This document shows, one piece after another, positions 1 through 64,000 of a DNA stretch of 64,000 nt. This DNA is from Blastocystis sp. Blastoise. Its lineage: Eukaryota > Protista > Bigyra: Opalinata. The position numbers and the translations under genes were made by a program. A model generated the notes under the pieces. That model saw nothing but the letters and a program-made list of their open reading frames with translations. It did no database searches and was not told the origin of the DNA. Where the stretch lies: contig JBBPEB010000002.1 in NCBI GenBank assembly GCA_039096225.1, positions 496,001 to 560,000 of the forward strand, read 5' to 3'. Numbering within the stretch: the stretch's first letter is position 1; the number at the start of each line of letters is the position of its first letter.

Positions 1-230
1 TTCCCATAAAAATGATTTAAAGAGATTTGATTGGTTAAACTAGAGTGACAATAGGTGTGTCACACTTTTTCATTTCGTTTTCTTTTTCTATATATTATCT
101 ACTTACTACTTTACTTTTTAAAAGTAATAAGTAAAGAAGTAAGAAAACCCCATATATAATAAAAAGTTTGGGTGAGATAAAAAGAGCCAGTTCGGATTTA
201 TTTGATTGGTTGAACGAAATATTGGTTCAT
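1..230 (+). repeat. Left terminal inverted repeat of element 1
   Basis: Blocks TTTGATTGG, TGAC-N9-GTCA, TACTTACTACTTTA, AACCCCATATATA, AAAGAGCCAGTTCGGA, TTTGATTGGTTGAACGAAA recur in reverse complement, same order, at 24271-24502. Confidence 0.85.
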
Positions 231-390
231 TTTTTTCATTTCGTTTTCTTTTTCTATATATTATCTACTTACTTACTACTTTACTTTTTAAAAGTAATAA
301 GTAAAGAAGTAAGAAAACCCCATATATAATAAAAAGTTTGGGTGAGATAAAAAGAGCCAGTTCGGAATCATTTGATTGGATGAACAAAAT
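66..390 (+). repeat. Near-identical ~170-bp tandem duplication inside the left end
   Basis: 66-196 is repeated at ~233-366 with one extra 4-nt TACT/ACTT unit. Confidence 0.9.
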
Positions 391-569
391 GTTTTTCTTG
401 AAATAATTTCAAATAAAAACATTCAATTTGATATCTTTTAAATTTACCCCTGGATTTCTTTTTTCATTATAAAAATTTAATAAATAAAATATACCCCCAT
501 GGTTATAATTTTTTTTATTTTTTTTTAATTTAAAATATTTTTCATTTTTATTTTATTTTTAGAAAAAAA

Positions 570-974
570 ATGAGTGAAAATACTTTAATATTTGGTGAAA
601 AAGAAAAAGACAGGTATTTTGCTATTTATGTTATTTATAAATTATATAGTTTCATTGAAGACCACAATCAAATGAAAAAAGATGCTTGTGATATATTAAG
701 AGCTGACTTAGCAGAGTGTTCATTAGTTAATACAGCCATGAAAGTAACTAATCCCAAAAACAAAGGAGAAAAGTATATATTAAGCAAACAAATGATAGAT
801 TTTTTTGAAAAAGAATACTCTCCAGCAGTTAAAAAGTTAATCGGTTTACTTGAAAAAAGTGATGATAATCTTATTGATATCTATAATAAAAATAAAGAAG
901 ATTTTATTAATTTTGATAAATGTTTTGATAAGATGCTTGATTATCAGTCTAGAATATCGAAATATTTTCATTAA
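570..974 (+). CDS. Hypothetical protein (element 1 terminal region)
   Basis: 134-aa ORF, ATG after A-run, normal composition; no recognised motif. Confidence 0.6.
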   Translation: MSENTLIFGEKEKDRYFAIYVIYKLYSFIEDHNQMKKDACDILRADLAECSLVNTAMKVTNPKNKGEKYILSKQMIDFFEKEYSPAVKKLIGLLEKSDDNLIDIYNKNKEDFINFDKCFDKMLDYQSRISKYFH

Positions 975-1156
975 AAATATTGAATTCCTATTAGTAGTTT
1001 TTTGTTTATTTTTTTAAATTTTTAAACCACTAAAATCGAATATTCTTTTTAAATATCTAAAAAAGAATAATTAGAACTGACTCTATTTAAAAATATATTT
1101 TAATAATTTCACATAATTTATTTATTTTTTAATTTTTTAAAAGTGGATATTTACGA

Positions 1157-1441
1157 ATGGATAAGGAAATTAATAACACCCAGGATGTATGTAAAGATGT
1201 TGAAATGGATTCAGATCATCCTAAAACACCTAAGAAGCCCCGCCAACCCCGTGCAGTCTCAATAATTAAACGTAAAGGTGAAGATATTCAAGTTATTCCT
1301 GATTATTTACTGGTTTTCCTTAAGAATTTTAAAGTTATGCTTGATGATCTGCTAATGAATGATATGACCCAACGTCAGAAAATTGATGAATTATTTGAAA
1401 ATGATGAATCATCAAATTCTAAAAGAAAAAGAACTGCTTAA
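1157..1441 (+). CDS. Hypothetical small protein with basic NLS-like patches
   Basis: 94 aa, PKKPR and KRKR; followed by TGTTTTGTT at ~1476. Confidence 0.6.
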   Translation: MDKEINNTQDVCKDVEMDSDHPKTPKKPRQPRAVSIIKRKGEDIQVIPDYLLVFLKNFKVMLDDLLMNDMTQRQKIDELFENDESSNSKRKRTA

Positions 1442-1715
1442 TTTGTCTTAAAATTATCATTAATTAATAAAATTTTGTTTTGTTTTCTTTAAAACTGTTG
1501 GATAAATATCTTTAAGCCCATAATACACAACTCTATTAATTTTTTATAATAAAATGTAATTTAACCCCTGGATAATAACATTCCAGCCCCTGGATTGTTT
1601 CTCTATTATTTTTTAATAATAAACTTTCAATACCCCCTGGATCACTAAAAACGAAATCTTTTTTATTTTATTATAAATTTATTTTCATATTTATTTATAT
1701 TTATTTGGTGAAAAA

Positions 1716-1952
1716 ATGAAATTTTCGTTACAACACGATTTGATGACTGCCTGCTTAAATATTAAAAGATTGCAGCGTATGATCACAAAGATGCAGGAGG
1801 AAATAGATGATATGGTTGATACTATTGATAGAATTAATGATACTGTTCTAGAAGATTATTTAGAATTAACTGATGAAGATGATGATATTGAAGATCCTCC
1901 AAAATCACCAAGAAGTCCTCGAAGTATGGTCGAAAAAATCTTAAAATTTTAA
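1716..1952 (+). CDS. Hypothetical coiled-coil/acidic protein
   Basis: 78 aa, heptad-like N-half, SPR repeats; followed by TGTTTTGTT at ~2002. Confidence 0.6.
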   Translation: MKFSLQHDLMTACLNIKRLQRMITKMQEEIDDMVDTIDRINDTVLEDYLELTDEDDDIEDPPKSPRSPRSMVEKILKF

Positions 1953-2052
1953 TTCATCTGCTTTTTATTTTTATCATATGAGTTTTAAATATATTCAGTT
2001 TTGTTTTGTTTTGTTTCTAAAACTTCACATAATTATTTTATTCTGATAAAAA

Positions 2053-2988
2053 ATGAGAAATAAAAATTTTGATGCCATTAAGTTAGCAATAATCAAAAGT
2101 ACCAATTGTGCTGGAAGTAAACGTAAATTTGCTATTATTATAGAAAAATATATTGAATATTTGCCTTGGGAAAAATTTAAGCAATTCTTGGAAAATCCTT
2201 ATGCTTTTGCTGATGAATTGGTGAATAAGAAGTTTATTAAGATTCATGAACTGCTGAAATTATCTGAATTAATCTTATATTTAATAAAGGTAAAACACTT
2301 TGAATCTAATTTTTGTGAAGATATTCATAATGATTGGTTAGAATTTAAAGATATTATTAAGAGTGCTTATGAACAATCCCTTCGTGAAAAGAAATCTGCT
2401 AGAATAGAAAATCTTCGAAAAGAATATCCAAATATAGAATCATTGGAATGTAAACGTGATGAATTAGATAAAGATGATATACTTAGAATTATTATTGATT
2501 TATATATATTATGTCCTCCTCAACGTGCTGATTATGGTATATGTTCTATTCAAACACCAGAAACTGTAACTAATAAAATGAGAAATTATATCATTTTTGA
2601 TAAGAATAATGAAACTGCTGAAATTCATCTGAAAGATTATAAGACTTCATATAAATATGAAGAAATTATAATTAAGAATAATGATAAGTTATATGAAGAC
2701 ATGAACTATATGTTAGAAAAAGAACCTGGTAGAGTGTTTATATTTGAAAAGACTCCTGGTAAACCATTTTGTGATGTTAAAGATTATGATAGATATATTA
2801 ATAATCATTTACGTAGATTACATCCAGAATTAACTATTAATGGTTGTCGTTTCTATTATGCTACTACAAATTGTACTTCTTTTTCTTCTTTAAGAGATGA
2901 TTCTGATAGATTAGCTCATACTAAAAGAACTCATATTGGTAGTTATGTATCTTTTACTCAAAGTGATTTATATAAAAAATTAATTTAA
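2053..2988 (+). CDS. Tyrosine recombinase A (PLV-type)
   Basis: PPQRADY (R), DYKT (K), INGCR (R), LAH..THIGSY (H,Y); homolog at 40300-41247. Confidence 0.85.
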   Translation: MRNKNFDAIKLAIIKSTNCAGSKRKFAIIIEKYIEYLPWEKFKQFLENPYAFADELVNKKFIKIHELLKLSELILYLIKVKHFESNFCEDIHNDWLEFKDIIKSAYEQSLREKKSARIENLRKEYPNIESLECKRDELDKDDILRIIIDLYILCPPQRADYGICSIQTPETVTNKMRNYIIFDKNNETAEIHLKDYKTSYKYEEIIIKNNDKLYEDMNYMLEKEPGRVFIFEKTPGKPFCDVKDYDRYINNHLRRLHPELTINGCRFYYATTNCTSFSSLRDDSDRLAHTKRTHIGSYVSFTQSDLYKKLI

Positions 2989-3079
2989 TTATTATTTGTT
3001 TATTTAAAAAAAAAAGTTGTTTAGTTTTAAAAAAATTATTTTATTATAACAAAACACAATAATTATAAAAACATATATA

Positions 3080-3565
3080 TTAATGACAATTATTATTAGA
3101 GAATAAATTAATAGGATTAGGAGAAAAATTATAATTATTTAAGACTTCATTAGTAGACGGCAAGGAGTAGAAATCTTCATGATTTTGTATATCTTTTGGA
3201 ATAGGGATATTAACTTGTTTTTCAAGTTGTGTAGATAAATGAGGCATCGTTTCAGAATTAACAGGATTTGAGATAGGAGACGTGACATTGATTTGATTTT
3301 TTTCTTTGTTTCTTGAGTGTTCTTCAATTTCATAATATAAATTATCTAAAGTATTTTCTAAATATTGTTTTTGTTCAGGATTAGAAATATAAATGATTAA
3401 ATTTCTAATAGAATCTAATTCTCTCTTTTGTATTGGACGAGTATGAAAATTAAGAAATTGTTCAACCAATTTAAAGAAATCATTTCCTTTACATTTACAT
3501 GCATCTAATTGAAGACTTTTAATATTTTTTGAGAATGTTGGCCACGGTAGAGGTTGACGATACAT
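3080..3565 (-). CDS. Conserved hypothetical viral protein
   Basis: LVEQFLN..RNLIIYI..LENTLD aligns with LLEQFLN..RNMLLYI..LEMLLD of 41321-41722, same syntenic slot. Confidence 0.75.
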   Translation of the reverse strand: MYRQPLPWPTFSKNIKSLQLDACKCKGNDFFKLVEQFLNFHTRPIQKRELDSIRNLIIYISNPEQKQYLENTLDNLYYEIEEHSRNKEKNQINVTSPISNPVNSETMPHLSTQLEKQVNIPIPKDIQNHEDFYSLPSTNEVLNNYNFSPNPINLFSNNNCH

Positions 3566-3634
3566 ATTAATTAAAAATTAAATAATTATGATTAATGTTT
3601 TAATCTAATAAAATATATTCGTTTTTATATTCGT

Positions 3635-4204
3635 TTATGTAGGTATGATGGTACCTAAACTAGTTAAATATAATAATGCATAATAGAAACATCCATTAGA
3701 GTTTGAAGCAGTACTTTGGAATTGAATAGGGTTGTATTGAATATTATGTGTCTTAATAAATTGTGGAGAAAATTCTGGAGAATTCCCAAGACTGGAATAG
3801 AATTTCATATGTTCTGGACTTTCATAGATAACAGCTTCAAAATGACCGAAATTAGGGTCATCTTCAGATTGATGAAATAACATATTAAAGTTAGATTTTA
3901 TATTATCAATATTATGTTCAAAATCATTTAAATTATCCCAATATTTCCATGAACCTTTACATTGTGTATTCAGATTTTTCATTGTAGAATCTGCTATATC
4001 ACATGCAACAGGGTCACATGGATTATTTAAATATCCATATTTATATATTTTTGAAATTAAGTTTCTATTAATTATACCAGATAATTGAGCCAATGATTTA
4101 GCTATACTATCCAGAGGTTTAGGCTGACTAGATAATTGTTTATCAGAATAAATTTTTGTATTACAATTTAATTTATCTTGAATAATATCTTCATCAGGGC
4201 TCAC
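3635..4204 (-). CDS. Adenain/Ulp1-like cysteine protease (probably made as a -1 frameshift fusion)
   Basis: GHFEAV..YSSLG..NPIQFQ..NGCFYY (H..Q..C pattern); no ATG at start, frame open back to the A_AAA_AAC site at 4225-4231. Confidence 0.8.
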   Translation of the reverse strand: MSPDEDIIQDKLNCNTKIYSDKQLSSQPKPLDSIAKSLAQLSGIINRNLISKIYKYGYLNNPCDPVACDIADSTMKNLNTQCKGSWKYWDNLNDFEHNIDNIKSNFNMLFHQSEDDPNFGHFEAVIYESPEHMKFYSSLGNSPEFSPQFIKTHNIQYNPIQFQSTASNSNGCFYYALLYLTSLGTIIPT

Positions 4205-4206
4205 TT

Positions 4207-5325
4207 TTAAACCTCTGGTTGGTAGTTTTTTTGTAATCCAGCTCCTTCACCACAACCATTTTGTTGACATTGTCGTTTAGCAGCTTTACATTTTTGCATA
4301 TATTCATAAAAGGCACGACCACATAATTTTCTTGGTTTTTTCAATCCAGAAGCATTATTAGGTTGCATTGCTTCTGCTAATGCTCTTTTCTTTGCTTCTA
4401 TTTCTTGTTCTTGATAAACATTATCTACATTATTATCTAATTTATTATTTTCATTGGCTTTTCTCCAAAATTCAGGTGTGAATATTTTGCCAATTGCACG
4501 TGGAATTGCTGCAATATTATTTCCTAAATTCGTGACACCATCTTTTATTGCATTTGGATTAGTTGCTAATCCTTCAAATGCTTTTGAAGCCGCACCAATA
4601 CCAGCCAACATTGTAAGGAATCCACCACCTTCTTTCCAAAATTTTCCACCACGACGTACAGTACATCCGTTACCACTTGAATCACCTGAAAAATTAATAT
4701 AAGAACACAATTGTCTTTTTGAGGGTCTTTTAATACCACATCCAACTTTATTTAACCCTTTACCACCTAAATTCATGGTACTTGCTATACTTCTTATAAT
4801 TGAAGGTGGAATTAGCATTCCAGCACGAATTCTATGTTTTGACCATTTCTTATAATCTTTCATAGCTTCTTGAGAATAGCCAGCTGCTTTTAATACACCT
4901 TGACCAATTGAATTATATAATTTTGACATTTCTGCTTTATTAAAAGCTAATCCATTTCCATTTTTTGGTTCTAAAGCATCTGATTCTGAAATTACTTTTT
5001 TATTTGTAATTCCACGTCCATTTCTTTGAATACCTATTCTTGTAACTGGATTAGCAACAACCAATGAACCACCAGAATCACCATTATTATCACCAAACAT
5101 TTTATCTCGATTAACATAATTATCAACATTACCATTATTGACTTTTTGTGTTTTTAATTGTCTTGTCTTTGCAACACTATTTTCAGGTATTGCTACCATT
5201 AATGGATTATGCCTTTCAGCATTATTTAATGGTTGTGTAATATAATTTCTATTTTCTTTTCCATGTCCTAAATGAATAATACCTTTATCACCTGGACTTG
5301 GATATTTTAATATAGTTTGTTCCAT
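4207..5325 (-). CDS. Gly/Lys/Arg-rich putative virion core precursor 1
   Basis: Start MEQTILKYPSPG (5325) aligns with MQSCILGMPSPG of 42384-44111; many GG/GxG motifs like adenain cleavage sites. Confidence 0.6.
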   Translation of the reverse strand: MEQTILKYPSPGDKGIIHLGHGKENRNYITQPLNNAERHNPLMVAIPENSVAKTRQLKTQKVNNGNVDNYVNRDKMFGDNNGDSGGSLVVANPVTRIGIQRNGRGITNKKVISESDALEPKNGNGLAFNKAEMSKLYNSIGQGVLKAAGYSQEAMKDYKKWSKHRIRAGMLIPPSIIRSIASTMNLGGKGLNKVGCGIKRPSKRQLCSYINFSGDSSGNGCTVRRGGKFWKEGGGFLTMLAGIGAASKAFEGLATNPNAIKDGVTNLGNNIAAIPRAIGKIFTPEFWRKANENNKLDNNVDNVYQEQEIEAKKRALAEAMQPNNASGLKKPRKLCGRAFYEYMQKCKAAKRQCQQNGCGEGAGLQKNYQPEV

Positions 5326-5359
5326 ATATATATAATAAAAAATAAATAAAAAATAAATA

Positions 5360-6160
5360 TTAAGCAATTTTAATTGTTACATCTGAATATTCATCATAAT
5401 TTTTAATATTAAATTTATTCTTACGAATATATCGTAAAACCTCTTTATAATATACATTATTTCGACCTAATTCAACAAGCATATTCTCATTATCAGATAA
5501 GTATATATGTAATGTTTCAGGAGCAGACTTTAAATAGTTTATTAACTTATTGTTATCAAATATTATAGGTATATATTTATCATACATATTCATATAGGGT
5601 GGGTCCATATAAATAATACCATTTTGTATATTTTTAAGTAAATCATGATAATAATCACCACAAATAAATGAAACAGGCTGAATTAATTCTGAAATTTCTT
5701 TCAAATCATTTTCAGTATAAATAATAGGATTAGTATAATTACCATAACCAACATTAAATTTTCCTTCACGATTTATTCTCCATACACCATGATAACATGT
5801 TTTATTTAAATACAGAAATAATGCAGCACGTTCTATAGAATCTTTACTTTCATTAAATATTGTTCTATATTTATAATAATGTTCACAATCTATTTTATCA
5901 TGAATATTTTTTAAATAATCAACAATAAGTCTATAATCTAATTGGAGTATTTTCCAAAAATTAATTAAATCTGAACACATATCACATGCAAAATATTTTC
6001 GAGTAATATTATTAGTTTTATCAAATTTTAATACATTAATTAATATTGTTCCACCACCTAAGAATGGTTCATAATAATCTAAATTATTATTAAATCGTTC
6101 TTTAATAACAAAATCAGAAACAATATAATCTTTATTTCCAACCCATTTTAATAATGGCAT
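5360..6160 (-). CDS. dam: DNA adenine methyltransferase (Dam/D12 class)
   Basis: LKWVGNK, EPFLGGG (SAM-binding), FLYLNKTCYHG..R.N..G.FN, YMDPPY catalytic motif. Confidence 0.92.
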   Translation of the reverse strand: MPLLKWVGNKDYIVSDFVIKERFNNNLDYYEPFLGGGTILINVLKFDKTNNITRKYFACDMCSDLINFWKILQLDYRLIVDYLKNIHDKIDCEHYYKYRTIFNESKDSIERAALFLYLNKTCYHGVWRINREGKFNVGYGNYTNPIIYTENDLKEISELIQPVSFICGDYYHDLLKNIQNGIIYMDPPYMNMYDKYIPIIFDNNKLINYLKSAPETLHIYLSDNENMLVELGRNNVYYKEVLRYIRKNKFNIKNYDEYSDVTIKIA

Positions 6161-6319
6161 TTTATTTTAAGTTATTAAATTAATTATTTATGTCATTTAA
6201 ATAATCTTTAGAAACAAAACACATAAAAAATATAAAATAATTAATAATTTAACAATATAAGAAAATAAGAAAAATATATATAAAAAATTACATAATAAAT
6301 ACCTTATAAGAAAGAAGAT

Positions 6320-7612
6320 ATGATATTTAAAGAATTATTAATTTCTACTCCATTTATTCCTGATTATTTTGAAAATGATGATGCAATGAAAGCTATACAT
6401 AAATTTGAAGAACATATAAATAGATATGCTGGATTTAATCATGAATATGCTAATTATTTAATGCAAATATTATGTAGTTCTTTCTATTATGATTCTAATA
6501 AAGGGTTTTCTTATTTATTTTATGGACCAGATGGTGCTAACGGAAAAACACTAACAGGTGATTTATTATCTTCGATAATTGGTGATAACCAAGCAATTAC
6601 TGTGAATCCAGGTAATTTTGAATCAAAAGAAACACAACCTAAATTAATTGAAATGAGTAATAAACTTATGTATTACGTAAATGAATTAGATGAAGTATCT
6701 AGTAGTAAATTCAGTAATCCCGTAAATGTATTTAATACTCGAATATTTAAAGAATTAGCTGAAAAGAAATCAGGAGCTTCAGCGAGAAATTTATATTCGA
6801 AATCATATGATTCTATTAATTATACGGGAACATTATTTATTACGTCAAATATTCAACCAGGTTCTCGTAATACTCAACCATTACTTCGTCGTGTTTGTTT
6901 CCTTTACGGTGTTTCTCGATATTATGATAAGGCAGACCGTAACTTATACGAGATTGAATATAAGAATGACGAAAATAATTCGTTAAAAAGAATTATGATA
7001 ATTCCCGAAGATTCAAATATGCCGAAAAGATATAAGCCGAATCATTACCCGATGGACCCTTCGATAAAAGATTATTTCGAAAATTATAAATCCTATATAT
7101 TCTCGTATCTTGTCGATAATTATTTTTATTTAAGTACAAAATTAACGATAGGGAAACTTGATAGTTGTAAAATAATGGCTGAATGTAAATCACAATTTAT
7201 CGAGAAATCCAATAGCTTATACGATATGGATGAATTTGTCGAGAAACAAATATCTGTCGACCCTTATATGTTAAATGTCGTAAGCCTCGATGATTTATTT
7301 AATGCTTATCTTAGTCATACCTTTGATAGAAAATTTACGTTAAAGAAAGATAAAGAGACTTTTCGTAAATCATTTTTTGGTTGTTTACAGAATAAACCAC
7401 AATATATTTGTATCGATATGCATAATTTAGATTTGACACACAAATCCGAATATTATGTTGGTAACCAATTACGTGGAATCCTAGGATTATTAATTAATAA
7501 AAGATACAATGAAAAAGTATTGTTCAGTCATTATTGTGAAATGAATAAAGGACGTATTGGTCATCCTCCTAACGAAGATGGATACTTTAACGGATTTCAA
7601 AATAAAATATAA
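6320..7612 (+). pseudogene. 5'-truncated D5-like SF3 helicase (primase domain missing)
   Basis: YGPDGANGKT Walker A, YVNE, FITSN, LLRR; aligns only with the C-terminal part of 46975-49977. Homology (PYKKED) starts upstream of the ATG and is cut by TAA at 6296-6298. Confidence 0.75.
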
Positions 7613-7744
7613 TAATTATTTTTTTTTAATTTTATTTTTATTCTTTTTATTCGTTTTATTTTATTGTTTAGTTTAAATCATTCAAAATACAATAATTTAT
7701 ATTAACAAAACAATATAAAAATATAATCATTTTTTTTTACAAAT

Positions 7745-9580
7745 TTAACAATAGAATTTACAATTAAAAAAATTATTTTTTTTGTGTGGTATTTTTGTTC
7801 TAAATAATCCTAAACCAATAGAACGTGTAAATAAATGTGTTCTTGGAACACAAATGCCACTACCAATATTTTCATTATTATCATTTTCATTTAAATATCC
7901 AGGATGTTCATTTCTATGAGGTCTTTTATCAGGTACAAGTGGTTCATGACGACATTCCCATTGGTTAATTGCGCTTGCAGCAAATGTTTCTCTGGTTGTT
8001 CGGACTTTATAACGTCTATTTATATCATATTGATTGGTTAATTCATGACATTTTGAAATATATTTTTCATAATATTGTTTATGTTGTAATGTAATATTTT
8101 CAATATCCAATCCTTCTGATTCTTTAGGAACATCATTATTTAAATCAATTAAATTTGGATATTTATTATTTTTTAAATCATCATAATATTGTTGAACTTT
8201 TTCTTTAAATTCATTTAAACCATTTAATGAAGAAATGAATATTGTTGATGAACCAGGTTCTTTACCTAATAATTCAGGTCCAAATACATCTGTATAATCT
8301 TCATGATAAGTATCTAATCTTTGAATAAAACGGTCATAAATTAATTTATCTCTTTCTTTATCATCTTTATCCATCATCATAAATAATGAATCTTCAGTTA
8401 ATGGAATTTGTCTTGTAATATTATCTAATACTTTTATATGTTTTCCACCTTCTAATAAATATGGAGAAATATAATTATTCATATGTGTTGTTTGTGAATG
8501 AAGCATTTTTGAAATACTATTTACAAATACACGAATAGCTTTTCTATGTTCATCTGGATTTCCTGTACCTTCAAGTATTTTCATTTGTCTATAATAATGT
8601 TGTGCAAATAAATGACGAATCATATCACAACCAGTAATTAATTGTTTTTCTTGATTATATTCATTTGTATAATGATATAATTCTCCTAAATGGTCTTTTA
8701 TATAATCACCAAAATTACTATCATTAACTGGACTATCAAGTCTATCTCCGGAAGTAAATAAATAATTACGGGGACATAAACGTAATGACCTAGCTAAAAC
8801 ATTCATTAATTCTTCAGTTATATATTGTAATGTAGGATATAAGTTATAACCAATTTCAAATTTATTTTTAGTATCATTTACGTGTATAGTTAATGTATTT
8901 AAATCAATATAATTTGTACTTTTACGTAAAGTTAATGGGATTACATCACCTCTTCTATATATTCGACATATACCATAATCATTTCTACAACATAGACAAT
9001 CATAACATAATACTAATAAATATGAATTAACATAAAATAAATCATTTGGATGTTCAATGTAATTCTGTTTACAACGTTGTATTAATTGACCCCAATCACA
9101 TTTTGCACTAATAATTTTATTTGTATATTCTTTATGACGAAGATTTGTTGCATCAACATTTAAAGAACCAAAATGTTGAGTCCACTTTTTAATATTTTTA
9201 TTACTAAATACAGAATGTCTTAATATATCATTATCATCTGTACATAATTCAATATTTTTCATTATATAAGTAAACATTTGCATATAATTTGATATTGTTG
9301 TAACTGACAAACCTCCTTGTTGTCCACGTGCAGATGTAGGTAAATTCATTAATGTTTCTTGAAATGCTTCAGGATTCCCAAGAATTTCAATACATAAATA
9401 TGTTTTGGGGTCTAAAGTTCCTTCTTCAATACCTTGTTGCATTTTTACAGATATATTATGTATCCAATTTTTCCAATTAATACTAGTTGATTCTTGTATC
9501 TTTCTAAAATGTCTTAATTGATTAACACACATTACAAAAAAATCTTCACATTCTTGTGGAGAATCACCACGTGATTGCAT
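7745..9580 (-). CDS. Tyrosine recombinase B (large, with N- and C-terminal extensions)
   Basis: CCRNDY (R), NDTKN (K), DMIRH (R), MLHSQTTHMNNY (H,Y); homolog at 50023-51819. Confidence 0.8.
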   Translation of the reverse strand: MQSRGDSPQECEDFFVMCVNQLRHFRKIQESTSINWKNWIHNISVKMQQGIEEGTLDPKTYLCIEILGNPEAFQETLMNLPTSARGQQGGLSVTTISNYMQMFTYIMKNIELCTDDNDILRHSVFSNKNIKKWTQHFGSLNVDATNLRHKEYTNKIISAKCDWGQLIQRCKQNYIEHPNDLFYVNSYLLVLCYDCLCCRNDYGICRIYRRGDVIPLTLRKSTNYIDLNTLTIHVNDTKNKFEIGYNLYPTLQYITEELMNVLARSLRLCPRNYLFTSGDRLDSPVNDSNFGDYIKDHLGELYHYTNEYNQEKQLITGCDMIRHLFAQHYYRQMKILEGTGNPDEHRKAIRVFVNSISKMLHSQTTHMNNYISPYLLEGGKHIKVLDNITRQIPLTEDSLFMMMDKDDKERDKLIYDRFIQRLDTYHEDYTDVFGPELLGKEPGSSTIFISSLNGLNEFKEKVQQYYDDLKNNKYPNLIDLNNDVPKESEGLDIENITLQHKQYYEKYISKCHELTNQYDINRRYKVRTTRETFAASAINQWECRHEPLVPDKRPHRNEHPGYLNENDNNENIGSGICVPRTHLFTRSIGLGLFRTKIPHKKNNFFNCKFYC

Positions 9581-9626
9581 TTTATTTTATTTTATATAAT
9601 AAAAGTAATTTTTTTTAAAATTAATT

Positions 9627-12525
9627 TTATAAATAACTTATAGTTAATTTTACTATACATTTACATTCACTTCTTATTGCATAAATATTCACTTTAGGTA
9701 ATTGATATAAACATTGTCTATTACAATGATATATATTTTGTTTAATACTAGATTTAACACTTTCATAACTTTGGTCTATATTATAGAAATATGGTAGATT
9801 TTCTTTATTAACTATATGTAGTATATTTTGATAATAATTATTACTAGCATATAAGTATATTTTATATTGCCCTTTTTCTTCTATATTATCAGATATAACT
9901 TGTATATTTGTTAAATATGCATTTTGATATTGACTATTCTTTTGTAATTGAAATGATAATGTTGAAATTTCATTAAAATCACAATAAACTTCATCATAAT
10001 CATTAAATTTTACTATATTTTGTTCAGGTTCACAAATACATAATGCTATAGTACCTTTAAATAACTTTGTAAATCTTGTATTATTTGTTGAATAGTAATT
10101 GGAGCATTAATACAACTATAATGTAAATAAGGTGTATTTGTTTGAAATATAAAATTAGGTTCTGGACTTCCATTAATATAACAACAATTAATTTGTTCAT
10201 CTGTTGTAACAGATTTATTTAAAATAATTACATCTTTAATTACTTTTTTTCTAAATTAACTGTAGGTAATGTTTTTGTAAATATAATATCTTGTGTTTCA
10301 CAACTAAGACATAAATTCTTTATTGTTTCATGAGGAAACATAGCATTAATACTATCTCTTAATTCTATAAACCCATTTAATTCAGTTCCATCATTAATTT
10401 TTATATAATTTCCATAAAAACCACTAAATCTAAACCATAATTCATTAATATGTGTTAATCCAGGATGTACTTTAGTATTTACCATTTCATGTAATTGATT
10501 ATTACCTATTGGATTACTTATAGGTATACTACATAATGCATTAGAACTATTATCTACTAAATTACTATGACAACGTAACATTGATTTTCCTTGTGTTATA
10601 TCAGCTGGATTTTCACTTATAATAATAGAATTATCAATTATATCTGTTTTATAATATCTAACAAATGTATATGTATATTTTCTTGTTGTAGAAAAATCTG
10701 TTATTTGTATTTTATCATAAGGATAATTTGTTTTTATAAAATACCATGAATGTTGTTGATTATATGACCCAATGTATTTTTTTCCATCTAATCCATAATA
10801 TTCTTTATTTGATTCAACTGTAAATATAGTAATTTCTATTTCATTATATGAATACCAAAGACGTATTTTATTTAATGTAGCAAAATCTGTCCATATACTA
10901 TTTATACCTAATAGTGTTTTTTCTATTAATTCAATATCTGTATAACTACCTTCAGGAACTAAGGTTGTACGTTCAGTTGTTGCATTATTTACAATGTCTT
11001 CCCTCACTTTTGTGACAATTGCCATGACAATAGCTGACTGTCACTTTCAGTCAGACTTAAATTGACTTAGTCATAAAAATATAAAATTACACTGTCAAAA
11101 ATAAATATTTTGTCACAAATTTTGGTGACAATTGCCACGTGGCAATTTCGTCCAGTGACAGGGAAGACACTGATTATTTATTTTAAATGTATTATTTGTA
11201 GAATTTATTATAATTGGTAAATATATTAGTGTTTGAGATATTTCAGCTTTATAACTTGTATTTCTATATCCTAAAATCTTTTGTATATTAGGTCCCATAG
11301 AAAAATCAAATGATTTTCCAACCATATAAACATGACCATAAGGAATATTATATTCATTAACTCCACCAAAACCTGTAGAAGGATTTGTTGGTTTAGTAGG
11401 ATTTTGTGGTTCTTGACCATCTGAATTTAATTTATAATTAATATAATATAAATTTAATGGTTGTGTTCCACCAAAACTAGTATATAAAGGTATATTTTGA
11501 TTATATCCCTTATAATATGATAATGAATTATCCAATCCTTGAGTATAAAATTGATAACATTGTGTATTTTCATTATTTGTATCTGTTATTCTCCAACCAG
11601 GTAACGATAAATCTTGTTTTAATATTAAATTATCATATTCTTTATGAATAGAAACTCTTAATGCAGTATTAAATTCTGCTTCTGTATAATCACCAGTTGG
11701 AACAATAATTAATTTCTTATCATTTGTTGGAACATGAACTAAAAATATTTTATTATGTTCTTCATCAATATGATATTTATTGGTTCTACGAAATTTATAT
11801 GTATTTTTCTTAACAACATCATAATCGGTAATACAGACATTATCTATTACTTTTAATTGACTATCAGTTGAACTACATACAAAATAAAATGTATCTTTAT
11901 AACTATATGAACCAGTATATGTAACACCATCATAATATGTTTTTGTTTCATTAGCTTTGGCAATATACATAGTAATAGCATTTAAATCATATGTAATAAA
12001 CCAATATAATTTCTTTTGAGCAATACCATCCCATATATTAGACATTTGTTTTGTTAATTCTTGCATATATTCATAATCATAATAATCTCCATTAGGTATT
12101 GTTAATGTATATACTTTATCATACATCCATATTTCAAATTTATTATTATTTTCATTAATTGTAAATTTTGTTTCAATTGGTTCTGGATATGTTTCTATTC
12201 CATATGTTTTAATAGTATTCACAGGATTAGAAGGTAATGCTATTTGAAATCCATATGCTTTTAAGATATCTGCTAACGTATAATAAGTATTAGGATATAA
12301 ATATGTGTAAGAACCATTATAAAAATTCACTGTTTCTTGATTATTCATATTTGTATAAAAAATAGGAATATTTGTATTTCCTTTTAAATTTAAATCAACA
12401 AATCCAATAGTATCAGATTGAACATCAATATTATCATCTAGAGATACCGTAAATTCATTATTTTTACATATTGCATGAATAGGTATTATTTGTGTTTTTA
12501 TTCGAGGGTCACTATCTTCAACCAT
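9627..12525 (-). pseudogene. Long penton/minor-capsid-like gene broken by a MITE and two frameshifts
   Basis: ORFs 11113-12525 and 10240-11025 are in one frame and rejoin (FKINN-ATTERTT) when the MITE plus one TSD is removed; shifted frames continue to CIVKLTISYL*, matching CVVLLTISYI* of 52378-54861. Confidence 0.8.
10992..11172 (-). mobile_element. hAT-type MITE, copy 1
   Basis: Termini CAATGTCTTCCC / GGGAAGACACTG; exact 8-bp TSD ATTATTTA at 10984-10991 and 11173-11180; related to 26612-26804. Confidence 0.92.
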
Positions 12526-12594
12526 TTAAATTAATTATTTAAAATTAAATAAATTTAATTTTATAGAAAATTTTTAGAATAAAAATTATTAATA

Positions 12595-14121
12595 ATGTCA
12601 TCAACAAGATTAGTTAGATATACTGAACCTATAAATATTCAAAGTGGAGTTGACTTAATGAATAGTCAATATGCATTTCATTTTGAATGGACAAATACTG
12701 ATAATAAATTTGTTGATTTTAGTCAATCTTATATTGATTTAGTTGTTCGTACTTCTTCTTATGTAGATCCTGATACAAGTCATAGAATTCCAGAATTTAT
12801 CGAAGGTTGGTCAAGTTATTTAGGAACACAAAATAAATACAATAATGTTAAATGGTTAACTCCAGAAATGTTTATGCATGAACATATTGATGAAATGAAT
12901 CAAAGAGCTAATATTTATTCTATTATAGATAGTACAGAAATTGATATGAATTATGTTCATCCTTCTGGTAAAGAAAAAGCATTAAAAGTAATTGATAGTT
13001 GTATACATGCTAGTAGAGGTCGTAAAATGATTGCATTAAAAGATTTAGATAAAGATATTATTGAAAAATCTATGTATAATGAATCTTTATTTGCTCCTGT
13101 AAAAGGATTAAATTCTTTACGTTTTATTCGAACACATCCAGACCAAGATATTCATATTGCTATTCCTTTGAATTTAATTTGTGCATTAGGTGCTGATAGA
13201 GATAGTGCTGTATTAGTACAACATTTAAAAATGCTTTTTCGTACATCTCTTTTAACTTCATTAGTTGAAAATAATAAAAGTATTCCTTATAGATTTGCTG
13301 ATGTAACAAAAACATCCGATGGATGGATTCCTGCACCAACTAAATGGACATATTTTGATGTAAAATGGTTTAACGATTTTAAATTAATTAGTGCCTCTAT
13401 GACATTAATGACTTATCAGAATATATCATTTCAAAGACATGAATTATTTAAAAGTGTTCCTTCTTATACTCAAGTAGATTATTTTCAAGAAAAAATTACT
13501 GATAGTGTTTCTATTATTAATAAACCTGTTGCTTTTTTCCCTGAATATATCTTATTTTGGTTTAGTGATGGATTCGATTTTAATATTACACCAAATATTG
13601 CTAGTCCCTCTATTTGGCCAGAATATTTAAGTTGTATTTGTGGTAATATACAAATTTTCCCTCAAACTGAATTTCCTACAACTAAATATGGTTATGATAT
13701 TACTAATAAAGGTCATTGTGAAGATGATAATGAACCTTTATCTATTTATAGACCTAATATAGCTTTATATAATATATGGGCAGATAATTCTGTTCTTAAT
13801 ACAGCTGTGAAATATAATGAATGGATAAAACATCCAATATATGTTATTCCTGTTAATAATTTAGCTAATGTTCGTAGTAATACTGGTATGGCATTAATAT
13901 TTGAATCAAAATTACGTGCAAATAAACTTATTTTAAATCATATTGATGATAGTATTTTACCAGATTTTGACAGTTATAATCCTGGAATAACAGAACAAGG
14001 AAATGCAATAGTTCAAGTTAATAGTCATCCTGGATTACAATATACTTATAATACATCAATTAATAAGAATAATCCTTATACTTTACACATGCTTTGTGTT
14101 CGTTCTGCTAGAGATATTTAA
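12595..14121 (+). CDS. Putative major capsid protein 1 (double jelly-roll)
   Basis: 508 aa, beta-rich, N-terminal FVDFSQSYIDL motif; lies in the penton-MCP-ATPase block; paralog of 14183, ortholog of 54944. Confidence 0.65.
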   Translation: MSSTRLVRYTEPINIQSGVDLMNSQYAFHFEWTNTDNKFVDFSQSYIDLVVRTSSYVDPDTSHRIPEFIEGWSSYLGTQNKYNNVKWLTPEMFMHEHIDEMNQRANIYSIIDSTEIDMNYVHPSGKEKALKVIDSCIHASRGRKMIALKDLDKDIIEKSMYNESLFAPVKGLNSLRFIRTHPDQDIHIAIPLNLICALGADRDSAVLVQHLKMLFRTSLLTSLVENNKSIPYRFADVTKTSDGWIPAPTKWTYFDVKWFNDFKLISASMTLMTYQNISFQRHELFKSVPSYTQVDYFQEKITDSVSIINKPVAFFPEYILFWFSDGFDFNITPNIASPSIWPEYLSCICGNIQIFPQTEFPTTKYGYDITNKGHCEDDNEPLSIYRPNIALYNIWADNSVLNTAVKYNEWIKHPIYVIPVNNLANVRSNTGMALIFESKLRANKLILNHIDDSILPDFDSYNPGITEQGNAIVQVNSHPGLQYTYNTSINKNNPYTLHMLCVRSARDI

Positions 14122-14182
14122 TTCTTAAAGAACATAAATATTTTTTTTTAATTCATCAAAATTATTTCAAAAAATAATAATA

Positions 14183-15493
14183 ATGAGTAAAATTCCTGCT
14201 GCTTTTAATCCTAGTAAAAATTATCAAACTATAAAAAATACACAAACACCTATTAGTATAACAAATAATCAATCCTTAATGGACCAACCTTATGTTTTTG
14301 ATTTTTGTTATAACAGTGTGGATAGTCCATATATTGATTTTTCTAATAGTTATATTGAATTATGGCTTAATGTTAGAGCTGTATCCACTAGTGAGCCACC
14401 TGCTACTATTCAAGAATGTAACTTATATTCAATTATTGATAAATTAGCTATTACAATGACATATATAAGTCCTACTGGTGTAGATGTTGCTGTAAATTAT
14501 ACTGAAAATAGTATTGATAGTAGTAAAGCTAGAAAATTTATAGCTTTAAAAGAATTAAGTAAAGATGAAATTGATAGAAGTGTATATTGTGCCAGTGGTG
14601 AAGATTTATATGCTGTAAAAGATAACGTAGAATCTATTAAATTTATGGAATACAGTTCAGGCTCATTAAAAGATACTGTTTATAAAGTAGCAATTCCATT
14701 TATGTTAATTAGTGGTTTAGGTACATTTAATTGTGCTATTAAGGTAAAAACATTAAAAATACAAGTTACTACAAATTATTTAAGAAACATGTGTTCTAAT
14801 ATTGGTAGAATAACACAATTTAATTTATCTCGTGCTTATATTACATTTAAACAAATTTATGATATTAATTGGAAAGGAAATCCTATGGCTCTTATGCGAT
14901 GTATTCCTAATAACTGTCAATTATGTACATTTAGTACTCCATGTTATGAATGGAGTTATACAAATAGTGGAACACAAAATGTCGTTTTAACTCCTTCTGG
15001 AACATTTATTAATAGTCGTAGTGTTAACTTTATTCCAGATTATTGTTTAATGTATTTTACTGATAAAGCAGGAAGTATGTTCCCTATAAATACAGAAATT
15101 CCTACAACTGTATCTTTTCAAATTGGTGGTATTAATGTCACAGGTAGAGAAGATTATCCTCCACAATATAAAAAATTATTTAATTCAAAATCATCGACAA
15201 ATAACGGTTGGACTGGATATTTAACTCCTAATATTGCTCTTTATAATGATTGGAGAGCAAACTGTCATGAACAATCTCCATTAATTGGTGAAAAATGGTA
15301 TGAACAACCATTATATATATTCCCTATTTCCAGTTCAGTGGATGTAAATAATCAATCTGGTGTTGAAGTTAATATTACATTACATAGTACACGTTCAACT
15401 ACTGTTTCTACAGCTGCTGGAAAGACTTTATATTGGATACCTTATGTTAATTTTATTTTTGTGAAGTTTATTAGAAACGGTGCAATGAATTAA
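14183..15493 (+). CDS. Putative major capsid protein 2
   Basis: 436 aa, YIDFSNSYIEL, NLYSIID, S.ARK.IALKEL shared with MCP1; ortholog of 56615. Confidence 0.65.
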   Translation: MSKIPAAFNPSKNYQTIKNTQTPISITNNQSLMDQPYVFDFCYNSVDSPYIDFSNSYIELWLNVRAVSTSEPPATIQECNLYSIIDKLAITMTYISPTGVDVAVNYTENSIDSSKARKFIALKELSKDEIDRSVYCASGEDLYAVKDNVESIKFMEYSSGSLKDTVYKVAIPFMLISGLGTFNCAIKVKTLKIQVTTNYLRNMCSNIGRITQFNLSRAYITFKQIYDINWKGNPMALMRCIPNNCQLCTFSTPCYEWSYTNSGTQNVVLTPSGTFINSRSVNFIPDYCLMYFTDKAGSMFPINTEIPTTVSFQIGGINVTGREDYPPQYKKLFNSKSSTNNGWTGYLTPNIALYNDWRANCHEQSPLIGEKWYEQPLYIFPISSSVDVNNQSGVEVNITLHSTRSTTVSTAAGKTLYWIPYVNFIFVKFIRNGAMN

Positions 15494-15535
15494 TTTTAAT
15501 TTTAAATTTAATTTTTTTTATTATCATAAAAAAAC

Positions 15536-15904
15536 ATGGAAGCTGTATCTCATATGAGTTGTATAAATAGTAGTTTTTATCTTGAAAGATTTAATAATAC
15601 GTTAAATTTAAATAATAAAAATATTACTTATATAAATACTATGATTAATACACTAAAAATAAGAAGTAATAATGATATAACAATGTTACGAGTATATTGT
15701 AATTTTATTGATCATGATAATGATTTAATCATGATTCCTTTATATGCTGAACAAGGATTGGATAATATTTATTCATTAAGTAATATTTCTATTCCTTGTA
15801 TAAATGGTCAATATAATGAAATTTATTGGGAAATATATGACCAATTATATCGTCCAATAACTCTTGATGAAGGAGCTTTAACTATTCATTTTACTGCATG
15901 TTAA
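15536..15904 (+). CDS. Short penton/minor-capsid-like protein (lacks internal ~100 aa)
   Basis: MLRVYCNFID..IPLYAEQG..WEIYDQL aligns with both ends of 57936-58616. Confidence 0.6.
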   Translation: MEAVSHMSCINSSFYLERFNNTLNLNNKNITYINTMINTLKIRSNNDITMLRVYCNFIDHDNDLIMIPLYAEQGLDNIYSLSNISIPCINGQYNEIYWEIYDQLYRPITLDEGALTIHFTAC

Positions 15905-15987
15905 TAATTTTGAGTTTAAATATTGTATTAAGTATAAAGAATTATTATATCAATTATTGTGTTTTGTTTATCAAATAAAATTATTTT

Positions 15988-17037
15988 ATGCCAAAAGAAA
16001 ACAACCAATTAAAATCTAAAAATAAATCATTAGGAGCATTATCATTTAAATTTGATGAAACTGGTGTAGAGACTTATGAATCTAAATTTATTATGATTAT
16101 TGCAAAAACAATGTCTGGAAAATCATTTTTAACCGTGAATTTGTTATGTTGTATGGATTTAGATAATAAATATAGTCAAGTAACATTATTTTGCCCTGAT
16201 GCTTCTAATAAAAATTAATGTTATGCTGGATTACGAGATATTTTGAAACATGCTGATATAAAATTTCAATGGTATGATAGTGAAGATGAAAAATTTAAAA
16301 AGATACGTAATGTAAATGATTTAGTTACAGTTTATAATATTCCACAACACAATTTTATTGTATTAGATGATATATATCCATTAACAATGTATACTAAAGA
16401 ATTAATAATGTCTATATTATCACGTGGAAGACATTATAAACAAAATATGATATGTTGCTTACAAAGTCATTTAAAAATTACAATTCAGTCTATTATTAAT
16501 CAAGTTAGTCATTTATTTGTGAATAGCCAATTACTTAAAGTGAATTTAGATTTTGTTACAGATAAATTAGATTTACCAGTGAATAACCTAAATGAAATTA
16601 TGAATGATACACAATTATTAGAAGACCCTCATCAATTTTATATGTACGCACAAGGTAGTTATGAATTAATACCATGGAAAAATCCTGAATAGAAATCAAA
16701 AGAGGAATTATATAGAATTGTAAAAAAAAGAAAATGGACTGAAGCAGATGAAAAAAAGGAAAAGGAAAAAGAAAAAGAATATAGAAACAATTCTTTATCA
16801 GCAATTTCGAATAAAAAAACTTTAGAAAATATTGAGTCAAAAAAATTGAAAAAATTATTTAATATTGAAGATGATTTTACACCACCAAATATAGAAGAAG
16901 AAAATGAAAATATTCATGGGGATGATGTAATGAGTTTAATCAATAATGAAATAAGAAATCAACGTCAATTAAGCATATATAATCCCTTTAATGAAGGTCG
17001 TCAATTTCTTAATTTTCCTTTAAATAATGAATTTTAA
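15988..17037 (+). pseudogene. A32/FtsK-type packaging ATPase pseudogene
   Basis: AKTMSGKS, FIVLDD, SRGRHY; in-frame TAA 16216-16218 (Glu in element 2), TAG 16690-16692 and a later frameshift; aligns with 58688-59725. Confidence 0.88.
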
Positions 17038-17073
17038 CTTTAATTTGTTTTTATTTTAATTTTATTTTCCTAA

Positions 17074-17868
17074 ATGAGTAGTATCGTTAGACGTAATTTA
17101 GCCTATAACTGTGACCCATCGAAATATGGTGCGGGATTGAATATCCCAGATAAACAAGAAAAAGTAAAAACTTTCAAAAACAGTTATGGTGGTGGATATA
17201 TTGAGGATGAATGTGATAGTGTTTCTAGTTATTCATCATCTGAATCATCATATAGTAGTGATTCATATTCTTCATCAGATAGTAGTGATTCATCTTCTGT
17301 TTATTCTTCTGATGCTGATGATGAAGACACAAATGAAGATGATGGTGATGAAGAAAAAACTGATGGCCCGTAACATTAATTAGAAAAGGTCAAGTATTAT
17401 CAAAGTAAAAAGAAGAAAAAGCCAACAACACAAACGACAACAACATCATCAACATCATCAACAGCAAAAAATAATAAATGGAAATATTATTTTAAATTAG
17501 CTAAGAAATTTATTATTCAAGCTGGAAAGTTATGTTTACATTTAGGTTTGTCATTTGTGTTATCATTAATTTTTAAAGTCTATATAAATGACTTATGGGT
17601 TACTGGTCATGGTACTATAATAAATGCATTTGGTAGATTTTTTAGTAAAGTAATAAGTTTCCTCGGATTTGGTGGTGGATTAAATGGCCCAAATAAAGAT
17701 GTTAATAATGCAAGTGTATCATTGCTAAAAGATGAAATAGATAAGCAAAGAATGAAACCTGGAAATGAAGATATTAATTCAAAAAATGTATCATCTGATT
17801 TAATAGCAAAAACAATGTACACATTAATAGCATTAGACAAATTCATGCATCATGTAAAAAAAAAATAA
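17074..17868 (+). pseudogene. Conserved viral gene split by two in-frame stops
   Basis: MSSIVRRNLAYNCDP matches MSSITKRYLKQNCDP (59781); ORFs 17074 and 17548 are in frame, separated by TAA-CAT-TAA. Confidence 0.6.
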
Positions 17869-17902
17869 AATCCACATAATTTATTTATAAATTCTTTATT
17901 AT

Positions 17903-18085
17903 ATGGAATCAATAAATCAAAATAACTATACGTCATTAAATCATATTTTACAACGTAATTTTGTTGAACAAAGTTGGGACCCATGGTTACCTAACATGTA
18001 TATATGCCAAGATGAACAACCTACACAGCCTATTGCTCACGACCCTTTACTACCTAATTCTATGATAAATTTAGCCCCACATTAA
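17903..18085 (+). CDS. Short or truncated homolog of 60883-62061
   Basis: QSWDPWLPN.YICQDEQP.QP.AHDP nearly identical to the N-terminus of the 392-aa element 2 protein. Confidence 0.7.
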   Translation: MESINQNNYTSLNHILQRNFVEQSWDPWLPNMYICQDEQPTQPIAHDPLLPNSMINLAPH

Positions 18086-18195
18086 ATGATATTTTATTTA
18101 CTTTATATATATAAATATTTTTAAATAAATGTTGGTCTTTTTAATATTTTGTTTAGTTCATTAAATTTTTATATTTTTCTATACTTAAAAGAAAA

Positions 18196-19287
18196 ATGGA
18201 AAGTAATTACATGACAAATACAAAAACAATGACTGGAATTAATAGACTTGCTATTGGTAAAGAGTATTCACCATATAAAGGAAAATCATATGTTCATGAT
18301 ACAAATTATCATAAAGGAGTCCATTGGAATTCTAAAGCTAATTCTTATTTTACAAAACAACAAGAAATTGATGATTCTATTAATCAATCATTTGGTGCTG
18401 GTATCGCTGGATTTATAAGAAATAGTCCAAATAAATCAGTTTTTAAAAGTTTACAACATCCTCATCACAATAATTATGGTGGTGGAATTAATCATCATGG
18501 TTGTTTATCCAATGAAATGGCAAAAAGACTAATTATTACTAATGATTATATTATTCCAAAATTAATTGAACAAAATCATTCCTGTGGAGCTGGTTTAAAG
18601 AAAATCATTAATAAAGAAGCAATTATTGATAATTTTGATTTTAGTGACAAATATGGAGGTAATATACATGTCAAAAAAGGTGGAGCATGGAAAATATTAA
18701 GTACCATTAATAAATATTTACCATTTAAAAGAAATAATGTTTCAAAGAATATTCCAAAAGGTGACGATGATGAAGATATGCCCCCTAGAAGTCATGGATC
18801 AGTAGCTGCTGATTGGAGAGCTTATACTGAAAGGAAACTGAAACATTTAAAAGAAATGGGTAAAATTGCCTTAGTAGCAGGAAAAAAAGATTTAGGCATG
18901 ATAAAAGACACATTTCTTCATCCTGAACCAGATACTACAATTAAAGACAGATTTGACAGTATAAAGCAAAATAGTAGTTTGGTGAAAAAATTTAAAAAAC
19001 TCTACAAGCAAGGCGAAACTAGATATAATACATATCTTTTCAGTAATCCTAAAAATGAAAGTCCCCTCATTGATAGCACATCAACTGATTTTTTTAGATA
19101 TGTTCAAGCAGGTATCGCTGCAAAACAAGAAATAAAGCAAAAAATTCATCATATAAAAAATCAATTATTTAATCATGGAGATAAAAAAAAACCTTATGTT
19201 AAACCCAAAATTGGTGAAACATATCGTGATGCAAATAAAAGCAAAAATGGAGACTTAATCATCAATCCGCATTGTATCGACCTCTGA
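18196..19287 (+). CDS. Putative core precursor 2 (paralog of core 1)
   Basis: GINRLAIGKEY resembles GIIHLGHGKEN/GMNLISTGKEY; GAG, GGG, KKGG motifs; ortholog of 62184. Confidence 0.6.
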   Translation: MESNYMTNTKTMTGINRLAIGKEYSPYKGKSYVHDTNYHKGVHWNSKANSYFTKQQEIDDSINQSFGAGIAGFIRNSPNKSVFKSLQHPHHNNYGGGINHHGCLSNEMAKRLIITNDYIIPKLIEQNHSCGAGLKKIINKEAIIDNFDFSDKYGGNIHVKKGGAWKILSTINKYLPFKRNNVSKNIPKGDDDEDMPPRSHGSVAADWRAYTERKLKHLKEMGKIALVAGKKDLGMIKDTFLHPEPDTTIKDRFDSIKQNSSLVKKFKKLYKQGETRYNTYLFSNPKNESPLIDSTSTDFFRYVQAGIAAKQEIKQKIHHIKNQLFNHGDKKKPYVKPKIGETYRDANKSKNGDLIINPHCIDL

Positions 19288-19327
19288 AGAAATTAGAAAA
19301 GAAATTATTAAGGATAATAATGCTAGT

Positions 19328-22273
19328 GTGAATGATAGTATTGAAGATTTAGCAAGAAAAGAACAACGCATTCATTTATCTAGAAAAGTGTTACATCCTG
19401 AATATGAATATGACACTCAAGCGTATAAAGATAGAATAGACGATAATAATACTGAAAGAGAAAAAAGAATTATGTTAAGATTAATGAAAGCAAAACAGCA
19501 TTTAACATATAAATATTATGATGAAGATGACCCTTTTAAGATTCCTGAATCAGAATGGTATAAAAAGGAAAATAGCTTATTACCCGAATGGTCAAAAGAT
19601 ATAATAAATAATTTTGAACTTAATCATTATGAAAAAGTTGGAAATGATGCAATTAATGATGATTTAACAAATGAATTAATTTTAAATAGTGAGCAACATC
19701 AAAATGATATTAATGAAACTTATGCAGAAATTTTTGGATTACCTAAAGATTTTATGTATGGTATATATCCCCATGGTTCTGAAGACGAAAAAAATAAATC
19801 AAATAATAATAAATGGATTGAGCCAGAACAACCTTATGATAAAACAAAATATCATCCTTATAATAATTTTGATTATTCAAATGCATTTAATATCGATGAT
19901 CCTGAATATTCAGAGATTTATAAAAAATATACTTATAAACCAAATGAAATGCAAGATAATAATGATGAATGCATTAATAACAATAATAATTATCATGAAA
20001 TTAATCCTGATAGAAATGATTCTTCTGATGAATATGAAAATAATGATAATGATAATGCAAATAATTCTATGGAAATAGAATCAAATGATCAAAATAATAA
20101 TATTGACATTGATAACTCAAATCAGAGTAATGAAAGCATGGATAATAATGTTTCTCAACAAAATAATGACAATATTGATATTGATAACCAACCATTCCAT
20201 GAAGAAAATAATATTCCAAATTTAAATGAAATGGTTGATAACAATGAAAATCATAAAGAAAATGATACAAATGTACAAATCAATAATAAAAATAATGTTC
20301 CAGTTACAGAAGATAGATTTATACTTGTTGACAATAATCAATTGAATTCGATGAATTTAAATGCAAATGATGCGGATATCAGTCAATCAAATCAAAAAGA
20401 AAATGATGTTCATGACGATGTTCCAATTAAAAAAGAAATTGAAATTGAAAAAAATGTTCCAGTACAAAAAGAAATGGAAATAGAAAATAATATTCCAGTG
20501 CAAAAAGAAATGGAAATACAAGAAGATGAACGTTCTATAGAATCACCAATAATTGAAAAATTAATTCCAAATATTGATAACATAATTAGAGAATCAAATA
20601 ATAATAGTTTTCAGAGTTTTCAGCCAGTAAATAATATTTCAAATGAAATAAATATAAAATCAGAAAATATGTCACTTTTAGACCAAAATATAAATTCACA
20701 ACAAAATAGTAGTGATAATAATATGACTTCATCTGAAAGTGATGATAACATGTTTTCTTTATCTTCTTTTCAAACTGCTGATGATATGTCATCTTCTGAT
20801 GCCTCTATGAAAAGTTTATTTTCTGAATCGGAGAATCTAAATGATATGGAAATAGAAACTCAACCAAATATTACAGAAAGTCAAATAAATTCAAATATTC
20901 AAAATAATATTAATTATTCCATAAATAATAATGTTCCTAATTATAATGATAACACATTCAAAATTGATATTACAACCAATGAATTTAATACATCGGATAT
21001 AAATATTCCAAAAATTAATGAACAATCCAATAATATAATTGCATCTCAAAACTTTATTAATAACTCTTTATTACCCGAAAATTCAAATCAACAAAATGAT
21101 TATAATGTTCAATTAACATCAAACAATAATTTAAATAAAGATTCAGATAATAGTGATTCTGTCGCTGATATTGAAACTGATGACAACAACAAAATATTCA
21201 ATATATATCCATCATCGTCAGATGAAGAATCTGATTTACATTATGATGACATGCATAATTTAGTATTAGATACAGAAGACAAACAACGAGGATACTATAA
21301 TTACATGGTAAATAAATTAAATAGTTTCCAAGGAACATCATATAAAACACTTCCAGAAAATGCAAATATTAATTATCCACTATTAAAGACTTATATGTCT
21401 GAGTTGCAAACTAATTATAATCAACACTTATCTGATATAAAGAATCTAAAAAAATATAAACATCATTTAACTGACCAAAATGAAATACAAGATACTAATG
21501 TATATATTGATGATATTAAAACAATGATTACAAATTTAGCAGATGATTTTATTGATACATTCCAGAATTTTGATGATTCTAATTCAAATAACCAATCACA
21601 AAGTACTGTTTCATCTAATAATAATAGTATGATGCAAAATAATGTAAAACTAGAAGAACCAGCAAACTTAGCAAATGAAATTAATTTACCTCTAAATAAA
21701 AATGGAGACACAATTAATTCTGTTGAAGAATTATTACAAAATGATTTTCAAACATTTTTTAATGAAATGGAAAGTATTCATAATCAAACTTTTAATAATA
21801 TGGAAGCAAACACAGCCTCGATACAAAATCCTCTAAATTCACAAAATCATATTAATGACTCTTTTGAAACAAACATGATAAATAATAGTGTTTCTCCAGA
21901 TACAAATCAACCTATTCCTATTGAACGGCAAGAAGCAAATCTATCTTCTGATTCTTCTGAAATAGATACTTTTATGGGAAAACTAGAAAAAACTATAGGG
22001 AAAAAATCCAAACCAAAAAATACTAAATTCGCTGAAGAAATGATGAATAATTTAGATGAATCATTTAAAAAATATAATGAAAATACTTTACTTAATCATA
22101 AAATTCTTCGTCCATCATTAAATGATAAAGAACAAGTAAAACGAGTAGTAGTAAATTCTTCAGATAATTCAGATTCTGTTGGTGAATTCCATAAATATGG
22201 AAAAAAATCTAAAAAAGATATGGAGAATCAAGTACAAAAGAAACCAATCATAAATAAAAAAAAGCAAAAATGA
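19328..22273 (+). CDS. Large Asn/acidic low-complexity protein (possibly the separated C-terminus of 18196)
   Basis: 981-codon ORF starting at GTG; 3x 12-aa repeat (VPVQKEMEIENN); basic C-terminus. Confidence 0.65.
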   Translation: MNDSIEDLARKEQRIHLSRKVLHPEYEYDTQAYKDRIDDNNTEREKRIMLRLMKAKQHLTYKYYDEDDPFKIPESEWYKKENSLLPEWSKDIINNFELNHYEKVGNDAINDDLTNELILNSEQHQNDINETYAEIFGLPKDFMYGIYPHGSEDEKNKSNNNKWIEPEQPYDKTKYHPYNNFDYSNAFNIDDPEYSEIYKKYTYKPNEMQDNNDECINNNNNYHEINPDRNDSSDEYENNDNDNANNSMEIESNDQNNNIDIDNSNQSNESMDNNVSQQNNDNIDIDNQPFHEENNIPNLNEMVDNNENHKENDTNVQINNKNNVPVTEDRFILVDNNQLNSMNLNANDADISQSNQKENDVHDDVPIKKEIEIEKNVPVQKEMEIENNIPVQKEMEIQEDERSIESPIIEKLIPNIDNIIRESNNNSFQSFQPVNNISNEINIKSENMSLLDQNINSQQNSSDNNMTSSESDDNMFSLSSFQTADDMSSSDASMKSLFSESENLNDMEIETQPNITESQINSNIQNNINYSINNNVPNYNDNTFKIDITTNEFNTSDINIPKINEQSNNIIASQNFINNSLLPENSNQQNDYNVQLTSNNNLNKDSDNSDSVADIETDDNNKIFNIYPSSSDEESDLHYDDMHNLVLDTEDKQRGYYNYMVNKLNSFQGTSYKTLPENANINYPLLKTYMSELQTNYNQHLSDIKNLKKYKHHLTDQNEIQDTNVYIDDIKTMITNLADDFIDTFQNFDDSNSNNQSQSTVSSNNNSMMQNNVKLEEPANLANEINLPLNKNGDTINSVEELLQNDFQTFFNEMESIHNQTFNNMEANTASIQNPLNSQNHINDSFETNMINNSVSPDTNQPIPIERQEANLSSDSSEIDTFMGKLEKTIGKKSKPKNTKFAEEMMNNLDESFKKYNENTLLNHKILRPSLNDKEQVKRVVVNSSDNSDSVGEFHKYGKKSKKDMENQVQKKPIINKKKQK

Positions 22274-22540
22274 ATCTAAATCCATGATAAAACCACAAAT
22301 AACTCAACATATCTTAAATAAATGATATCAAATAACATCTTTGTACAAATATCTAAACTGATATAAAATCATTAACCAATATATTTATTTATTAAAAATA
22401 TCTTTTAAACGTAAATCTTTTATTTATAAATTATTTATTATATTTTAATTGTTGTGTTTTTTTAAAAATAAGTTTTTAAACTATAAACAAAACAATTTAT
22501 TATTTAAAAAAAAATTAAACAAAACAAAAAAAAAACAAAG

Positions 22541-22738
22541 TTAATAAAAACCTTTTTTTCTTTGTTGCTCACGATAGTAAGCAAGAGTAGGAGACATTCT
22601 AGCTACTTTCTGATCTTTCAGAAAATTTAAGCTAGCAGGAACGGGTTCACTATATAAATAAATAAATAAAAAATAATAATAAACATACCCTATTGGTTTT
22701 GTTTCTAAGAAGTGTTCATCTTTTTCAGGAACTGGCAT
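22541..22738 (-). CDS. Small protein with one 39-nt intron (22650-22688)
   Basis: GTATGT...TATAG AT-rich intron; spliced 52 aa MPVPEKDEHFLETKPIGEPVPASLNF...; AACAAAACA downstream. Confidence 0.6.
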   Translation of the reverse strand: MPVPEKDEHFLETKPIGYVYYYFLFIYLYSEPVPASLNFLKDQKVARMSPTLAYYREQQRKKGFY

Positions 22739-23202
22739 TTTAAAATAATTTCTAAATAAAAAATAAATAAAAAATAAATAAAAAATGATTTGAAAATATT
22801 AAAAATGTAAATAAACTAGAGAAACTCGTGTTTAATGACGAAATATATGACAAATATAAAATATTTTAAATATCCAATCAAAATAAAGTTCTAGAATTCT
22901 TAAACCTGATCGAAAAGAGAAACTATTACTAATAAATCAATTGAAATTGGAGAACTTTGTTCTGGATGTGGTGATCGATCAATGACAAACTTCATGACAA
23001 AGGTAGTATACAAAATTTTATCCAATAAAAATGTTTTGGAACAACAGAAGCTTTAAAAAAGTGGAAACTGAGCAAATGAATTTATTCTTTTAGAATAAAT
23101 TTTCTCATCTGACTTTTTTTATAACTATTAATTTTTATAGCCATTCATTGAGTTTTACTTTTTTTATTTTTACATATTTATTTTATTTTTTGAAAATTTA
23201 AA

Positions 23203-24014
23203 ATGCCTAGCCACTATCTTTCCCGTGGTAGAAGAGCTATTATGAATAGCTATAATCATTACAGTATGTTTTTATTTATTTTTATGTTTTTTATTATATA
23301 GTTGCCCACCGATCTGAGGATCGTGCTGTCTCTGGTGCTGTTCCTGGTGCTGTTCCTGGTGCTGCTGCTGAATCTGTTGATTCAGTAACTTTTAAGTTAC
23401 TGAATCATGATTCTTCTCTTGGGGAGGTGTCTGATCACTCGGGATCTATGTCACCACCACCTCTTGAGAGAATTGTTCCTTCGTCTTCAGATTCTGAAAA
23501 GACGCTGGAATCAGATTCAGATTCTTCTCTTGCTACTTTGGAGGTAATTGAACCCGATACCGGGAAAAAAAAGTATTTATTTTATTTATATTATTTTTAT
23601 TTTTATTTTTTTATAGCGCCATTGTGTTCCGGTTCTCTTGGTCCGCGGGTTTTGGAAGAAACCGCCTTCTACGCTCCAAAAAGGACTAGAAGGGATGGAT
23701 CTTCCTACCCAGAAAAAAATTTAAATAAAAATATTTGTTTTTCTCCTTGTTCTCCTTCTATTTCTGTTTTTTCTTTTTCTCCTGTTTCTCCTTTTTATGT
23801 TCCTTGTTCTCCTCCTGTTTCTCCTTCTTTATCTTTATTTTCTCCTCGTTTTTCTCCTGTTTCTCCTTGTTCTCGCACTTGTTCTATTAATGAAAAAATA
23901 CCGCCAATTCAATTACCTCCCGTGGTAATTGATATGCCGGTATCTGAGGGTTCAATCATAAAAGGAAATAAAAAGATTGAATATAAGTTACATCTGAAAA
24001 TTTCAGATTTGTAA
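23203..24014 (+). CDS. Ser/Pro-rich protein with short introns
   Basis: ATG 23203; 38-nt intron 23264-23301 (GTATGT..TATAG) joins exon 1 in frame to the 23427 ORF; second candidate intron 23573-23616. Confidence 0.55.
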
Positions 24015-24270
24015 TCAGTCTTTTTTTCTCTTTTTTTCTTTTTCTTTATATATATATATATATTTCTTTTTCTTTTATTATATATATTTATATACTTATT
24101 TTTTTTTTTTTTGCCTAAGTTAATTTTTAAACTAATTTGTTTAGTTAAATATTTCAGACTAATACTTAAACTGCTGAATCTAAAATATTAAATAACTTAG
24201 AATATTTTTATTTTTTTTGACTTAGATTTTTTTTTAATTTTTATTACAATAATTTTCTATACTGTCTTCA

Positions 24271-24502
24271 TGCACCAATTTTTTCGTTCAACCAATCAAA
24301 TGATTCCGAACTGGCTCTTTTTTTGGTCAAAAATAAACTTTTGTATATATGGGGTTACGTACTTACTTATTCATTTTTTTTATAAAGTAGTAAGTAAGTA
24401 AATAGAATATATAAAAAGTTAGAAAAGTAAAAATGGATGACAGAGGGTGCGTCATCACTGATTTGACCAATCAAATTGTTTAAAATAGTTATTTATGTGA
24501 AA
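24271..24502 (-). repeat. Right terminal inverted repeat of element 1
   Basis: Reverse complement aligns block-wise with 1-230. Confidence 0.85.
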
Positions 24503-24564
24503 AATATATTTTATAGTGTATTTTTCTTTATTCCCTTGATTTTTCTATATGATAAGAATTAGTA

Positions 24565-24681
24565 ATTCTTCGCACAAACCCACACAAATATGGGCAACAT
24601 CCCTATGCTAGCGAAGTTCGTAGAACTTCGCAGTATAGGGATGTCGGCCATATCTTGGCCGCCTGGGTTTGTGCGAAGAAT
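24565..24681. mobile_element. 117-bp GC-rich foldback element 1
   Basis: ATTCTTCGCACAAACCCA...TGGGTTTGTGCGAAGAAT with inner stems up to GCGAAGTTC-GTA-GAACTTCGC; TAGTA on both sides. Confidence 0.8.
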
Positions 24682-24686
24682 TAGTA

Positions 24687-24849
24687 ATTTTGTGACACTT
24701 GCTGTGACTGCCACAAAAAGACACTTAAGTGAGACTTAATATGGCTAAATACTAAAAGAAATATGTTTACAGTTTCAAAAAAGTATCAAAAGTATAACTT
24801 TTCTTGTGACAATTGTTGCGCAGTAAATAAAGGCCAAACAAATTTACTG
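24687..24849 (-). mobile_element. hAT-type MITE, degenerate copy
   Basis: TTTGTGACACTTGC.GTGACT, GACTTAATAT and GTGACAATTG match the reverse complement of 26612-26804; one end missing, no TSD found. Confidence 0.65.
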
Positions 24850-26241
24850 TTCATGTTGATAATATAATAATGAAAAAAAATTAAAAATTTTTGAAAACTG
24901 AGAATACAAATATTTGAAAGGTCTAAAATGCAAAAAAACATAAATAAAAGTAAAATCAAGAAGATTATATGCAAATATAAATGTCAGAAAATGTTCTAAG
25001 AAAATGAAAAAACATATATTATCGAAAGGATATGATAGAACAAAGATTAAGAAATTAATAAGTATAAGAATAAGTAAAATTATAAAAAAAAATATATACA
25101 AAAAAAATAGCTACAAAAATTCGAATAATAATGTTACAAAAAATAAAAGCAATTAAAGTATGAAAAAGAAAAAGATTATTAAAATTCCAAAGAATAATAA
25201 AAGTACAAAGAATTGTAAAGAATTAGAAGATTAGAAAGAATTGTCTGAATTATGATAAAGTATTAGAAATTATATATAGTAATTATTGAAAAGAACTGAA
25301 GAAATTGTAATATTATTAAAAATAAAAATTATTAAAAATAAATAAAATGATGATAATTACAAGAATTAAACAAAATGAAGAGTAATATTAATAGAAAGTA
25401 GCATCGTAAGATAATAGAAAGAAGAAAGAATATGCAGAAATATAAAAGTGTTAATAAGGGTTATAAAAAGATACATAGTAAGAAGAGTAGTAAAAAAAAT
25501 AAGATATAAAAAAAATAATAGTTAGAACAAAGATTAAGAAAGTTGAATATAAAAAGAATATTTTGTGATCCATTCTTATGTCACTAAAGAAAATTGTTAC
25601 ATAGAAATTAACACCATAATGAGTGGCCAAATATTTCTTTAATAATAGTAACTTTTATTTCATTTATTTAGTCACATTAAGTTAGGTAGAGAATGATAAT
25701 TATATTTGTCATTTAAGTTATTAGAAAATTGATACATGATTTTGAAAATAATATAGTTTTTAAAGAAAAGTAAAAAAAATAATTAAATGAATTATATTAA
25801 AGAGTTGTGCTAAATAAAAAGAATAATTATGTTTGAATAATCAAATATTATATATTTTTGTAATATATGTATATTTAATAATATGAAGTATAAAAAGGAA
25901 TTATTAAATATAAAGTATTAAATTTTTAAAAAAGTATATATATATAGATCTAAATTATTAAATAAAAATAAAAAGATGTATAAAACGAAAACTTATATAA
26001 TAATAAAAATATTTGTTCTATTAAAATAGAATAGTACTATGAATAAAGAAATAATAAACATGATTATATGAAGTGAAAAATAAAATAGGATAAAATAAAA
26101 TTTAAATGAAGAGAAAGAGAACATCTTTAAAAAAAAATTTATAAAAGGCAACAAAATAAAAATGATATTATTAGAGAATGACAAATAAATTGAATATATA
26201 TATATATATTATAAAAATAAACTAACTGAATTAAAAATGAA

Positions 26242-26272
<31 letters not shown>

Positions 26273-26611
26273 AAATAATATAAAAAATATATTTATTTAG
26301 AATGTAAAAAATAACAAATTTAATTTTATAATGATTAATAATGCGATTAATTTGACATAAAAAAATATAAAATATATATAAAAAGACAATTATGGAAAAA
26401 AGAATATGAAAATAAATGAAATCTAAAAATAAATACATAAAAAAATAGAAATGGGAATAGAAACTAATTGAATAAGAAAATTGACTAAAAAAAATATATT
26501 ATTATTAGATATTAATTTATTTTCATTAGAAAAATGACAAAAAAATTAATATTAAATACTGATTCAAACACAGAAGATGAGAAATAAAATTAAAAAAAAG
26601 AATGACATGAT

Positions 26612-26804
26612 CAGTGACTTCCAAAAGGCCCTTTTTTTTTGCGGTGCCGCAATTGTCACAGAAAAATGTGACACTTTTGTTAATTTTTGACAGTGTAAAA
26701 ATATTTATTATTATATTAAGTCATATTAAGCCTGACTTAAAGCGACTTTATGTGACTGTCAAAAAAAGTCACCGCAAGTGTCACAAAAAGTCGGGAAGGC
26801 ACTG
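26612..26804 (+). mobile_element. hAT-type MITE, copy 2
   Basis: CAGTGACTTCC...GGGAAGGCACTG with exact 8-bp TSD GACATGAT (26604-26611, 26805-26812). Confidence 0.92.
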
Positions 26805-27709
26805 GACATGATATTTTAAAATTTGGAATGAATAGATACTATTATAGAATAAACTATTAATATTACTTCTATTTAGTCACACAATAAAATGGATGGTTTT
26901 ATTATATAATGCTAAATAAAATAAAATATTTATAATTATATAAAAAGAAATTATAAATTATTATTTGAAAATCTGCATTTATGTATAACTTGCTGTGATA
27001 TAAACAAAATTCGAAATATATATATATATAAATATATTATAAGTATTATTACTAAATCTCAAAGATTAATAAATATTTTAATTTTAACAAAGATTTCTTC
27101 CACCAATGATACAATAAATATTTGATAAATATATAATCATACAACATATAAATAAAAATAATGAAATGTAAAAGAAAAATTAAAAACTTTCTTAAATAAA
27201 GAATATATAAATATATAGAATTATATATAACATAATTATAGAGTCACTCTATCACTTAAATTGAAAATGATTAACATCACAATACAATCAGATAATTAGA
27301 AAATACTATTTAATTAAGAATAAAAATAATAAAATACAATTTTTTTTTAAGAAAGTTAAGATTAGTCTCTTCCCAAGTCTTTTGATGGAATTCATAACAA
27401 GTAATTATCACAAAAAATATATGATAACATATTTATTCATGTAAGTAGAATTGTATATTTTTTTTGAATAAGTTAGTTTAAGTTTGACTGAAATTGATAA
27501 TCAACTATTATTATGGAAACAGCCACAAAAATGAGTGAAGGCATGGTTTAAAATGTTTTAAGAAATATAATTTGTAAATTTGACTAATAATAATAATTAT
27601 TATTATAAAAAAAGAAAATATAATTATCATAAACACAAATCAATAAGAAAATAGAATAGAAGTATATAAAGATATGTTTAGTATAGATGATATTAACCAA
27701 AGGATATAA

Positions 27710-27783
27710 TCTTCCATAGCTCAGCTGGTTAGAGCATCCGGCTGTTAACCGGGAGGTCGACGGTTCAATCCCGTCTGGGAGAG
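27710..27783 (+). tRNA. tRNA-Asn(GTT)
   Basis: Acceptor TCTTCCA/TGGGAGA, D-arm GCTC..GAGC, anticodon arm TCCGG-CTGTTAA-CCGGG, T-arm GACGG-TTCAATC-CCGTC; no encoded CCA; T-run terminator. Confidence 0.96.
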
Positions 27784-27993
27784 TTTTTTAAAATTAAAAT
27801 CAATAAATATTTTTTTAGCTTTTTAATATATAAAATAGTTGAAATAATTACTATTATAAAGCAAATAGGCAACAAAAATTCGCATTGATCAGTTTTTTGG
27901 AAAACCATTTGATTGACTACTATATACTATACTTTTGTGGACACAATTCCTCTAAACTTATAGAGAATTAACTTTTGGATGAAATACAGGCCA

Positions 27994-29489
27994 CAGTCTT
28001 TTCAAAAACCCATCAATTCTTGTGTTTTTTCAATTTTTCAAATATTATTTTATAACAAACAAAGTGAATAGGAACAAATAAAATAAAAAATAAATTATTG
28101 TTTAGTTATTTTTCGTTGTTCATCTTCTAATTGAGTTATACCATCGTCACTAGTTACAAATTTTGTTTGAGATTGAGAATCTTTTGACATTTTTATTTTT
28201 TGGACTATCAACAGGAAACTTATTCAGGATATCATTTAACGGTTTTCCAAAAAATTCACACTATTCCCAGGCTTTTTCAATATAAAATACATTCATAGAT
28301 TTTATAATTGAATTTCTACAACTTTGAAGAAAAACATATTTGCTACCAGAGGCGAATTCCTTATGTAGATTCGATTTAAAATCAGAATATATAATATGGT
28401 CAAGTGGTTGTAAAAACTGAGTTGAATATGCAAGAAATGTAATACAATCTATATTATTCTTTTTCAATAACTTCCAAACTTCAACAATATTTAGACTTTC
28501 ATGACCATCTAGTAATAGAAGAGCTCTTCTTGAGTGATCATTATTTCGGTTTTCATCGACAAATTTTATAAAAATACTCTCAATCCATTGAAGAAATGTA
28601 CTTTTTGTCATCCAACAAGATTCTGAATTTGCTATAGTTATTCTTGATAAATTGTATTCTTTCGTACTTTTGATATCCAATGTTTTGAAAGGTACAATAA
28701 ACATGGGAATCGAAAAATCATCAGCATTTGACACACAGCAAACAACAGTAACATGATCTTCAATTTCACTCTTTTTTTTTATATCTATATGATTCTTTTT
28801 CGACAATTACTTTGTATTTTCTATTCTTAACATTATATGTACACCACGACTCATCCATGTTAAAAATTAATTCAGGAGGGTAGGAATTCATTTTTCAAAG
28901 CTTTTCTAGGTTATCATAAAACATCTGAATCTCTTTTTAAGTAGGTTCAGGATCAACCTTCTTGACAATATTAGCGTATTTCAATCGAAGATCGTTTCTA
29001 TAGATATAATTGCTAAAACTAGCTCGCGAAACTGTCTTCTTTTTTTGGCCAATGGGAGCTGATGACTGTTAATGATATTGACCATTGCAGAGATCTCTTG
29101 AAGTATTGTTAGTGGCTCATTTTCAAGATCTTTGTTTTTAACTAACACAAATTGATCAATTTGTTTTTTATTTAGTAGTTTTGGACAACCATTCACTCCT
29201 ACTTCATTTGATTCATTAATAGCTTTAACTACCCTATTCAATCTAGCAGAAGATACCAAAATGTGCATATACTACTTTTTTGTCATTCTGAATGGGACTT
29301 TAAGTCGTTGTATGCCAAGCCAAACATGAATGGCAATATCTGTCTTGTTCGTAAGATGTGAATATCTTTATCCGCAAGAGGTTAAATCAATTGAATTCTT
29401 TAAAAACAAAACAAAAATAACACCAAAAAAACGTGGTTTTTTCAAAAATTGATGAGTTTTTATAAAAAAACAGGTTTTTGAAAAGACTG
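27994..29489 (-). mobile_element. pogo/Fot1-like (Tc1-mariner superfamily) DNA transposon, decayed
   Basis: 17-bp TIR CAGTCTTTTCAAAAACC at both ends; TA on the right, CA on the left. Confidence 0.85.
28261..29268 (-). pseudogene. DDE_1 transposase fragments
   Basis: SCWMT..FLQW, LLLLDGHES, FLQPLD motifs in 28261-28806; broken upstream frames. Confidence 0.85.
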
Positions 29490-30159
29490 TAAATGTTTTT
29501 ATATTTTTACTCAAAATACTCAGGATTTTTACGACAAAGACACAGTATTTTTCTTGAAAAGCTCTGGAGTTTCCTCAAAAGTTTAAAAAAAATCTCAAAC
29601 CTCTTAAAATTTATAAAATAGCTGTATTATATATGTTAATATATATTATTATTATTATCATCTTTTATTTGAATGAACCTATTATTGAGAGAATTATAAA
29701 ATGTAATCCATCTATAGTAATTATTCCATACTTAATGTATATATATATATATATATATATTCTCATATTTAAACACAGCCATTGGATTCTATTCACAGTC
29801 CAGTTAAATAAAATTACAAAATTGATAAAGACTTTCAGTATATTTAATACCTTTTTTTATATATATTATTAGAGTCATTGCTAGAAATACCCAAAAAAAC
29901 ATAATTATTTTAACTTACCCAAAAAATCGAATTGTTAGAAATACAAAAAAATACTAGAAATTTTTCCAAAATATCCAAGACTTTAAACAAAATTGTTAGA
30001 AATATCCACATTTTTCTCAAGACTCAAACGATTGTTATTTTGAAAACACAAATTTCTTAATAACCAATAAAATATTTTTTATTTCTTTTGTCAATATTAG
30101 AAAAAAGAAATCAAGAATATGGGTAATTTCCCAATAGTTAAGAATTTATGTAGTCAGTC

Positions 30160-30445
30160 TACAAGTTTATATTTGTATTTTTAAAAGTGCACTATTAGGC
30201 ACTTTTGACCTTTTAGAATAAATGATTGGCAGAATTCACATTTTTATCCAATCATTTTTCTTAAAATGTCAAAATGCCTAATAGTGGTGCCAAGTTGACA
30301 TTTGTATATTTTAAAAGTTCTAAATTAGCCGTTAATATTTATATGTTCTAACTTAACAGTTAATACTTTACATGTTCCAAGTCGACAGTTAATACTTTAC
30401 ATATTCCAAGTTGATAGTTAATACTCTGCATGTTCTAAGTTGGTA
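30160..30445 (+). repeat. ~29-bp minisatellite (GTTCCAAGTTGACAGTTAATACTTTACAT-like)
   Basis: Several head-to-tail degenerate copies, interrupted by the CACTA MITE. Confidence 0.75.
30190..30286. mobile_element. CACTA-type MITE
   Basis: CACTATTAGGCA...TGCCTAATAGTG termini, nearly fully palindromic, 3-bp TSD GTG on both sides. Confidence 0.85.
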
Positions 30446-31149
30446 TTTATATTTTTAATATGACAGTTTTGAATCTTTTCACACTTTCTTTCATAATAAA
30501 TGTTTTACTATGCTATTTATTGCTTTTTAACAGTTATAATTTGTTGGGTTATATTTTAAAATTTTAGTAATGAATTTCAATTTGTATACATTGATACATA
30601 AAACAAATAGAATCAAGTTAGAATGTAGCATACATAATCATAATAATATTAATCTAATCTAAATCAATTAAAATTATATTTATGATCATCTAAAGAATTT
30701 TAAAATATTAAATTTCTTATTTCTCTGTTCCACATTCTTATTGTTTATTCAAAATTGATAACTTTAATAATAATGTGAGTTCTTGCAAAATGAAGTCTGA
30801 TTTCTATAAATATATATTTTGTTAGTAATACCTTATTTATGTATAAAGAAAATTTTTTATCAACAGCTTATTCAATGGTAAATATAAAAAGGCATAAGTC
30901 TTTGCATAATTCCAATAGCTGTTTTCTAGATATCATAAGAAAATTCATATTATGCTCTCATTATATTTGTTCCATTAGTTTCAGATATAAATAAAAGTAG
31001 GAGCAAACTCAATTCAATAATAAATTATTCAATGATAATAGACATATAATAAAATAAACAGAAAAATAAATAAATAATTTACAACACGTAATTTTAAAAA
31101 ACGAACATAACAATATGCATATATTAATTGAATAAAACTAAATGTATTA

Positions 31150-31560
31150 ATATTTATTTATCTTTATGTTGCCGTTTTCTTTTAGCTACTAATAAAACCC
31201 TATTTCTTGATATACTATTCGGCTTTTAATTTATGGAACTTTCGATAGCCTTTCTTTTCAATGAAGGAGTTCTATTTGTTCTAAAATTATAATATTTGTT
31301 AGTATGATTAGTGTCAGTATCATGAATTTTTTCTTTTTCAAATGTAGTTATTTCCTGAAAGTTTGCTATAATATCTTCCATGTCTTATCAATAACTTCTA
31401 ATTTTCTCTTTGAGTACGATTTTAATTTTGATAATATTTCAAGTAAACATCCATAGCTATAAATGGCCTGTCTACCGACATTCGAAACAAGATAAAGTGG
31501 TTTATGAAGAACATAATTTTCTTCATAGAATTGTAGATTTTCTTTAGAAAAATATCTATA

Positions 31561-31591
<31 letters not shown>

Positions 31592-32952
31592 ATAAGGTAG
31601 AATGTAATAGAGAAAAATATAGTACATATAATATAAAATATATTAATGAAATATACTGAGATTTATAATTCATATATTGATTAATTAACTTGCTAATAGA
31701 CATACATTTAAAGATTTCTTCCGTATTATCTGAGAAAAAGAGGTTTTATTCGTTTTTAATAGGATATATAGTGTAATAGCATGCTCACATGGTGCATTAA
31801 GGTATTGATAAATCATACAAGAGCAAGTTTACTCTAAATAATTAACATGATACGAACTGTTATTATATCTAATATCACCAATTTTTATACCATTATTCCA
31901 GTTAATAACTTTTGCTTTTACTAATGTTTTTCCTACATCGTTAAGGATAGAATTCTTAATGGAATCATAAAGGATTGATAGAAGGAAATCATTGTTCCAC
32001 CATAATTTAAAGACAATCGAAATTGTTGCTGTTTCTCAACAGAGTAAGAATAGAAAGAAAAAATAAAATCAATAATATTAGATTTTCTAAATTCCTTTAG
32101 TACATTATTTAAGGAGTCTATCGTGAAGCTGGCAATATACCCATATCTTCTTATTGAAGTATTAGCAAACACACAATATACTTCTTTTGGTAGACTTGCA
32201 AGATAGTCCTGACAAGTTTTTTATCAATTCTAAAAATATTGCATTATACTCATCAATATTTGAAGCTAAGCACATGTCTTTAATTAACAAATATGAATTA
32301 TCTCTAAATTTCTTTAAGTTCTGAATCAAATGAAATGGGCAGAATAAATGTGATGATAATGGGAATAGAGAAGAAACAGTATTGATTAAACATTTTTGTC
32401 TATCATTAAAGAAAGTAAACTCTTCATTCTGTAGATTACTAGTACCCAATGATTGCTTAAAATGTGTTTAAAAGGAAGTTCATGTAGCTTAATTTTCACC
32501 TTCATATATGCCAAAAGCAAGTGGAACTACTTTTCGATCAAGGTTTACTGTACATGCAACAATTGAAACAAAATTCGAGTAGTAGAAGAATGTTCCATCC
32601 AAAAATATTAGCTTCTCACTGAGTTTCAATATTGAAAAGTTTCAATTGATGCTCGTGAAGAAGAATAAGAAGTGAGGCTCACCTTTCAATTGAATTGACT
32701 TAAATTTATCCTCCATAGACAAATTTTCAAAGTTATTATAATTAATAAGAGATTCACTACAATCATATGTATTTGCGTAAAATATTTGATAGATCGTTGG
32801 TGTCTAGTTTGCTTCCTTTCTTGATATTCTTCTTCATCATTTACAATTGTATCTTCTTCAGCAAACTCTTTTTCAGAGTTATCAGCATTATTTAAGTTTG
32901 TACTATCTAAAGCATCATCACTAGTATTTGCATTAATTTCGTTTCTTTCCAT
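31150..32952 (-). pseudogene. MULE (Mutator-like) transposase pseudogene with SWIM finger
   Basis: IFLDGTF, VPLAFG, NDRQK.L..LFP...HLFCPFHL and CSC..Y...APCEHAI (~31780-31830) in broken frames; boundaries approximate. Confidence 0.8.
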
Positions 32953-34077
32953 TCTATACCATATCTTGAGAAATTATTATTATTATTAAATAGATCATAG
33001 ACTAGTGTTATAGAAAAATTAATATCCTTAATTTAGCAGCCCAAAAGTACGGTGTCTCATACACTTTTACTATTTATAGCTTTGTTATTAACTTTTATAA
33101 AGTAAAAATAACATCATAAAAATCGGAATACAATTTAGAAAATGGCCATTAAAATATTTTTCAAGAATTCAGAATTTCTGGCTAAAAACAGTAAAAAAAT
33201 ATTTTCACACAAAATTTTAGCCAAAATTATTGGATTATTTTTATTTTATCCAATATTCTTTTTTTTTTAAAACACACAGTTATCATTTTACATTATTATT
33301 GTTTTCTTGTTTTTATCATATCCACTCACATTGTTTATATTTATTTAAAAAAAAATAAATATTTACGGGTTAGTCTTATAAATAGTTTTGACAGGTAAAT
33401 TTGTTTATATTAAGAACTTAACAGCATATTAATACACAGATCACTAACTATAAACTCTAAAGTTGTTTTAAGTTGTCATGATAATGACCTTGACTACTCT
33501 GAAACAGCAATAACTCTTTTAAATAACAACAAAAGACAAACTGATATCCAACACATTCCTTTTAAATAAACTTATTTGAGCTTTAATGCATTTATTTAAC
33601 TCTATATCCGTTATAAATATGTTTTATATTTGTCATATACTTTTTAATAAAGAAATATTTGTTTCTAAAAATTTTAGTGTTTGACACACAATTTTATGAT
33701 CATTAGATCCCTGTCAATATTCAACATAGAATAAAATTTAAAAAATATTTGCAAACAATACAACCTAAATGTCATCTATGTTTCATATTTTTATTTAATA
33801 CTAGCGGGTGGCATCGGCTTCGCCGATGCTATGTGTCTATTAAGTCTGTTTTTGTCAATTATTTCTTTTCGTTAGCTATTAGATTTCTTTTGATAATGAT
33901 AAAGAATTATAAACTAAACAATATAAATTTTAAGAATTAATTATTAACAAATAATAAATAAACAAATAAATCATTGAAAACAGAAAAATAACAAAAGAAT
34001 ATTCATAAAACATAAGAAAAATAAGAAAAATAAGAAAATTGAAAAACATAACAAAAATACGAAAATAAAAAAATAAA

Positions 34078-37000
34078 TTACAATACTCCATTAAATACAC
34101 AATTTTTAGTATGCCATTCATTACTATTTCTGATTAATTGACCTTGATTAATATTATCATTCTTTATAAACATTTTTATACCATGAAAAGAACGTACTCT
34201 ACTTAAAGCAACATATAATTGACCATGACTAAATACAGGTCTTTCTAAATAAATACCTACATTTTGAAATGTTTGACCTTGTGATTTATTAATAGTCATA
34301 GCAAAAGCTAATCTGACAGGAAATTGTTTTCTACTTAACTTACATGGTAAATCACTATCATCTACTATAAATTTAATTCTTGGAATCAATACTATATCTT
34401 GTCCTTCTAACATATTATCAGTTCTTACTAATAATTGACTTCTTATTACATTTGGTTTTGTATCTAATACTACTAATCTCGTTCCATTACATAATCCTCT
34501 CTTTATATCTAAATTTCTTAATAACATAATAACTGAACCTCTTTTCAATTCTAAATCATGAGGTGGACATCCTTGAGGAATTAAACTATTTAAATATTCT
34601 GTACTATAAGCATCTCTTTCATCTATATCTTCTACTTCTTCTGCTAATTCATCATGACTATAATAATGATGAGAACTTGATCTTATCATATTTTGAATTC
34701 TTTCATTAATTAAAAATGCTTGTTCATTTGTTGCACATAATATACAATTTGAAGCTAATTTCTGTCTATATATATCTGTATTTGAATCATTAATAAATTC
34801 ATGAAATATCTCTTCACCTATATTCTCATCACAAATACATTCTCTTGGAATATGTACTTTATCTTTTGATAATAATCTTAATTCATTATTACATCTATCA
34901 CCATTTCCTATCTTCAATAAGAATTCTTTAAATTCTATTTCATTTGCATTTGCTCTCATATTTTCTGTTAATTGAAATTGATTAAATTCATTCCAAATAT
35001 CTAAATATTTAATACATAAAGGAACTATATCAGCTTCTTTTCCATGAGCTACTACTGGTAAACATTGTCTAAAATCTCCACCTAATACTATTGTTTTACC
35101 TGCAAATGGAATATCTATCTCATCATTATATAAGAATCTTAATAATCGATCAACTACTTTTAAAGCATATTTAGAAGCCATAGGAGCTTCATCCCATATT
35201 ATTATTTTACATTTCTTAATTTGTTCTGCTCTTGGAGATCCTCTTGAAATAGAAGAAGAAGAAGATTCATTTAATTCAAAAGGTAATCCAAATTGTGAAT
35301 GAGATGTTTTTCCTCCACATAATAAAGTAGCTGCAATACCTGTCCATGCAACTGCTATCACATCATCTATATTATTTCTTATTGATTTAATTATTGTATT
35401 ATAAAGAAATGTTTTTCCAGTTCCTCCTGGTCCATCTATAAAAAACATATTATTTCTATGAGGTTCATTATTATTCACTGATTCCATTATTGATTCATAT
35501 ACTCTTCTTTGTCCTTCATTCAATAAACTTATATTTCTTTCGGCTATTCTATGATCTTCTTCAAAATTAATTCCTTCAGATTCATAATCTATCATATTAG
35601 TATTATTATCAAATTGTGGTAAATTAGTACTTTGATATCCTCCATTATGTTTATTTGTATCTATGACACTTCTTATATGATTTAATGCTCTAGGTATACA
35701 ATATTCTTCTATTATTCTATTCACTTCATTATCTTCTGAATCTAATACATATGCATCTTGTCTATCTATACTTATATATTCATTTATATATTGATGAAAG
35801 AAATCATCTATCATATCATTCCTATAAGTATTCCAAATAGATAATGGATCAGTAATAGGATAATAAAAACAAAGTAAACCAAATAATTGTCTTAATTGCC
35901 AAGGAGTAGCATCTATTACTTCATTTGCAAGAATATCATAATATTCTGTATCATCTACTAATAATCCTCTTGCTATACAGGATTCTCTATATGTATTATA
36001 TATTTGGCCTTCATAACATTTTAAATCATCAAAACTTAATGGACGACTTACATGTAATAAAAGTATTCTTAAACAAAATAAATTATCATTTGTAGGATCC
36101 ATATAAGGAAGTCTTCCTATTACTTTATTATTTCTTCTTCTATGATTCCATTTCTTTAATTTTGAATCATATGTATAATATTTAGGAAATTCTATATAAG
36201 TTAAAATAGATGGTTCATCCATTGTTCCTCTTGATTCTTCATTTATATATAAATCATTCATTTTAAAATATGCTGTTAACATTGTATCTTGATTCATTAT
36301 TCTATCTAAAGCTCTTTCTTCATCTCCTTCCACATAATATACAGTTCTATCATTCTCATCATGAATATCTAAAGTAATTACACTCACATTACAATATTTT
36401 ATTGGAAATCCATATATTCTCCACATAGCTTCAGGAGCTGATAAATATCTTCCTTTTAAATAAGATTTCATTTCATTTGGTATTTCTATTTCATTTCTAT
36501 TTGAATTATTTGGATTATTACTATTAGCATTATTATTACTATTATCTTCTCTTTCTATTTCTGCATTAATAGAATCATGTCCTTTAAAAGCATATTTAAA
36601 TATATATTTAGGACTTCTTACTGAAGAACATACTTCTACATTAATATGACAACCTATTCTAAATGATAAATATGGATTATATGGAACTACCCATCTATTA
36701 TCTAAAGTATTATTTACATTTGATTGTCTACCTATTACATATACTCTACCATTATCTCTTCTTCTATAATTTGGATATCCATCTTCATTTATTGTAGTTT
36801 CATTTCTATAATCTTTTGGAAATTTCTTTGAACAATATTGTTGACCATTTATTTCTTTCATACATTGAGATGTTCTTGTATGAGGACCATGCATATTCAT
36901 TGAAGTAATAATTTCATATAATCTTGGATTCTTTATAGGATCAGGAATTTCTGCACATATATAGGAATCTATATCTTCAAGAGTTCTTAATTTATATTCA

Positions 37001-39580
37001 TTCTCTAAAGTAATTAAAATATGTGCATGAGGCATTCCTCTCTTCTGACATTCTATAGAATAACATATACATTTTACTTCTCCAAATACTTTAAAATTTG
37101 TTATCAAATGAGTTAAGATTTTCAATTTTATATAAAATACTCTATCTACTATATCAGGTCTCATCCAAGGTTGTTGACCTTCTTCTAATGATTCTAAGAT
37201 TTCTGGTCAATTTGGATTGCAAGTCATGGTTATAAATAAATCTGGTTTACCATAAGCTCTTACAATAGCCATTGTTTCTAAATAGGAATTCTTCATATAT
37301 CGAGGACCACCTACAAAACTTGATGGAATAATAACTGCTTTTCCAATTCTACTTCTTATATATTCATCACTAAATCCATTTCGTATCATCTCATTCACTG
37401 TATCTCTAAATACAGAATATTTCTCTGATCTTAATTTTGTTTGATTATTTGCTATAAATAATAATCTTGAATATTCTATTTTTGTAGCTGCATCAACCAT
37501 AAATTGTAATAATAATTTTTCAAATAATAATAAATAATTCTTATGATTAGGATGTCTTGTATATAATAAATAAGAATAGAATTCTCTTAATGAAATAGTA
37601 GGTATAGTATAAAATTCATTTCCTAAAATATCTAATGGAAATCCTCTTTCTGATCTATTTCTAAAAATTGGAATAATTCTCATCGATTTTGAATCATCTC
37701 CATTACTATCATTATTCTCTGTATGATTACTATTTATTCTATAATTATTTCTATTATTTAATTCATTTTCTACTTCTTCTATTATTTCATTCTCATTATT
37801 ATTATTATTAGTTGAATTTGAAATATTTCTATTATTATTATTATTATTTTGACGATTTAAATGTAATTCAGAATTACGTATAATATTAGAAGTAGATTCT
37901 AAACTCCATAATGGTAATCCATAAGGAAACATTAATGGATATATTAATGGATCACAAAATGGATTATTATAACTAAGATTTGTCATTTGTTGTTCTGATA
38001 TATTTTCATTATTATTTTCATTTTCATTTTCATTATTATTTTCATTATTATCATCATTTCTTCTTCTTCTTCTTGGATAACACGAAAGATTAATATTTGG
38101 TAAACCTTCATCATTTTGTTTTGGTATAATCATAGCTATTTCATTTGTTGTAGTAGGAACATTAAATCTTCTTCTATCATCATAATTACTTATTTTAAAT
38201 TGTAATTTTAAATTTACTTGTGAATAAGTAGTATTATTTATTCTTCTTGATTCTGTTACTTGTTCATGTAATGTTTTAAAAGATTCATATATTTTATTAT
38301 TATTTCTTATCATAGAATCAATACTTAATAATAAATCAGAAGATAATTCTGAAAACATACTATTTCCATTTCGAATATGAAGAGCTTCTTCTTCATCATA
38401 AATATATATTTGATTAAAAGAAGGAGGAGAATTATCAGAAGGATATAAATCACTCATAGAATGATATACATTACCATGAACTCTATAAAAATATGGTCCT
38501 GGACCATTCATTCTTGTTACTACATTAGAACATGACATAGAAGCAAAAGCAAAAGCATTATTATATCTTCTTATCTCATTTCTAAATAATTTATTATTTG
38601 GTGTCTGACTCTTTAATTGATTTAATAATTCATTTGGAAGATTTATAGGTGATTCTACTTTCACTTTCCCATTATTACAACACATTGTATAATTTGAATT
38701 TCTTGTAATGATATAATCATGATCTCCTTCATAATACTCAAAATCTATTCTTGAATTATTAATTAAGTTAATATATTTTTTATATGTAGAATATTTTGTA
38801 ATCTTATAATTTGTTTTTTCTGCTTCAAAATGAAGAGCTTCACAATGAATACAAACATGATTCATTTTACCTATATTATAATATTCATATATATTATTTC
38901 TATGAATATCTCTTTCATTCTCTTCTATTATTTGTTCTCCATTTCCTATACATAATATAATAATAGTTCTATTATCATAAAGAATTATAATAATATAATG
39001 ATATAATATTAAACATACTTAATTTAATACATGCTTCACAGTTTTCAAATCTTATTACAATAGGAATATTGCCATTATTTTCTTCATTATTATTTTCATT
39101 TTGATTATCTATATCTATATCGTTATTATTTGTAGAGTTTATTGGTTCTATTTGCAAAATAGGATTATTAGTAGTATTAGAAAGAATAATAGGTGTGAAA
39201 TCACTATCTGTACTTGAATCATTATCTGAAGTAGAAGAATCAAAATTAATTCTTCTTCTATGATTATTTATTTTTGCTGATAATAAATTATTATTATTAG
39301 GATTTTGAATAGGAGATATTTGATAATAATTTAATATATCTAATATCGATGATCTTGGCAGAGGAGGAATAATAGAATTATTATTATTATTATGAGAAGA
39401 AGAAGAAGAATTAATAATTCTTGAATCAAGAGGAGATAATCTAGGAGGTGTAATAATTCTTCCGTTCTTCGAACTGCAGAAGGGGGTATGCAAACCCCGC
39501 ATAGAGTCTGCGCGACGCGCGCAGCCATAAGCGGGGAAGTCATCCCCCCTTTTTGTTCTCGACGGAAGAATTAATAACAT
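34078..39580 (-). pseudogene. Helitron Rep (HUH)/PIF1-like helicase with one nonsense codon and one intron
   Basis: FITMTCNPN[TGA]PEI, ECQKRGMPHAHIL, YIFKYAFKG, GPGGTGKT, IWDEAPM, GDFRQ, TINKSQGQT, LYVALSR; 73-nt intron 38946-39018 joins ORF 38975-39580 in frame. Confidence 0.92.
39456..39571. mobile_element. 116-bp GC-rich foldback element 2 (inside the Helitron)
   Basis: ATTCTTCCGT...ACGGAAGAAT with inner stems AAGGGGG/CCCCCTT, CCCCGC/GCGGGG, CTGCGCG/CGCGCAG; TAATA on both sides. Confidence 0.75.
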
Positions 39581-40175
39581 TTCTGAAGTAAAATAACCAT
39601 GGGAGTGTAGGGTAGTGTGTGTGTGTATTTATTTTTTCCCATGTTTATTTATTTTTAATTTATTTGTGTTCCGATTCCAACGTGAAACGTAAAGTGATCA
39701 AGGAGAAACTCATAGTAATCATAAAAGAAATAAAATACACAGTCCAACCCTCCCCTTTACAGGGAATATTCATGGGAAATGGCTCCATCGTTGGTAAAGT
39801 GAGTAAAATAATAACGGGAATACAGAAAGAAATACGAAAAGAAGCACAGAATGTGCTAAATAAACACACACCCCGACCCTCCCTTTATATAGAGAAAAGA
39901 TGAAATGGATGGTTCTATCTAAAAAGAAATAATAAAAATAATCACGGGAATATATAAAATAAAAATGTATGTATAGTGATCAATAAATAATATAAAAAGT
40001 CATGATAATCATAAAAAAATTTATATAAAAAGAGTAAAGTGATCAAGGTATGTATTTATAGTGGGTGAAAGAAAAGCTGGTGGTGGTGTGGTCATGTAAA
40101 AAGATGTACCCACCACCACGACTATAACGAGAGACTTTTGGAAACATGAGCGACCGTTATGGAAAAATATAAATT

Positions 40176-40223
40176 TTCGAGAACATTCTATAACATTCTC
40201 GAAACTTCTAGAACATTCGAGAA
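40176..40223. promoter_or_regulatory. Heat-shock-element array upstream of recombinase A
   Basis: TTCgaGAAcaTTCtaTAAcaTTCtcGAAacTTCtaGAAcaTTCgaGAA: alternating nGAAn units. Confidence 0.75.
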
Positions 40224-40299
40224 CATGAGAATCTTAGATATTTTATTTTGATTTTCTTATGTATTATTCTTTTGAAAATAGAAGTTTTAGAGATTCTAC

Positions 40300-41247
40300 T
40301 TGAGAAAATCAATGAAAAATACAAATTATGACAAGTATCTTTTGGTTATACAGAATTCAAATTATTCTGATATTTGGAAAAAACGTTTAACCAATTATTT
40401 CAATTTATATATTTTCCCATTACCATTTAAAAAGTTCTCAGAATTCTTAAAGAATCCTTATTCATTCATGGATTATATGGTAAATGAACGTAAAATCAAA
40501 ATTAGTCCAATGAAATCGTTATGTGAATTGATATTATTTATTATACGTAATGTTTCTTCATTAAATAAAGAATGTATTTTAAATAAATGGTGTGAATTTT
40601 ATGTGATTATCAATTCAATGTATGAAAAATATCTGGATAATAAGAAACGTACTTTAATTCAAGATCTTATTAAAGATGGTATTACGACTCCATATTTACA
40701 TGAATATCACGATAAATTAGAAAATTATAATCCATTACGATTAATATTAGATTTTTACTCCTATCTTCCTCCTGCTCGTGCTGATTATGCTCAATTATTC
40801 ATTCTATCACCAGAAGATACTATTGATCCAGCTATTCATAAGAATTATATTGTTTATGATAAAGAGAAACATACTGGTTCTATTCTATTAAATGATTATA
40901 AAACTGCTGGTAAATACTCTACAATTCAATTAGATGCACCAAAAGAATTGATTGAAGATCTAGAATTACTCTTAAAAAGAAAACCAAATCGTAAATTTAT
41001 ATTTGAATCTTCTGTAAGAACTGGATTTACTACTAAAGCATTTGATTGGTTTGTGAATAAGCATTTAAAACAAATCCATCCAAAATTGACCATTAATGCA
41101 TTAAGAAAATTATATGCTACAACTACAACCAATACATTCCAAGATATAGAAAATTCTGCTTCTGCTTTATGTCATAATGATTATACACATATTAATTCTT
41201 ATGTATCTTTAGAAAATAATAATTTATTTAAAAAATTAATTGAATAA
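40300..41247 (+). CDS. Tyrosine recombinase A
   Basis: PPARADY, DYKTAGKY, INALR, LCH..THINSY; probable start ATG 40312. Confidence 0.87.
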   Translation: MRKSMKNTNYDKYLLVIQNSNYSDIWKKRLTNYFNLYIFPLPFKKFSEFLKNPYSFMDYMVNERKIKISPMKSLCELILFIIRNVSSLNKECILNKWCEFYVIINSMYEKYLDNKKRTLIQDLIKDGITTPYLHEYHDKLENYNPLRLILDFYSYLPPARADYAQLFILSPEDTIDPAIHKNYIVYDKEKHTGSILLNDYKTAGKYSTIQLDAPKELIEDLELLLKRKPNRKFIFESSVRTGFTTKAFDWFVNKHLKQIHPKLTINALRKLYATTTTNTFQDIENSASALCHNDYTHINSYVSLENNNLFKKLIE

Positions 41248-41320
41248 TTTTATGTTTTTATGTTTGTTTTGTTTTAATTTTGAATATAACTAAACAACTA
41301 GTAATAAAAGGATATAAAAA

Positions 41321-41722
41321 TTAATTAAAAGGTAAGAAAGATAAATTATTATTATTATTTTGATATTGATTTTGTTGTTGATTACTTTTCATAGTAGGCA
41401 TAAACATATTATTGGGTTGAATAAGATTTTTATCATCTTGATATTGATTCTCATTCTTCATATATTGTTTATCCAATAGCATTTCAAGACGTTGATGAAT
41501 CACAGGATCATCTATATAAAGTAGCATATTTCTACAATAACTTAGTTGTAAATCACTAAGATTCTTGTTGTTATTGTTATTTAAAAATTGTTCTAATAGA
41601 TTTGCTATTTCATTCTTTTTGGATTTAATTCCTTCTTCTTTTAGATTCTTCATCACACGACAAAAATAAGAATAACTAAGATATTTCTTGTTCATTATTA
41701 AAATTAACCAATGATTAAACAA
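41321..41722 (-). CDS. Conserved hypothetical viral protein
   Basis: Homolog of 3080-3565; start uncertain. Confidence 0.7.
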   Translation of the reverse strand: MFNHWLILIMNKKYLSYSYFCRVMKNLKEEGIKSKKNEIANLLEQFLNNNNNKNLSDLQLSYCRNMLLYIDDPVIHQRLEMLLDKQYMKNENQYQDDKNLIQPNNMFMPTMKSNQQQNQYQNNNNNLSFLPFN

Positions 41723-41790
41723 AACAAATTAATTATATAAAACACTAATATAATAAATTAAAGATTCTACAAATAGAGCCAGTTCAAAAT

Positions 41791-41813
41791 GAATGTTCTA
41801 GAATGTTCTAGAA
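41791..41813. promoter_or_regulatory. Heat-shock-element array upstream of ORF 41321-41722
   Basis: GAAtgTTCtaGAAtgTTCtaGAA. Confidence 0.7.
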
Positions 41814-41817
41814 TGTT

Positions 41818-42438
41818 TTAACAAGGCATAAGATTTCCATTAGAAAGTAAATAAAGTAAAGAATAATAAAAGCAACCATTTGCATTACTTGTAGTTTTTT
41901 GGTGTTGAATAGGATTATATTGAATATTATGATTTTGAATAAATGATTTTGAAAAAGTAGGTTCATTTCCTAATGATGAATAGTGTTCTATGTTTTTATT
42001 ACCATTATAAATAACAGCTTCAAAATGACCATTATAAGGATCACTAGGACTTCCATGAAAGATCATATTAAATTTAGTTTGATCTTGATCTATATTTTGT
42101 TCAAAATCATCATAACTATTATAATAATTATAAGATTGAGAATTCGTTTTATTTAATTGTTTCATAACATTTTCAGCACGATCACAAGCAACAGAAGAGG
42201 TAGGTTTATTTAAATAAGCATAATTATATAATTGAGATATTAAAGAATTTGGTATATTACAATATTGAGATAGAGTTTGTTTGAAATTATCAGGGGATCT
42301 AGGAGTAACATGACGAGTTTTATCAGATATAATAGGATTATCGCAATTCATTGAATTTTGAATTAATTTCTCATCTTTACTCTTTACCAGATCCCCTCCC
42401 CTGAGTTTTTTGATAACATATATTTCTTTTTTTTCCAA
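41818..42438 (-). CDS. Adenain/Ulp1-like cysteine protease (probably made as a -1 frameshift fusion)
   Basis: GHFEAV, YSSLG, NPIQHQ, NGCFYY; ORF starts at TTG and overlaps the upstream gene in the -1 frame. Confidence 0.8.
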   Translation of the reverse strand: MEKKEIYVIKKLRGGDLVKSKDEKLIQNSMNCDNPIISDKTRHVTPRSPDNFKQTLSQYCNIPNSLISQLYNYAYLNKPTSSVACDRAENVMKQLNKTNSQSYNYYNSYDDFEQNIDQDQTKFNMIFHGSPSDPYNGHFEAVIYNGNKNIEHYSSLGNEPTFSKSFIQNHNIQYNPIQHQKTTSNANGCFYYSLLYLLSNGNLMPC

Positions 42439-44111
42439 AACAATTCGTCACCTGCATTTAATGTTTCATTATTATCTCTTTTCTGTTTTATAATTTGTAA
42501 TTGTTTTAAATCAGCCTCTTGTATTTTACGTTTTTTTCGTGCCACTCCTGCAGGTATTATAAAATCTGTATAAAATGATACTAATGGATTCAAATCACCA
42601 CCTCTTTTCTTTTTAGCTTCTTTTCCTCTTCTCATTCGTTCTAAGAATTCTGCTTTACTTAATTTAACTCGACCACCATAACCTCTACGTTTAGCTCTTC
42701 TTGCAGCTATTCGTTTATCCCTTTCATCTTCTTTCCATTTTCTATCGACTTTCTCTTTATCATTTTGAGGGAAACCATAAATCTTATAATAATAACTTTG
42801 TTCATCACGAGACATGGGTTTATAAGGTTGAGGAGGTTGTTGAGTTTGTGGATGTCTTGGTGTATCATTTTGAGGTATATCAAATGTATCAACATTCAAT
42901 TCAGGTTCAATTTCTGGTTGTGGTTGAATGGGTGCTGCTGGAGGAGGTGGTTGACGAACAGGAAGATTCTTTCTAAGTTGTTGTTTCATACTGTGCAAAT
43001 CTCTTAATGGTTGCACTTCTTGATCTAATAATTCTGATTGTCGTTCAACTGTATCGTAACCATCATTAATTGTTCCCATTACTATACCATTACCTATTTG
43101 CTTTTTCATTTCATTTAATGCTTGTTGACGTTTTAATTTTTCCATTTCAAATTCCATATCATTTAATTCACTTGATTGTTGTGCCAAATGTGTATCATAA
43201 TAAGCTTTTCTACCTTTAGCAAAAGAATCCATACCTTTATCAACTACACCTAATAGAGCTGGTGCATAATCCATTAATCCGCTCCAGAATCCACCACCTC
43301 TTTTTACTCTTAATATACCATCACCACTTTGAGCTGAATCTAAATCTATATATTTTGGTATAATAGAGGGTCTTAACATTCTTCTTAATTTTGGATTATT
43401 AATCATTTTCTTATTTTTAATTGCATTCATAATTGCTGAAGCAACAGATATAGGAATCTTTCCACCACGTTTTATTTTATGTTCATAGAATCTTTTGAAT
43501 TCATCATCAAGATCATGATGACCATCACCAACATATTGAGCTAAAATAGCTAATGCATCACGAGCTTTTCTATTAGCTTTTTTATCTACAATAGCATCTC
43601 TTATATCTAATACATTTCGTTGATACATATCTTTTACTTTATTTTTAATTGCATCACCAATACCAGAACCTTGATTATTCTCTAATTTATTGATTTCTGA
43701 TTTATTTGGAATAATTCCTCTACCAGATTTACGTCTTGGTTTACATGGATTTAATACTTTATATTGACGATCTTCACCATCTATTTTATCTTCTTCTGGA
43801 CCAGCTGCTTTCATTATACCTTTACCTGCTGCTCTAGCACGAATTAAAGCACCATTTCCTTGTGGAACAGCATCTTTACCAAATGTTTTAGAACGATCTA
43901 CATAATCATCTTCTTTACCATCATGTATTTCTTTACTTTCTAAAGTAGACACAGGCATAGATGAATTTGGACCTATTTCATGAAATATTGGATTATATTG
44001 ATCCATTTTATGTAATGGTTGTGTATTATATCGCCTATATTCTTTTCCAGTTGAAATTAAATTCATACCAAAAGTACCAGGACTTGGCATTCCTAATATA
44101 CAACTTTGCAT
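42384..44111 (-). CDS. Gly/Lys/Arg-rich putative virion core precursor 1
   Basis: 575 aa; KRGG, RGGGF, GYGG, GSG motifs; ortholog of 4207-5325. Confidence 0.65.
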   Translation of the reverse strand: MQSCILGMPSPGTFGMNLISTGKEYRRYNTQPLHKMDQYNPIFHEIGPNSSMPVSTLESKEIHDGKEDDYVDRSKTFGKDAVPQGNGALIRARAAGKGIMKAAGPEEDKIDGEDRQYKVLNPCKPRRKSGRGIIPNKSEINKLENNQGSGIGDAIKNKVKDMYQRNVLDIRDAIVDKKANRKARDALAILAQYVGDGHHDLDDEFKRFYEHKIKRGGKIPISVASAIMNAIKNKKMINNPKLRRMLRPSIIPKYIDLDSAQSGDGILRVKRGGGFWSGLMDYAPALLGVVDKGMDSFAKGRKAYYDTHLAQQSSELNDMEFEMEKLKRQQALNEMKKQIGNGIVMGTINDGYDTVERQSELLDQEVQPLRDLHSMKQQLRKNLPVRQPPPPAAPIQPQPEIEPELNVDTFDIPQNDTPRHPQTQQPPQPYKPMSRDEQSYYYKIYGFPQNDKEKVDRKWKEDERDKRIAARRAKRRGYGGRVKLSKAEFLERMRRGKEAKKKRGGDLNPLVSFYTDFIIPAGVARKKRKIQEADLKQLQIIKQKRDNNETLNAGDELFWKKKKYMLSKNSGEGIW

Positions 44112-44186
44112 TTTTTTATTTCAATTATAAAATTATTTATAAACAAAACAAATATATTAATAAAAAATAAATTTAACATTAAAAAT

Positions 44187-44780
44187 TTATAAATTAGTTA
44201 AATCAATAATAGTATCATTACTATTAGTATTCTTCGTAGATTTATCGATGACTTTAATAGAACGAGCATATAAACCAATATAATACTTGTTATTATAACG
44301 ATGAATACCATGTATTGTAAATAATACTTTACATAACGTATTTGGTGGAATATACTTTTCACGTATTTCTTCGTAAGTTAACTTAGGATCTTTACCGATA
44401 TTAATCTTCTTATCTCTTTTATCAGTGATATCAATAGTAACATTCTTCGATGCATTAATAGGTACTTTAATTGTAATCTTATATTTACCATTATCCATAC
44501 GTACAAAATTAACAATATCACCATCAGGACATAATTCACATAATTTACGATAAAGTTCTTTATAAGCAGTTAAGAATACTTGATTATCATCTTCAATTGT
44601 TAATAAAGTCCATTTATCACGTGTAACAATATAACCAAATAAACATGGTGTAGCATCAGTAGAAATACATACACGATGATTATTATTTAAAAGAACAGCA
44701 TTTTCTTTGGTGTCATCCCATTGTAAATTAAAGTTCGAAGTATCAAGAATAGTAGGTTTTTTAAATTCAGTTGTAGACAT
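44187..44780 (-). CDS. Putative OB-fold ssDNA-binding protein
   Basis: 197 aa; PCLFG..helix..ITIKVP..CKVLFTIHGIH..IGLYARSIKV pattern resembles NCLDV/T7 gp2.5-like SSBs. Confidence 0.55.
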   Translation of the reverse strand: MSTTEFKKPTILDTSNFNLQWDDTKENAVLLNNNHRVCISTDATPCLFGYIVTRDKWTLLTIEDDNQVFLTAYKELYRKLCELCPDGDIVNFVRMDNGKYKITIKVPINASKNVTIDITDKRDKKINIGKDPKLTYEEIREKYIPPNTLCKVLFTIHGIHRYNNKYYIGLYARSIKVIDKSTKNTNSNDTIIDLTNL

Positions 44781-44857
44781 TTTTAGTTAAGTATTTAGTA
44801 AAAATATAAGTATTTTAATACTAATATTTTACGATATTCTTTTCAAATGAATCAATT

Positions 44858-44915
44858 TTCGAGAAGGTTTGAGAAGGTTCTAGAAGGTTCTAGAAGGTTC
44901 GAGAAGGTTCTAGAA
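44858..44915. promoter_or_regulatory. Heat-shock-element array upstream of the SSB-like gene
   Basis: 10-bp period TTC(t/g)aGAAgg repeated about six times. Confidence 0.75.
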
Positions 44916-45109
44916 AAAAAAGAACACTTGAATAATCTAATGGAAACATTTTAACGGAATCGAACCATGATACTGTGGTTACATATTTCTTTAATAGATC
45001 CATTAGACCATTCAAGAATTCTATTTGAAACTATTCTATTCTCCATTTAAACTTTGTGTAATTAATTTAAAAAATAAACAAAACAAAATAATTAATTAAA
45101 TAAAAATAA

Positions 45110-45637
45110 TTAATGATCAAATATTTCAGATATAGAAGGAATAGAATATTCGGATAATAATGAAACAATTTCTTTAGAATCATCATGAATCTGTTTCAAA
45201 TCTTGTTTCTGACTTTCAATCTTTGTTTTTAAATGATCAACAGTACAATAAATACCATTTAATATATTATCAGCTGTTTCAATAGTTTGAAATAAAGATT
45301 CGAATTGACTGGATATATTTGTTAACTCCTCATTTGTAAATAATAATGCTTGCTTATCAGGATTTGTATTTACTTGATCTTGAAATTGTATTGGTTGATT
45401 GTTAACCGAATGATATCTATCTGGATTTTTAGATACGTAAACATCATTGATTGGATGAATATCTTGAGGTGGATCTTCAAACATGATTTCGTCACGCGAA
45501 TTAAAACAGAAATCATTATCATTGGGTAAAGCCATAGGATTTGCAGAAACACTATTTTCAAATGGATTCAACAAGGGGGATATCATGGCTTGACCGAAAG
45601 GGGATAAACTGGCGGAAAGATTATCAGGAATTTCCAT
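45110..45637 (-). CDS. Hypothetical protein, C-terminal coiled coil
   Basis: 175-aa ATG ORF; divergent from 45991 across a CCAAT-containing spacer; AACAAAACA downstream. Confidence 0.65.
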   Translation of the reverse strand: MEIPDNLSASLSPFGQAMISPLLNPFENSVSANPMALPNDNDFCFNSRDEIMFEDPPQDIHPINDVYVSKNPDRYHSVNNQPIQFQDQVNTNPDKQALLFTNEELTNISSQFESLFQTIETADNILNGIYCTVDHLKTKIESQKQDLKQIHDDSKEIVSLLSEYSIPSISEIFDH

Positions 45638-45906
45638 GATTATTTAAACCTTCAAAAGTATTTTTATACAATATATTAAATATACTATTTTTAGTGTACA
45701 GTTCTTCATTTCAGTTGCTAACAAAAGCCTATTGCTTCCAGCTGGAAAATAAGCCAATAAAATAACTTATTTCGTATGACACATCGTCGTCATCGTCTAA
45801 TTGTGTTTTACTAATTTTTTTATCCAATCAGATTACAGATGCCGACTATGCTCGTCATTGAAACACAAATACTAAATGCTAAGTCGACAAAATTAGCCAA
45901 TCAAAT

Positions 45907-45924
45907 GAACCTTCTAGAACATTC
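45907..45924. promoter_or_regulatory. Heat-shock element next to CCAAT boxes
   Basis: GAAccTTCtaGAAcaTTC; CCAAT at ~45754, ~45824, ~45897. Confidence 0.65.
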
Positions 45925-45990
45925 CATAGAGATTCTACACTGTCTCCTAGAATATTTAATATTCCATTTAAATGTATTATTTATTTCATT

Positions 45991-46659
45991 TTGATAAATA
46001 CAAATTTTCTCTCTGTAACGATATTCGCGATTATAATGCAATTTAATCTTTCTGCTGATTCCCGTAAATGTCTTCAAACTGTTCGTATGGAACTTCTAAA
46101 GAATTCTAAGAAGGCTGTTGAAGTTCATAAGAATGTTCTTCGTGATATTGATTTACATCAGTCTCAATTGAATAGAGAAAAGAATCTATTGGGTATTGCA
46201 AAATCTAAAGAACGTCTTGCTTCTTTCGAAGTCGAAAACTATAGATCAGCTTTAAAACGTATAAACGCGGTTATTAAAGGTCTTGAAGATTATGAAGAAT
46301 TCGCTGCTGATATTTATACTCAACAACTTAATGAAGAACAAGATATTCAAGATATTATCAATACTGAAGATCTTTTAGAAAGTGATAGAACTACTATTTT
46401 ATGTTCTGAAGATTCTAAAGAACATTCGAACTCTAAAGATGATGATTTTGATATTATGAAATTCCATATGGAAGATGGATTTCTTTATGATGAAAAAGGT
46501 AAAGTTTATTCTTATGAAGTTGTTCATGCTAAGAGTATTAACAAGATTAAAAGAGATCCTTCAAAACAAATGTATTTCTGGGATGGTATTTTATATGATA
46601 AGAATGGATGGCCTCATTCATGTACATATATTAATAGTCAAGAACCAATTGAAATTTAA
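45991..46659 (+). CDS. Hypothetical coiled-coil protein
   Basis: Likely start MQFNLS; duplicated DG.LYD..G motif at the C-terminus. Confidence 0.65.
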   Translation: MINTNFLSVTIFAIIMQFNLSADSRKCLQTVRMELLKNSKKAVEVHKNVLRDIDLHQSQLNREKNLLGIAKSKERLASFEVENYRSALKRINAVIKGLEDYEEFAADIYTQQLNEEQDIQDIINTEDLLESDRTTILCSEDSKEHSNSKDDDFDIMKFHMEDGFLYDEKGKVYSYEVVHAKSINKIKRDPSKQMYFWDGILYDKNGWPHSCTYINSQEPIEI

Positions 46660-46769
46660 TTATTTTTCTTGATTATTTTTCTATTTTTACTTATAAACTT
46701 GTAAAAAATCATTGAAAATTGTTTTGTTTATTGTATATACATTTAAAACACTAAAGTATAAAAAGGATG

Positions 46770-46906
46770 TTCTAGAAGGTTCTAGAAGGTTCTAGAAGGT
46801 TCTAGAACATTTAAAATATAAAGTAATATTTACTATTATAGAATGTTCTAGAAGGTTCTAGAAGGTTCTTGAATGTTCTAGAAGCTTCCAAAACTGACTT
46901 CTAGAA
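46770..46906. promoter_or_regulatory. Two heat-shock-element arrays upstream of the primase-helicase
   Basis: TTCtaGAA x4 at 10-bp period (46770-46807) and GAAtgTTCtaGAAggTTCtaGAAggTTCttGAAtgTTCtaGAAgcTTC (46841-46888). Confidence 0.78.
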
Positions 46907-46974
46907 TCTTTAATATATTATTTGTTTTGAATTTTATACCATATTTATTTTCATTATTTATAAGTCAAATAATC

Positions 46975-49900
46975 ATGGAAAATTCACAAATTCATTTTGT
47001 TTATACTTTTGGTTCCTTTAATCATGATAATTCAAAAGATAATCATAGTGAAATTATTATACCAAATCCATTACCATTTTATAAAAGTCTATTTACTAAT
47101 TATCAAAATCCAAAAGAATTATTACATTATATTGATTGTACTCCTTGTAATACATCAACTAATTATAGAAGATTATGGTTTGATTTAGATTATCACCAAA
47201 TATCAAATGATTTTTCTTTTCTAACAGATTCTTTTATTCATGAATTTATAGAAGAAATGTGTAATCATTGTATTCATTATTATAATCAAGAATTTATTTC
47301 GCTTCTGTATACAAAGAAAGAAGTGAATAAGAAGACAGTTCATAATGAAATACATTATTCATGGGGAATTCATATATATACAAATTGGTTTGTAAATGGT
47401 GATTATTTATTTTTCTTATATAATAGTATGATTCTGAATACAAAATTGGTTGATTTATGTAAAATGAATAATTTAGATATAAAAGAATTCATTGATTATA
47501 ATGTTATTGGTAAACCAAGAAAGAATAATGGTTGTATGTTTCTTGGTTGTAGTAAAGATAATTCTCCATCTACTTATAAATTATATGAAGAATATACCAA
47601 TAAATCATGGAAGAAAATAGAAGGCGAAATCAATGAACATTATTATTTCAAAACATTATTGAATTATAAGAATGAAGATGATATTATAAGTGATATTATT
47701 AATCCTATTATCTTTTATAAATTAAAACAATATTCACGTTATAAACGTTATTATGAAAGATTAAATAATTGTTCACGTACTATATTATGTTCTATACAAG
47801 ATATTAAAGATATTCCTATGTTGATTTCTACAGATACTATATTGGATACTACAGCATCTAAAGAAGCTTTATTAGAACGATATTTATTATTGATTGGTTC
47901 TATTGAAGATATGAATTATTTTGAATCTCATAATACTTGGTATAAATTATGTTGTGCAGCAAAACAGATTTGTAATACAACAAGAGGATTAGAATTATTT
48001 AAAAATTATTCATTACGTTATGGCCATGATCGAAGTGATGATGTAATTGAATCTACATGGAATCATATACAAGTTGATCCTACTCATTTATCGAATAATT
48101 ATATTTTGAAGATATTAATGGAGAATAAATTATTTAATAAAGATGATGATAATGATTTCATATTTATGTCTATTTTAGAATGTATTCAATCCTTTAATCT
48201 TGTAGATTCACAAACATTAGTTATGTTATTTCAATTATTAGAATTTAATGAAATTGTATCTATTATATTAGATAAAGATAATTTTATCTTATATACATTT
48301 GATGAATATAATATCTTAAGACGTTGTAAGAATAATTATGATATTAATTTCTTTGAAACCAAAATAACTACATTTATGAAATCGATTGTAGAGAAATTCA
48401 AATTATCAAGATTATATTCCAAAGAGAATGAACAACATCAAAAAATAGTTGATAAAATAATGTCTGCTTCTGTTACTAATGAATATCATTATAAAGAATG
48501 GTTGAATCGTTATTTGAAGACTTATGGTAAATCTTATAAAGAATATTTAGATACGTATATGGTTCATAAAGAACGTGTTATCTATACACAACTTGGTTAT
48601 TTATATCCAAAAGAATCAACAGAAGAAGATCCTAGACAATATTATATCCAACCATATCATAAAGAAGATATGGTATTTGAAGATTTATTAATTGATACTG
48701 AATTTAATGTAAGTTGGAATATTAATAATGAACAGAAAGATATTATCCAATTATTTGAACAACATTATGCAAGATATTGTGAATTCGATAAGAAATATGA
48801 AAGTATTATGTTACGTATCCTAACCACTGCTTTCTATGTCAATACTCAGAAAACTGTTTCTTATATATTATATGGTAGTACAGGTAGTAATGGTAAAACA
48901 ATAACAACTGATTTAATTTCTCGTATTGTAGGTAGTAATCAATGTATTATAGTAAATCCAGATAATTTAGAAGAAACATCTATAGCTCCTAAGATTGTAG
49001 ATATGTCTAATAAAACAATGTATTATATGAATGAATTAATAGAAGAAGATGTTACTGGTAGAAAGAAAACATTCAATCCATTCTCTTCTAAAGTCTTTAA
49101 AGAAATAGCAGAAAAGAAAGAAGGTGCTAGTGCTCGTAAATTATTCAGTAATATATTTACAAAAGTTCATTTCACGGGTACTTTATTTATGACAAGTAAT
49201 ATCCAACCTACTGCTGTGAATGCTGGTCCTATTGAAAGAAGAGTCTGTTTCTTACCATCATGTTGTCGTTATTTCCCTCCTGGTAATGCTAATTTATATG
49301 AAGATTATGTAGATCATAATTTACCTAAACGTAAACAGACAGTAGAAAAGAGATTGAAACCAAATCATTATGAAATGGATTATACTCTATCCGATAAATT
49401 CTATCAGAATCGTTCAATTATCTTTAGTTATCTAGTAAGTAATTATTTCTATTCTAGTATGCAATTAGATATGCATGAATTAGATAATGAATATCATATA
49501 AGTGAATGTAAGAAACGATTCTTTGATCGTAGTACAGAAGGATATGATTTGAAATCTTTTGTTGATAACCATATTACTATAGATCCTTATTATTTGAATG
49601 TAGTTACTATTGAAGATATTTTTAATAGTTATAAGAAAGTGAATAATAATAATCAATTTACGATTAAGAAGGATTTAGATAAATTTACAAATGCTTTATT
49701 TGGTTGTTTAAGTAGTAAAGATACATTCAATTCTATAGATATTGTGAATATTCATAGAAAACATACTTCAAATTTCTATAAGGGAGGGAATGCTATTGGT
49801 ATTTGTGGTTTAATGATTGATAATACTTATAATGAATGTGTAGATACAGATTTATTCTGTTTATCCAATTGTTTATCTAAGAAAGAAGAAATTGTTTATA

Positions 49901-49977
49901 GTGAAGATCAATATCATAATACGTCATCAACAAAACGAATTTTAATAGATAATACTTTATATGCTATACCAAATTAA
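46975..49977 (+). CDS. D5-like primase-helicase (AEP + PriCT-like + SF3 helicase)
   Basis: LWFDLD and GIHIY primase motifs, HNTWYKL..STWN linker, YGSTGSNGKT, YMNE, FMTSN, IERR. Confidence 0.9.
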   Translation: MENSQIHFVYTFGSFNHDNSKDNHSEIIIPNPLPFYKSLFTNYQNPKELLHYIDCTPCNTSTNYRRLWFDLDYHQISNDFSFLTDSFIHEFIEEMCNHCIHYYNQEFISLLYTKKEVNKKTVHNEIHYSWGIHIYTNWFVNGDYLFFLYNSMILNTKLVDLCKMNNLDIKEFIDYNVIGKPRKNNGCMFLGCSKDNSPSTYKLYEEYTNKSWKKIEGEINEHYYFKTLLNYKNEDDIISDIINPIIFYKLKQYSRYKRYYERLNNCSRTILCSIQDIKDIPMLISTDTILDTTASKEALLERYLLLIGSIEDMNYFESHNTWYKLCCAAKQICNTTRGLELFKNYSLRYGHDRSDDVIESTWNHIQVDPTHLSNNYILKILMENKLFNKDDDNDFIFMSILECIQSFNLVDSQTLVMLFQLLEFNEIVSIILDKDNFILYTFDEYNILRRCKNNYDINFFETKITTFMKSIVEKFKLSRLYSKENEQHQKIVDKIMSASVTNEYHYKEWLNRYLKTYGKSYKEYLDTYMVHKERVIYTQLGYLYPKESTEEDPRQYYIQPYHKEDMVFEDLLIDTEFNVSWNINNEQKDIIQLFEQHYARYCEFDKKYESIMLRILTTAFYVNTQKTVSYILYGSTGSNGKTITTDLISRIVGSNQCIIVNPDNLEETSIAPKIVDMSNKTMYYMNELIEEDVTGRKKTFNPFSSKVFKEIAEKKEGASARKLFSNIFTKVHFTGTLFMTSNIQPTAVNAGPIERRVCFLPSCCRYFPPGNANLYEDYVDHNLPKRKQTVEKRLKPNHYEMDYTLSDKFYQNRSIIFSYLVSNYFYSSMQLDMHELDNEYHISECKKRFFDRSTEGYDLKSFVDNHITIDPYYLNVVTIEDIFNSYKKVNNNNQFTIKKDLDKFTNALFGCLSSKDTFNSIDIVNIHRKHTSNFYKGGNAIGICGLMIDNTYNECVDTDLFCLSNCLSKKEEIVYSEDQYHNTSSTKRILIDNTLYAIPN

Positions 49978-50022
49978 ATAATAATATTTTTTTTATTATA
50001 AAAAGTTGTTTTGTTTAAAAAA

Positions 50023-51819
50023 TTAATAAAATTTAAATTGAATTCCATGAAAATGTTTTTTAGGGACTTTGACTTTAAAGAATGCATTACCTTTATGTTT
50101 TTTCAATAAACCATGACCCCGATGAATAGGGTCTAAAGGAGGCATAGTAGAAAGACTACGTAATGCATAAGTATCTGAATTATTCATAACTATAGGTGTA
50201 GAGTTTTCATCTTGGGTATTCTGTTGCATAAGAGATGCTTGAGTATTCGTTAATTCTGAATCTGTTGTATTATTATGTAAATGATCAGGTAATAATTGTT
50301 TATTACGTATAAAACGATTATAACGATCTCTAGAATTCTCTGGGACTTCTTCAGATTCTAATGAACATCCTACAGGTAATTCATTTTCTAAATCTGTTTT
50401 ATCTGGATAATGATGCTTTAATAGATCTTTATAATATCTTAATGTAATCATTATAGTATCATTATCTGATGAATATTGTTCTAATGTAGATAATATCGAT
50501 TCTGATTTCATATTGAAATTCTCTTTACCAAATACATCTTCATAGTCTTCTTCATATTGTTCTATACGATCATTAAATCGTTTACATAAAAATAATAATT
50601 TATTCAATTGATTAATTTCTCTTGTATAAGTAATATTATTCATATCAATATGAAATGTTCTTGTTTTATTATCTAAATCTTGCAATTTAGTTGAATGAGA
50701 AGATAAATAAGGAGATATATAATTTTCCATATGTGTTGATTGACTATGTAACATCTTCATAATCGAATTTTCAAAGAGTTCTACACCTTTAGATTCGTGT
50801 TCTGAATCATTATGTTGGAATTGTGTTTCTCTTGATAATCTATAATAATATTGAGCAAATAAATGTCTTATAATATCACAACCATTAATTAAAGAATTAT
50901 TCTGTTGTGTTTTATAAATCCATCCTAAATGAGGTTTTATATATTCATCACCAAATTTCAAATCACGTACTTTACCACCATTCTCAGTAACAAATAAATA
51001 ATGTCTTGGAAATAAACGTAAGGATCTAGCTAAGACATTTAGATATTCTTCTGATAAATACTGATAAGTAGGATATTCATTCTTACCAATTTCAAATCGA
51101 TTCTTTGTATCATTCACATGAATAGTCAAAGTATTTAAATCAATATAATTGGTTGTTCTTCTTAACGATAAAGGAATTTGTTGACCACGAGTATAGATTA
51201 CACAATCATTATAATCATTACGAGCACATAATGTATCATAAGTTAAAACTAATAAATAACTATTCACATAATATAAATCATTAGGATTCTCTAAATAATT
51301 CTTTTTGGTGATATTAATGATTTCTCCCCAATCAGCTTCACAATTAATAATTTTCTGAGTGATTTCATAATGTCTTGAATAAGTAGCATCAATTTGTAAA
51401 GAACCCCATAAATGTTCCCATTTCTTTATATTTTGTGGAGTAAATGCTTTATAATTAATGATATCTTCATCATCTGTACAAATAGATATATTCTTCATTA
51501 TATAAGTAATCATTTGCATATAATTAGCTACTGTAGTATTGGATAATCCACCTTGTTGTCCAGGAGCTTCTGTTTGTGTATGTTGCATAACATTTTGAAA
51601 TTGAAATGGATCTGTTAAGACTTCTACACAAAAGAATGGTTCTTCCATATCATCTATTTGAATTCGTTCTTCATTACGAAATTTCTTACATATTGTTTTG
51701 ATCCATTTCTTCCAATTTATACTTGTTGATAATTGTATTTTCTTCCAATGTAATAATTGATCTATACAATTTGTAAAGAATTCTTCACAATCTTTATCTG
51801 AATAACCTGTTGATTGCAT
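50023..51819 (-). CDS. Tyrosine recombinase B
   Basis: CARNDY, NDTKN, DIIRH, MLHSQSTHMENY. Confidence 0.8.
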   Translation of the reverse strand: MQSTGYSDKDCEEFFTNCIDQLLHWKKIQLSTSINWKKWIKTICKKFRNEERIQIDDMEEPFFCVEVLTDPFQFQNVMQHTQTEAPGQQGGLSNTTVANYMQMITYIMKNISICTDDEDIINYKAFTPQNIKKWEHLWGSLQIDATYSRHYEITQKIINCEADWGEIINITKKNYLENPNDLYYVNSYLLVLTYDTLCARNDYNDCVIYTRGQQIPLSLRRTTNYIDLNTLTIHVNDTKNRFEIGKNEYPTYQYLSEEYLNVLARSLRLFPRHYLFVTENGGKVRDLKFGDEYIKPHLGWIYKTQQNNSLINGCDIIRHLFAQYYYRLSRETQFQHNDSEHESKGVELFENSIMKMLHSQSTHMENYISPYLSSHSTKLQDLDNKTRTFHIDMNNITYTREINQLNKLLFLCKRFNDRIEQYEEDYEDVFGKENFNMKSESILSTLEQYSSDNDTIMITLRYYKDLLKHHYPDKTDLENELPVGCSLESEEVPENSRDRYNRFIRNKQLLPDHLHNNTTDSELTNTQASLMQQNTQDENSTPIVMNNSDTYALRSLSTMPPLDPIHRGHGLLKKHKGNAFFKVKVPKKHFHGIQFKFY

Positions 51820-51886
51820 TATTAAAAATTAAATTATTTATAAACAAAACAAATTTATTATTAATATTTTATAACATTTCATAGAA

Positions 51887-52309
51887 TTATAAATGAAGAG
51901 ATTGAACAATAGAATCAACACTTATATTTAATTTCATTAATTGAACAGCTAATTCTTGTATTGATTCATTTTGATTAGAATCAATTTCTTCTAATTCATT
52001 CAAGACTTCTGATATATGTTTGACTTCTTCTTCTATAATAGTTTGTTGTATTTTCATTGTCTTATAATAGACTTTCTTTGTTTGTGGATTACAACAATTA
52101 CAATGAATATCTATATTTTTAACAATTAATTGAAAGAATTCAGTTGATTTCTCAAATAAACATTTTATAGCTTTTATAATAAATTCTAATAAAGTATTTT
52201 TCTTTTCTATTTCTTCTTCGGATAATGTGGTTGTTGTTGAACTATCTGAACTTGTTGAACTTGTACTTGATAAAGAATGTAAGGATTCAGATACAGATTT
52301 AGGCTCCAT
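51887..52309 (-). CDS. Hypothetical protein
   Basis: 140 aa, Ser/Thr-rich N-terminus, HCNCC, coiled-coil tail; no counterpart seen in element 1. Confidence 0.65.
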   Translation of the reverse strand: MEPKSVSESLHSLSSTSSTSSDSSTTTTLSEEEIEKKNTLLEFIIKAIKCLFEKSTEFFQLIVKNIDIHCNCCNPQTKKVYYKTMKIQQTIIEEEVKHISEVLNELEEIDSNQNESIQELAVQLMKLNISVDSIVQSLHL

Positions 52310-52377
52310 TTTTTAATAATTTTTAAATGAATAATATAACAAAACATTTTTAATTTAAATGAAATGAATTAAAATAT

Positions 52378-54861
52378 TTATATATAAGAGATAGTTAATA
52401 AAACAACACAAGGATAATCACAAGTAATAAAGAACATATTATCATGAGGTAATAACTTTAATAATTTACGATTACAATAATAAACATTCTTATTGATCTT
52501 ATTTGATATACCTTCATATTTAATACCATTAGAATAGTAATAAGGTAGATTTGTAGTATCAATAACATGAATATTATTCTCATATTCATTAGTAAAACAT
52601 CTTAATGAAATAGGATATAAGTAATCAGTGGATTGACCATACACTGATATAATTTGTATATTCGTTAAGTATTGATATCCATAGACATTGGTTTTCTTCA
52701 ATTCATAAATTAAATTCTTACTCGTACTAAAATCACAATATACTTCATCATAAGCTTTGAAACGTATATCACTACCATTCGGTTCACATATATTACAAAT
52801 GATATTTCCTTTGAATAATTCATCAAATCTTAAATCTATATGATGATCAATGGTGATTGGAGAATTTATATTACTATATGTAACATATTTATCAGATAAA
52901 GGAAAACTAAATGTAGGATAATAAGATCCATTTATATATCCAGTACATAATTTAGATGCATTTGTTTGGATTGTATCTGTATCATTCTGAATAATAATAT
53001 CTTTTAAGATTTTATTCTGGATATTCAATGTAGGATATTCAGCATAGAATTGTGTGTCTGCTGTTAAACAATTCAAACATAATTTCTTAATGGTTTCACT
53101 AGGTTGAATCGTATCGACTGTATCTGAGAATTCTAAGAATCCTCTTAAAATACAATTATTATTGAAATTCACATATTGTTTATTTTTATCAGTATATCGT
53201 ATAATAATATCTTGAATAGTATTTAAATAAGGAGACACATTAATATTCATAATATCATGAAATTCATTATTGCCTTTATAATTATTCACATTAAATGAAT
53301 ATAAAGAATTCTGACTATTATCTACTATATTCGATTGAGCTATTAACATTCCTTTTGGACGACTACTATCAATATTATGAACACCATAATTAACAATTTC
53401 ATCATGACCTAATTTATTATAACCTAAGATTTCACCTAATTCTTGAGCTTGAGAGAAATCTATATGATGACTATCAGTATAACACTTATAATTACCATCT
53501 AAATCTAATGTATTCAAATCAACAGGTGTATCTGGTAATAATTGTTTACCATAAGATACATGCCAAGCAAAACATCCTTGTTCATCATAAACCAGATCAG
53601 GTCGTATATTATGTAGAGCACCACGATACTTAAATAATGAATGTTCTATATCTGTAGCTGTAAATGTGAATGAAGTAGAATCATTGCCTTTACATGATAA
53701 ATATATTATATATCCATCCTTATTGTCCATAGTTTGAGCATCTTTGGATATATTTAAATAATCAGTATAAATTGTATTATTGATTGAACTTTCTAATAAA
53801 TCATAGAATTCGTCTTCAATATAGTCACCTGGAGGAACAGTGAATGTAGTTTCATGAACACCATCATAACCACTCAATTGTCGAACAATCATTGTATTAT
53901 ATCCATCTTCAACAGTAATTAATGTTTTGATATTAAATATATCATCATGTTTAACTGGATTCTTAATTCTTTGTAAAACAATTTCTGGTTTATTTCCAGT
54001 GTGTATTAGTGTTCCATTACCGTCAAATAAACCAGTAAATAAACTATTTTCCATTTTCAGAATCATATTTATATTTGGAGAAGTTACATTTGGAAAATAA
54101 AAATCATGTTCTTCATTAATTACACATTGAATTGTTCCATCACTACTTTGTGTAGGAATATCATGAATGAACTTACTAAATACACCATTATTTGCATATT
54201 CTTTTAATGAATAAGTCCCTGTTGTTCTAACAGGAATAGGAAAAGAAGTTGTTTTGGGTCGATATAATATTATATTATCATCATCATATTTCATCATCAG
54301 TCGATTTTTGTTATCTAACCATACAGAAGATACCAAACAAACAGCGATCCACCAAAATTCTATATCTGTATAAGTTCCTTTTGGGAAATTAAAACCACGT
54401 CTTGTTTTAGCAATATAAAATTCACAATAAAAATCATCTCTATTAATTGTAATTGTTGGAATTTTCTTAATTTTAACAGTAGAATCGATATCAGGAGATT
54501 CACTTATTAATGGCCTATCACATATATCAAAATGACATAGTTCTAATAATTGTGGAATTGAATAATTTTTCTGATCTAAAGTGATTGTATATACGTTATT
54601 ATTTCCATTAACACGAGTATTTATATATTTGAATATTTGTGTTTTTGTGAATGTATCAAATAGAGGCACACTTTCACTACCAATTAAATTAAGATCAATA
54701 TAAGAAATGATATTTTTAGTGATATCAATAGAATTCGATAAATGTATATTGAATTGATTATCAATACAACGAACATCAATAGGAACTACATGTGTTTTAA
54801 TACGAGTATCCTTCTCTTCTAATGAAGTCTGTTCTTCTTGATTATCTTCATCAAGTTCCAT
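52378..54861 (-). CDS. Long penton/minor-capsid-like protein with repeated insertion domains
   Basis: FPKGTY, VPPGDY, LGEILGY, QSNIVDN, IIIRYTD..VNF resemble Polinton penton motifs; ends conserved with element 1, middle divergent. Confidence 0.55.
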   Translation of the reverse strand: MELDEDNQEEQTSLEEKDTRIKTHVVPIDVRCIDNQFNIHLSNSIDITKNIISYIDLNLIGSESVPLFDTFTKTQIFKYINTRVNGNNNVYTITLDQKNYSIPQLLELCHFDICDRPLISESPDIDSTVKIKKIPTITINRDDFYCEFYIAKTRRGFNFPKGTYTDIEFWWIAVCLVSSVWLDNKNRLMMKYDDDNIILYRPKTTSFPIPVRTTGTYSLKEYANNGVFSKFIHDIPTQSSDGTIQCVINEEHDFYFPNVTSPNINMILKMENSLFTGLFDGNGTLIHTGNKPEIVLQRIKNPVKHDDIFNIKTLITVEDGYNTMIVRQLSGYDGVHETTFTVPPGDYIEDEFYDLLESSINNTIYTDYLNISKDAQTMDNKDGYIIYLSCKGNDSTSFTFTATDIEHSLFKYRGALHNIRPDLVYDEQGCFAWHVSYGKQLLPDTPVDLNTLDLDGNYKCYTDSHHIDFSQAQELGEILGYNKLGHDEIVNYGVHNIDSSRPKGMLIAQSNIVDNSQNSLYSFNVNNYKGNNEFHDIMNINVSPYLNTIQDIIIRYTDKNKQYVNFNNNCILRGFLEFSDTVDTIQPSETIKKLCLNCLTADTQFYAEYPTLNIQNKILKDIIIQNDTDTIQTNASKLCTGYINGSYYPTFSFPLSDKYVTYSNINSPITIDHHIDLRFDELFKGNIICNICEPNGSDIRFKAYDEVYCDFSTSKNLIYELKKTNVYGYQYLTNIQIISVYGQSTDYLYPISLRCFTNEYENNIHVIDTTNLPYYYSNGIKYEGISNKINKNVYYCNRKLLKLLPHDNMFFITCDYPCVVLLTISYI

Positions 54862-54943
54862 ATTTTTAATTAAATTATAATTTATATTTATTTATAAAAA
54901 TTATTTAATTTTATTTATTTATTAATATTTTCTTAATAAAAAA

Positions 54944-56437
54944 ATGAGAATCTTAAGAATTAAAGATAATATTCCTATTCAAAGCAATACTGATATTCTA
55001 TCTAGTCCTTATATCTTTCAATATCATTGGACTAATGTGGATAATACTTATATCAATTTCAATCAATCATATTTGGATCTTACTGTCAAGGCAACTGTCA
55101 CAGATAAAGCTGGACCAGTTTCTGTTTATTTAGATGAAACAGGTACTTCTGCTAGTTTCACCTATGATCAATTATGTCAATATTTCTTGGATCAATTAGT
55201 TCAGAAAGCTAATATTTATTCTATTATTGATACTACTGATGTTGAAATGGTTTATACATTACCTGATGGATCTGATCGTGCTTTAAAATATGAAGAAAAC
55301 TGTACACATGCTTCACGTGGTCGTAAAATGATATTATTAAAAGATATTAGTAAAAATGATTTAGAAAAATCTATGTATGGTGAAGATTTATCTGCAGATA
55401 CTTATGAATTGAATTCTATTCGTTATATACGTGCACATCCAGATGAATCTATTCATATTGCTATTCCTTTATATCTTATTAGTGGTTTAGGTGTTGATGG
55501 AGATTCTTTAATATTAACTAAACATTTCAATATGTTATTTAGAACTAGTACTATTGAATCATTAATTGATAATAAAATGAGTATTTATTTCAAGAATGGT
55601 ACTGCTACCAAAACTACCGAATGGTTACATTTAGATGATGAAAATTGGTTTAGTACATTTAAGATTGAATCAGCTACTATGAATTTAATGACTTATAAAG
55701 ATATTCAGTTCCAATCGAATGAATTATATAAAACTATACCTACATGTATTCAAGTTGATTATCAAAATACAAGATTAACTACTAATCATTTCAATATCAA
55801 TAGAGCTTTACCATTTATACCTGAATATATATTATTTTGGTTTACAAATGGTTATAGTTCAACAACTATTAGTAATATAGCTAGTCCAAATGTATGGCCA
55901 ACATATCAAAGTTGTTTGATTGGTGATGTTCAAATGTTCCCTCAAACTGAATTCCCTACTCAAATGTATTATCATAATCTTACTACAAAAGGTCATGTCT
56001 TCAATAATGCAGAAACTACTAGTTTATCTTGTCCTAATAAGAATTTATATTGTTTATGGGCTGATAATTCAAATCCTGAAACTATTCTTAAATATGATGA
56101 ATGGATTAAACATCCTATTTATATTATTCCAACAAAATCATTAATGAATATCCAATCAGATAGTGGTATTGAATTGAATTTCGATTGTAATGTTGATGTT
56201 CATGATGTTAAATATGAACATATTGATTCATCCACTGTTCCTGATGGACAAACGTGTCAATGGAAAAGTTACGTTGATCCAACAGATAAAAAGACAAAAT
56301 ATCACTGGGAAGCTGATACTGCCTCTTATAAGGTAGCTTCTCATGCTGGTATTTATAAACATACTACTACTGATCTAAGTGATAGTTCTCCTTATACCTT
56401 ACATATGATTGCTGTACGTAGTGTGCGTGATATTTAA
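54944..56437 (+). CDS. Putative major capsid protein 1
   Basis: 497 aa; ortholog of 12595 (HASRGRKMI, FPQTEFPT, EWIKHPIY, RS.RDI). Confidence 0.65.
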   Translation: MRILRIKDNIPIQSNTDILSSPYIFQYHWTNVDNTYINFNQSYLDLTVKATVTDKAGPVSVYLDETGTSASFTYDQLCQYFLDQLVQKANIYSIIDTTDVEMVYTLPDGSDRALKYEENCTHASRGRKMILLKDISKNDLEKSMYGEDLSADTYELNSIRYIRAHPDESIHIAIPLYLISGLGVDGDSLILTKHFNMLFRTSTIESLIDNKMSIYFKNGTATKTTEWLHLDDENWFSTFKIESATMNLMTYKDIQFQSNELYKTIPTCIQVDYQNTRLTTNHFNINRALPFIPEYILFWFTNGYSSTTISNIASPNVWPTYQSCLIGDVQMFPQTEFPTQMYYHNLTTKGHVFNNAETTSLSCPNKNLYCLWADNSNPETILKYDEWIKHPIYIIPTKSLMNIQSDSGIELNFDCNVDVHDVKYEHIDSSTVPDGQTCQWKSYVDPTDKKTKYHWEADTASYKVASHAGIYKHTTTDLSDSSPYTLHMIAVRSVRDI

Positions 56438-56614
56438 ATTTAATATTTCTTACTTACTATTCTTAACGTTAACTTGTTTAATTAATTCTATTCTATTCTA
56501 TAATACAATCATTTGTTTTGTTATAAAAATTAAAATTAATTAATAATTATAAAATATTATTATTATTTATTTTTATTTTGTTAAAAAAAATATATATAAA
56601 CAATAATTATTAAC

Positions 56615-57838
56615 ATGGAAGGATTCCCAAGACAATTCTTACCTTCAAAGGCAAATCAAACTATTAAACCTGTACAAATTCCTATTCTAGTTTCTACAAG
56701 TCAAGATTTATTAAATCAACCTTATCCATTTGAATTCTTATATAATTCAGTGGATAGCCCTTATATTGATTTCAGTAATTCATTCTTAGAACTGAATTTC
56801 AATATTACTGGTACTAGAGACAAAAATTCAACATCTTCAGTTGTACAACATTCTAATATCTATAGTATTATTGATAAAATTACTACAGATCTTACGTTTG
56901 TATCTCCTACTGGTCAAGATATTCTTATTAATTATTCTGAATCTTCTATTGAATCCAGTAAAGCAAGAAAATTTGTTACTATTAAAGAATTAAGTAAAGA
57001 TGAAATTGATAAATCTATGTATAGTATGACAGAATGCTTATATAATAACACGTTGAGTAGTATTGCTGGAATGGAAATGAAAGAAAAAGCTCAAGTTATT
57101 ATTCCTTTATCTCTTATTACTGGTCTTGGTACATTTGATTGTGCTATTAAAGTAAAATCTTTGAAGATGCAATTCGTTACAAATTATTTAAAGAATCTAT
57201 TTACCGGTACCACTGTAATCACTGCATTGAAATTTGATCGTGTTTATATTCATCTTCAACAAATCTATGATATTAATTTTGGTAATGATCCACGTGCTTT
57301 GATTAAATGTATTCCTAATAATTGTCAGATATCTGCATTCACTACACCTGTTTATTCACAAGCATCAGTATCAGGTACACCAACTCCACAACAATTCTTA
57401 TCCAATAGAAGTGTTGTTTTCGTACCTGATTATTGTATGTTATACTTCACAAATCAAGAGAAGAGCATGATTCCTATTAAAACTGAATTATTAAAATCAT
57501 GTCAATTCCAAATTGGTGGTCAAAATATCTTACCAAAGACGGATTTCCCTACTACGTATAAAACAACGAATCCATCACAAATTATCCCTAATGCTATGCT
57601 TTATAATACTTGGAGATGTAATAGTCATCCTCAATCTCCTTTAAATGGTGAAAAGTGGTATGAACAACCTATTTATATATTCCCTATTTCAAGTGTTGTT
57701 GATGTCAATACGCGTAGTGGTTGTGAAGTTAATATCTCATTATTAACTGAATATACTGGTGGAACTGTTACTGGTCCTTATACTTTATATGCTCATTTTA
57801 TATTTGTTAAATTTGTTAGAGATGGTGCTACCAATTAA
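56615..57838 (+). CDS. Putative major capsid protein 2
   Basis: 407 aa; ortholog of 14183 (YNSVDSPYIDFSNS, CIPNNCQ, GEKWYEQP, FVKF.R.GA.N). Confidence 0.65.
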   Translation: MEGFPRQFLPSKANQTIKPVQIPILVSTSQDLLNQPYPFEFLYNSVDSPYIDFSNSFLELNFNITGTRDKNSTSSVVQHSNIYSIIDKITTDLTFVSPTGQDILINYSESSIESSKARKFVTIKELSKDEIDKSMYSMTECLYNNTLSSIAGMEMKEKAQVIIPLSLITGLGTFDCAIKVKSLKMQFVTNYLKNLFTGTTVITALKFDRVYIHLQQIYDINFGNDPRALIKCIPNNCQISAFTTPVYSQASVSGTPTPQQFLSNRSVVFVPDYCMLYFTNQEKSMIPIKTELLKSCQFQIGGQNILPKTDFPTTYKTTNPSQIIPNAMLYNTWRCNSHPQSPLNGEKWYEQPIYIFPISSVVDVNTRSGCEVNISLLTEYTGGTVTGPYTLYAHFIFVKFVRDGATN

Positions 57839-57935
57839 TTTATTTATTTGATATTTTTATTATTTGTATCAACTTTATATTATTCTAAAAAATATTGTTT
57901 TGTTTATAATTTCATAATTAATTCATTTAATAAAA

Positions 57936-58616
57936 ATGACATCAATATCTCATCTAAGTAAAATTACAAGTCAAATCTGTCATGAACAATTCAATTATAC
58001 TTTGGATTTAGTAGGTAAAAATATTACTCATATCAATACATTAGTGAATACAAGTGATATCATTAATATTCCTGAATTTCTTTTGTATGATACCGCATCT
58101 GTCCCATTTCAAAAATATACATTTCCAGCTGGTAACTATTCATTGGAAGAATTCTTAGAAAAAATTGTTGAAATTGGAAAAAATATGAAATCATTAGTAG
58201 ATGGAAAGACTTGTGCTTATTATTATGATAAAGAAACAAAAACATTTGGAACATATGCTCAACACAGAATAGATGAATCTAAAATATTGTTTGATTTGTT
58301 AGGTATTAAAACCTATTATTGGGATTATACTAGCCAACCTATCGTTTTTACTGATGATTATATATCCAAGAATATTTCATGGTATAAGATCTATATGTTA
58401 CGTGTGTATTGTGATATTATTAATAAAGATAATGATTTGATTTCTATTCCTTTATATGCTAAACAAGGATTTGATAATACATTTGCTTTAAGTGATTTAT
58501 CTATTCCATGTATTGATGGTAAATATACAGATATCCAATGGGAAGTATATGATCAATTAAATAATCCAATTGATTTATCAAATACAAATCTTTATATATA
58601 CTTTACAGCATCTTAA
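57936..58616 (+). CDS. Penton/minor capsid protein
   Basis: FPAGNYSLEE, DLLG, RVYCDII, VYDQLNNPID: Polinton-type penton pattern, between MCPs and ATPase. Confidence 0.7.
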   Translation: MTSISHLSKITSQICHEQFNYTLDLVGKNITHINTLVNTSDIINIPEFLLYDTASVPFQKYTFPAGNYSLEEFLEKIVEIGKNMKSLVDGKTCAYYYDKETKTFGTYAQHRIDESKILFDLLGIKTYYWDYTSQPIVFTDDYISKNISWYKIYMLRVYCDIINKDNDLISIPLYAKQGFDNTFALSDLSIPCIDGKYTDIQWEVYDQLNNPIDLSNTNLYIYFTAS

Positions 58617-58687
58617 TAAAATCATTTATTTATCATTAACTTATCATTAATTATTTTTTTTTGTTTTGTTGATAAAAATCATATAAA

Positions 58688-59725
58688 ATGGTGAATAAAA
58701 TAAATCCATTAAAAGAAACACGTAAAGGATGTGGAGTTTTAGAATTTAAATATGGAAAATCTCATCATAAAACATATGAATCGAAATTCATATTGATTAT
58801 TGCAAGAACATTCTCAGGTAAATCATTCTTAACTGTGAATCTATTATGTTCTATGGATCTTAAAAATAAATATAAACAAGTCACAGTTATTTGTCCTGAT
58901 GCATCCAATAAGAATGAATGTTATACATCCTTTCAAGATATTTGTGAACATGCTGGAATTGATTATAAATGGTATGATTCTGTTGATGATAAATTTAAAA
59001 AGATTAAGACTATTGATGAATTAGTCAATACATATAAATTACCAGAACATAATTTTATTGTATTGGATGATATCTATCCATTATCTAGACAAACCAAACA
59101 ATTGATTGTATCTATATTATCTAAAGGTCGTCATTATAAACAGAATGCTATTATATGTCTTCAAAGTCATACAGATGTTACCAATCAATCTATATTAAGT
59201 CAAGTATCTCATTTCTTTATTAATAGTCAAATCTTAAAACGTGATCCTGGATTCTTACCAGATAAATTAAAGATTATGCCATCAAATCTAAATGAAATTC
59301 TTACAGATGAAGAATTAATGAATGATCCACATCAATTCTTTATGTTAAAACAAGGTAGTGATGATTTAACGATATGGACAAATCCTGATTGTGGTAGTAA
59401 ACAGAATGTATATAAGATGGTAAAGAAAAGGAAATGGACAGAAGAAGATAGTGAAAAAGAGAAACGAGAAGAACAAGGTGAAGTATCAGGTAGTGGTATT
59501 AAACGTCCTAATGAACATATATCTACATATGAAAAGAAAATGAAGAAGTTTTTACCTGTTGAAGAAGAAGTCTCATTGAAAGGTATTGAACGAGATGAAA
59601 AAGATAAACCTAAAGAATCCATCTTACAAATCATACAAGATCAAATCATACAAGATAGTCAACGACGCATTTTTAATCCTTATTTAAATAAAAAACATTA
59701 TTCTGGTTATCCATCTTTTCATTAA
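58688..59725 (+). CDS. A32/FtsK-type genome packaging ATPase
   Basis: IARTFSGKS (Walker A), FIVLDD (Walker B), KGRHY..IICLQ (Arg finger and sensor). Confidence 0.9.
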   Translation: MVNKINPLKETRKGCGVLEFKYGKSHHKTYESKFILIIARTFSGKSFLTVNLLCSMDLKNKYKQVTVICPDASNKNECYTSFQDICEHAGIDYKWYDSVDDKFKKIKTIDELVNTYKLPEHNFIVLDDIYPLSRQTKQLIVSILSKGRHYKQNAIICLQSHTDVTNQSILSQVSHFFINSQILKRDPGFLPDKLKIMPSNLNEILTDEELMNDPHQFFMLKQGSDDLTIWTNPDCGSKQNVYKMVKKRKWTEEDSEKEKREEQGEVSGSGIKRPNEHISTYEKKMKKFLPVEEEVSLKGIERDEKDKPKESILQIIQDQIIQDSQRRIFNPYLNKKHYSGYPSFH

Positions 59726-59780
59726 TTTTTTTTAATATTTTAATTTGTCATATAAACCATAATTATTTTATTGTTTTGTT

Positions 59781-60806
59781 ATGAGTTCAATTACAAAAAG
59801 ATATTTAAAACAAAATTGTGATCCACGATTATTTGGAGGATCACCACCAAAATCAAATCGACGTGATCTTTATCATAAACGTTATGTAAGATATGGAGGA
59901 ACTGGTTTTGAAGAAATTGTTAGACAACAAACTAGAGATGCTGATTGGGCTGACTTTAAAAATGGTGTCTATACTGCATTACCTATTTTAGGTACATTAG
60001 GAGCATTTGCTGGATATAATTATTATCAGAAACGTAAAGAACAAAAACGTCAAGAAAAAGCAAAAGAAGAAAAGAAAAGACAATTTGAAGAACATATTGA
60101 AGATGCTAATAGAGATGATGAATTATATAACGATGATGCTACTTATCAACCAAAGAGAATAACAAGAAAAATGATGACTGATGATGATAAAGATTTTGAT
60201 AATAATGTTGTTGATGAAGATGATTATGGTCAAGGTACTCATAGAAGGCATCAGAAACATCGTAAAGAACATGGGAGTCACCGAGAAAAAGAAAAGAAAA
60301 CAAGTAAATTCGTAACTCCTCAAATAAGAATTATTGCTAAGAAGGCTATTCGTTCTAGTAATGTAAAGTCTAATAAGAAGAAATTACAAGATATTAAAGA
60401 ACGATTACCTAAAAATGATGAGCATGTGTCTGTACGTGATATTGTTAATGTCGTTATCGATAAAGAATATCCTATGGATCCAAAACAAAAGCATTCTATT
60501 ATTGCGAATACTGCTATTAAAACTATTAAAACGATTGTTCCTATTGTAGTGAATGCATTAAAATACTATTATCCTTCTCTTGGTATCCCTATTGATTTCG
60601 CTTATAATATGATTACTACTGATGATGATAAGAAACGTAAAGAAACTGCTGATAACTATTTTAAAAATCCTAGTGGAAGTGGTGTTACAAAAGAGAATGC
60701 TGAACGTTGTGGTGGTGCACTTGTCAACTCTACATCCTTTGATACTACTACTAATCTAATTATTAATCTTGTTCAATTCTTCTTAAAAAAATTCCATTTA
60801 AATTAA
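59781..60806 (+). CDS. Conserved hypothetical protein with one hydrophobic segment and GG motifs
   Basis: 341 aa; ALPILGTLGAFAGY; homolog of 17074-17868. Confidence 0.7.
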   Translation: MSSITKRYLKQNCDPRLFGGSPPKSNRRDLYHKRYVRYGGTGFEEIVRQQTRDADWADFKNGVYTALPILGTLGAFAGYNYYQKRKEQKRQEKAKEEKKRQFEEHIEDANRDDELYNDDATYQPKRITRKMMTDDDKDFDNNVVDEDDYGQGTHRRHQKHRKEHGSHREKEKKTSKFVTPQIRIIAKKAIRSSNVKSNKKKLQDIKERLPKNDEHVSVRDIVNVVIDKEYPMDPKQKHSIIANTAIKTIKTIVPIVVNALKYYYPSLGIPIDFAYNMITTDDDKKRKETADNYFKNPSGSGVTKENAERCGGALVNSTSFDTTTNLIINLVQFFLKKFHLN

Positions 60807-60882
60807 TTATTTTAACTTTTATTATTTCATAATTAATTATTTGTTTTGTTATATAATTATTTTAAAATTAATACAATAAATA

Positions 60883-62061
60883 ATGCAAAGTAATTTAGGA
60901 GATAGTGTAACTCTCTATGATATTTTATCAAGAAATCAGAAAAAACAATCTTGGGATCCATGGTTACCGAATTCATATATTTGTCAAGATGAACAACCTG
61001 TACAACCTTTAGCACATGATCCTAATGCACAAGGATCTATGTATAGCTCAATGGCAGTTCAAGCATTAAGAAATCATGGTCAATCAACTGAAGATATGTT
61101 TATAGCTACTATGAATTCAGCTAAAGCTAATGGAGATACTGCAAGATACTCATCTATGTTATCTCAATGGCAAACTAATTATGGTGTACCTACTACCAGT
61201 AAGATATGGTATGATGCTAGTAATCCTAATAATTATCAATATGAAACGTTATTATCTTCAATAAAAGGCTTAAATGGATTGAATTCAGAAGCATATAAAC
61301 AGAATAAAGAGAATTATGAATTCTATTCAAATGCTCAAAAAGATATGTATGATCAATTAAACAATATTTCATATCAAATTAAAACAAATAATGATGACAT
61401 TCATGCTGAAGCAGCATCAATGAAACAAAATATGACTAATAATTATGAAAATCTACATAAAGATAACGAATATTTGAACTCAAAGATGGATACAAATGAA
61501 AATAATCGTCAATCAGATAATAATATTACAAACTCTAAAATGGATACATATGAAAATAATCGTAAAAAAGATGTTAACAATACAAATTCGAAGATGGATA
61601 AATATGAAAATAATCGTCATCAAGACTACAACAATACACAATCTAGAATGGATAAATATGAAAAGAATCGTCAAAATGATACTAATAAAACAAACGCTAA
61701 GATGGATGAATATGAAAGTAACCGTAAAAAAGATGCCAAAGCATTTGAAGATAAGATGGATGAACAAGGTATGCATTATGATATTGTTGAAAGTGGCATA
61801 CCATTCACAATTTATGTTAATGGTAAGAACTCAAAAGTAATATGTAATCAGCCAGAGTTTAAGGATCAGGTATTCCTTCTTAAAGATGAAAAGATTTATG
61901 TCAGATCAGCTGAAAAGTCAGGTTATATATATAAAAAGTACGGAACAATGCCACTTGATGAATTCATTAGCAAATATAATGAAGGCTTATTTAATGAAAA
62001 TAAGGCACTTCCTGATAAAGAACATAGTGGATTAAGAAATCATCAAAACGATGAAACTTAA
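60883..62061 (+). CDS. Hypothetical protein with 18-aa tandem repeats
   Basis: NSKMD.YENNR..D.N.T x5-6; N-terminus shared with 17903. Confidence 0.75.
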   Translation: MQSNLGDSVTLYDILSRNQKKQSWDPWLPNSYICQDEQPVQPLAHDPNAQGSMYSSMAVQALRNHGQSTEDMFIATMNSAKANGDTARYSSMLSQWQTNYGVPTTSKIWYDASNPNNYQYETLLSSIKGLNGLNSEAYKQNKENYEFYSNAQKDMYDQLNNISYQIKTNNDDIHAEAASMKQNMTNNYENLHKDNEYLNSKMDTNENNRQSDNNITNSKMDTYENNRKKDVNNTNSKMDKYENNRHQDYNNTQSRMDKYEKNRQNDTNKTNAKMDEYESNRKKDAKAFEDKMDEQGMHYDIVESGIPFTIYVNGKNSKVICNQPEFKDQVFLLKDEKIYVRSAEKSGYIYKKYGTMPLDEFISKYNEGLFNENKALPDKEHSGLRNHQNDET

Positions 62062-62183
62062 TAGACTATATTATATTTACTTATTTATGCAATATTATGT
62101 TTGCCATTTAAGTTATAATTTTGTTAATATATATTTATTTTTTTGTTTTGTTTTAAAATTCATAATTATTTTATTAAACTAAA

Positions 62184-63674
62184 ATGATACAAAGTGCTCG
62201 TTTAAATGTTTCAAATAAAGGATTAGTAGGCGTAAATCATCGTGCTACTGGTCATGAATATCGAAATTATATTGTTCCAGGATCTATTCCTGATGGAGAA
62301 GAACGTTATCCAATTAATTATTCTATTGCTCCAAATTCATTATATGCTGTTAAGAAAATTGAAAGTAATATGGTCAATAGAGCAACATCCAATCCATTTT
62401 TCTCCTATTTATCAGAAACCAGACAAGATATTATACAAAGTTCATTAGAAGAATCGGAAGAAACTGAACCAATAGATGAAGGATCTGGGTTATTACCTGA
62501 TGGTAGAATTCCAAAGAATTTTACAAGAAAACTCATTTATGCTCATGATTATGTTTTACCTTATATGAAACAAAATCATATGTCTGACTATGCTAAATAT
62601 TCAAGATTATTAAATCCTCGTACAATTGATAGTGCAATTGATTTTACTAAAAGAGATCGTGATGGTTATTTATATTCTAGAGGTGGTAATTTATTTTCTA
62701 ATATTTATCACACTGTGAGTGATGTATATAATGTGTCTGATAAATTAACTGGAGGTATTAATAACATCACTCATGGAATAAGTAATGCTGTTGATTATGG
62801 TGCAAATAAATTCAAAGATCTCAAGAATTGGTGGAGAGATATTAATGTTGATCCACAAGAAGGATTCAATGATATTAAAGGAAAACTTGTAAGTGATAGA
62901 AACAATTTATATGATAATTGGAAATTAACTGATGATAATGAAGCTAAGAAAAATAATAAAATATTAGCTGATAACTATTTCAGATTTGCTCATATGTCAG
63001 GTAATGATACTAAAGAACAAAGACTTAACAAAAAGGTATCTTTAGATAATCAAGCAACAACATTTCATAAAAATTATATTCCATATGCAGAAAACCCAAC
63101 ATTTGTTAATAAAGTTGTTAATACTGCAACAAATGTATCAAAACCTGTGTATAATGGCGTTAAGAAAGTTGCAAACTCTATTGTTAGTGGTACAAAGAAC
63201 GCGTTTAATAGTTTTTCTAATTGGTGGTATGGTAAAAATCCAGAGGAAGAAATACCGCAAACAGAAAATCCAATAGAAACAAATAATAATGTTATATCAA
63301 CTCCTTCATCTACCCCTGATACTCTAACACAAGAAAATATTCATAATATTACTATAGAAGATTCAAATCCTCCAAATCTAATTCCTCTTATAAATGATCC
63401 TACTGTTCCTTTACCTGATACTGTTCCTATGTCTCAAGCAATCACGAATAATTTCACTCCAAATATTACACCTGTAGCCCCTATTCCTAATCCAGTAGAA
63501 AATGTCACTCTTGAAAATAATAATAAAAGAAACAAAGAAGAAGATGATGAATTTCAATCATTTGATGAAGATGATGGTGAGGTATTTTATGATCTCGAAG
63601 AAGGTAATGGATTACGTAGAAAAAGACGTATTTCAAAAAATAAAAAATTAAGAAATAAACGTAGAAAACATTAG
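62184..63674 (+). CDS. Putative core precursor 2
   Basis: GVNHRATGHEYRNY, SRGG, basic tail GNGLRRKRR; ortholog of 18196. Confidence 0.65.
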   Translation: MIQSARLNVSNKGLVGVNHRATGHEYRNYIVPGSIPDGEERYPINYSIAPNSLYAVKKIESNMVNRATSNPFFSYLSETRQDIIQSSLEESEETEPIDEGSGLLPDGRIPKNFTRKLIYAHDYVLPYMKQNHMSDYAKYSRLLNPRTIDSAIDFTKRDRDGYLYSRGGNLFSNIYHTVSDVYNVSDKLTGGINNITHGISNAVDYGANKFKDLKNWWRDINVDPQEGFNDIKGKLVSDRNNLYDNWKLTDDNEAKKNNKILADNYFRFAHMSGNDTKEQRLNKKVSLDNQATTFHKNYIPYAENPTFVNKVVNTATNVSKPVYNGVKKVANSIVSGTKNAFNSFSNWWYGKNPEEEIPQTENPIETNNNVISTPSSTPDTLTQENIHNITIEDSNPPNLIPLINDPTVPLPDTVPMSQAITNNFTPNITPVAPIPNPVENVTLENNNKRNKEEDDEFQSFDEDDGEVFYDLEEGNGLRRKRRISKNKKLRNKRRKH

Positions 63675-63748
63675 TTAATATTAATTTGTTTTATTTATTA
63701 TTATTTTTAAAAACTAAACAATTTGTTTTGTTATTTATAAAAATTAAT

Positions 63749-63916
63749 TTAAAAATTAATATAATTCTTGATATAATCTTCATATTCATCTTCACTTTCA
63801 GTTTTAATAGTATCCACTTCAGAATCACTATCACTTAATTCATCAACTTCAAAGTTTCCATAAGGTTTCCAAGTACCTTGTTTATAATCTGGAGCAAATT
63901 GCTTTGGAGAATCCAT
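63749..63916 (-). CDS. Small acidic protein, 55 aa (absent from ORF track)
   Basis: MDSPKQFAPDYKQGTWKPYGNFEVDELSDSDSE...; HSE array upstream; same slot as the small minus gene of element 1. Confidence 0.55.
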   Translation of the reverse strand: MDSPKQFAPDYKQGTWKPYGNFEVDELSDSDSEVDTIKTESEDEYEDYIKNYINF

Positions 63917-63962
63917 AATATATAGTATAAAAATAGAAAAAATTCACAATACAATTTTATTG

Positions 63963-63990
63963 TTCTAGAATGTTCTAGAATGTTCTCGAA
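63963..63990. promoter_or_regulatory. Heat-shock-element array
   Basis: TTCtaGAAtgTTCtaGAAtgTTCtcGAA. Confidence 0.72.
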
Positions 63991-64000
63991 AATTTTTAGT

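Follow-up and report, generated by a model that had tools for sequence, protein, structure and literature searches.

Polinton-like viruses (PLVs) typically lack pPolB and RVE and use a primase-helicase and a tyrosine recombinase (YR) instead (PMC7805220; Barth et al. preprint). Of the PLVs that have been isolated, several depend on a giant virus as helper. The proven triggers of endogenous PLVs are giant-virus infections. Trimcap PLVs carry several MCPs, in some members two pentons, and have stramenopile hosts (PMC7805220; 10.64898/2026.06.19.733378). The Blastocystis hominis MELD virus (Starrett et al. 2021, PMC8502044) comes from the same host genus as the DNA studied here, and this PolB-type virus was the sole Blastocystis virus found in the portion of the literature covered. 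Among publications retrieved for polintons with heat shock factor promoters, none concerned such control by title; literature searches on a Blastocystis heat shock transcription factor and on polinton-like elements with two YRs returned no papers.

Genome organisation

The window (the whole 64,000-nt stretch of Blastocystis DNA analysed) holds two elements, E1 (1-24501) and E2 (about 39900 to beyond 64000), each almost certainly a copy of a Polinton-like virus that has integrated into Blastocystis DNA. E1 is 24.5 kb long and integrated in a 1.32-Mb contig with tRNA, Helitron and MITEs; it thus has the genome size (15-30 kb), the TIRs often present and the protist integration of Polisuviricotina. 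Its left end lies at the window start, where the left TIR (1-230) is followed by a tandem duplication of its inner part (a period-170 repeat over 1..393), and the true end may precede position 1. The right TIR (24270-24501) matches the left one at 74% identity (73.6% over 239 nt). For E2, whose right end is past 64000, no terminal repeats were seen. The sole Rfam match was a tRNA.

E1 and E2 are syntenic, with protein identity of 28-62%. BLASTP between them gave 38% for YR-A, 33% for u1, 57% for the protease, 28% for core1, 44% for the helicase, 44% for YR-B, 28-39% for the long penton, 44% for MCP1, 50% for MCP2, 62% for the short penton (74 aa) and 60-68% for pieces of the ATPase. Nucleotide identity is patchy (65-78%), which excludes a recent duplication. 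The sequence-only reading of this DNA had described two elements of about 24 kb with a shared gene order, clearly diverged and not recently duplicated, and both points held.

E1 is decayed. Its long penton gene is interrupted by a 181-bp host MITE with an 8-bp target duplication (10992..11172; a relative lies at 26612-26804), and its ATPase gene has in-frame stops at 16216 and 16690. Three small plus-strand ORFs of 134, 94 and 78 aa (570..1952) had no family match in Pfam, and a plus-strand low-complexity ORF of 933 aa (19472..22273) has no counterpart in E2. The genes u2 and u3 (plus strand) are fragmented in E1 (17074..18064) and lie at 59781..62061 in E2, whereas u1 (minus strand) was identified at 3080..3565 and 41321..41695. 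The variable slot of E1 encodes a Dam-type adenine methyltransferase (5360..6160, minus; PF02086, E 1e-33). E2 carries v1 (197 aa, 44187..44780, minus), v2 on the minus and v3 on the plus strand (45110..46659) and v4 (51887..52309, minus). E2 is intact and has recently multiplied.

Structural and packaging proteins

MCP1 (E1 12595..14121; E2 54944..56437) and MCP2 (E1 14183..15493; E2 56615..57838) are encoded on the plus strand. The predicted model of MCP1 (pLDDT 78.8) is a double jelly roll, the MCP trait of Polisuviricotina, and its best structural matches, without exception capsid proteins of this fold, were the faustovirus MCP (Z 19.3, rmsd 4.9, 360 aligned), PBCV-1 (Z 18.9), Sputnik (Z 17.1) and mavirus (Z 16.6). 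This fold comparison agreed with the jelly-roll capsid of the sequence-only reading, with faustovirus, PBCV-1 and Sputnik on top. As regards Virophaviricetes, Sputnik and mavirus scored below faustovirus and PBCV-1, and the Atlas neighbours were mixed. Among predicted structures, the best match of MCP1 was 'MELD virus sp.' A0A8S5L5M3 (E 4e-16, TM 0.55/0.64, 11% identity), the next ones having E 5e-9 or weaker; this record may or may not be the Blastocystis hominis MELD virus. The virion proteins of the latter are likewise unrecognisable by sequence. Single-sequence folding of MCP2 gave a pLDDT of 33; profile alignment pairs the protein with MCP1 across 358 columns (probability 100%), and the two are true family-level paralogs (26-29%).

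PDB sequence searches with proteins of the elements returned nothing useful. No Pfam match was obtained for the MCPs in a search of 43 ORFs, and among 1.84 billion proteins the MCP profile reached its own family only and no outside MCP. By sequence, the MCP lineage is still isolated. Gossevirus (GKS1) PLVs and oomycete elements have a single MCP by description, and the MCP profile found no sequence link to them. The Trimcap PLVs of Bellas and Sommaruga (2021) share with these elements several MCP genes, two pentons in some members and stramenopile hosts. However, compared by description, they have three highly divergent MCPs, whereas each element here has two, with 20:20 records, that are mutual closest relatives.

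The predicted long penton (E1 9627..12525; E2 52378..54861; minus strand) is recovered in E1 as tblastn pieces, with two further frame changes besides the MITE. The predicted short penton (plus strand) was placed at 15536..15904 in E1 (122 aa) and, by synteny, at 57936..58616 in E2. The two pentons, labelled by motif and synteny, aligned with an hhalign probability below 1%. The predicted packaging ATPase (A32/FtsK-like; pseudogene in E1 15988..17037; E2 58688..59725; plus strand) is a P-loop protein beside the capsid genes, matching PHROG terminase-type/head-packaging families at E 1e-10 and FtsK at E 0.04; the A32 profile was unmatched. The genes core1 (E1 4207..5325, basic; E2 42384..44111; minus strand) and core2 (E1 18196..19287, tblastn from E2 core2 E 2e-6; E2 62184..63674; plus strand) are alike only over about 60 N-terminal residues (hhalign probability 62%). 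In the set of jelly-roll capsid, ATPase and protease named earlier, the MCP fold was borne out, and motif and synteny are the basis for naming the pentons, the protease and the A32 ATPase. Database searches gave no match in support of the AEP, penton and protease assignments.

Replication and recombination proteins

The 1000-aa protein of E2 (46975..49977, plus) shows AEP-type motifs fused to a D5-type SF3 helicase, the helicase being detected with phrog_1156 and TIGR01613. E2 therefore probably encodes a primase-polymerase, identified as AEP by motif only, in place of pPolB, and the earlier 'no polymerase' would be reworded accordingly. The E1 SF3 helicase (6320..7612, plus; phrog_1156, E 3e-12) aligns to residues 566-965 of the E2 protein and lacks the N-terminal 560 aa or so. 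PolB, PolA and RVE were unmatched among the 43 ORFs in Pfam, and four PolB/PolA motif patterns were absent from the six frames of the window. The sole DDE match was a host pogo-like remnant between E1 and E2, so the absence of pPolB and DDE integrase from the elements, as first read, was confirmed. Within the window the pair of pPolB and RVE integrase that marks strict Polintoviricetes was not found, and the elements have the Polisuviricotina combination of primase-helicase (AEP part by motif only) and YR. The Blastocystis hominis MELD virus, in contrast, has PolB and an alpha-adintovirus-type integrase where E1 and E2 have a primase-helicase and two YRs. Locus tags suggest that in other copies the stretch from YR-A to core2 leaves no room for a further gene. 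A Helitron was rejected as the E2 replicase because it ends in a 3' hairpin and CTAG of its own and E1 lacks a counterpart.

YR-A (E1 2053..2988; E2 40312..41247; plus strand) and YR-B (E1 7745..9580, with a C-terminal extension; E2 50023..51819; minus strand) retain their catalytic residues in both elements, R-K-R-H-Y being intact in E1 YR-A; E2 YR-A matched PF00589 at E 0.087. The two recombinases are distant (hhalign probability 91%, no BLASTP match). Atlas neighbours of E2 YR-B were Preplasmiviricota clusters, with PF00589 on 16% of members; a protelomerase role for YR-B is disfavoured, these neighbours being PLV-type YRs.

The doubled modules of the sequence-only reading are therefore of unequal kinds: MCP1 and MCP2 are paralogs as judged from their profiles, while the likeness of YR-A to YR-B is distant, that of core1 to core2 is confined to the N-terminus and paralogy of the pentons was not borne out. 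Its assignment to a PLV-type virus and to a distinct lineage stands. Its argument for novelty from doubled modules and missing pPolB and integrase is weak, because PLVs ordinarily lack pPolB and RVE and use a primase-helicase and YR, and because Trimcap already offers examples of additional MCPs and pentons.

Predicted frameshift and 3' signals

The predicted cysteine protease (E1 3635..4231; E2 41818..42411; minus strand) is encoded, in E1 as in E2, in the -1 frame relative to core1, at a conserved slippery site and stem. It shows the motifs GHF and Q-x-T-x-SN-x-NGC in both and had no family match. The predicted signal spans 4111..4231 in E1 (A AAA AAC at 4231-4225, 6-nt spacer, 11-bp stem closing 86 nt) and 42292..42411 in E2 (42411-42405, 7-nt spacer, 11-bp stem closing 84 nt), both on the minus strand. 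Across 22 ORFs, the heptamer A AAA AAC occurred in frame at these two places only. The stems differ in sequence at nearly equal spacing, with z scores of -4.4 (E1) and -3.4 (E2), and 1/600 random positions scored equally well. A heptamer, a spacer within 5-9 nt, a structure, an open -1 frame and conservation, the last over two elements only, were all present, and both elements very likely make the predicted protease by a retrovirus-style -1 frameshift. MMTV and HTLV gag-pro frameshift at A AAA AAC. Retroviral gag-pro has in common with this site the slippery heptamer, the 6-7 nt spacer, the downstream stem and a structural core-protease fusion, but here the virus is a dsDNA jelly-roll virus, the protease is a predicted cysteine protease and the stem encloses 84-86 nt.

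On paper, introns that would link core1 with the protease frame can be drawn, but their positions in the two elements are not homologous. The homologous start of the E1 protease has no ATG, and its reading as a startless pseudogene was rejected because the predicted frameshift accounts for the missing start. The E2 protease ORF is missing from the protein collection; the predicted frameshift suggests why gene callers miss the proteases of such viruses and offers a search route elsewhere. The pattern G-x-G-[ILVA] occurs 8 times in E1 core1 and 7 times in E2 core1 (about 1 expected) and 1-2 times in the YR-B tail, and was not found in YR-A or the helicase.

The Blastocystis host 3' motif TGTTTGTT (PMC4159000) follows 15 of 18 E2 genes in sense orientation (mean in shuffled sequence 0.29 of 35) and was absent between core1 and the protease. 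A promoter role for TGTTTTGTT was rejected, as it sits in convergent gaps and is absent from 3/4 divergent gaps.

Heat-shock-element-like arrays

E2 carries seven arrays of alternating nGAAn units, and the only genes that they precede are YR-A, the primase-helicase gene and four small ones. They lie at 40176..40223 (9/10 units, 88 nt before YR-A), 41791-41813 (5/5, 95 nt upstream of u1), 44858-44915 (11/12, 77 nt upstream of v1), 45907-45924 (4/4, 111 nt before v3), 46770..46888 (two arrays, 8/8 and 10/10, ending 86 nt before the primase-helicase) and 63963-63990 (6/6, upstream of an inward-pointing 55-aa ORF, 63916-63749, minus). A 4-unit pattern matched 14 times against 0.03 expected, and 60 Markov simulations never exceeded 4 units. 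Of the 19 E2 ORFs, six are preceded by an array at a distance of 46-111 nt; the other 13, including all predicted virion genes and YR-B, have none.

The units fit the HSE consensus nTTCnnGAAn (PMC3907296). In the Arabidopsis mobile element ONSEN (PMC3907296) this sequence is bound by host HSF and activation is coupled to heat; at least three alternating nGAAn units in a promoter, the mark of HSF-regulated mobile elements of this type, are present in E2. ONSEN, however, is an LTR retroelement with one promoter, while E2 belongs to a DNA virus with seven candidate arrays before six genes. Since the arrays precede predicted replication and recombination genes, host stress likely switches E2 on, and we consider it rather probable that host HSF controls E2 through them.

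The 10-bp arrays might instead bind a viral protein, as iterons, recombinase arm sites or autoregulator sites, so that induction would not pass through HSF. In IMG/VR, 18 contigs likewise carry nGAAn arrays of seven units; at the seven loci sampled, 12/18 ORFs had Pfam matches, all of phage or bacterial types, so such arrays can arise without HSF. Contigs of bacterial phages and integrative elements hold similar arrays, which in one group lie within a gene resembling a replication initiator. No inverted match in E2 is better than that of the array at 63963-63990 to 40171-40199 (29 nt, 97%), and these two terminal arrays may belong to terminal repeats. E1 has no array, which also means that HSF control is not family-wide. 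Against binding by a viral protein, the seven arrays precede six start codons, on either strand, at distances of 46-111 nt, and GAA/TTC is kept (core triplets perfect in 49/51) while spacers vary (11 forms), as the HSF consensus allows. We regard such binding as unlikely and prefer control by HSF.

Proposed life cycle

Overall, E2 is read as a stress-inducible, nuclear, prophage-like provirus in which host HSF would switch on YR-A and the predicted primase-polymerase-helicase (probability roughly 0.6). Under stress, host HSF would bind the arrays and early genes would be transcribed by host RNA polymerase II; YR-A would free the provirus and the AEP-SF3 protein would copy E2 in the nucleus. 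Late genes would end at the Blastocystis-type GU-rich 3' signal, and the capsid would be built from two MCPs and two pentons and filled by the ATPase. The -1 frameshift would yield a minority core1-protease fusion, so that a set proportion of protease would enter the particle and cleave there at G-x-G sites. YR-B, with no array and with G-x-G in its tail, may travel in the particle and insert the viral genome once a new cell has been entered, although such a division of labour between the YRs is a tentative proposal.

For helper independence of E2 the odds appear even. A helper-dependent, virophage-like PLV woken only by co-infection with a giant virus of Blastocystis, with the arrays sensing infection stress or being incidental, would be in keeping with the reliance of Gezel and Tetraselmis PLVs on giant viruses and with the lack of an encoded RNA polymerase. 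Host-type 3' signals and promoter-like arrays point instead to nuclear host transcription, and the egovirus study, for the gut giant viruses that it covered, saw no flux of genes between these and Blastocystis; helper dependence of this kind is improbable. If the stress-inducible reading is true, E2 would be an inducible DNA virus for Blastocystis, the commonest gut eukaryote, and possibly an integrating tool. A culturable gut protist with about 20 intact copies and a readable candidate switch makes it testable by temperature shift and qPCR.

Copies and relatives

For E2, 20 MCP1 and 20 MCP2 records with 89-100% identity were found in the same assembly, on contigs of 13 different lengths (hand count). 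Proteins matching those of the window carry Blastocystis as their source label. With all ORFs open and some 20 near-identical copies, E2 is potentially functional, as had been suggested from the window. Copy number, like the arrays and the frameshift, had been missed in that reading. Among the copies listed, identity was 98.4-99.4% for YR-A (nine listed), 98.5-99.3% for the primase-helicase (14/18) and 96.6-99.5% for YR-B (14/20). The 20 long pentons fall in 4 clusters; wholly different pentons were rejected, since they are 86-99% alike.

It is very improbable that E2 now moves solely as a transposon, or is multiplied by segmental duplications of the host, with capsid genes as passengers. No particle is known, and locus tags show copies clustered on some contigs, adjoining E1-type copies, which speaks for this reading. 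Capsid, ATPase and core genes are nevertheless full length in nearly all copies listed. Capsid genes are 86-99% identical while replication genes are about 99% identical, and the variation is concentrated in the long penton middle (residues 101-500, up to 31/50 differing; 501-827 nearly invariant) and in MCP1 residues 201-250 and 401-497. More speculatively, these elements may represent an undescribed, widespread Blastocystis lineage amounting to a eukaryotic prophage: helper-free, induced by a heat-shock response that acts straight on its excision and replication genes, with a packaged recombinase that integrates the genome, a frameshift-dosed protease and capsid swapping on a near-constant backbone.

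Short-pattern scans of viral contigs, JGI metagenomes, GTDB and INPHARED, which do not prove absence, gave no related loci. Many metagenomic relatives were found on genome-length contigs of 24-27 kb, a recurrence that also speaks against capsid genes as passengers.

Two Polinton-like elements and their copies

The observation of two syntenic Polinton-like virus (PLV) elements of ~24 kb, E1 and E2, is real. ORF maps of both bore out the two gene-dense blocks with one gene order described in the sequence-only reading. The clear divergence that it had claimed was also found, with orthologs 28-62% identical in protein and DNA matching only in patches of 65-78%. The GC content of the window was ~25%. 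E1 was flanked by imperfect inverted repeats at 1-230 and 24270-24501 (73.6% identity), while E2 started at ~39900-40170 and continued beyond the window end (64000), with ORFs covering 89% of 40170-64000. Nine of the ten element proteins looked up in the protein collection were encoded on a contig of 1,322,594 nt and their cluster mates were labelled Blastocystis (NCBI), therefore both elements are chromosomal.

E1 is dead. Its predicted long penton gene was split by a MITE of 181 bp that had left a target duplication of 8 bp, its ATPase had two internal stops, u2 and u3 (ORFs of no assigned function) were fragmented and the helicase lacked the N-terminal 560 residues. E1-type copies elsewhere were 99% identical to E1. 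For E2, all reading frames were open, in agreement with the earlier suggestion that it may still be functional. The same assembly held 20 records each of the major capsid proteins MCP1 and MCP2 (hand count) on contigs of 13 sizes, and the locus tags of E2 copies followed the E2 gene order. The ATPase tag of one copy was four tags ahead of the tyrosine recombinase YR-A of the next; this gap would fit only u2, u3 and the predicted core protein core2 and thus speaks against a polymerase gene farther along. Among the listed copies, replication and recombination proteins were ~99% identical while capsid proteins varied (MCP1 89-99.6%, MCP2 93-99.8%, long penton 86-98.5%), with the long penton changes falling in residues 101-500. 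This pattern fits a recent spread of E2 copies with at least two capsid types. The assembly also contained one or more additional MCP1/MCP2 families at 44-51% to E2 (P0095, P0097, P0077, P0080).

Capsid proteins and relatives

The E2 MCP1 model, built from an alignment of 16 sequences (pLDDT 78.8), agreed with double-jelly-roll capsids in the Foldseek check proposed in the sequence-only reading. The top structural matches were all of this type, namely faustovirus (Z 19.3) and PBCV-1 (18.9), followed by Sputnik (17.1), ASFV (17.1) and mavirus (16.6). The best predicted viral structure was a protein of 'MELD virus sp.' (TM 0.55/0.64, 11% identity). Profile comparison showed that MCP2 is homologous to MCP1 (probability 100%, 358 columns) and that core1 and core2 have ~60 N-terminal residues in common (probability 62%); it gave no confirmation of the predicted penton labels. 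In a tree without outgroup of 34 chosen sequences (13 MCP1 and 21 MCP2, leaving out fragments and most near-copies), MCP1 and MCP2 fell on separate sides with support of 100/100. Each side mixed host and metagenomic members, thus the pair is old within the family.

The MCP1 profile produced 11 matches in 1.84 billion proteins; six were fragments, and five were members of the family at full or nearly full length. Word searches found 87 MCP2 relatives (83 without name, 55-63% identical) and 14 MCP1 relatives (nine without name), in clusters of no more than 343 sequences. The longest contigs among the 10 clusters listed recurred at 23.7-24.0, 26.3-26.9 and 27.4-27.5 kb, and one MCP1 cluster and one MCP2 cluster had seven contig sizes in common, which suggests metagenomic relatives at genome length carrying both MCPs. 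The lineage looks undescribed, and supplementary EVE tables, HMM sets and MELD genomes may already contain relatives. Viruses are not treated in the examined parts of the Blastocystis genome paper (PMC10690189), and Blastocystis is absent from the main text of PMC10120064, 10.64898/2026.10.13.758929 and 10.64898/2026.06.19.733378. Starrett et al. described a B. hominis MELD virus with PolB and integrase (PMC8502044), and the egovirus preprint reports no gene flux with Blastocystis (10.1101/2024.03.23.586382).

Replication and integration genes

In E1 as well as E2, the tyrosine recombinases YR-A and YR-B retained the residues R, K, R, H and Y. They were distantly related by profile comparison, and the Atlas neighbours of YR-B were Preplasmiviricota clusters. 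A 1000-aa protein of E2 combined an SF3 helicase with N-terminal DxD and H motifs, which we take to be an AEP primase. The gene set had been considered unusual; its features proved mostly known, since AEP-SF3 and YR are commonly found together (10.64898/2026.10.13.758929), helicase-primase with YR is 'more typical of the PLV' (PMC7805220; PMC10120064) and Trimcap is defined by three MCPs and sometimes two pentons (10.64898/2026.06.19.733378), whereas E1 and E2 have two MCPs. A literature search for two tyrosine recombinases in Polinton-like viruses gave no match.

A predicted core1-protease frameshift

Relative to core1, the predicted protease lay in frame -1 in E1 and E2 alike. Its frame was open from an A AAA AAC heptamer that is in frame with core1 and falls 5-6 codons ahead of the core1 stop. 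The E2 protease had an ATG and E1 had none at the matching position. An 11-bp stem of different sequence in E1 and E2 followed 6 or 7 nt past the heptamer, closing 86 or 84 nt, and the fold z of the two regions was -4.4 and -3.4. Across 22 ORFs, no other in-frame heptamer of this type was found; one in 600 random positions scored equally well, and the evidence comprises two sequences. In addition, core1 contained 7-8 G-x-G-[ILVA] words (~1 expected), with 1-2 in core2, u2, ATPase and the YR-B tail. From adenain specificity, these words are presumably cleavage sites of the predicted protease.

Candidate transcription signals

TGTTT(T)GTT was found in sense after 15 of 18 E2 genes, and it followed 5 of 17 E1 genes. 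The word is similar to TGTTTGTT, the polyadenylation motif of Blastocystis (PMC4159000; PMC5608401). According to the genome paper, the latter motif shows no enrichment in isolates from tortoises (PMC10690189). Either the low-GC lineage has a longer motif variant or the virus has the signal of another lineage. The Blastocystis-type motif points to transcription of E2 genes by host polymerase II.

The 10-bp repeats of E2 were alternating nGAAn/nTTCn units, the consensus of heat shock factor (HSF) (PMC3907296). Seven arrays had 4-11 perfect units each; in the six longest, 49 of 51 triplets were perfect while spacers varied, and 60 simulations never exceeded four units. Arrays lay 46-111 nt upstream of YR-A, u1, v1, v3, the primase-helicase and a terminal 55-aa ORF. 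The other 13 E2 ORFs had no array upstream and E1 had none. Binding of a viral protein instead of HSF is possible, as seven-unit nGAAn runs occurred on 18 IMG/VR contigs that were phage-like where sampled. Three large low-GC (21%) IMG/VR contigs (L008, L010, L011) had a 16-unit nGAAn run.

As a whole, a stress-inducible provirus with HSF as its switch is the most likely mechanism, its functional steps being what we infer from the anatomy. Stress would activate HSF, turning early genes on; YR-A would free the provirus and the AEP-SF3 protein would replicate it. The shell would be built from two MCPs and two pentons, the frameshift would dose protease into the core, and YR-B would integrate the genome after entry. 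The split between YR-A excision and YR-B integration is the weakest step. More than the doubled genes, what makes the lineage interesting is its candidate stress switch, its predicted gag-pro-like frameshift and the presence of many intact copies in a gut protist that can be cultured.

Surroundings of the elements

The spacer between E1 and E2 held host repeats. One MITE family, which we take to be hAT-like, had a member in the E1 long penton gene (10992-11172) and another in the spacer (26612-26804). Its ends were CAGTG/CACTG-like, its target duplications were 8 bp long, and related pieces occurred at 24688-24831 and 27403-27555. The spacer also included tRNA-Asn (27710-27783), a broken DDE_1 (pogo-like) transposase identified by domain match (28261-29300, minus strand) and a minus-strand Helitron with Rep and PIF1 domains, a 3' hairpin and a CTAG end (33801 to ~39900). 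The Helitron directly adjoined the E2 left end; judging tentatively by an A|TC junction, the Helitron 5' end would be near 39900. A GC-rich inverted repeat at 40079-40120 (fold z -4.8), between the Helitron and the first E2 array, could be a recombination site or a piece of the E2 end. An apparently spliced Ser/Pro-rich gene with no family match was located in the E1 right end (23205-24014, plus strand). GAGCCAGTTC was common to the E1 terminal repeats and the E2 u1 promoter. Finally, CCCCTGG occurred four times in the window (447, 1565, 1587 and 1634), all ahead of the left small ORFs of E1, and is perhaps an early-promoter word particular to E1.

Follow-up and report, generated by a model that had tools for sequence, protein, structure and literature searches.

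A conserved candidate -1 ribosomal frameshift signal between core-like and predicted protease genes in two Blastocystis polinton-like elements

Two virus-like elements in a 64,000-nt stretch of Blastocystis sp. Blastoise DNA (contig JBBPEB010000002.1, positions 496,001 to 560,000; hereafter the window) carry the same arrangement of slippery heptamer, reading-frame overlap and RNA stem between a probable core gene and a predicted protease gene, and we consider it very likely that this arrangement serves programmed -1 ribosomal frameshifting, with a minor core-protease fusion as its product. What can be read directly from the DNA is an in-phase heptamer, a -1 overlap and a stem, together with their conservation in the second element by compensatory changes. 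Programmed -1 frameshifting is textbook knowledge in RNA viruses, retroelements and phage tail genes; the conserved feature described here is real, and what it would represent is a variation on a known mechanism in a new setting. An earlier note on this DNA had advanced the frameshift reading for the first element, and the reading is now backed by the heptamer and covarying stem of the second element, by in-frame fusions in relatives and by the Met-less protease of the MELD virus BK012044.

In element 1, whose approximate extent between inverted repeats (I1, I3 and I4) is 79..24433, the junction lies on the minus strand. The upstream gene (4207..5325, minus strand; ATG at 5325, stop at 4209-4207) encodes a probable core protein of 372 aa in the 0 frame, and its 3' end reads CAA AAA AAC TAC CAA CCA GAG GTT TAA. 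Five codons before this stop, and in phase with the core frame, stands the slippery heptamer A_AAA_AAC (4225..4231), which is followed on the same strand by a 6-nt spacer (4219..4224) and by the 5' arm of an 11-bp stem (CCAGAGGTTTA, 4208..4218) that takes in most of the core stop codon. The 3' arm (TAAACCTCTGG, 4111..4121, minus strand) falls inside the protease coding region, at Pro-Lys-Pro-Leu-Asp codons; CCAGAGGTTTA and TAAACCTCTGG are exact reverse complements with an 86-nt loop between them, and the outermost pair has a predicted probability of 0.43, the other ten of 0.78-1.0. The protease frame (-1; 3635..4246, minus strand) overlaps the core ORF by 40 nt, extends for 196 codons after the slip site and contains a His at 3844-3842 and a Cys at 3691-3689. 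Its first in-frame ATG (3982) comes 88 codons in, which bears out the observation that this protease has no ATG near its start. The predicted fusion would measure ~563 aa, with the transframe junction LQK(N/K)LPTRGLK. We checked every coordinate given earlier for the heptamer, phase, overlap, stem, spacer, loop and transframe junction, and all are correct. As a stimulator, a simple stem over an 86-nt loop is unusual.

The proposal that other copies should be surveyed is answered within the window itself, since element 2 (approximate extent between inverted repeats, 40168..63998; repeat I11) has the same in-phase heptamer and a covarying stem. There, again on the minus strand, a core-like gene of 575 aa ending SKNSGEGIW-stop (42384..44111) contains A_AAA_AAC in phase (42405..42411), followed after a 7-nt spacer by a 5' stem arm (42388..42397) that keeps the register of element 1 with a different sequence, and by the 3' arm at 42292..42301 (both minus strand). 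The -1 protease frame (41818..42447, minus strand) is 50% identical to that of element 1, with a predicted fusion of ~764 aa. The core C-termini of the two elements do not align, and the junction cassettes align gap-free. In the resulting two-element stem alignment 21/22 cells pair and 10/11 pairs are kept in element 2, with five of the 11 altered on both sides and one on one side; this covariation between two DNA sequences was reached by 16/500 shuffles, close to the lowest share that two sequences allow, and in slid registers 23-55% pair. RNAalifold, unaided, recovered the same helix for the two elements. The element 2 stem gave z -3.5, and in a scan of 27 windows along its core and protease the site (z -4.2) was the sole one below -1.1. 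A covariance model built from the two sequences matched nothing else in the window than the two sites it came from (the best further match had E 0.07). Of the features of a canonical eukaryotic -1 cassette, the elements show an in-phase X_XXY_YYZ, a predicted structure at 6 and 7 nt, within the usual 5-9 nt and with pair probabilities near 1, and compensatory changes (in two DNA sequences). A -1 ORF without a usable start of its own is found in element 1 and in BK012044; that of element 2 has an in-frame ATG at 42351, 18 codons past the slip.

Chance accounts poorly for the element 1 signal. The 125 nt after its heptamer fold at -28.5 kcal/mol (z -4.5; 0/200 shuffles as low), and when codons were resampled synonymously, with the protein kept, a Watson-Crick stem of at least 11 bp arose in 7/2000 trials, stem length being matched in 111/2000 with G-U allowed; the folding energy was matched in 0/400 synonymous resamplings for each element. 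The junction has the lowest z of 26 windows along core and protease, with 4/25 others at z -3 or lower. Across 29 element ORFs, in-phase A_AAA_AAC occupies 2 of 11,808 codon positions, both at core/protease junctions, and no avoidance of it elsewhere in these ORFs was seen (1.4 expected, 2 found). Five same-strand pairs of long ORFs overlap in the window, two of them in -1 geometry, and both of these have the heptamer. An Rfam search of 3900-4400 returned six matches, all far below the gathering score, and a simple scan found no pseudoknot arm common to both elements, each of which has 6-7 bp loop-to-downstream pairings in different registers.

The downstream frame is predicted to encode a clan CE protease, and the protease identity given to it earlier is supported by this predicted fold. 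The model (pLDDT 65) resembles clan CE (adenain/Ulp1) proteases; its best viral Foldseek match is the MELD-virus protease A0A8S5L5S2 (E 2e-5, probability 1.0), followed more weakly by Sputnik V9 and then adintovirus adenain, ASFV pS273R superposes on it with Z 7.1 (rmsd 4.1, 132 aligned), and the top 26 VIA-align rows (top Z 7.2) are nearly all CE-clan or related proteases and effectors. A first protease model had no Foldseek match in the PDB at E 0.001, a PDB sequence search returned nothing meaningful, and a near-length homologue search with the single protease retained 0/33 candidates. His, Gln and Cys are invariant in eight aligned protease sequences, as is a Glu two residues after the His; where an Asp usually follows the catalytic His these proteases have Ser, so activity is not assured. 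The upstream protein of element 1 is basic (net charge +27) and Gly-rich (11.6%), with five xxGG motifs and repeated GG/GxG, a make-up like that of the core precursors which proteases cleave in adenoviruses and large DNA viruses, and it is probably a virion core precursor; it matched no Pfam or Atlas family (best Atlas score 0.76), so that "core" is a label we infer. Adenain cleaves at the consensus xGG. L-R-G-G occurs just after the slip in element 2, only R-G there in element 1, and in fused relatives the protease comes after G-G or G-K-G.

We propose that core and protease would share one mRNA, on which most ribosomes would end at the core stop and a minority, held up by the long-range stem, would shift back by one base on A_AAA_AAC and add ~195 residues to yield the core-protease fusion. 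The fusion may in turn bring a few protease copies into the assembling particle alongside the core protein, where cleavage at glycine motifs could free the protease, as in retroviral Gag-Pro. In element 2, the distribution of a putative 3'-end signal, TGTTTTGTT, fits a single core-protease transcript: the motif lies 92 nt past the protease stop (41718..41726, minus strand) and trails 14/18 element 2 genes, convergent ones included, but not the core gene, and none was found on the coding strand from the core start to the protease end. The argument is weak in element 1, because there the motif trails only 3/18 listed ORFs. TGTTTTGTT resembles the Blastocystis downstream gene element. The latter is described in the accessible text of PMC10690189.

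Relatives, which were compared as proteins only, extend the picture; their DNA was sought among viral, genome and metagenome contigs, phages and plasmids, and none was found. All 18 element-2-type cores in the database (this window's own included) end SKNSGEGIW, just past the slip site, and the core frame is read through the heptamer in 18/18 element-2-type and 3/3 element-1-type entries. In a third family, four gene models join core and protease at three different points, and in one of them the residues at the stem positions allow 8/9 Watson-Crick pairs, against 2/400 random peptide pairs, in a row made uncertain by an intron boundary. ENA/Logan assemblies contain in-frame core-protease fusions (cluster P0004, 30 members, the fusion being 617 aa in 6 of 15 listed; P0024/P0030, 3 members), which indicates that a core-protease fusion is a natural form, and these fusions retain, at the protein level, the stretch that directly follows the slip site. 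The residues of P0004 cannot form the stem (4/9 pairs), whereas those of P0024 give 6/9 pairs, or 8/9 with G-U, so that stem loss upon fusion is supported only for P0004.

Elsewhere the protease is annotated as a separate gene of 177 or 190 aa, in three clusters of 6, 37 and 15 members (58, of which 36 are listed) on contigs up to 24 kb. All seven 190-aa proteases checked begin at the codon corresponding to a Leu in the 5' stem arm of the window elements, and the split ENA/Logan relatives and element 2 have an ATG 13 codons past this stem-arm Leu, which could start a 177-aa protease. The free cores of three further ENA/Logan clusters end G-F-stop in 15/15 cases, internal G-F occurring 6 times in 3166 positions. 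G-F-stop can encode G_GGU_UUU/C, in which case the -1 frame would read TTG and then a codon beginning with A, and a codon beginning with A is at the second position of all four protease starts checked; TTG is a start accepted by bacterial gene callers. The longest contig is 23,715 for both one core and one protease. The G-F-stop cores may pair with the split proteases through a G_GGU_UUU slip. Split forms occur in hundreds of ENA/Logan contigs, which are mostly short-read assemblies. At the protein level, the core-protease link of the relatives appears to switch between A_AAA_AAC, a different heptamer and a hard-wired in-frame fusion.

A further case comes from BK012044, a published Blastocystis MELD virus (PMC8502044, accessible text). 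Its Adenain of 176 aa has no Met and adjoins a GG-rich basic protein in the protein list of PMC11071296 (supplementary file 2). By a hand check, the first 38 Adenain residues fit a -1 overlap with the neighbour's last 37 residues plus stop. The fit holds at each of the 38 codon positions counted from the preceding stop, and it would require eight consecutive A with A_AAA_AAG in phase. At a run of eight A, an assembly error may account for the frame offset. BK012044 is, like the window elements, Blastocystis-associated, with related protease motifs and a GG-rich basic gene beside a start-less Adenain, but it has PolB and a retrovirus-like integrase where they have a helicase and recombinase-like genes. 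No remark on the missing Adenain start was found in the accessible text of PMC8502044. The start-less arrangement is not general, because two rumen MELD viruses, BK012045 and BK012061, use ordinary Met-started proteases (supplement of PMC11071296); four other MELD names have no entry in that supplement.

The two elements, of ~24 kb each, are separated by a Helitron-like element and share a gene set at ~28-60% identity: two capsid-like genes, a P-loop ATPase, a helicase, two recombinase-like genes and the core/protease pair. Element 1, described as polinton-like/MELD-type, is also listed with a DNA methylase. Fibre- and penton-like genes are putatively labelled in both. The one capsid-like gene tested out of four scored 0.97-0.98 in the Atlas against viral clusters, in some of which 10-17% of the members have Capsid_N/Capsid_NCLDV/DJR; the FtsK match of the ATPase reaches only E 0.054, and Pfam support for the recombinase-like genes is weak. 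Of the features of polinton-like or MELD viruses, the elements show a predicted double-jelly-roll capsid, an ATPase, a predicted protease, a length of ~24 kb (within the range of 15-40 kb) and inverted repeats. Strict polintons or adintoviruses have a protein-primed PolB and an rve integrase; neither was matched in Pfam among 25 element ORFs (17 of element 1 and 8, a part of those present, of element 2), and we do not file the elements there. Element 1 is decaying: stop codons interrupt its ATPase in frame at 16216 and 16690, and its fibre-like gene is broken into three. One of the fibre-like breaks repeats the -1 geometry of the core/protease junction and falls on an A7 run near 10250-10244, so homopolymer breaks do occur in this element; the best stem at this break is 6 bp (-12 kcal/mol), and the counterpart is continuous in element 2, where the ATPase and fibre-like genes are uninterrupted.

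Four other explanations of the junction were weighed, none of which we hold to be at all probable. In the first, splicing joins the two frames and the stem serves to bring the splice sites together. Indeed, the database models of P0001, P0005 and P0006 contain an 89-nt GT..AG intron whose ends fall at the two stem arms (4124..4212, minus strand, in element 1), and Tortoise-clade Blastocystis introns are longer and variable (PMC10690189, accessible text). However, removing this intron would cost ~30 codons whose amino acids are conserved in element 2 as well as in the in-frame fusions and the split relatives; of the frame-restoring GT..AG pairs with donors near the site (21 of 38 listed in element 1, 8 of 15 in element 2), none shares its position between the elements; and the third-family models join the frames at three points, while 18/18 element-2-type models simply stop. 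The database intron has the look of a frame break that a gene finder has bridged, and we regard splicing as very unlikely.

A separate protease gene, translated from its own internal ATG or by reinitiation, with the heptamer incidental, has just as little to recommend it. It would be served by ATG 42351 of element 2 and its equivalents in the ENA/Logan relatives, which would give a 177-aa protein with His and Cys, by a later Met common to all aligned proteases and by the stand-alone proteases of rumen MELD viruses. Yet the position of that ATG is Leu in element 1 and in the third family, the first in-frame ATG of element 1 lies behind four out-of-frame ATGs and would drop ~80 conserved residues, the BK012044 protease is without any Met, and the heptamer and covarying stem would be left unexplained.

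Similarly improbable is slippage of RNA polymerase on the A run, by which an added base would let some mRNAs encode the fusion in one frame. The runs are of the right kind (A6-A7), and slippage during transcription is an established alternative to frameshifting by the ribosome (PMC5009743, accessible text), but in both elements a C closes the run, exactly in X_XXY_YYZ phase, a stem closing 104 nt downstream cannot act at the polymerase and is placed where a ribosome would meet it, and the G-F-stop ends of the relatives suggest a heptamer that contains no long A run.

The least probable explanation is a long-read homopolymer error, or the decay of an integrated copy, in a truly fused gene: an A run (7 and 6 A, respectively) does underlie each frame break, a further A7 break and nonsense codons occur in element 1, true in-frame fusions exist, no contig of three sequencing runs spans 4053-4403, and Tortoise-clade assemblies are long-read with short-read polishing (PMC10690189, accessible text), but the same break recurs in 21 database entries of two families, 63 A/T runs of at least six lie within uninterrupted ORFs of these elements, split forms are found in hundreds of ENA/Logan contigs, and an error can neither create a covarying stem nor explain the other lineages.

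Programmed frameshifting being the preferred reading for the window elements, we think it moderately likely that the Blastocystis-associated polinton-like viruses as a group have a Gag-Pro-like, frameshifted and self-cleaving extension of the core protein, with the switch rebuilt several times (A_AAA_AAC, G_GGU_UUU and A_AAA_AAG-type) and replaced elsewhere by in-frame fusion, a convergence on the assembly logic of retroviruses. If real, the mechanism suggests how small DNA viruses load a few, timed protease molecules into the particle, and the natural series of frameshifted, differently frameshifted and fused forms offers material for studying how such switches arise and vanish. It would also explain the mis-annotation of these genes as introns, truncated proteins and start-less ORFs. 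A signal kept under selection in ~20 genomic copies suggests, moreover, that some elements still make particles in this common gut protist.

The earlier note knew of no description of such a signal in polinton-like viruses. For a core-protease shift this stands: our literature search, which covered subscription papers and supplements in part, found no supported case, and the accessible text of the Blastocystis review PMC12835684 has nothing on such frameshifting. In its broader form the statement has to be softened in view of a preprint (PMC11071296, accessible text) in which -1 slips are briefly predicted for the Penton ends of adintoviruses, along with potential fusions of Hexon and Adenain ("Hexain"). 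That prediction concerns the same broad virus group, the same protease class and the same proposed mechanism; it differs in that the partner is the major capsid protein or the penton, and in that it comes from KnotInFrame in a few sentences, without sites or covariation (PMC11071296, accessible text), whereas the window elements offer a core-like partner, covariation and both fused and split relatives. Among dsDNA phages, -1 shifts are used for tail chaperones, and in the G/GT pair of lambda-like phages and haloarchaeal tailed viruses, one halovirus with A_AAA_AAC, the shift sets the ratio of two assembly proteins (PMC5009743, accessible text). These systems, however, have prokaryotic hosts and make chaperones, where the window elements would make core and protease.

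A close parallel is found in the retroviruses. A table in PMC3835772 (accessible text) gives A_AAA_AAC and a spacer of 6-8 nt for MMTV, HTLV, BLV and astroviruses, and both A_AAA_AAC and G_GGU_UUU are among the most slippery eukaryotic heptamers (PMC5009743, accessible text). The Gag-Pro junctions of MMTV, HTLV and BLV and the ORF1a/1b junction of astroviruses have the heptamer, spacer length and -1 overlap seen in the window elements, and the three retroviruses place a structural protein upstream and a maturation protease downstream, the same logic that we propose here. The window elements differ from all of these signals in that a long-range stem of 10-11 bp encloses an 86-nt loop and no pseudoknot is common to the two elements, and from the retroviruses in that they are dsDNA double-jelly-roll elements whose slip is predicted and whose putative protease is a clan CE cysteine enzyme, not an aspartic one. 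In predicted fold and His-Cys order, this enzyme instead goes with the clan CE virion proteases A0A8S5L5S2, Sputnik V9, ASFV pS273R and adenain, which to our knowledge are all encoded by stand-alone genes with their own start.

Element 1, the first of the two polinton-like elements in the window, looks like a copy in decay. Its ATPase gene (15979-17037, plus strand) carries two in-frame stops, at 16216 and 16690, and the ATPase homologue of the related element 2 (58676-59725) is uninterrupted. Element 2 has its fibre-like gene as a single ORF of 837 aa; in element 1 this gene (9627-12525, minus strand) is broken into three. An A7 run near 10250-10244 marks one of the breaks, and near 11050-11150 there is a short insertion rich in repeats.

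The elements also differ in gene content. Element 1 encodes a D12-class adenine methyltransferase (5360-6166, minus strand; Pfam E-value 2e-33) for which we found no counterpart in element 2. The helicase ORF of element 1 (6299-7612, plus strand) is without some 560 N-terminal residues that the element 2 helicase has. Nor was a counterpart found in element 2 for an acidic, Asn-rich ORF of 1004 codons in element 1 (19259-22273, plus strand). The overlap of this ORF with the second core-like gene is 29 nt long and in the +1 frame, and its first Met comes 71 codons in. Each element carries two tandem capsid-like paralogues on the plus strand (12583-15493 in element 1; 54926-57838 in element 2), with about 26–29% identity to each other within an element and 44–50% identity in each orthologous pair between elements. 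Among the protease relatives, the database entry P0064 resembles the split family P0038, in which the protease is called separately, in its N-terminal part and the in-frame core-protease fusion family P0024 in its C-terminal part; by its sequence, it looks like a recombinant.

At the left end of element 1 (79-393), a stretch of 170 nt is duplicated in tandem, and both copies match the right inverted repeat (24282-24322). Both ends of element 2 are made up of a 10-nt near-palindromic repeat of the TTCTAGAAGG/TTCTAGAATG type, also present in internal intergenic arrays (40170-40237, 41780-41817, 44842-44949, 46754-46917 and 63947-63998 in all); these repeats are possibly recombinase or origin sites. 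Between the two elements lies a Helitron-like element (34078-39628, minus strand) with Helitron_like_N and a PIF1 helicase; near 37207-37209 it is interrupted by a TGA in frame.

In element 2, TGTTTTGTT occurs 18-92 nt 3' of 14 of the 18 genes (40291-63724), and it is similar to the Blastocystis downstream gene element. That downstream gene element is reported not to be enriched in the genes of tortoise-clade Blastocystis (PMC10690189). Element 2 may therefore retain a 3'-end signal that the host genes lack.

Follow-up and report, generated by a model that had tools for sequence, protein, structure and literature searches.

Heat-shock-element-type arrays upstream of genes of a predicted Polinton-like virus in Blastocystis as candidate host-driven early promoters

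A capsid-coding element and its genes

We analysed a 64,000-nucleotide stretch of the genome of Blastocystis sp. Blastoise, here called the window, which holds two elements, element 1 and element 2. The left end of element 2 abuts a Helitron, and its right end lies beyond the window. Judged by its genes and a modelled capsid fold, element 2 is a predicted Polinton-like virus: it encodes a double jelly-roll major capsid protein (MCP), a packaging ATPase, and a primase-helicase together with a tyrosine recombinase (YR), for which the profile support is weak (E 0.087). Neither pPolB nor an RVE integrase is among its 18 open reading frames (ORFs) of at least 100 aa, so element 2 does not qualify as a classical Polinton/Maverick.

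Table 1. Genes, arrays and a short motif of element 2, with window coordinates.
Feature	Position	Strand	Remarks
HSE-type array	40176..40223	.	10 pentamers, 1 mismatch; 88 bp before YR-A
YR-A, likely tyrosine recombinase, 311 aa	40312..41247	+	Pfam Phage_integrase, weak, E 0.087
orf124, conserved, function not recognised	41321..41695	-	33% identical to element 1 orf161
AACTGRCT motif	41777..41784	-	just downstream of array, 89 bp before orf124 ATG
HSE-type array	41791..41813	.	5 pentamers; 95 bp before orf124; also within 3' flank of protease gene
Likely adenain-type maturation protease	41818..42351	-	51% identical to element 1 copy; no upstream array
SSB-like gene, 197 aa	44187..44780	-	ESM Atlas score 0.94-0.95 to Nucleocytoviricota clusters
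HSE-type array	44858..44915	.	12 pentamers, 1 mismatch; 77 bp before SSB-like gene
orf175, function not recognised	45110..45637	-	C-terminal coiled coil; shares divergent gap with orf207
HSE-type array	45907..45924	.	4 pentamers; adjoins CCAAT word (45897); 111 bp before orf207
orf207, function not recognised	46036..46659	+	matched only in copies from Blastocystis sp. Blastoise
HSE-type array	46770..46807	.	8 perfect pentamers
HSE-type array	46841..46888	.	10 perfect pentamers; 86 bp before primase-helicase
Primase-SF3 helicase fusion, 1000 aa	46975..49977	+	PHROG DNA primase E 6e-9; alignment
YR-B, second likely tyrosine recombinase	50023..51819	-	catalytic residues in alignment
Probable minor virion protein, 827 aa	52378..54861	-	label inferred from synteny with element 1
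MCP1, paralogue of MCP2	54944..56437	+	27% identical to element 1 MCP2, E 9e-40
MCP2, double jelly-roll major capsid protein	56615..57838	+	model pLDDT 72
Likely packaging ATPase	58688..59725	+	PHROG terminase-family E 1e-10; P-loop; adjoins MCPs
orf55, acidic small ORF	63749..63916	-	ORF listing
HSE-type array	63963..63990	.	6 pentamers; 46 bp before orf55

The model of MCP2 matched the Sputnik, PBCV-1 and mavirus capsids in the PDB, and its best match in BFVD was a "MELD virus sp." protein (TM 0.63). Two ORFs, at 57936-58616 and 52378-54861, are penton (single jelly-roll) candidates by position only. We read R-K-R-H-Y residues of YR-A from an alignment with YR-B and element 1, and take this set, in YR-A and YR-B, to be the tyrosine recombinase motif; a His/Cys motif read by eye in the product of the 41818..42351 gene presumably marks an adenain-type protease. 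Among members of the Atlas clusters matched by the SSB-like protein, 15-18% carry DUF5871 and 10-13% carry DUF2738, which we take to be an SSB family. Relatives of the primase-helicase gave weak matches to DUF5906 and PriCT_2, and a PDB sequence search with the helicase profile returned nothing. Matches of YR-A to histone H2B and of orf175 to polyubiquitin were judged spurious, the products of shallow profiles or repeat-summed scores. Mimicry of HSF-binding protein 1 by orf175 or by a 78-aa ORF of element 1 was also considered and found no Pfam support (E <=5).

The element 2 family has about 18 near-identical copies in the host, with about 99% protein identity. Since 12 helicase copies differ at only 7-13 of 1000 residues, the family appears to have spread recently. 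Related capsid proteins came mainly from assemblies (82 of 87 matches from ENA or Logan only), and their occurrence in many metagenome assemblies suggests a widespread family. Metagenome relatives are 40-60% identical, some of them on contigs longer than 20 kb. At the DNA level, no relative of element 2 was confirmed in viral contigs, metagenome contigs, genome contigs or phage records.

GAA/TTC arrays and their placement

A tolerant scan of the whole window recovered exactly the seven arrays of alternating GAA and TTC that the original prediction had listed; together with a 3-unit run inside coding sequence at 7002, they make up all 8 stretches found. This is far above chance. Perfect runs of at least 5 units numbered 6, against 0 in 90 of 90 Markov simulations (orders 1, 3 and 5), and TTCTAGAANNTTCTAGAA matched 7 times, against 0 matches in 100 shuffles. 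TTCTAGAAnnTTCTAGAA occurs 7 times within the arrays. A heat shock element (HSE) consists of at least three contiguous inverted nGAAn pentamers; the seven arrays have 4-12, and, as had been proposed, they agree with the consensus of heat shock factor (HSF) and stand in putative promoter position. Rfam gave 0 matches across 39500-64000.

The spacers were said to vary while GAA and TTC are kept, and this stood in part. The cores are kept at 163 of 165 bases, a count that is partly circular because the GAA/TTC bases were themselves used to pick the arrays. The spacers are mostly of two copied types: GG/CC or TG/CA in 21 of 23 GAA-nn-TTC spacers, and TA in 17 of 25 TTC-nn-GAA spacers. Because two types dominate, the variation is limited and compatible with copying of a 10-bp unit. 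HSF1 sites are known to be low in A directly after GAA. In the arrays, 42 of 50 internal pentamers have an A directly before GAA, but only 1 of 46 has one directly after it, the array gaps being 82% A+T; units inside one array are not independent, so these spacer statistics overstate the case.

All seven arrays are intergenic, though intergenic DNA makes up only 10.8% of element 2. They lie in six gaps, 46-111 bp from the ATG (77-111 bp in five of the six), where promoter position is judged by this distance. The predicted placement, about 50-200 bp upstream of six genes, therefore holds, with one correction: the ORF given as starting at 45991 has its first ATG at 46036 (orf207). That five of the six lie 77-111 bp from an ATG is expected of promoters, not of one origin. 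The orf175 ATG is 269 bp from the nearest array, and the remaining 12 of 19 genes are at least 746 bp from any, in agreement with the claim that none precedes the virion genes or YR-B. The region upstream of YR-B is AT-rich (12% GC) and resembles those of the virion genes.

The dominance of two spacer types is also what could be left by slippage or conversion of a short palindromic seed, giving arrays with no regulatory role. Sixteen-unit arrays in 19%-GC, nearly ORF-free contigs and a giant-virus contig with one 5-unit array between two convergent stop codons fit such an origin. The placement in element 2 does not: six sites are all upstream of start codons, in a narrow distance range and in either orientation, while no array lies in coding DNA, at the two convergent 3' gaps that contain no 5' end, or in the remaining 40 kb of the window. 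We consider this origin very improbable.

Arrays were further claimed to wire replication and recombination genes. Such a function is recognisable in only three of the six array-led genes, and the other three lack one. Arrays lead 3 of 4 replication or recombination genes but none of the 10 probable virion genes (Fisher p 0.011); with firmly labelled genes only, the comparison is 3 of 4 versus 0 of 4 (p 0.14). A test of 6 of 9 versus 0 of 10 genes (p 0.003) was set aside, the unknown genes having been classed after the arrays were seen. The motif AACTGRCT, with 6 occurrences against 2.1 expected (a weak excess), is a possible second promoter element.

Element 1 was predicted to be without such arrays. 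Its homologues of YR-A and orf124 indeed have array-free promoters, so the arrays are either not ancestral to both families or were lost. The contrast is a weak one, since most of the genes concerned are absent there: we detected no homologue in element 1 of the SSB-like gene, orf175, orf207, orf55 or the primase half. With only two promoters to compare, element 1 is a poor control. Where element 2 has HSEs, element 1 has repeated CCCCTGGAT words.

Candidate binding proteins and a proposed activation

The presence of an HSF in the host had been put forward as a check, and it was confirmed: in strain Rus-B (= Blastoise), 2 proteins carry the HSF DNA-binding domain, IPR000232 (published annotation table, PMC10690189 supplement file 7). 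An oomycete HSF, PITG_04701 of Phytophthora, binds TTCTAGAA by EMSA, with three units better than one or two; the majority of the Phytophthora HSFs tested recognise words with no gap, and many of them are stage-specific (PMC11267843). In yeast, TTCTAGAAnnTTCTAGAA is the consensus of Hsf1 ChIP peaks, and 7 of 8 perfect promoter sites of this kind are occupied after heat shock (PMC6340206). The element 2 arrays share with these canonical HSEs (PMC6340206; PMC11267843) the inverted nGAAn units, the TTCTAGAA core, at least three units and the upstream position. They differ in that they front viral replication genes instead of chaperone genes, reach 10-12 units and are predicted sites.

Going by this sequence match, a protein of the HSF family very probably binds the arrays, which are likely host-HSF-driven early promoters. 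That the activation is linked to stress is probable, though by a smaller measure. On balance, we lean towards the seven arrays being host-HSF binding sites that switch on early genes under protein-damaging stress.

A host HSF-family protein might instead bind constitutively or at a life-cycle step such as encystation or gut exit, so that the arrays would be strong early promoters or developmental switches and no heat alarm. All 10 tested Phytophthora HSF genes are up-regulated in some life stage or growth condition, PITG_04701 mainly in zoospores (PMC11267843); in yeast, a core set of sites carries Hsf1 whatever the condition (PMC6340206), and in latent cells HSF2 is found at the promoter of KSHV ORF50 (PMC12047821). 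However, it was at long perfect arrays that occupancy in yeast followed heat shock most closely (PMC6340206), and constitutive drive of about 18 replicase copies would probably be costly. We hold this alternative to be unlikely, while by analogy with the often developmental expression of oomycete HSFs, heat itself may be the wrong trigger. Counted against a stress link is that those endogenous virophages that have been characterised reawaken in response to a giant virus and not to host stress.

Bacterial elements, which have no HSF, also contain GAA/TTC arrays of this spacing. Their spacers differ from those of element 2: in 9 distinct arrays from IMG/VR contigs, A precedes GAA in 21 of 66 cases and follows it in 36 of 68. 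Some ORFs of bacterial integrative elements contain seven-unit arrays, and in an integrase-linked group both array-bearing ORFs tested (L002 and L016) carry Lin1244_N, which we take to mark a replication initiator. Searches of viral contigs with exact or HSF-like array patterns gave 0, 1 and 0 matches. The bacterial arrays suggest that the 10-bp repeats of element 2 could bind an element-encoded protein, as iterons, recombinase accessory sites or sites of an autoregulator, with a convergent likeness to HSEs. A 20-bp inverted match common to the two terminal arrays (40176 and 63963) points the same way, as do three array-led genes and orf175, all without assigned function. Yet the arrays stand at six separate promoter positions rather than at one origin, and their spacer signature is unlike that of the bacterial arrays. 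Moreover, no element 2 protein matched an HSF-like, HTH or winged-helix family (orf175, orf207 and orf55 were compared by sequence only). The predicted fold of orf124 is a plain three-helix bundle and not a winged helix (model pLDDT 75); it had no Atlas match, no Foldseek match at E 0.001, and generic helical matches only (best Z 8.8). An element-encoded binder thus seems quite improbable to us.

Also counted against the HSF reading were the array-free YR-B, the array-free element 1 homologues of YR-A and orf124, the same-spacing arrays elsewhere, and the ungapped words and stage-specificity common among the Phytophthora HSFs.

If host HSF is the binder, its trimers would load cooperatively on the 4-12 pentamers, and host RNA polymerase II would be recruited to them; no RNA polymerase gene was recognised in element 2. 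The early set switched on would comprise the recombinase, single-strand-binding and primase-helicase genes plus the three unknown genes. Genome copying would then fall to the primase-helicase and SSB, and excision or resolution to YR-A. The capsid genes and YR-B, with their very AT-rich upstream class, would come on later and in a different way, YR-B possibly acting as the integrase of the next cycle. The claim that HSF triggers excision goes a step further because YR-B has no array, and that activation leads to excision and particles is doubtful, if conceivable. In sequencing runs, a third of the sequence words were present in one of three runs, none of them listed as RNA. Contigs from that run, its kind guessed, cover 28 of the 30 bins that make up the left two-thirds of element 2. 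One of them, at 44216-44791, is nearly as long as a gene and lies over the SSB-like gene. The contigs are unable to rank genes; none of the 3 contig joints in this single run of guessed kind resembles an excision junction. We weighed these data neither for nor against the HSF reading.

Known systems and what the arrays could mean

Activation by a host HSF is a known principle. The Arabidopsis Ty1/copia retrotransposon ONSEN is, like element 2, a mobile element with HSE-type arrays, and host HSFs are established as the route of its activation by heat (PMC13602373). A single LTR promoter and an RNA intermediate set ONSEN apart from element 2, a capsid-coding dsDNA element with six predicted gene promoters. 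In herpesviruses, HSF2 acts at KSHV ORF50 and EBV BZLF1 and HSF1 at EBNA-1, so that host HSF on nGAAn sites of a latent DNA virus promotes lytic genes; in element 2 the binding is predicted (PMC12047821). The herpesvirus sites have 2-3 pentamers at one switch gene of an episomal animal virus (PMC12047821), unlike the long arrays directly before several replication genes of an integrated protist virus.

Polinton-like viruses (PMC10120064; 10.64898/2026.06.19.733378; Tetraselmis, 10.1101/2025.10.09.676808) and EMALEs (PMC10945749) share with element 2 an apparent size of about 24 kb, a double jelly-roll capsid, a packaging ATPase, a primase-SF3 helicase, a YR and an endogenous life in protists. 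Where their reactivation is known, it is by a giant virus through helper-type promoters, while element 2 has two MCP paralogues, two YRs and predicted host-type HSE promoters. The Blastocystis hominis MELD virus is likewise a midsize dsDNA virus from Blastocystis data with divergent virion proteins, but has PolB and an adintovirus-like integrase in place of the primase-helicase and YRs (PMC8502044). The accessible text of that paper has 0 matches to "heat shock", and no promoter analysis was found in it. Our literature search turned up neither a description of HSEs in Polinton-like viruses nor one of element 2.

Exit from dormancy is known among endogenous Polinton-like viruses only for those woken by giant viruses. 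A host stress factor wired to replication genes would, if true, be a second, helper-free route. A wider scheme, which we offer tentatively and think rather unlikely as a whole, casts element 2 as a gut-protist provirus that host stress induces without a helper, a eukaryotic counterpart of SOS prophage induction: HSF would fire a six-promoter early regulon including an excising YR-A, YR-B would come late for re-integration, and sister families in the same genome would be tuned to different host signals. A cultured strain with about 18 copies makes the stress-induction idea testable. Unexplained virus-like particles have been seen in Blastocystis (PMC12835684), and if the idea is true, element 2 could be a candidate genome behind them.

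GAA/TTC arrays in element 2

We scanned the whole window for alternating GAA and TTC at 5-bp steps, the inverted nGAAn pentamers of a heat shock element (HSE). Seven arrays were found, in exact agreement with the coordinates of the original prediction, and the sole other match was a 3-unit run. Six perfect runs of at least five units were observed, against none in 90 Markov simulations, and TTCTAGAANNTTCTAGAA matched seven times, against none across 100 shuffles. All seven arrays are intergenic, in an element whose intergenic share is 10.8%. Their proposed placement upstream of particular genes also holds, with gaps of 46-111 bp before six ATGs: those of YR-A, a likely tyrosine recombinase (88 bp), orf124 (95 bp), the SSB-like gene (77 bp), orf207 (111 bp), the primase-helicase (86 bp) and orf55 (46 bp). 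For orf175 the distance is 269 bp, and for the remaining 12 of the 19 element 2 genes at least 746 bp. Association of arrays with gene class gives a p of 0.011 counting ten probable virion genes and of 0.14 with the four firmly labelled virion genes only. The array feature is real and ordered.

Positions of arrays and other features in the window
Feature	Position	Detail
Array 1	40176-40223	10 units
Array 2	41791-41813	5 units
Array 3	44858-44915	12 units
Array 4	45907-45924	4 units; CCAAT word adjoins
Array 5	46770-46807	8 units
Array 6	46841-46888	10 units
Array 7	63963-63990	6 units
GAA/TTC run	7002	3 units
CCCCTGGAT, element 1	447-455, 1565-1573, 1587-1595, 1634-1642	four copies
Terminal inverted repeats, element 1	66-393, 24282-24433	
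Dam-type adenine methyltransferase, element 1	5360-6160	Pfam E 1e-33
GAACTGGCTC, element 2	41780	adjoins an array
Helitron (Rep/Pif1)	33801 to about 39600-40050	hairpin and CTAG end at 33801
Imperfect inverted repeat	40078-40119	GC-rich; GTGGTGGTG ... CACCACCAC
MCP2, element 2	56615-57838	

Spacer bases had been said to vary while GAA and TTC are kept. Some differences are present, but a few spacer types dominate: TA fills 17 of 25 TTC-nn-GAA spacers, and GG/CC or TG/CA 21 of 23 GAA-nn-TTC spacers. The arrays were probably built by local duplication of 10-bp units and copying between promoters, an origin that does not itself account for their retention. We regard a neutral slippage origin as very unlikely.

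The reported lack of arrays in element 1 is true at YR-A and orf124, the only comparable genes, but the contrast is weak. By tblastn, element 1 has no homologues of the SSB-like gene, orf175, orf207, orf140, orf55 or the primase half. These gaps, together with the fragmented state of some of its remaining genes, make element 1 a poor control.

Element 1 has features of its own. Its replicase consists of the helicase half only, and its methyltransferase occupies the position of the SSB/orf175/orf207 block of element 2. The copies of CCCCTGGAT (0.09 expected) precede its small left-end ORFs, at places taken up by HSE arrays in element 2, and are possibly sites of another host factor. The terminal repeats contain CCAAT words and GAACTGGCTC, and the left one has a tandem duplication with a 170-bp period.

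Host heat shock factor and the alternatives

The host does have proteins with the domain of the heat shock factor (HSF) that had been invoked: the supplementary table for Rus-B (= Blastoise) includes two with an HSF DNA-binding domain (PMC10690189). In Phytophthora, also a stramenopile, PITG_04701 is described as binding TTCTAGAA in EMSA, with three units preferred (PMC11267843). The reported ChIP consensus of yeast Hsf1 is TTCTAGAAnnTTCTAGAA, and after heat shock seven of eight perfect promoter sites were occupied (PMC6340206). The 24-kb element 2 holds seven TTCTAGAAnnTTCTAGAA-type matches. Its internal pentamers have A before GAA in 42 of 50 and after GAA in 1 of 46, and the gaps are 82% A+T.

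We think it somewhat probable that stress-activated host HSF drives six early genes, followed by replication, possible release by YR-A and later expression of the capsid genes and YR-B, the second likely recombinase. HSF would load cooperatively on the arrays and turn the early genes on, the primase-helicase and SSB would replicate element 2, YR-A may free it, and the capsid genes and YR-B would follow on another signal. The full prophage-like induction model is, in our view, less likely than not. Such a mechanism would act like that described for ONSEN (PMC13602373) and for herpesvirus switch genes with HSF2 (PMC12047821), unlike EMALEs (PMC10945749) and Tetraselmis PLVs (10.1101/2025.10.09.676808), which are described as woken by a giant virus. 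Neither HSEs in Polinton-like viruses nor element 2 itself turned up in our literature searches; bioRxiv preprint supplements on endogenous viruses may list these elements. Heat shock and viral insertions are both absent from the main text of the Rus-B genome paper (PMC10690189).

Oomycete HSFs are often stage-specific, according to PMC11267843, and therefore the trigger may be developmental; HSF-driven arrays with constitutive or developmental activity seem rather unlikely to us.

GAA/TTC arrays also occur elsewhere. Seven-unit arrays were found at 18 loci in IMG/VR (9 distinct arrays), most of them in phage or bacterial integrative elements and several inside ORFs, so such arrays arise without HSF. 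ORF arrays lie in bacterial elements L002 (3870-3902; tandem integrases), L003, L005, L007, L015 and L016; both array-containing ORFs tested have Lin1244_N, and these arrays are probably origin iterons. Three of the IMG/VR loci are 19%-GC contigs carrying a 16-unit repeat. Unlike element 2, the IMG/VR arrays have A before GAA in 21 of 66 cases and after it in 36 of 68, a contrast that is only suggestive because units are not independent. On a giant-virus MAG contig (L019, 6387-6414), a five-unit TTCTAGAA array lies between two convergent stop codons. Among element 2 proteins we found no array binder; of orf124, orf175, orf207 and orf55, the one folded was orf124, whose model is a predicted three-helix bundle with no specific structural match. 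We judge a viral binder improbable, and prefer host HSF.

Transcription signals and relatives of element 2

Element 2 looks to have two promoter classes. Upstream GC is 7-17% for the virion genes and YR-B and 19-25% for array-led genes; the protease is an exception (29%), and its upstream region overlaps the end of the next gene. AACTGRCT follows two arrays, 83-89 bp from the ATG, and one gene of element 1 has it at 82 bp, a weak enrichment. At the 3' side, TGTTTTGTT follows 15 of 19 element 2 genes (40100-64000) on the sense strand, 17-91 bp past the stop; the 9.3 kb of flanking non-viral DNA examined has a single copy. Together with the absence of a recognisable RNA polymerase gene in element 2, this suggests single-gene transcripts from host machinery. 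TGTTTTGTT is similar to the downstream gene element known from human Blastocystis. That element is reported as not enriched in tortoise strains (PMC10690189); the virus may derive from a different Blastocystis lineage or may have its own 3' signal.

The MCP2 model is a double jelly-roll matching the capsids of Sputnik, PBCV-1 and mavirus, and its top BFVD match is a MELD virus protein. Element 2 also encodes a second MCP paralogue, a P-loop ATPase and the primase-helicase. The Atlas clusters closest to its SSB-like protein are nucleocytoviral, and two of its proteins carry tyrosine recombinase residues. This set fits the Polinton-like viruses as described in PMC10120064 and 10.64898/2026.06.19.733378. 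The Blastocystis sp. Blastoise annotation holds identical or near-identical proteins, and 18 of the 19 members of the helicase cluster are named from it. Among the 15 cluster members listed, the 12 full-length helicases differ from the window protein at 7-13 of 1000 residues. For YR-A, nine variants show changes at 2-5 of 311 residues. These small differences indicate recent spread of the family.

MCP2 copies (P0095-P0102) form two variants differing in short patches, and the mosaics P0099 and P0102 suggest recombination between genomic copies. At least four related virus families occur in this genome (P0077, P0079, P0080); MCP2 of element 1 differs from P0079 at 3 residues.

The right end of element 2 falls beyond the window. 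On the left, a Helitron abuts the YR-A promoter, and the inverted repeat that precedes the first array by about 55 bp may mark the left end of element 2.

Follow-up and report, generated by a model that had tools for sequence, protein, structure and literature searches.

Candidate -1 frameshift signal with a covarying RNA stem between the core-like and protease ORFs of Polinton-like endogenous viruses in Blastocystis

Programmed slippage of ribosomes into the -1 frame (-1 PRF) is characteristic of RNA viruses, retroelements, and tailed phages. The retroviral protease is an aspartyl enzyme, as opposed to the clan CE cysteine protease predicted at the locus described here. In retroviruses, frameshifting between gag and pro sets the ratio of enzyme to structural protein, as outlined in the available text of two sources (PMC7075266, PMC5009743). 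According to the same texts, the spacer between the heptamer and the downstream structure is usually 5-8 nt (PMC7075266), and A_AAA_AAC is one of the shiftiest heptamers for mammalian ribosomes (PMC5009743). For adintoviruses, KnotInFrame suggested hypothetical -1 frameshifts in Penton ORFs and potential Hexon-Adenain fusions (available text of PMC11071296). This hypothetical remark was the only mention of a -1 frameshift in Polinton-like viruses found in the literature searched, where supplements and large surveys of endogenous viruses may contain these elements or junctions like them. The word "frameshift" is absent from the main text of five other sources (PMC11161782, 10.64898/2026.06.19.733378, 10.1101/2022.07.28.501842, 10.64898/2026.07.28.741278, and 10.1101/2024.03.23.586382), and in the available text of PMC8502044 it is used in the context of decay only. 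Furthermore, no description of many-copy Polinton-like viruses of Blastocystis was found in the literature searched, and the available text of PMC10690189, on tortoise Blastocystis isolates, does not contain the word "polinton".

Two Polinton-like endogenous viruses in one Blastocystis contig

The window, which is the whole 64-kb stretch of DNA that was analysed, has a G+C content of 25%; tortoise Blastocystis isolates are given at 21-23% G+C in the available text of PMC10690189. The window holds two collinear elements, one at ~1-24,500 and the other starting at ~40,200 and continuing beyond the window end, with a Helitron and a DDE fragment between them. Element 1 (1-24501) is present whole at ~24.5 kb, inside the 15-40 kb range of Polinton-like virus units, and is partly decayed; diverged terminal inverted repeats flank it (1-230 and 24270-24501, 74%). 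The right end of element 2 lies outside the window. Orthologous proteins of the two elements are mostly ~28-60% identical. The Helitron encodes a Rep-PIF1 helicase (34078-39018) with one in-frame stop at 37207-37209.

Each element carries tandem major-capsid-like paralogues (54944-57838 in element 2 and 12595-15493 in element 1), which are 26-27% identical by BLAST and are full length across copies. The element 2 pair is on the plus strand and consists of 54944-56437 and its paralogue 56615-57838, for which a structure was modelled. The capsid model (pLDDT 58) matched MELD, adintovirus, virophage, and NCLDV capsids in Foldseek at E-values of 4e-14 to 1e-9, and reached a Z score of 10.3 to the double jelly-roll capsid chains of mavirus and PBCV-1. 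Element 2 also encodes a packaging-type P-loop ATPase (58688-59725, plus strand; phrog_2666, E 1.3e-10), minor capsid protein candidates (52378-54861 and 57936-58616), and a primase-helicase (46975-49977, plus strand; phrog_1156, E 6.3e-09), whose element 1 orthologue matched DUF5906 below the cut-off. A tyrosine-recombinase-like gene (40312-41247, plus strand) has a paralogue at 50023-51819. The R, K, H, and Y residues of the tyrosine recombinase motif are conserved in four such proteins, and 40312-41247 and 50023-51819 are putative tyrosine recombinases by this motif; the recombinase-like genes matched nothing in Pfam or PHROG. In a Pfam scan of 38 window proteins, no match to protein-primed PolB or to the retroviral-type (rve) integrase was found. 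Both elements are Polinton-like endogenous viruses and not strict Polintons (Mavericks). NCBI records contain 21 core genes of the element 2 type, with near-identical proteins present in up to 21 copies.

Decay of element 1 is evident in several genes. The ATPase (16003-17019) has two in-frame stops, the helicase is without its N-terminal 560 residues, and the counterpart (9627-12525) of an 827-aa gene of element 2 is broken up into three frames; a short repeat, which recurs at 26649-26812, has been inserted in it near 10984-11135. One of the breaks in this element sits at an A-run.

Arrays of TTCTAGAA with a 10-bp period were identified at 40176-40223, 41791-41813, 44873-44915, 45907-45919, 46770-46888, and 63963-63990, one of them directly after the element 2 protease stop. 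Three-unit matches in the window were located almost entirely in or beside element 2, in intergenic gaps (35 of 36), with a single match in element 1. The arrays match what we take to be the heat-shock element pattern nGAAnnTTCn, and element 2 may be switched on by the host heat-shock factor.

The junction between the core-like and protease ORFs

On the minus strand of both elements, a core-like ORF is followed by a protease ORF in the -1 frame. The core-like ORF of element 2 (42384-44111) encodes a basic protein of 575 aa with 10 GxG[ILVA]/[RK]GG motifs, and that of element 1 (4207-5325) encodes 372 aa with nine such Gly motifs; the density of this motif is highest in the core-like ORFs among 34 element proteins. 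Pfam and PHROG searches gave no family match for the core-like ORF, and the Atlas gave no lead for its protein (best 0.76). The Gly motifs resemble what we take to be cleavage sites of adenain-type and ASFV proteases, and because of this resemblance the 0-frame ORF is labelled a core-protein precursor, which it probably encodes judging by composition and motifs. All 21 core ORFs of the element 2 type stop at the same codon and have the same last ten residues, while the region just upstream varies.

A second protein with Gly motifs (62184-63674 in element 2 and 18196-19287 in element 1) has a weak N-terminal likeness to the core-like ORF and is possibly a paralogous core protein with no protease behind it. 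In element 1 only, a gene for a Dam-like D12 adenine methyltransferase (5360-6160; Pfam E 1e-33) is located immediately upstream of the core-like ORF, and in element 2 this position is taken by an unrelated ORF.

The -1 ORF extends from stop to stop over 41818-42447 in element 2 and 3635-4246 in element 1, and encodes a predicted adenain-like clan CE cysteine protease. In element 2 the residues are His126, Gln168, and Cys177, numbered from 42402, and there is an internal Met at 42351; in the element 1 ORF, the first Met comes 80 codons after the start of the region that it has in common with element 2. At the curated cut-off neither protease matched any Pfam family, PF00770 included, and the link to Peptidase C5 is indirect: a profile search over 1.84 billion representatives returned seven matches, of which P0108 (E 2e-4) and P0109 (E 6e-4) match Peptidase C5. 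The His, Gln, and Cys are invariant between this protease family and P0108 and P0109. Clan CE enzymes have a His-Asp/Glu-Cys triad and an oxyanion Gln; the position of the usual catalytic Asp is a Ser in this family, so protease activity is not certain. Atlas neighbours of the protease at 0.94 have PF00770 in 13-16% of members, at a recognition value just below the benchmark of the tool. In the structural comparison (model pLDDT 60), the top 21 matches were all clan CE proteases or their relatives, the best at Z 5.5 with an rmsd of 4.3 over 121 aligned residues, and matches to solved clan CE proteases cover mostly model residues 70-194. When the protease model was searched against the PDB with Foldseek, no match had an E-value of 0.001 or lower, the top matches again being clan CE.

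The 0-frame ORF of element 2 (44111-42384) contains the codons TCA AAA AAC near its 3' end, which places an A_AAA_AAC heptamer at 42411-42405 in the 0 frame, where a sequence-only reading of this DNA had located it. Its TAA stop (42386-42384) is 18 nt beyond the heptamer, directly after the 5' arm of the stem described below. In element 1 the same heptamer is at 4231-4225 on the minus strand, also in the 0 frame, and the TAA stop (4209-4207), 15 nt past the heptamer, is overlapped by the 5' arm. From the heptamer the -1 frame is open for 197 codons in element 2 and 198 codons in element 1, and the two -1 ORFs are 50% identical. The -1-frame peptides read without gaps between the elements, as had been claimed, and the two junction regions align gap-free at the nucleotide level. 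The coding sequence of both elements (36,396 nt) contains 79 in-frame heptamers, and the only two that are A_AAA_AAC are exactly the two junctions. The Asn codon at both slip sites is AAC, a codon used for 80 of 1,177 Asn residues, and the heptamer includes a run of A6 in element 2 or A7 in element 1.

A second heptamer that had been pointed out a few codons upstream, A_AAA_AAG, does exist in element 2 (42432-42426, minus strand), but it was rejected as the main slip site and is probably incidental. It is 28 nt from the stem, its best nearby helix has an energy of -2.3 kcal/mol, and of the 21 element-2-type copies only 12 retain WKKKK, the peptide that it requires, with nine having other residues there.

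Numbering from +1 as the first base after the heptamer, the element 2 stem pairs the 5' arm AGGGGATCTGG (42397-42387; +8 to +18), which is coding in both frames, with the 3' arm CTAGATCCCCT (42302-42292; +103 to +113), which lies within the protease frame. The result is a helix of 11 bp with one G-U, enclosing 84 nt and beginning after a 7-nt spacer, just as originally described. In element 1 the arms are at 4218-4208 (+7 to +17) and 4121-4111 (+104 to +114), forming 11 Watson-Crick pairs that enclose 86 nt after a 6-nt spacer. Both helices share one register, in which position i pairs with 121-i, and each is the longest in its 150-nt region. The proposal that the sequence had changed with pairing and spacing kept therefore holds for pairing and register; the spacer differs by one nucleotide.

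Among the 10 pairs shared by the two elements, four are invariant, five are changed on both sides, one is changed on one side (A-U to G-U), and none is broken. This compensatory pattern was matched in 8 of 500 shuffles, and slid registers gave 20-55% pairing. When arms are swapped between the elements, seven of 10 pairs survive, partly through G-U wobble, and three are broken either way. Synonymous resampling of the 3' side retained all 11 pairs in 571 and 1,089 of 20,000 trials. Stem covariation between the two junctions is real, where n is two DNA junctions with a common ancestor and the helix itself was chosen on the same two sequences. It had been attributed to independent junctions; the covariation stands (five double changes and one single), and the independence does not, because with orthologues ~28-60% identical these are homologous and represent one ancestral junction in two lineages. 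The covariation rests on two DNA sequences because no related locus was confirmed in viral, metagenome, and GTDB contigs or in phage records.

Length alone does not set these helices apart, as a helix of at least 11 bp starting 4-12 nt downstream is found at 298 of 10,632 coding background positions. The isolated-helix energies at the junctions are -16.2 and -19.5 kcal/mol, and -16.2 is reached at one of 3,556 background positions; at the 69 other in-frame heptamers that were scored (10 near ORF ends were left out) no helix was stronger than -10.2 kcal/mol. Folding z-scores of the 120-nt junction regions are -3.4 and -4.5, with none of 200 shuffles equally stable. In four contexts of up to 900 nt, pair probabilities were at least 0.97 for the central pairs and 0.4-1.0 for the outer pairs. 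Conservation is limited to the closing helix, and inner helices differ in register between the elements. No pseudoknot common to both elements was found; a candidate in element 1 (+22 to +27 with +134 to +139, -9.5 kcal/mol) was rejected, having no same-register counterpart in element 2. Rfam returned a single chance-level match, MIR5225 (E 0.15), far under its cut-off.

Twenty-one relatives of the protease from Logan/ENA, in two subfamilies, are all called as separate proteases. Eight of the called starts align with the Leu codon at +15, 10 fall on a Met 13 codons later, and three are further in, so that none of the 21 is called upstream of the two homologous codons. The contigs that carry these relatives (P0001-P0021) are up to 24 kb long, which is about the size of element 1, and may represent either complete elements or free viral genomes. 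From +15 on, the -1-frame peptide is conserved without indels in five subfamilies, two of which have no internal Met; in element 1 and the P0023 subfamily, Leu replaces it.

In a third NCBI subfamily, the core gene is joined to the protease by three different predicted introns over four records. This subfamily is available as protein only, and from the peptide together with the bases implied by the gene models, assuming GT-AG, register 121 is the longest of 19 registers, with 11 unbroken possible pairs at +8 to +18 (the next has 10), and a 0-frame TAG is implied at +16 to +18, as for the stop of element 1. The same test on P0001, P0002, and P0008 was uninformative.

In one further relative, P0106, residues 1-42 resemble the C-terminal part of the core ORF (E 1e-4 within the window), and the protease (62-247) follows in the same frame. 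At the homologous codons P0106 reads Asn-Lys-Gln instead of the Lys-Lys or Phe-Lys that a heptamer would encode, and so it has no canonical heptamer there; it also has a forced mismatch inside the stem register. If P0106 is a natural in-frame gene, then the fusion is a real product and the signal lapses when it is unneeded; it may instead be a spliced model or the carrier of an indel. Its DNA was not found in scans of viral and GTDB contigs.

Probable frameshifting and other possible routes to the protease

Three features of eukaryotic -1 PRF sites are seen at this locus. A 0-frame X_XXY_YYZ heptamer is present at both junctions, a stable structure is predicted at spacers of 6 and 7 nt, within the range of 5-8 nt, and a long conserved -1 ORF is accessible from the slip site in both elements. 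This ORF has no start of its own in element 1 and the P0023 subfamily, and in element 2 and P0001/P0002 a Met is found 18 codons in. The best reading is that -1 PRF makes a minor core-protease fusion, which we consider probable, and with it the conserved frameshift signal that the sequence-only reading had placed ahead of the protease.

We infer that one mRNA spans both ORFs and that A_AAA_AAC together with the 11-bp long-range stem 6-7 nt further on would cause a minority of ribosomes to slip back one base, the stem stalling the ribosome while its P site holds the Lys codon and its A site the Asn codon. Slipped ribosomes would extend the presumed core precursor by the predicted protease, and the majority would stop 15-18 nt later. 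The expected major product is 575 aa in element 2 and 372 aa in element 1, and the expected fusion is 764 and 563 aa, respectively. By analogy with retroviral gag-pro, the fusion would fix a low ratio of protease to core, and by analogy with gag-pro and adenovirus maturation, the core protein would carry the fused protease into the particle. There, the protease could cleave the precursor at its Gly motifs, and a Gly-rich stretch just past the slip site may be where it releases itself.

The layout of presumed 3'-end signals bears on the single mRNA. The first TGTTTTGTT downstream of the core ORF start is at 41718-41726 on the minus strand, 92 nt past the protease stop. This sequence is found 18-92 nt after the stop in 15 of 18 element 2 ORFs, with two more having one mismatch and convergent gene ends included, and in sense coding sequence (40,071 nt) it never occurs. 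After the element 2 core stop it is missing. In element 1 the exact sequence follows only four of 20 ORFs and is uninformative there. The layout fits one mRNA over core and protease, but also a nested short transcript. TGTTTTGTT differs from the Blastocystis downstream element TGTTTGTT by one extra T. In tortoise Blastocystis isolates, TGTTTGTT is reported as not enriched in the available text of PMC10690189. No sequencing run with matching sequence is on record as RNA, and run X1 covers parts of element 2 other than the junction.

A short transcript, leaky scanning, or reinitiation could each allow the protease to be translated alone from the internal Met at 42351, with the stem serving another role. 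Element 2 and the P0001/P0002 families have this Met, 10 of the 21 relatives are called from it, and the clan CE matches being mostly to residues 70-194, the N-terminal part of the protease may be dispensable. In P0001/P0002 a called start overlaps an inferred TGA, so that stop and start would overlap should that start codon be ATG. At the position of the Met, however, Leu is found in element 1 and the P0023 subfamily, and the peptide upstream of the Met is conserved. Met 42351 also has a T at -3, where 26 of 30 element starts have an A, and separate initiation leaves both the heptamer and the in-frame relative P0106 unexplained. We consider this route unlikely.

Splicing is a very unlikely explanation of how the core ORF is joined to the protease in frame, even if some NCBI gene models depict it. 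P0022, P0025, and P0026 are joined by an 89-nt GT-AG intron (+13 to +101) that roughly fills the stem loop, and P0106 could be a spliced product. Introns of variable length are described for tortoise-clade Blastocystis in the available text of PMC10690189. Yet the possible stop-free GT-AG joins, 57 in element 1 and 13 in element 2, include none at matching offsets, all 21 element-2-type models are unspliced at the stop, and the four third-subfamily records use three joins. The would-be intron is stop-free in the -1 frame only, where 11 of 27 residues are identical. A contig from run X1 (RNA by guess, depth 2) is unspliced across the element 2 acceptor, with 30 nt on the intron side, which is weak evidence in the same direction. 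Matching 89-nt introns in both elements were ruled out, as the element 2 join creates a TGA.

Still less probable is that a single true in-frame ORF has been broken by a homopolymer assembly error or by decay. The break falls in an A-run, as does one of the other breaks in element 1, P0106 is in frame, and no run X1 contig bridges the junction. Tortoise-clade Blastocystis assemblies in the available text of PMC10690189 are Nanopore-based and Illumina-polished, and the window may come from such an assembly. On the window alone decay would be conceivable, given the broken ATPase and the split long gene of element 1, and the assertion that the junctions are hard to explain by decay or assembly error draws its strength from elsewhere: in the 21 copies of the element 2 type, and likewise in the short-read relatives, the split falls at one and the same place, which argues against both. 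Element 2 ORFs contain 20 homopolymers of at least six nucleotides, and yet helicase, capsid, and ATPase copies are mostly full length (13/15, 15/15, 9/9, and 10/11). The 21 Logan/ENA relatives are called as separate proteases without exception, 18 of them starting at the two homologous codons, and longer, joined forms are limited to three NCBI models among 7,995 candidates (a weak count by the tool's own note). An assembly error would also not yield a covarying stem. Least probable of all is that RNA polymerase slips on the A6 or A7 run inside the heptamer, so that some transcripts gain one A and encode the same fusion. A-runs of at least six occur 54 times inside open frames of these elements, and the geometry, with a stem 6-7 nt downstream, is that of a ribosomal signal.

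Comparison with described systems

The feature is real, the mechanism is known, and the setting is new. If -1 PRF does operate here, the junction would be, within the literature searched, the first in a eukaryotic double jelly-roll DNA virus for which a -1 frameshift has support from covariation, and would show how a Polinton-like virus doses and packages its maturation protease. It would also explain why gene callers mis-model or miss these proteases, and would suggest that Polintons, Polinton-like viruses, and virophages may hide further proteases behind slippery sites and merit a new scan. The frameshift cassette is ~130 nt long and comes with natural compensatory variants, which makes the proposal directly testable.

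In gene content, the elements resemble Polinton-like viruses, above all the protease-bearing Gosseviruses and VC35, which have an MCP, an A32-like ATPase, helicase-type replication, a tyrosine recombinase, and a cysteine protease, and which are likewise integrated in many copies in a protist (available text of 10.64898/2026.06.19.733378). This likeness is by description, and the Blastocystis elements differ in having two MCP paralogues, two recombinase-like genes, and a putatively frameshifted protease. The protease is like adenain/Peptidase C5 and other members of clan CE (ASFV pS273R, SENP, and poxvirus I7L) in its invariant His-Gln-Cys and its clan CE structural matches, and differs from them in that Pfam gives no direct match, Ser takes the place of the Asp, and the ORF is without its own start codon in two of the five subfamilies.

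The adintovirus proposal is similar in that a -1 frameshift would fuse a virion protein to adenain in the same broad virus group (PMC11071296, available text). The partner here is a core-like precursor, with the capsid genes located elsewhere, whereas the adintovirus partner is the hexon or penton and no covariation is given in that text. With the retroviral gag-pro junctions of MMTV, SRV-1, and HTLV-1/2, the locus shares a structural ORF followed by a -1 protease, an X_XXY_YYZ heptamer, a spacer of 5-8 nt, and a downstream structure (available text of PMC7075266 and PMC5009743). It differs in belonging to a dsDNA Polinton-like virus and in the structure itself, an 11-bp helix closing 84-86 nt and not a compact hairpin or H-type pseudoknot. 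We lean slightly towards the view that Polinton-like viruses of gut protists independently reached the gag-pro strategy, with a covarying stem and a protease tethered to the core precursor, and that some relatives fuse the two in frame.
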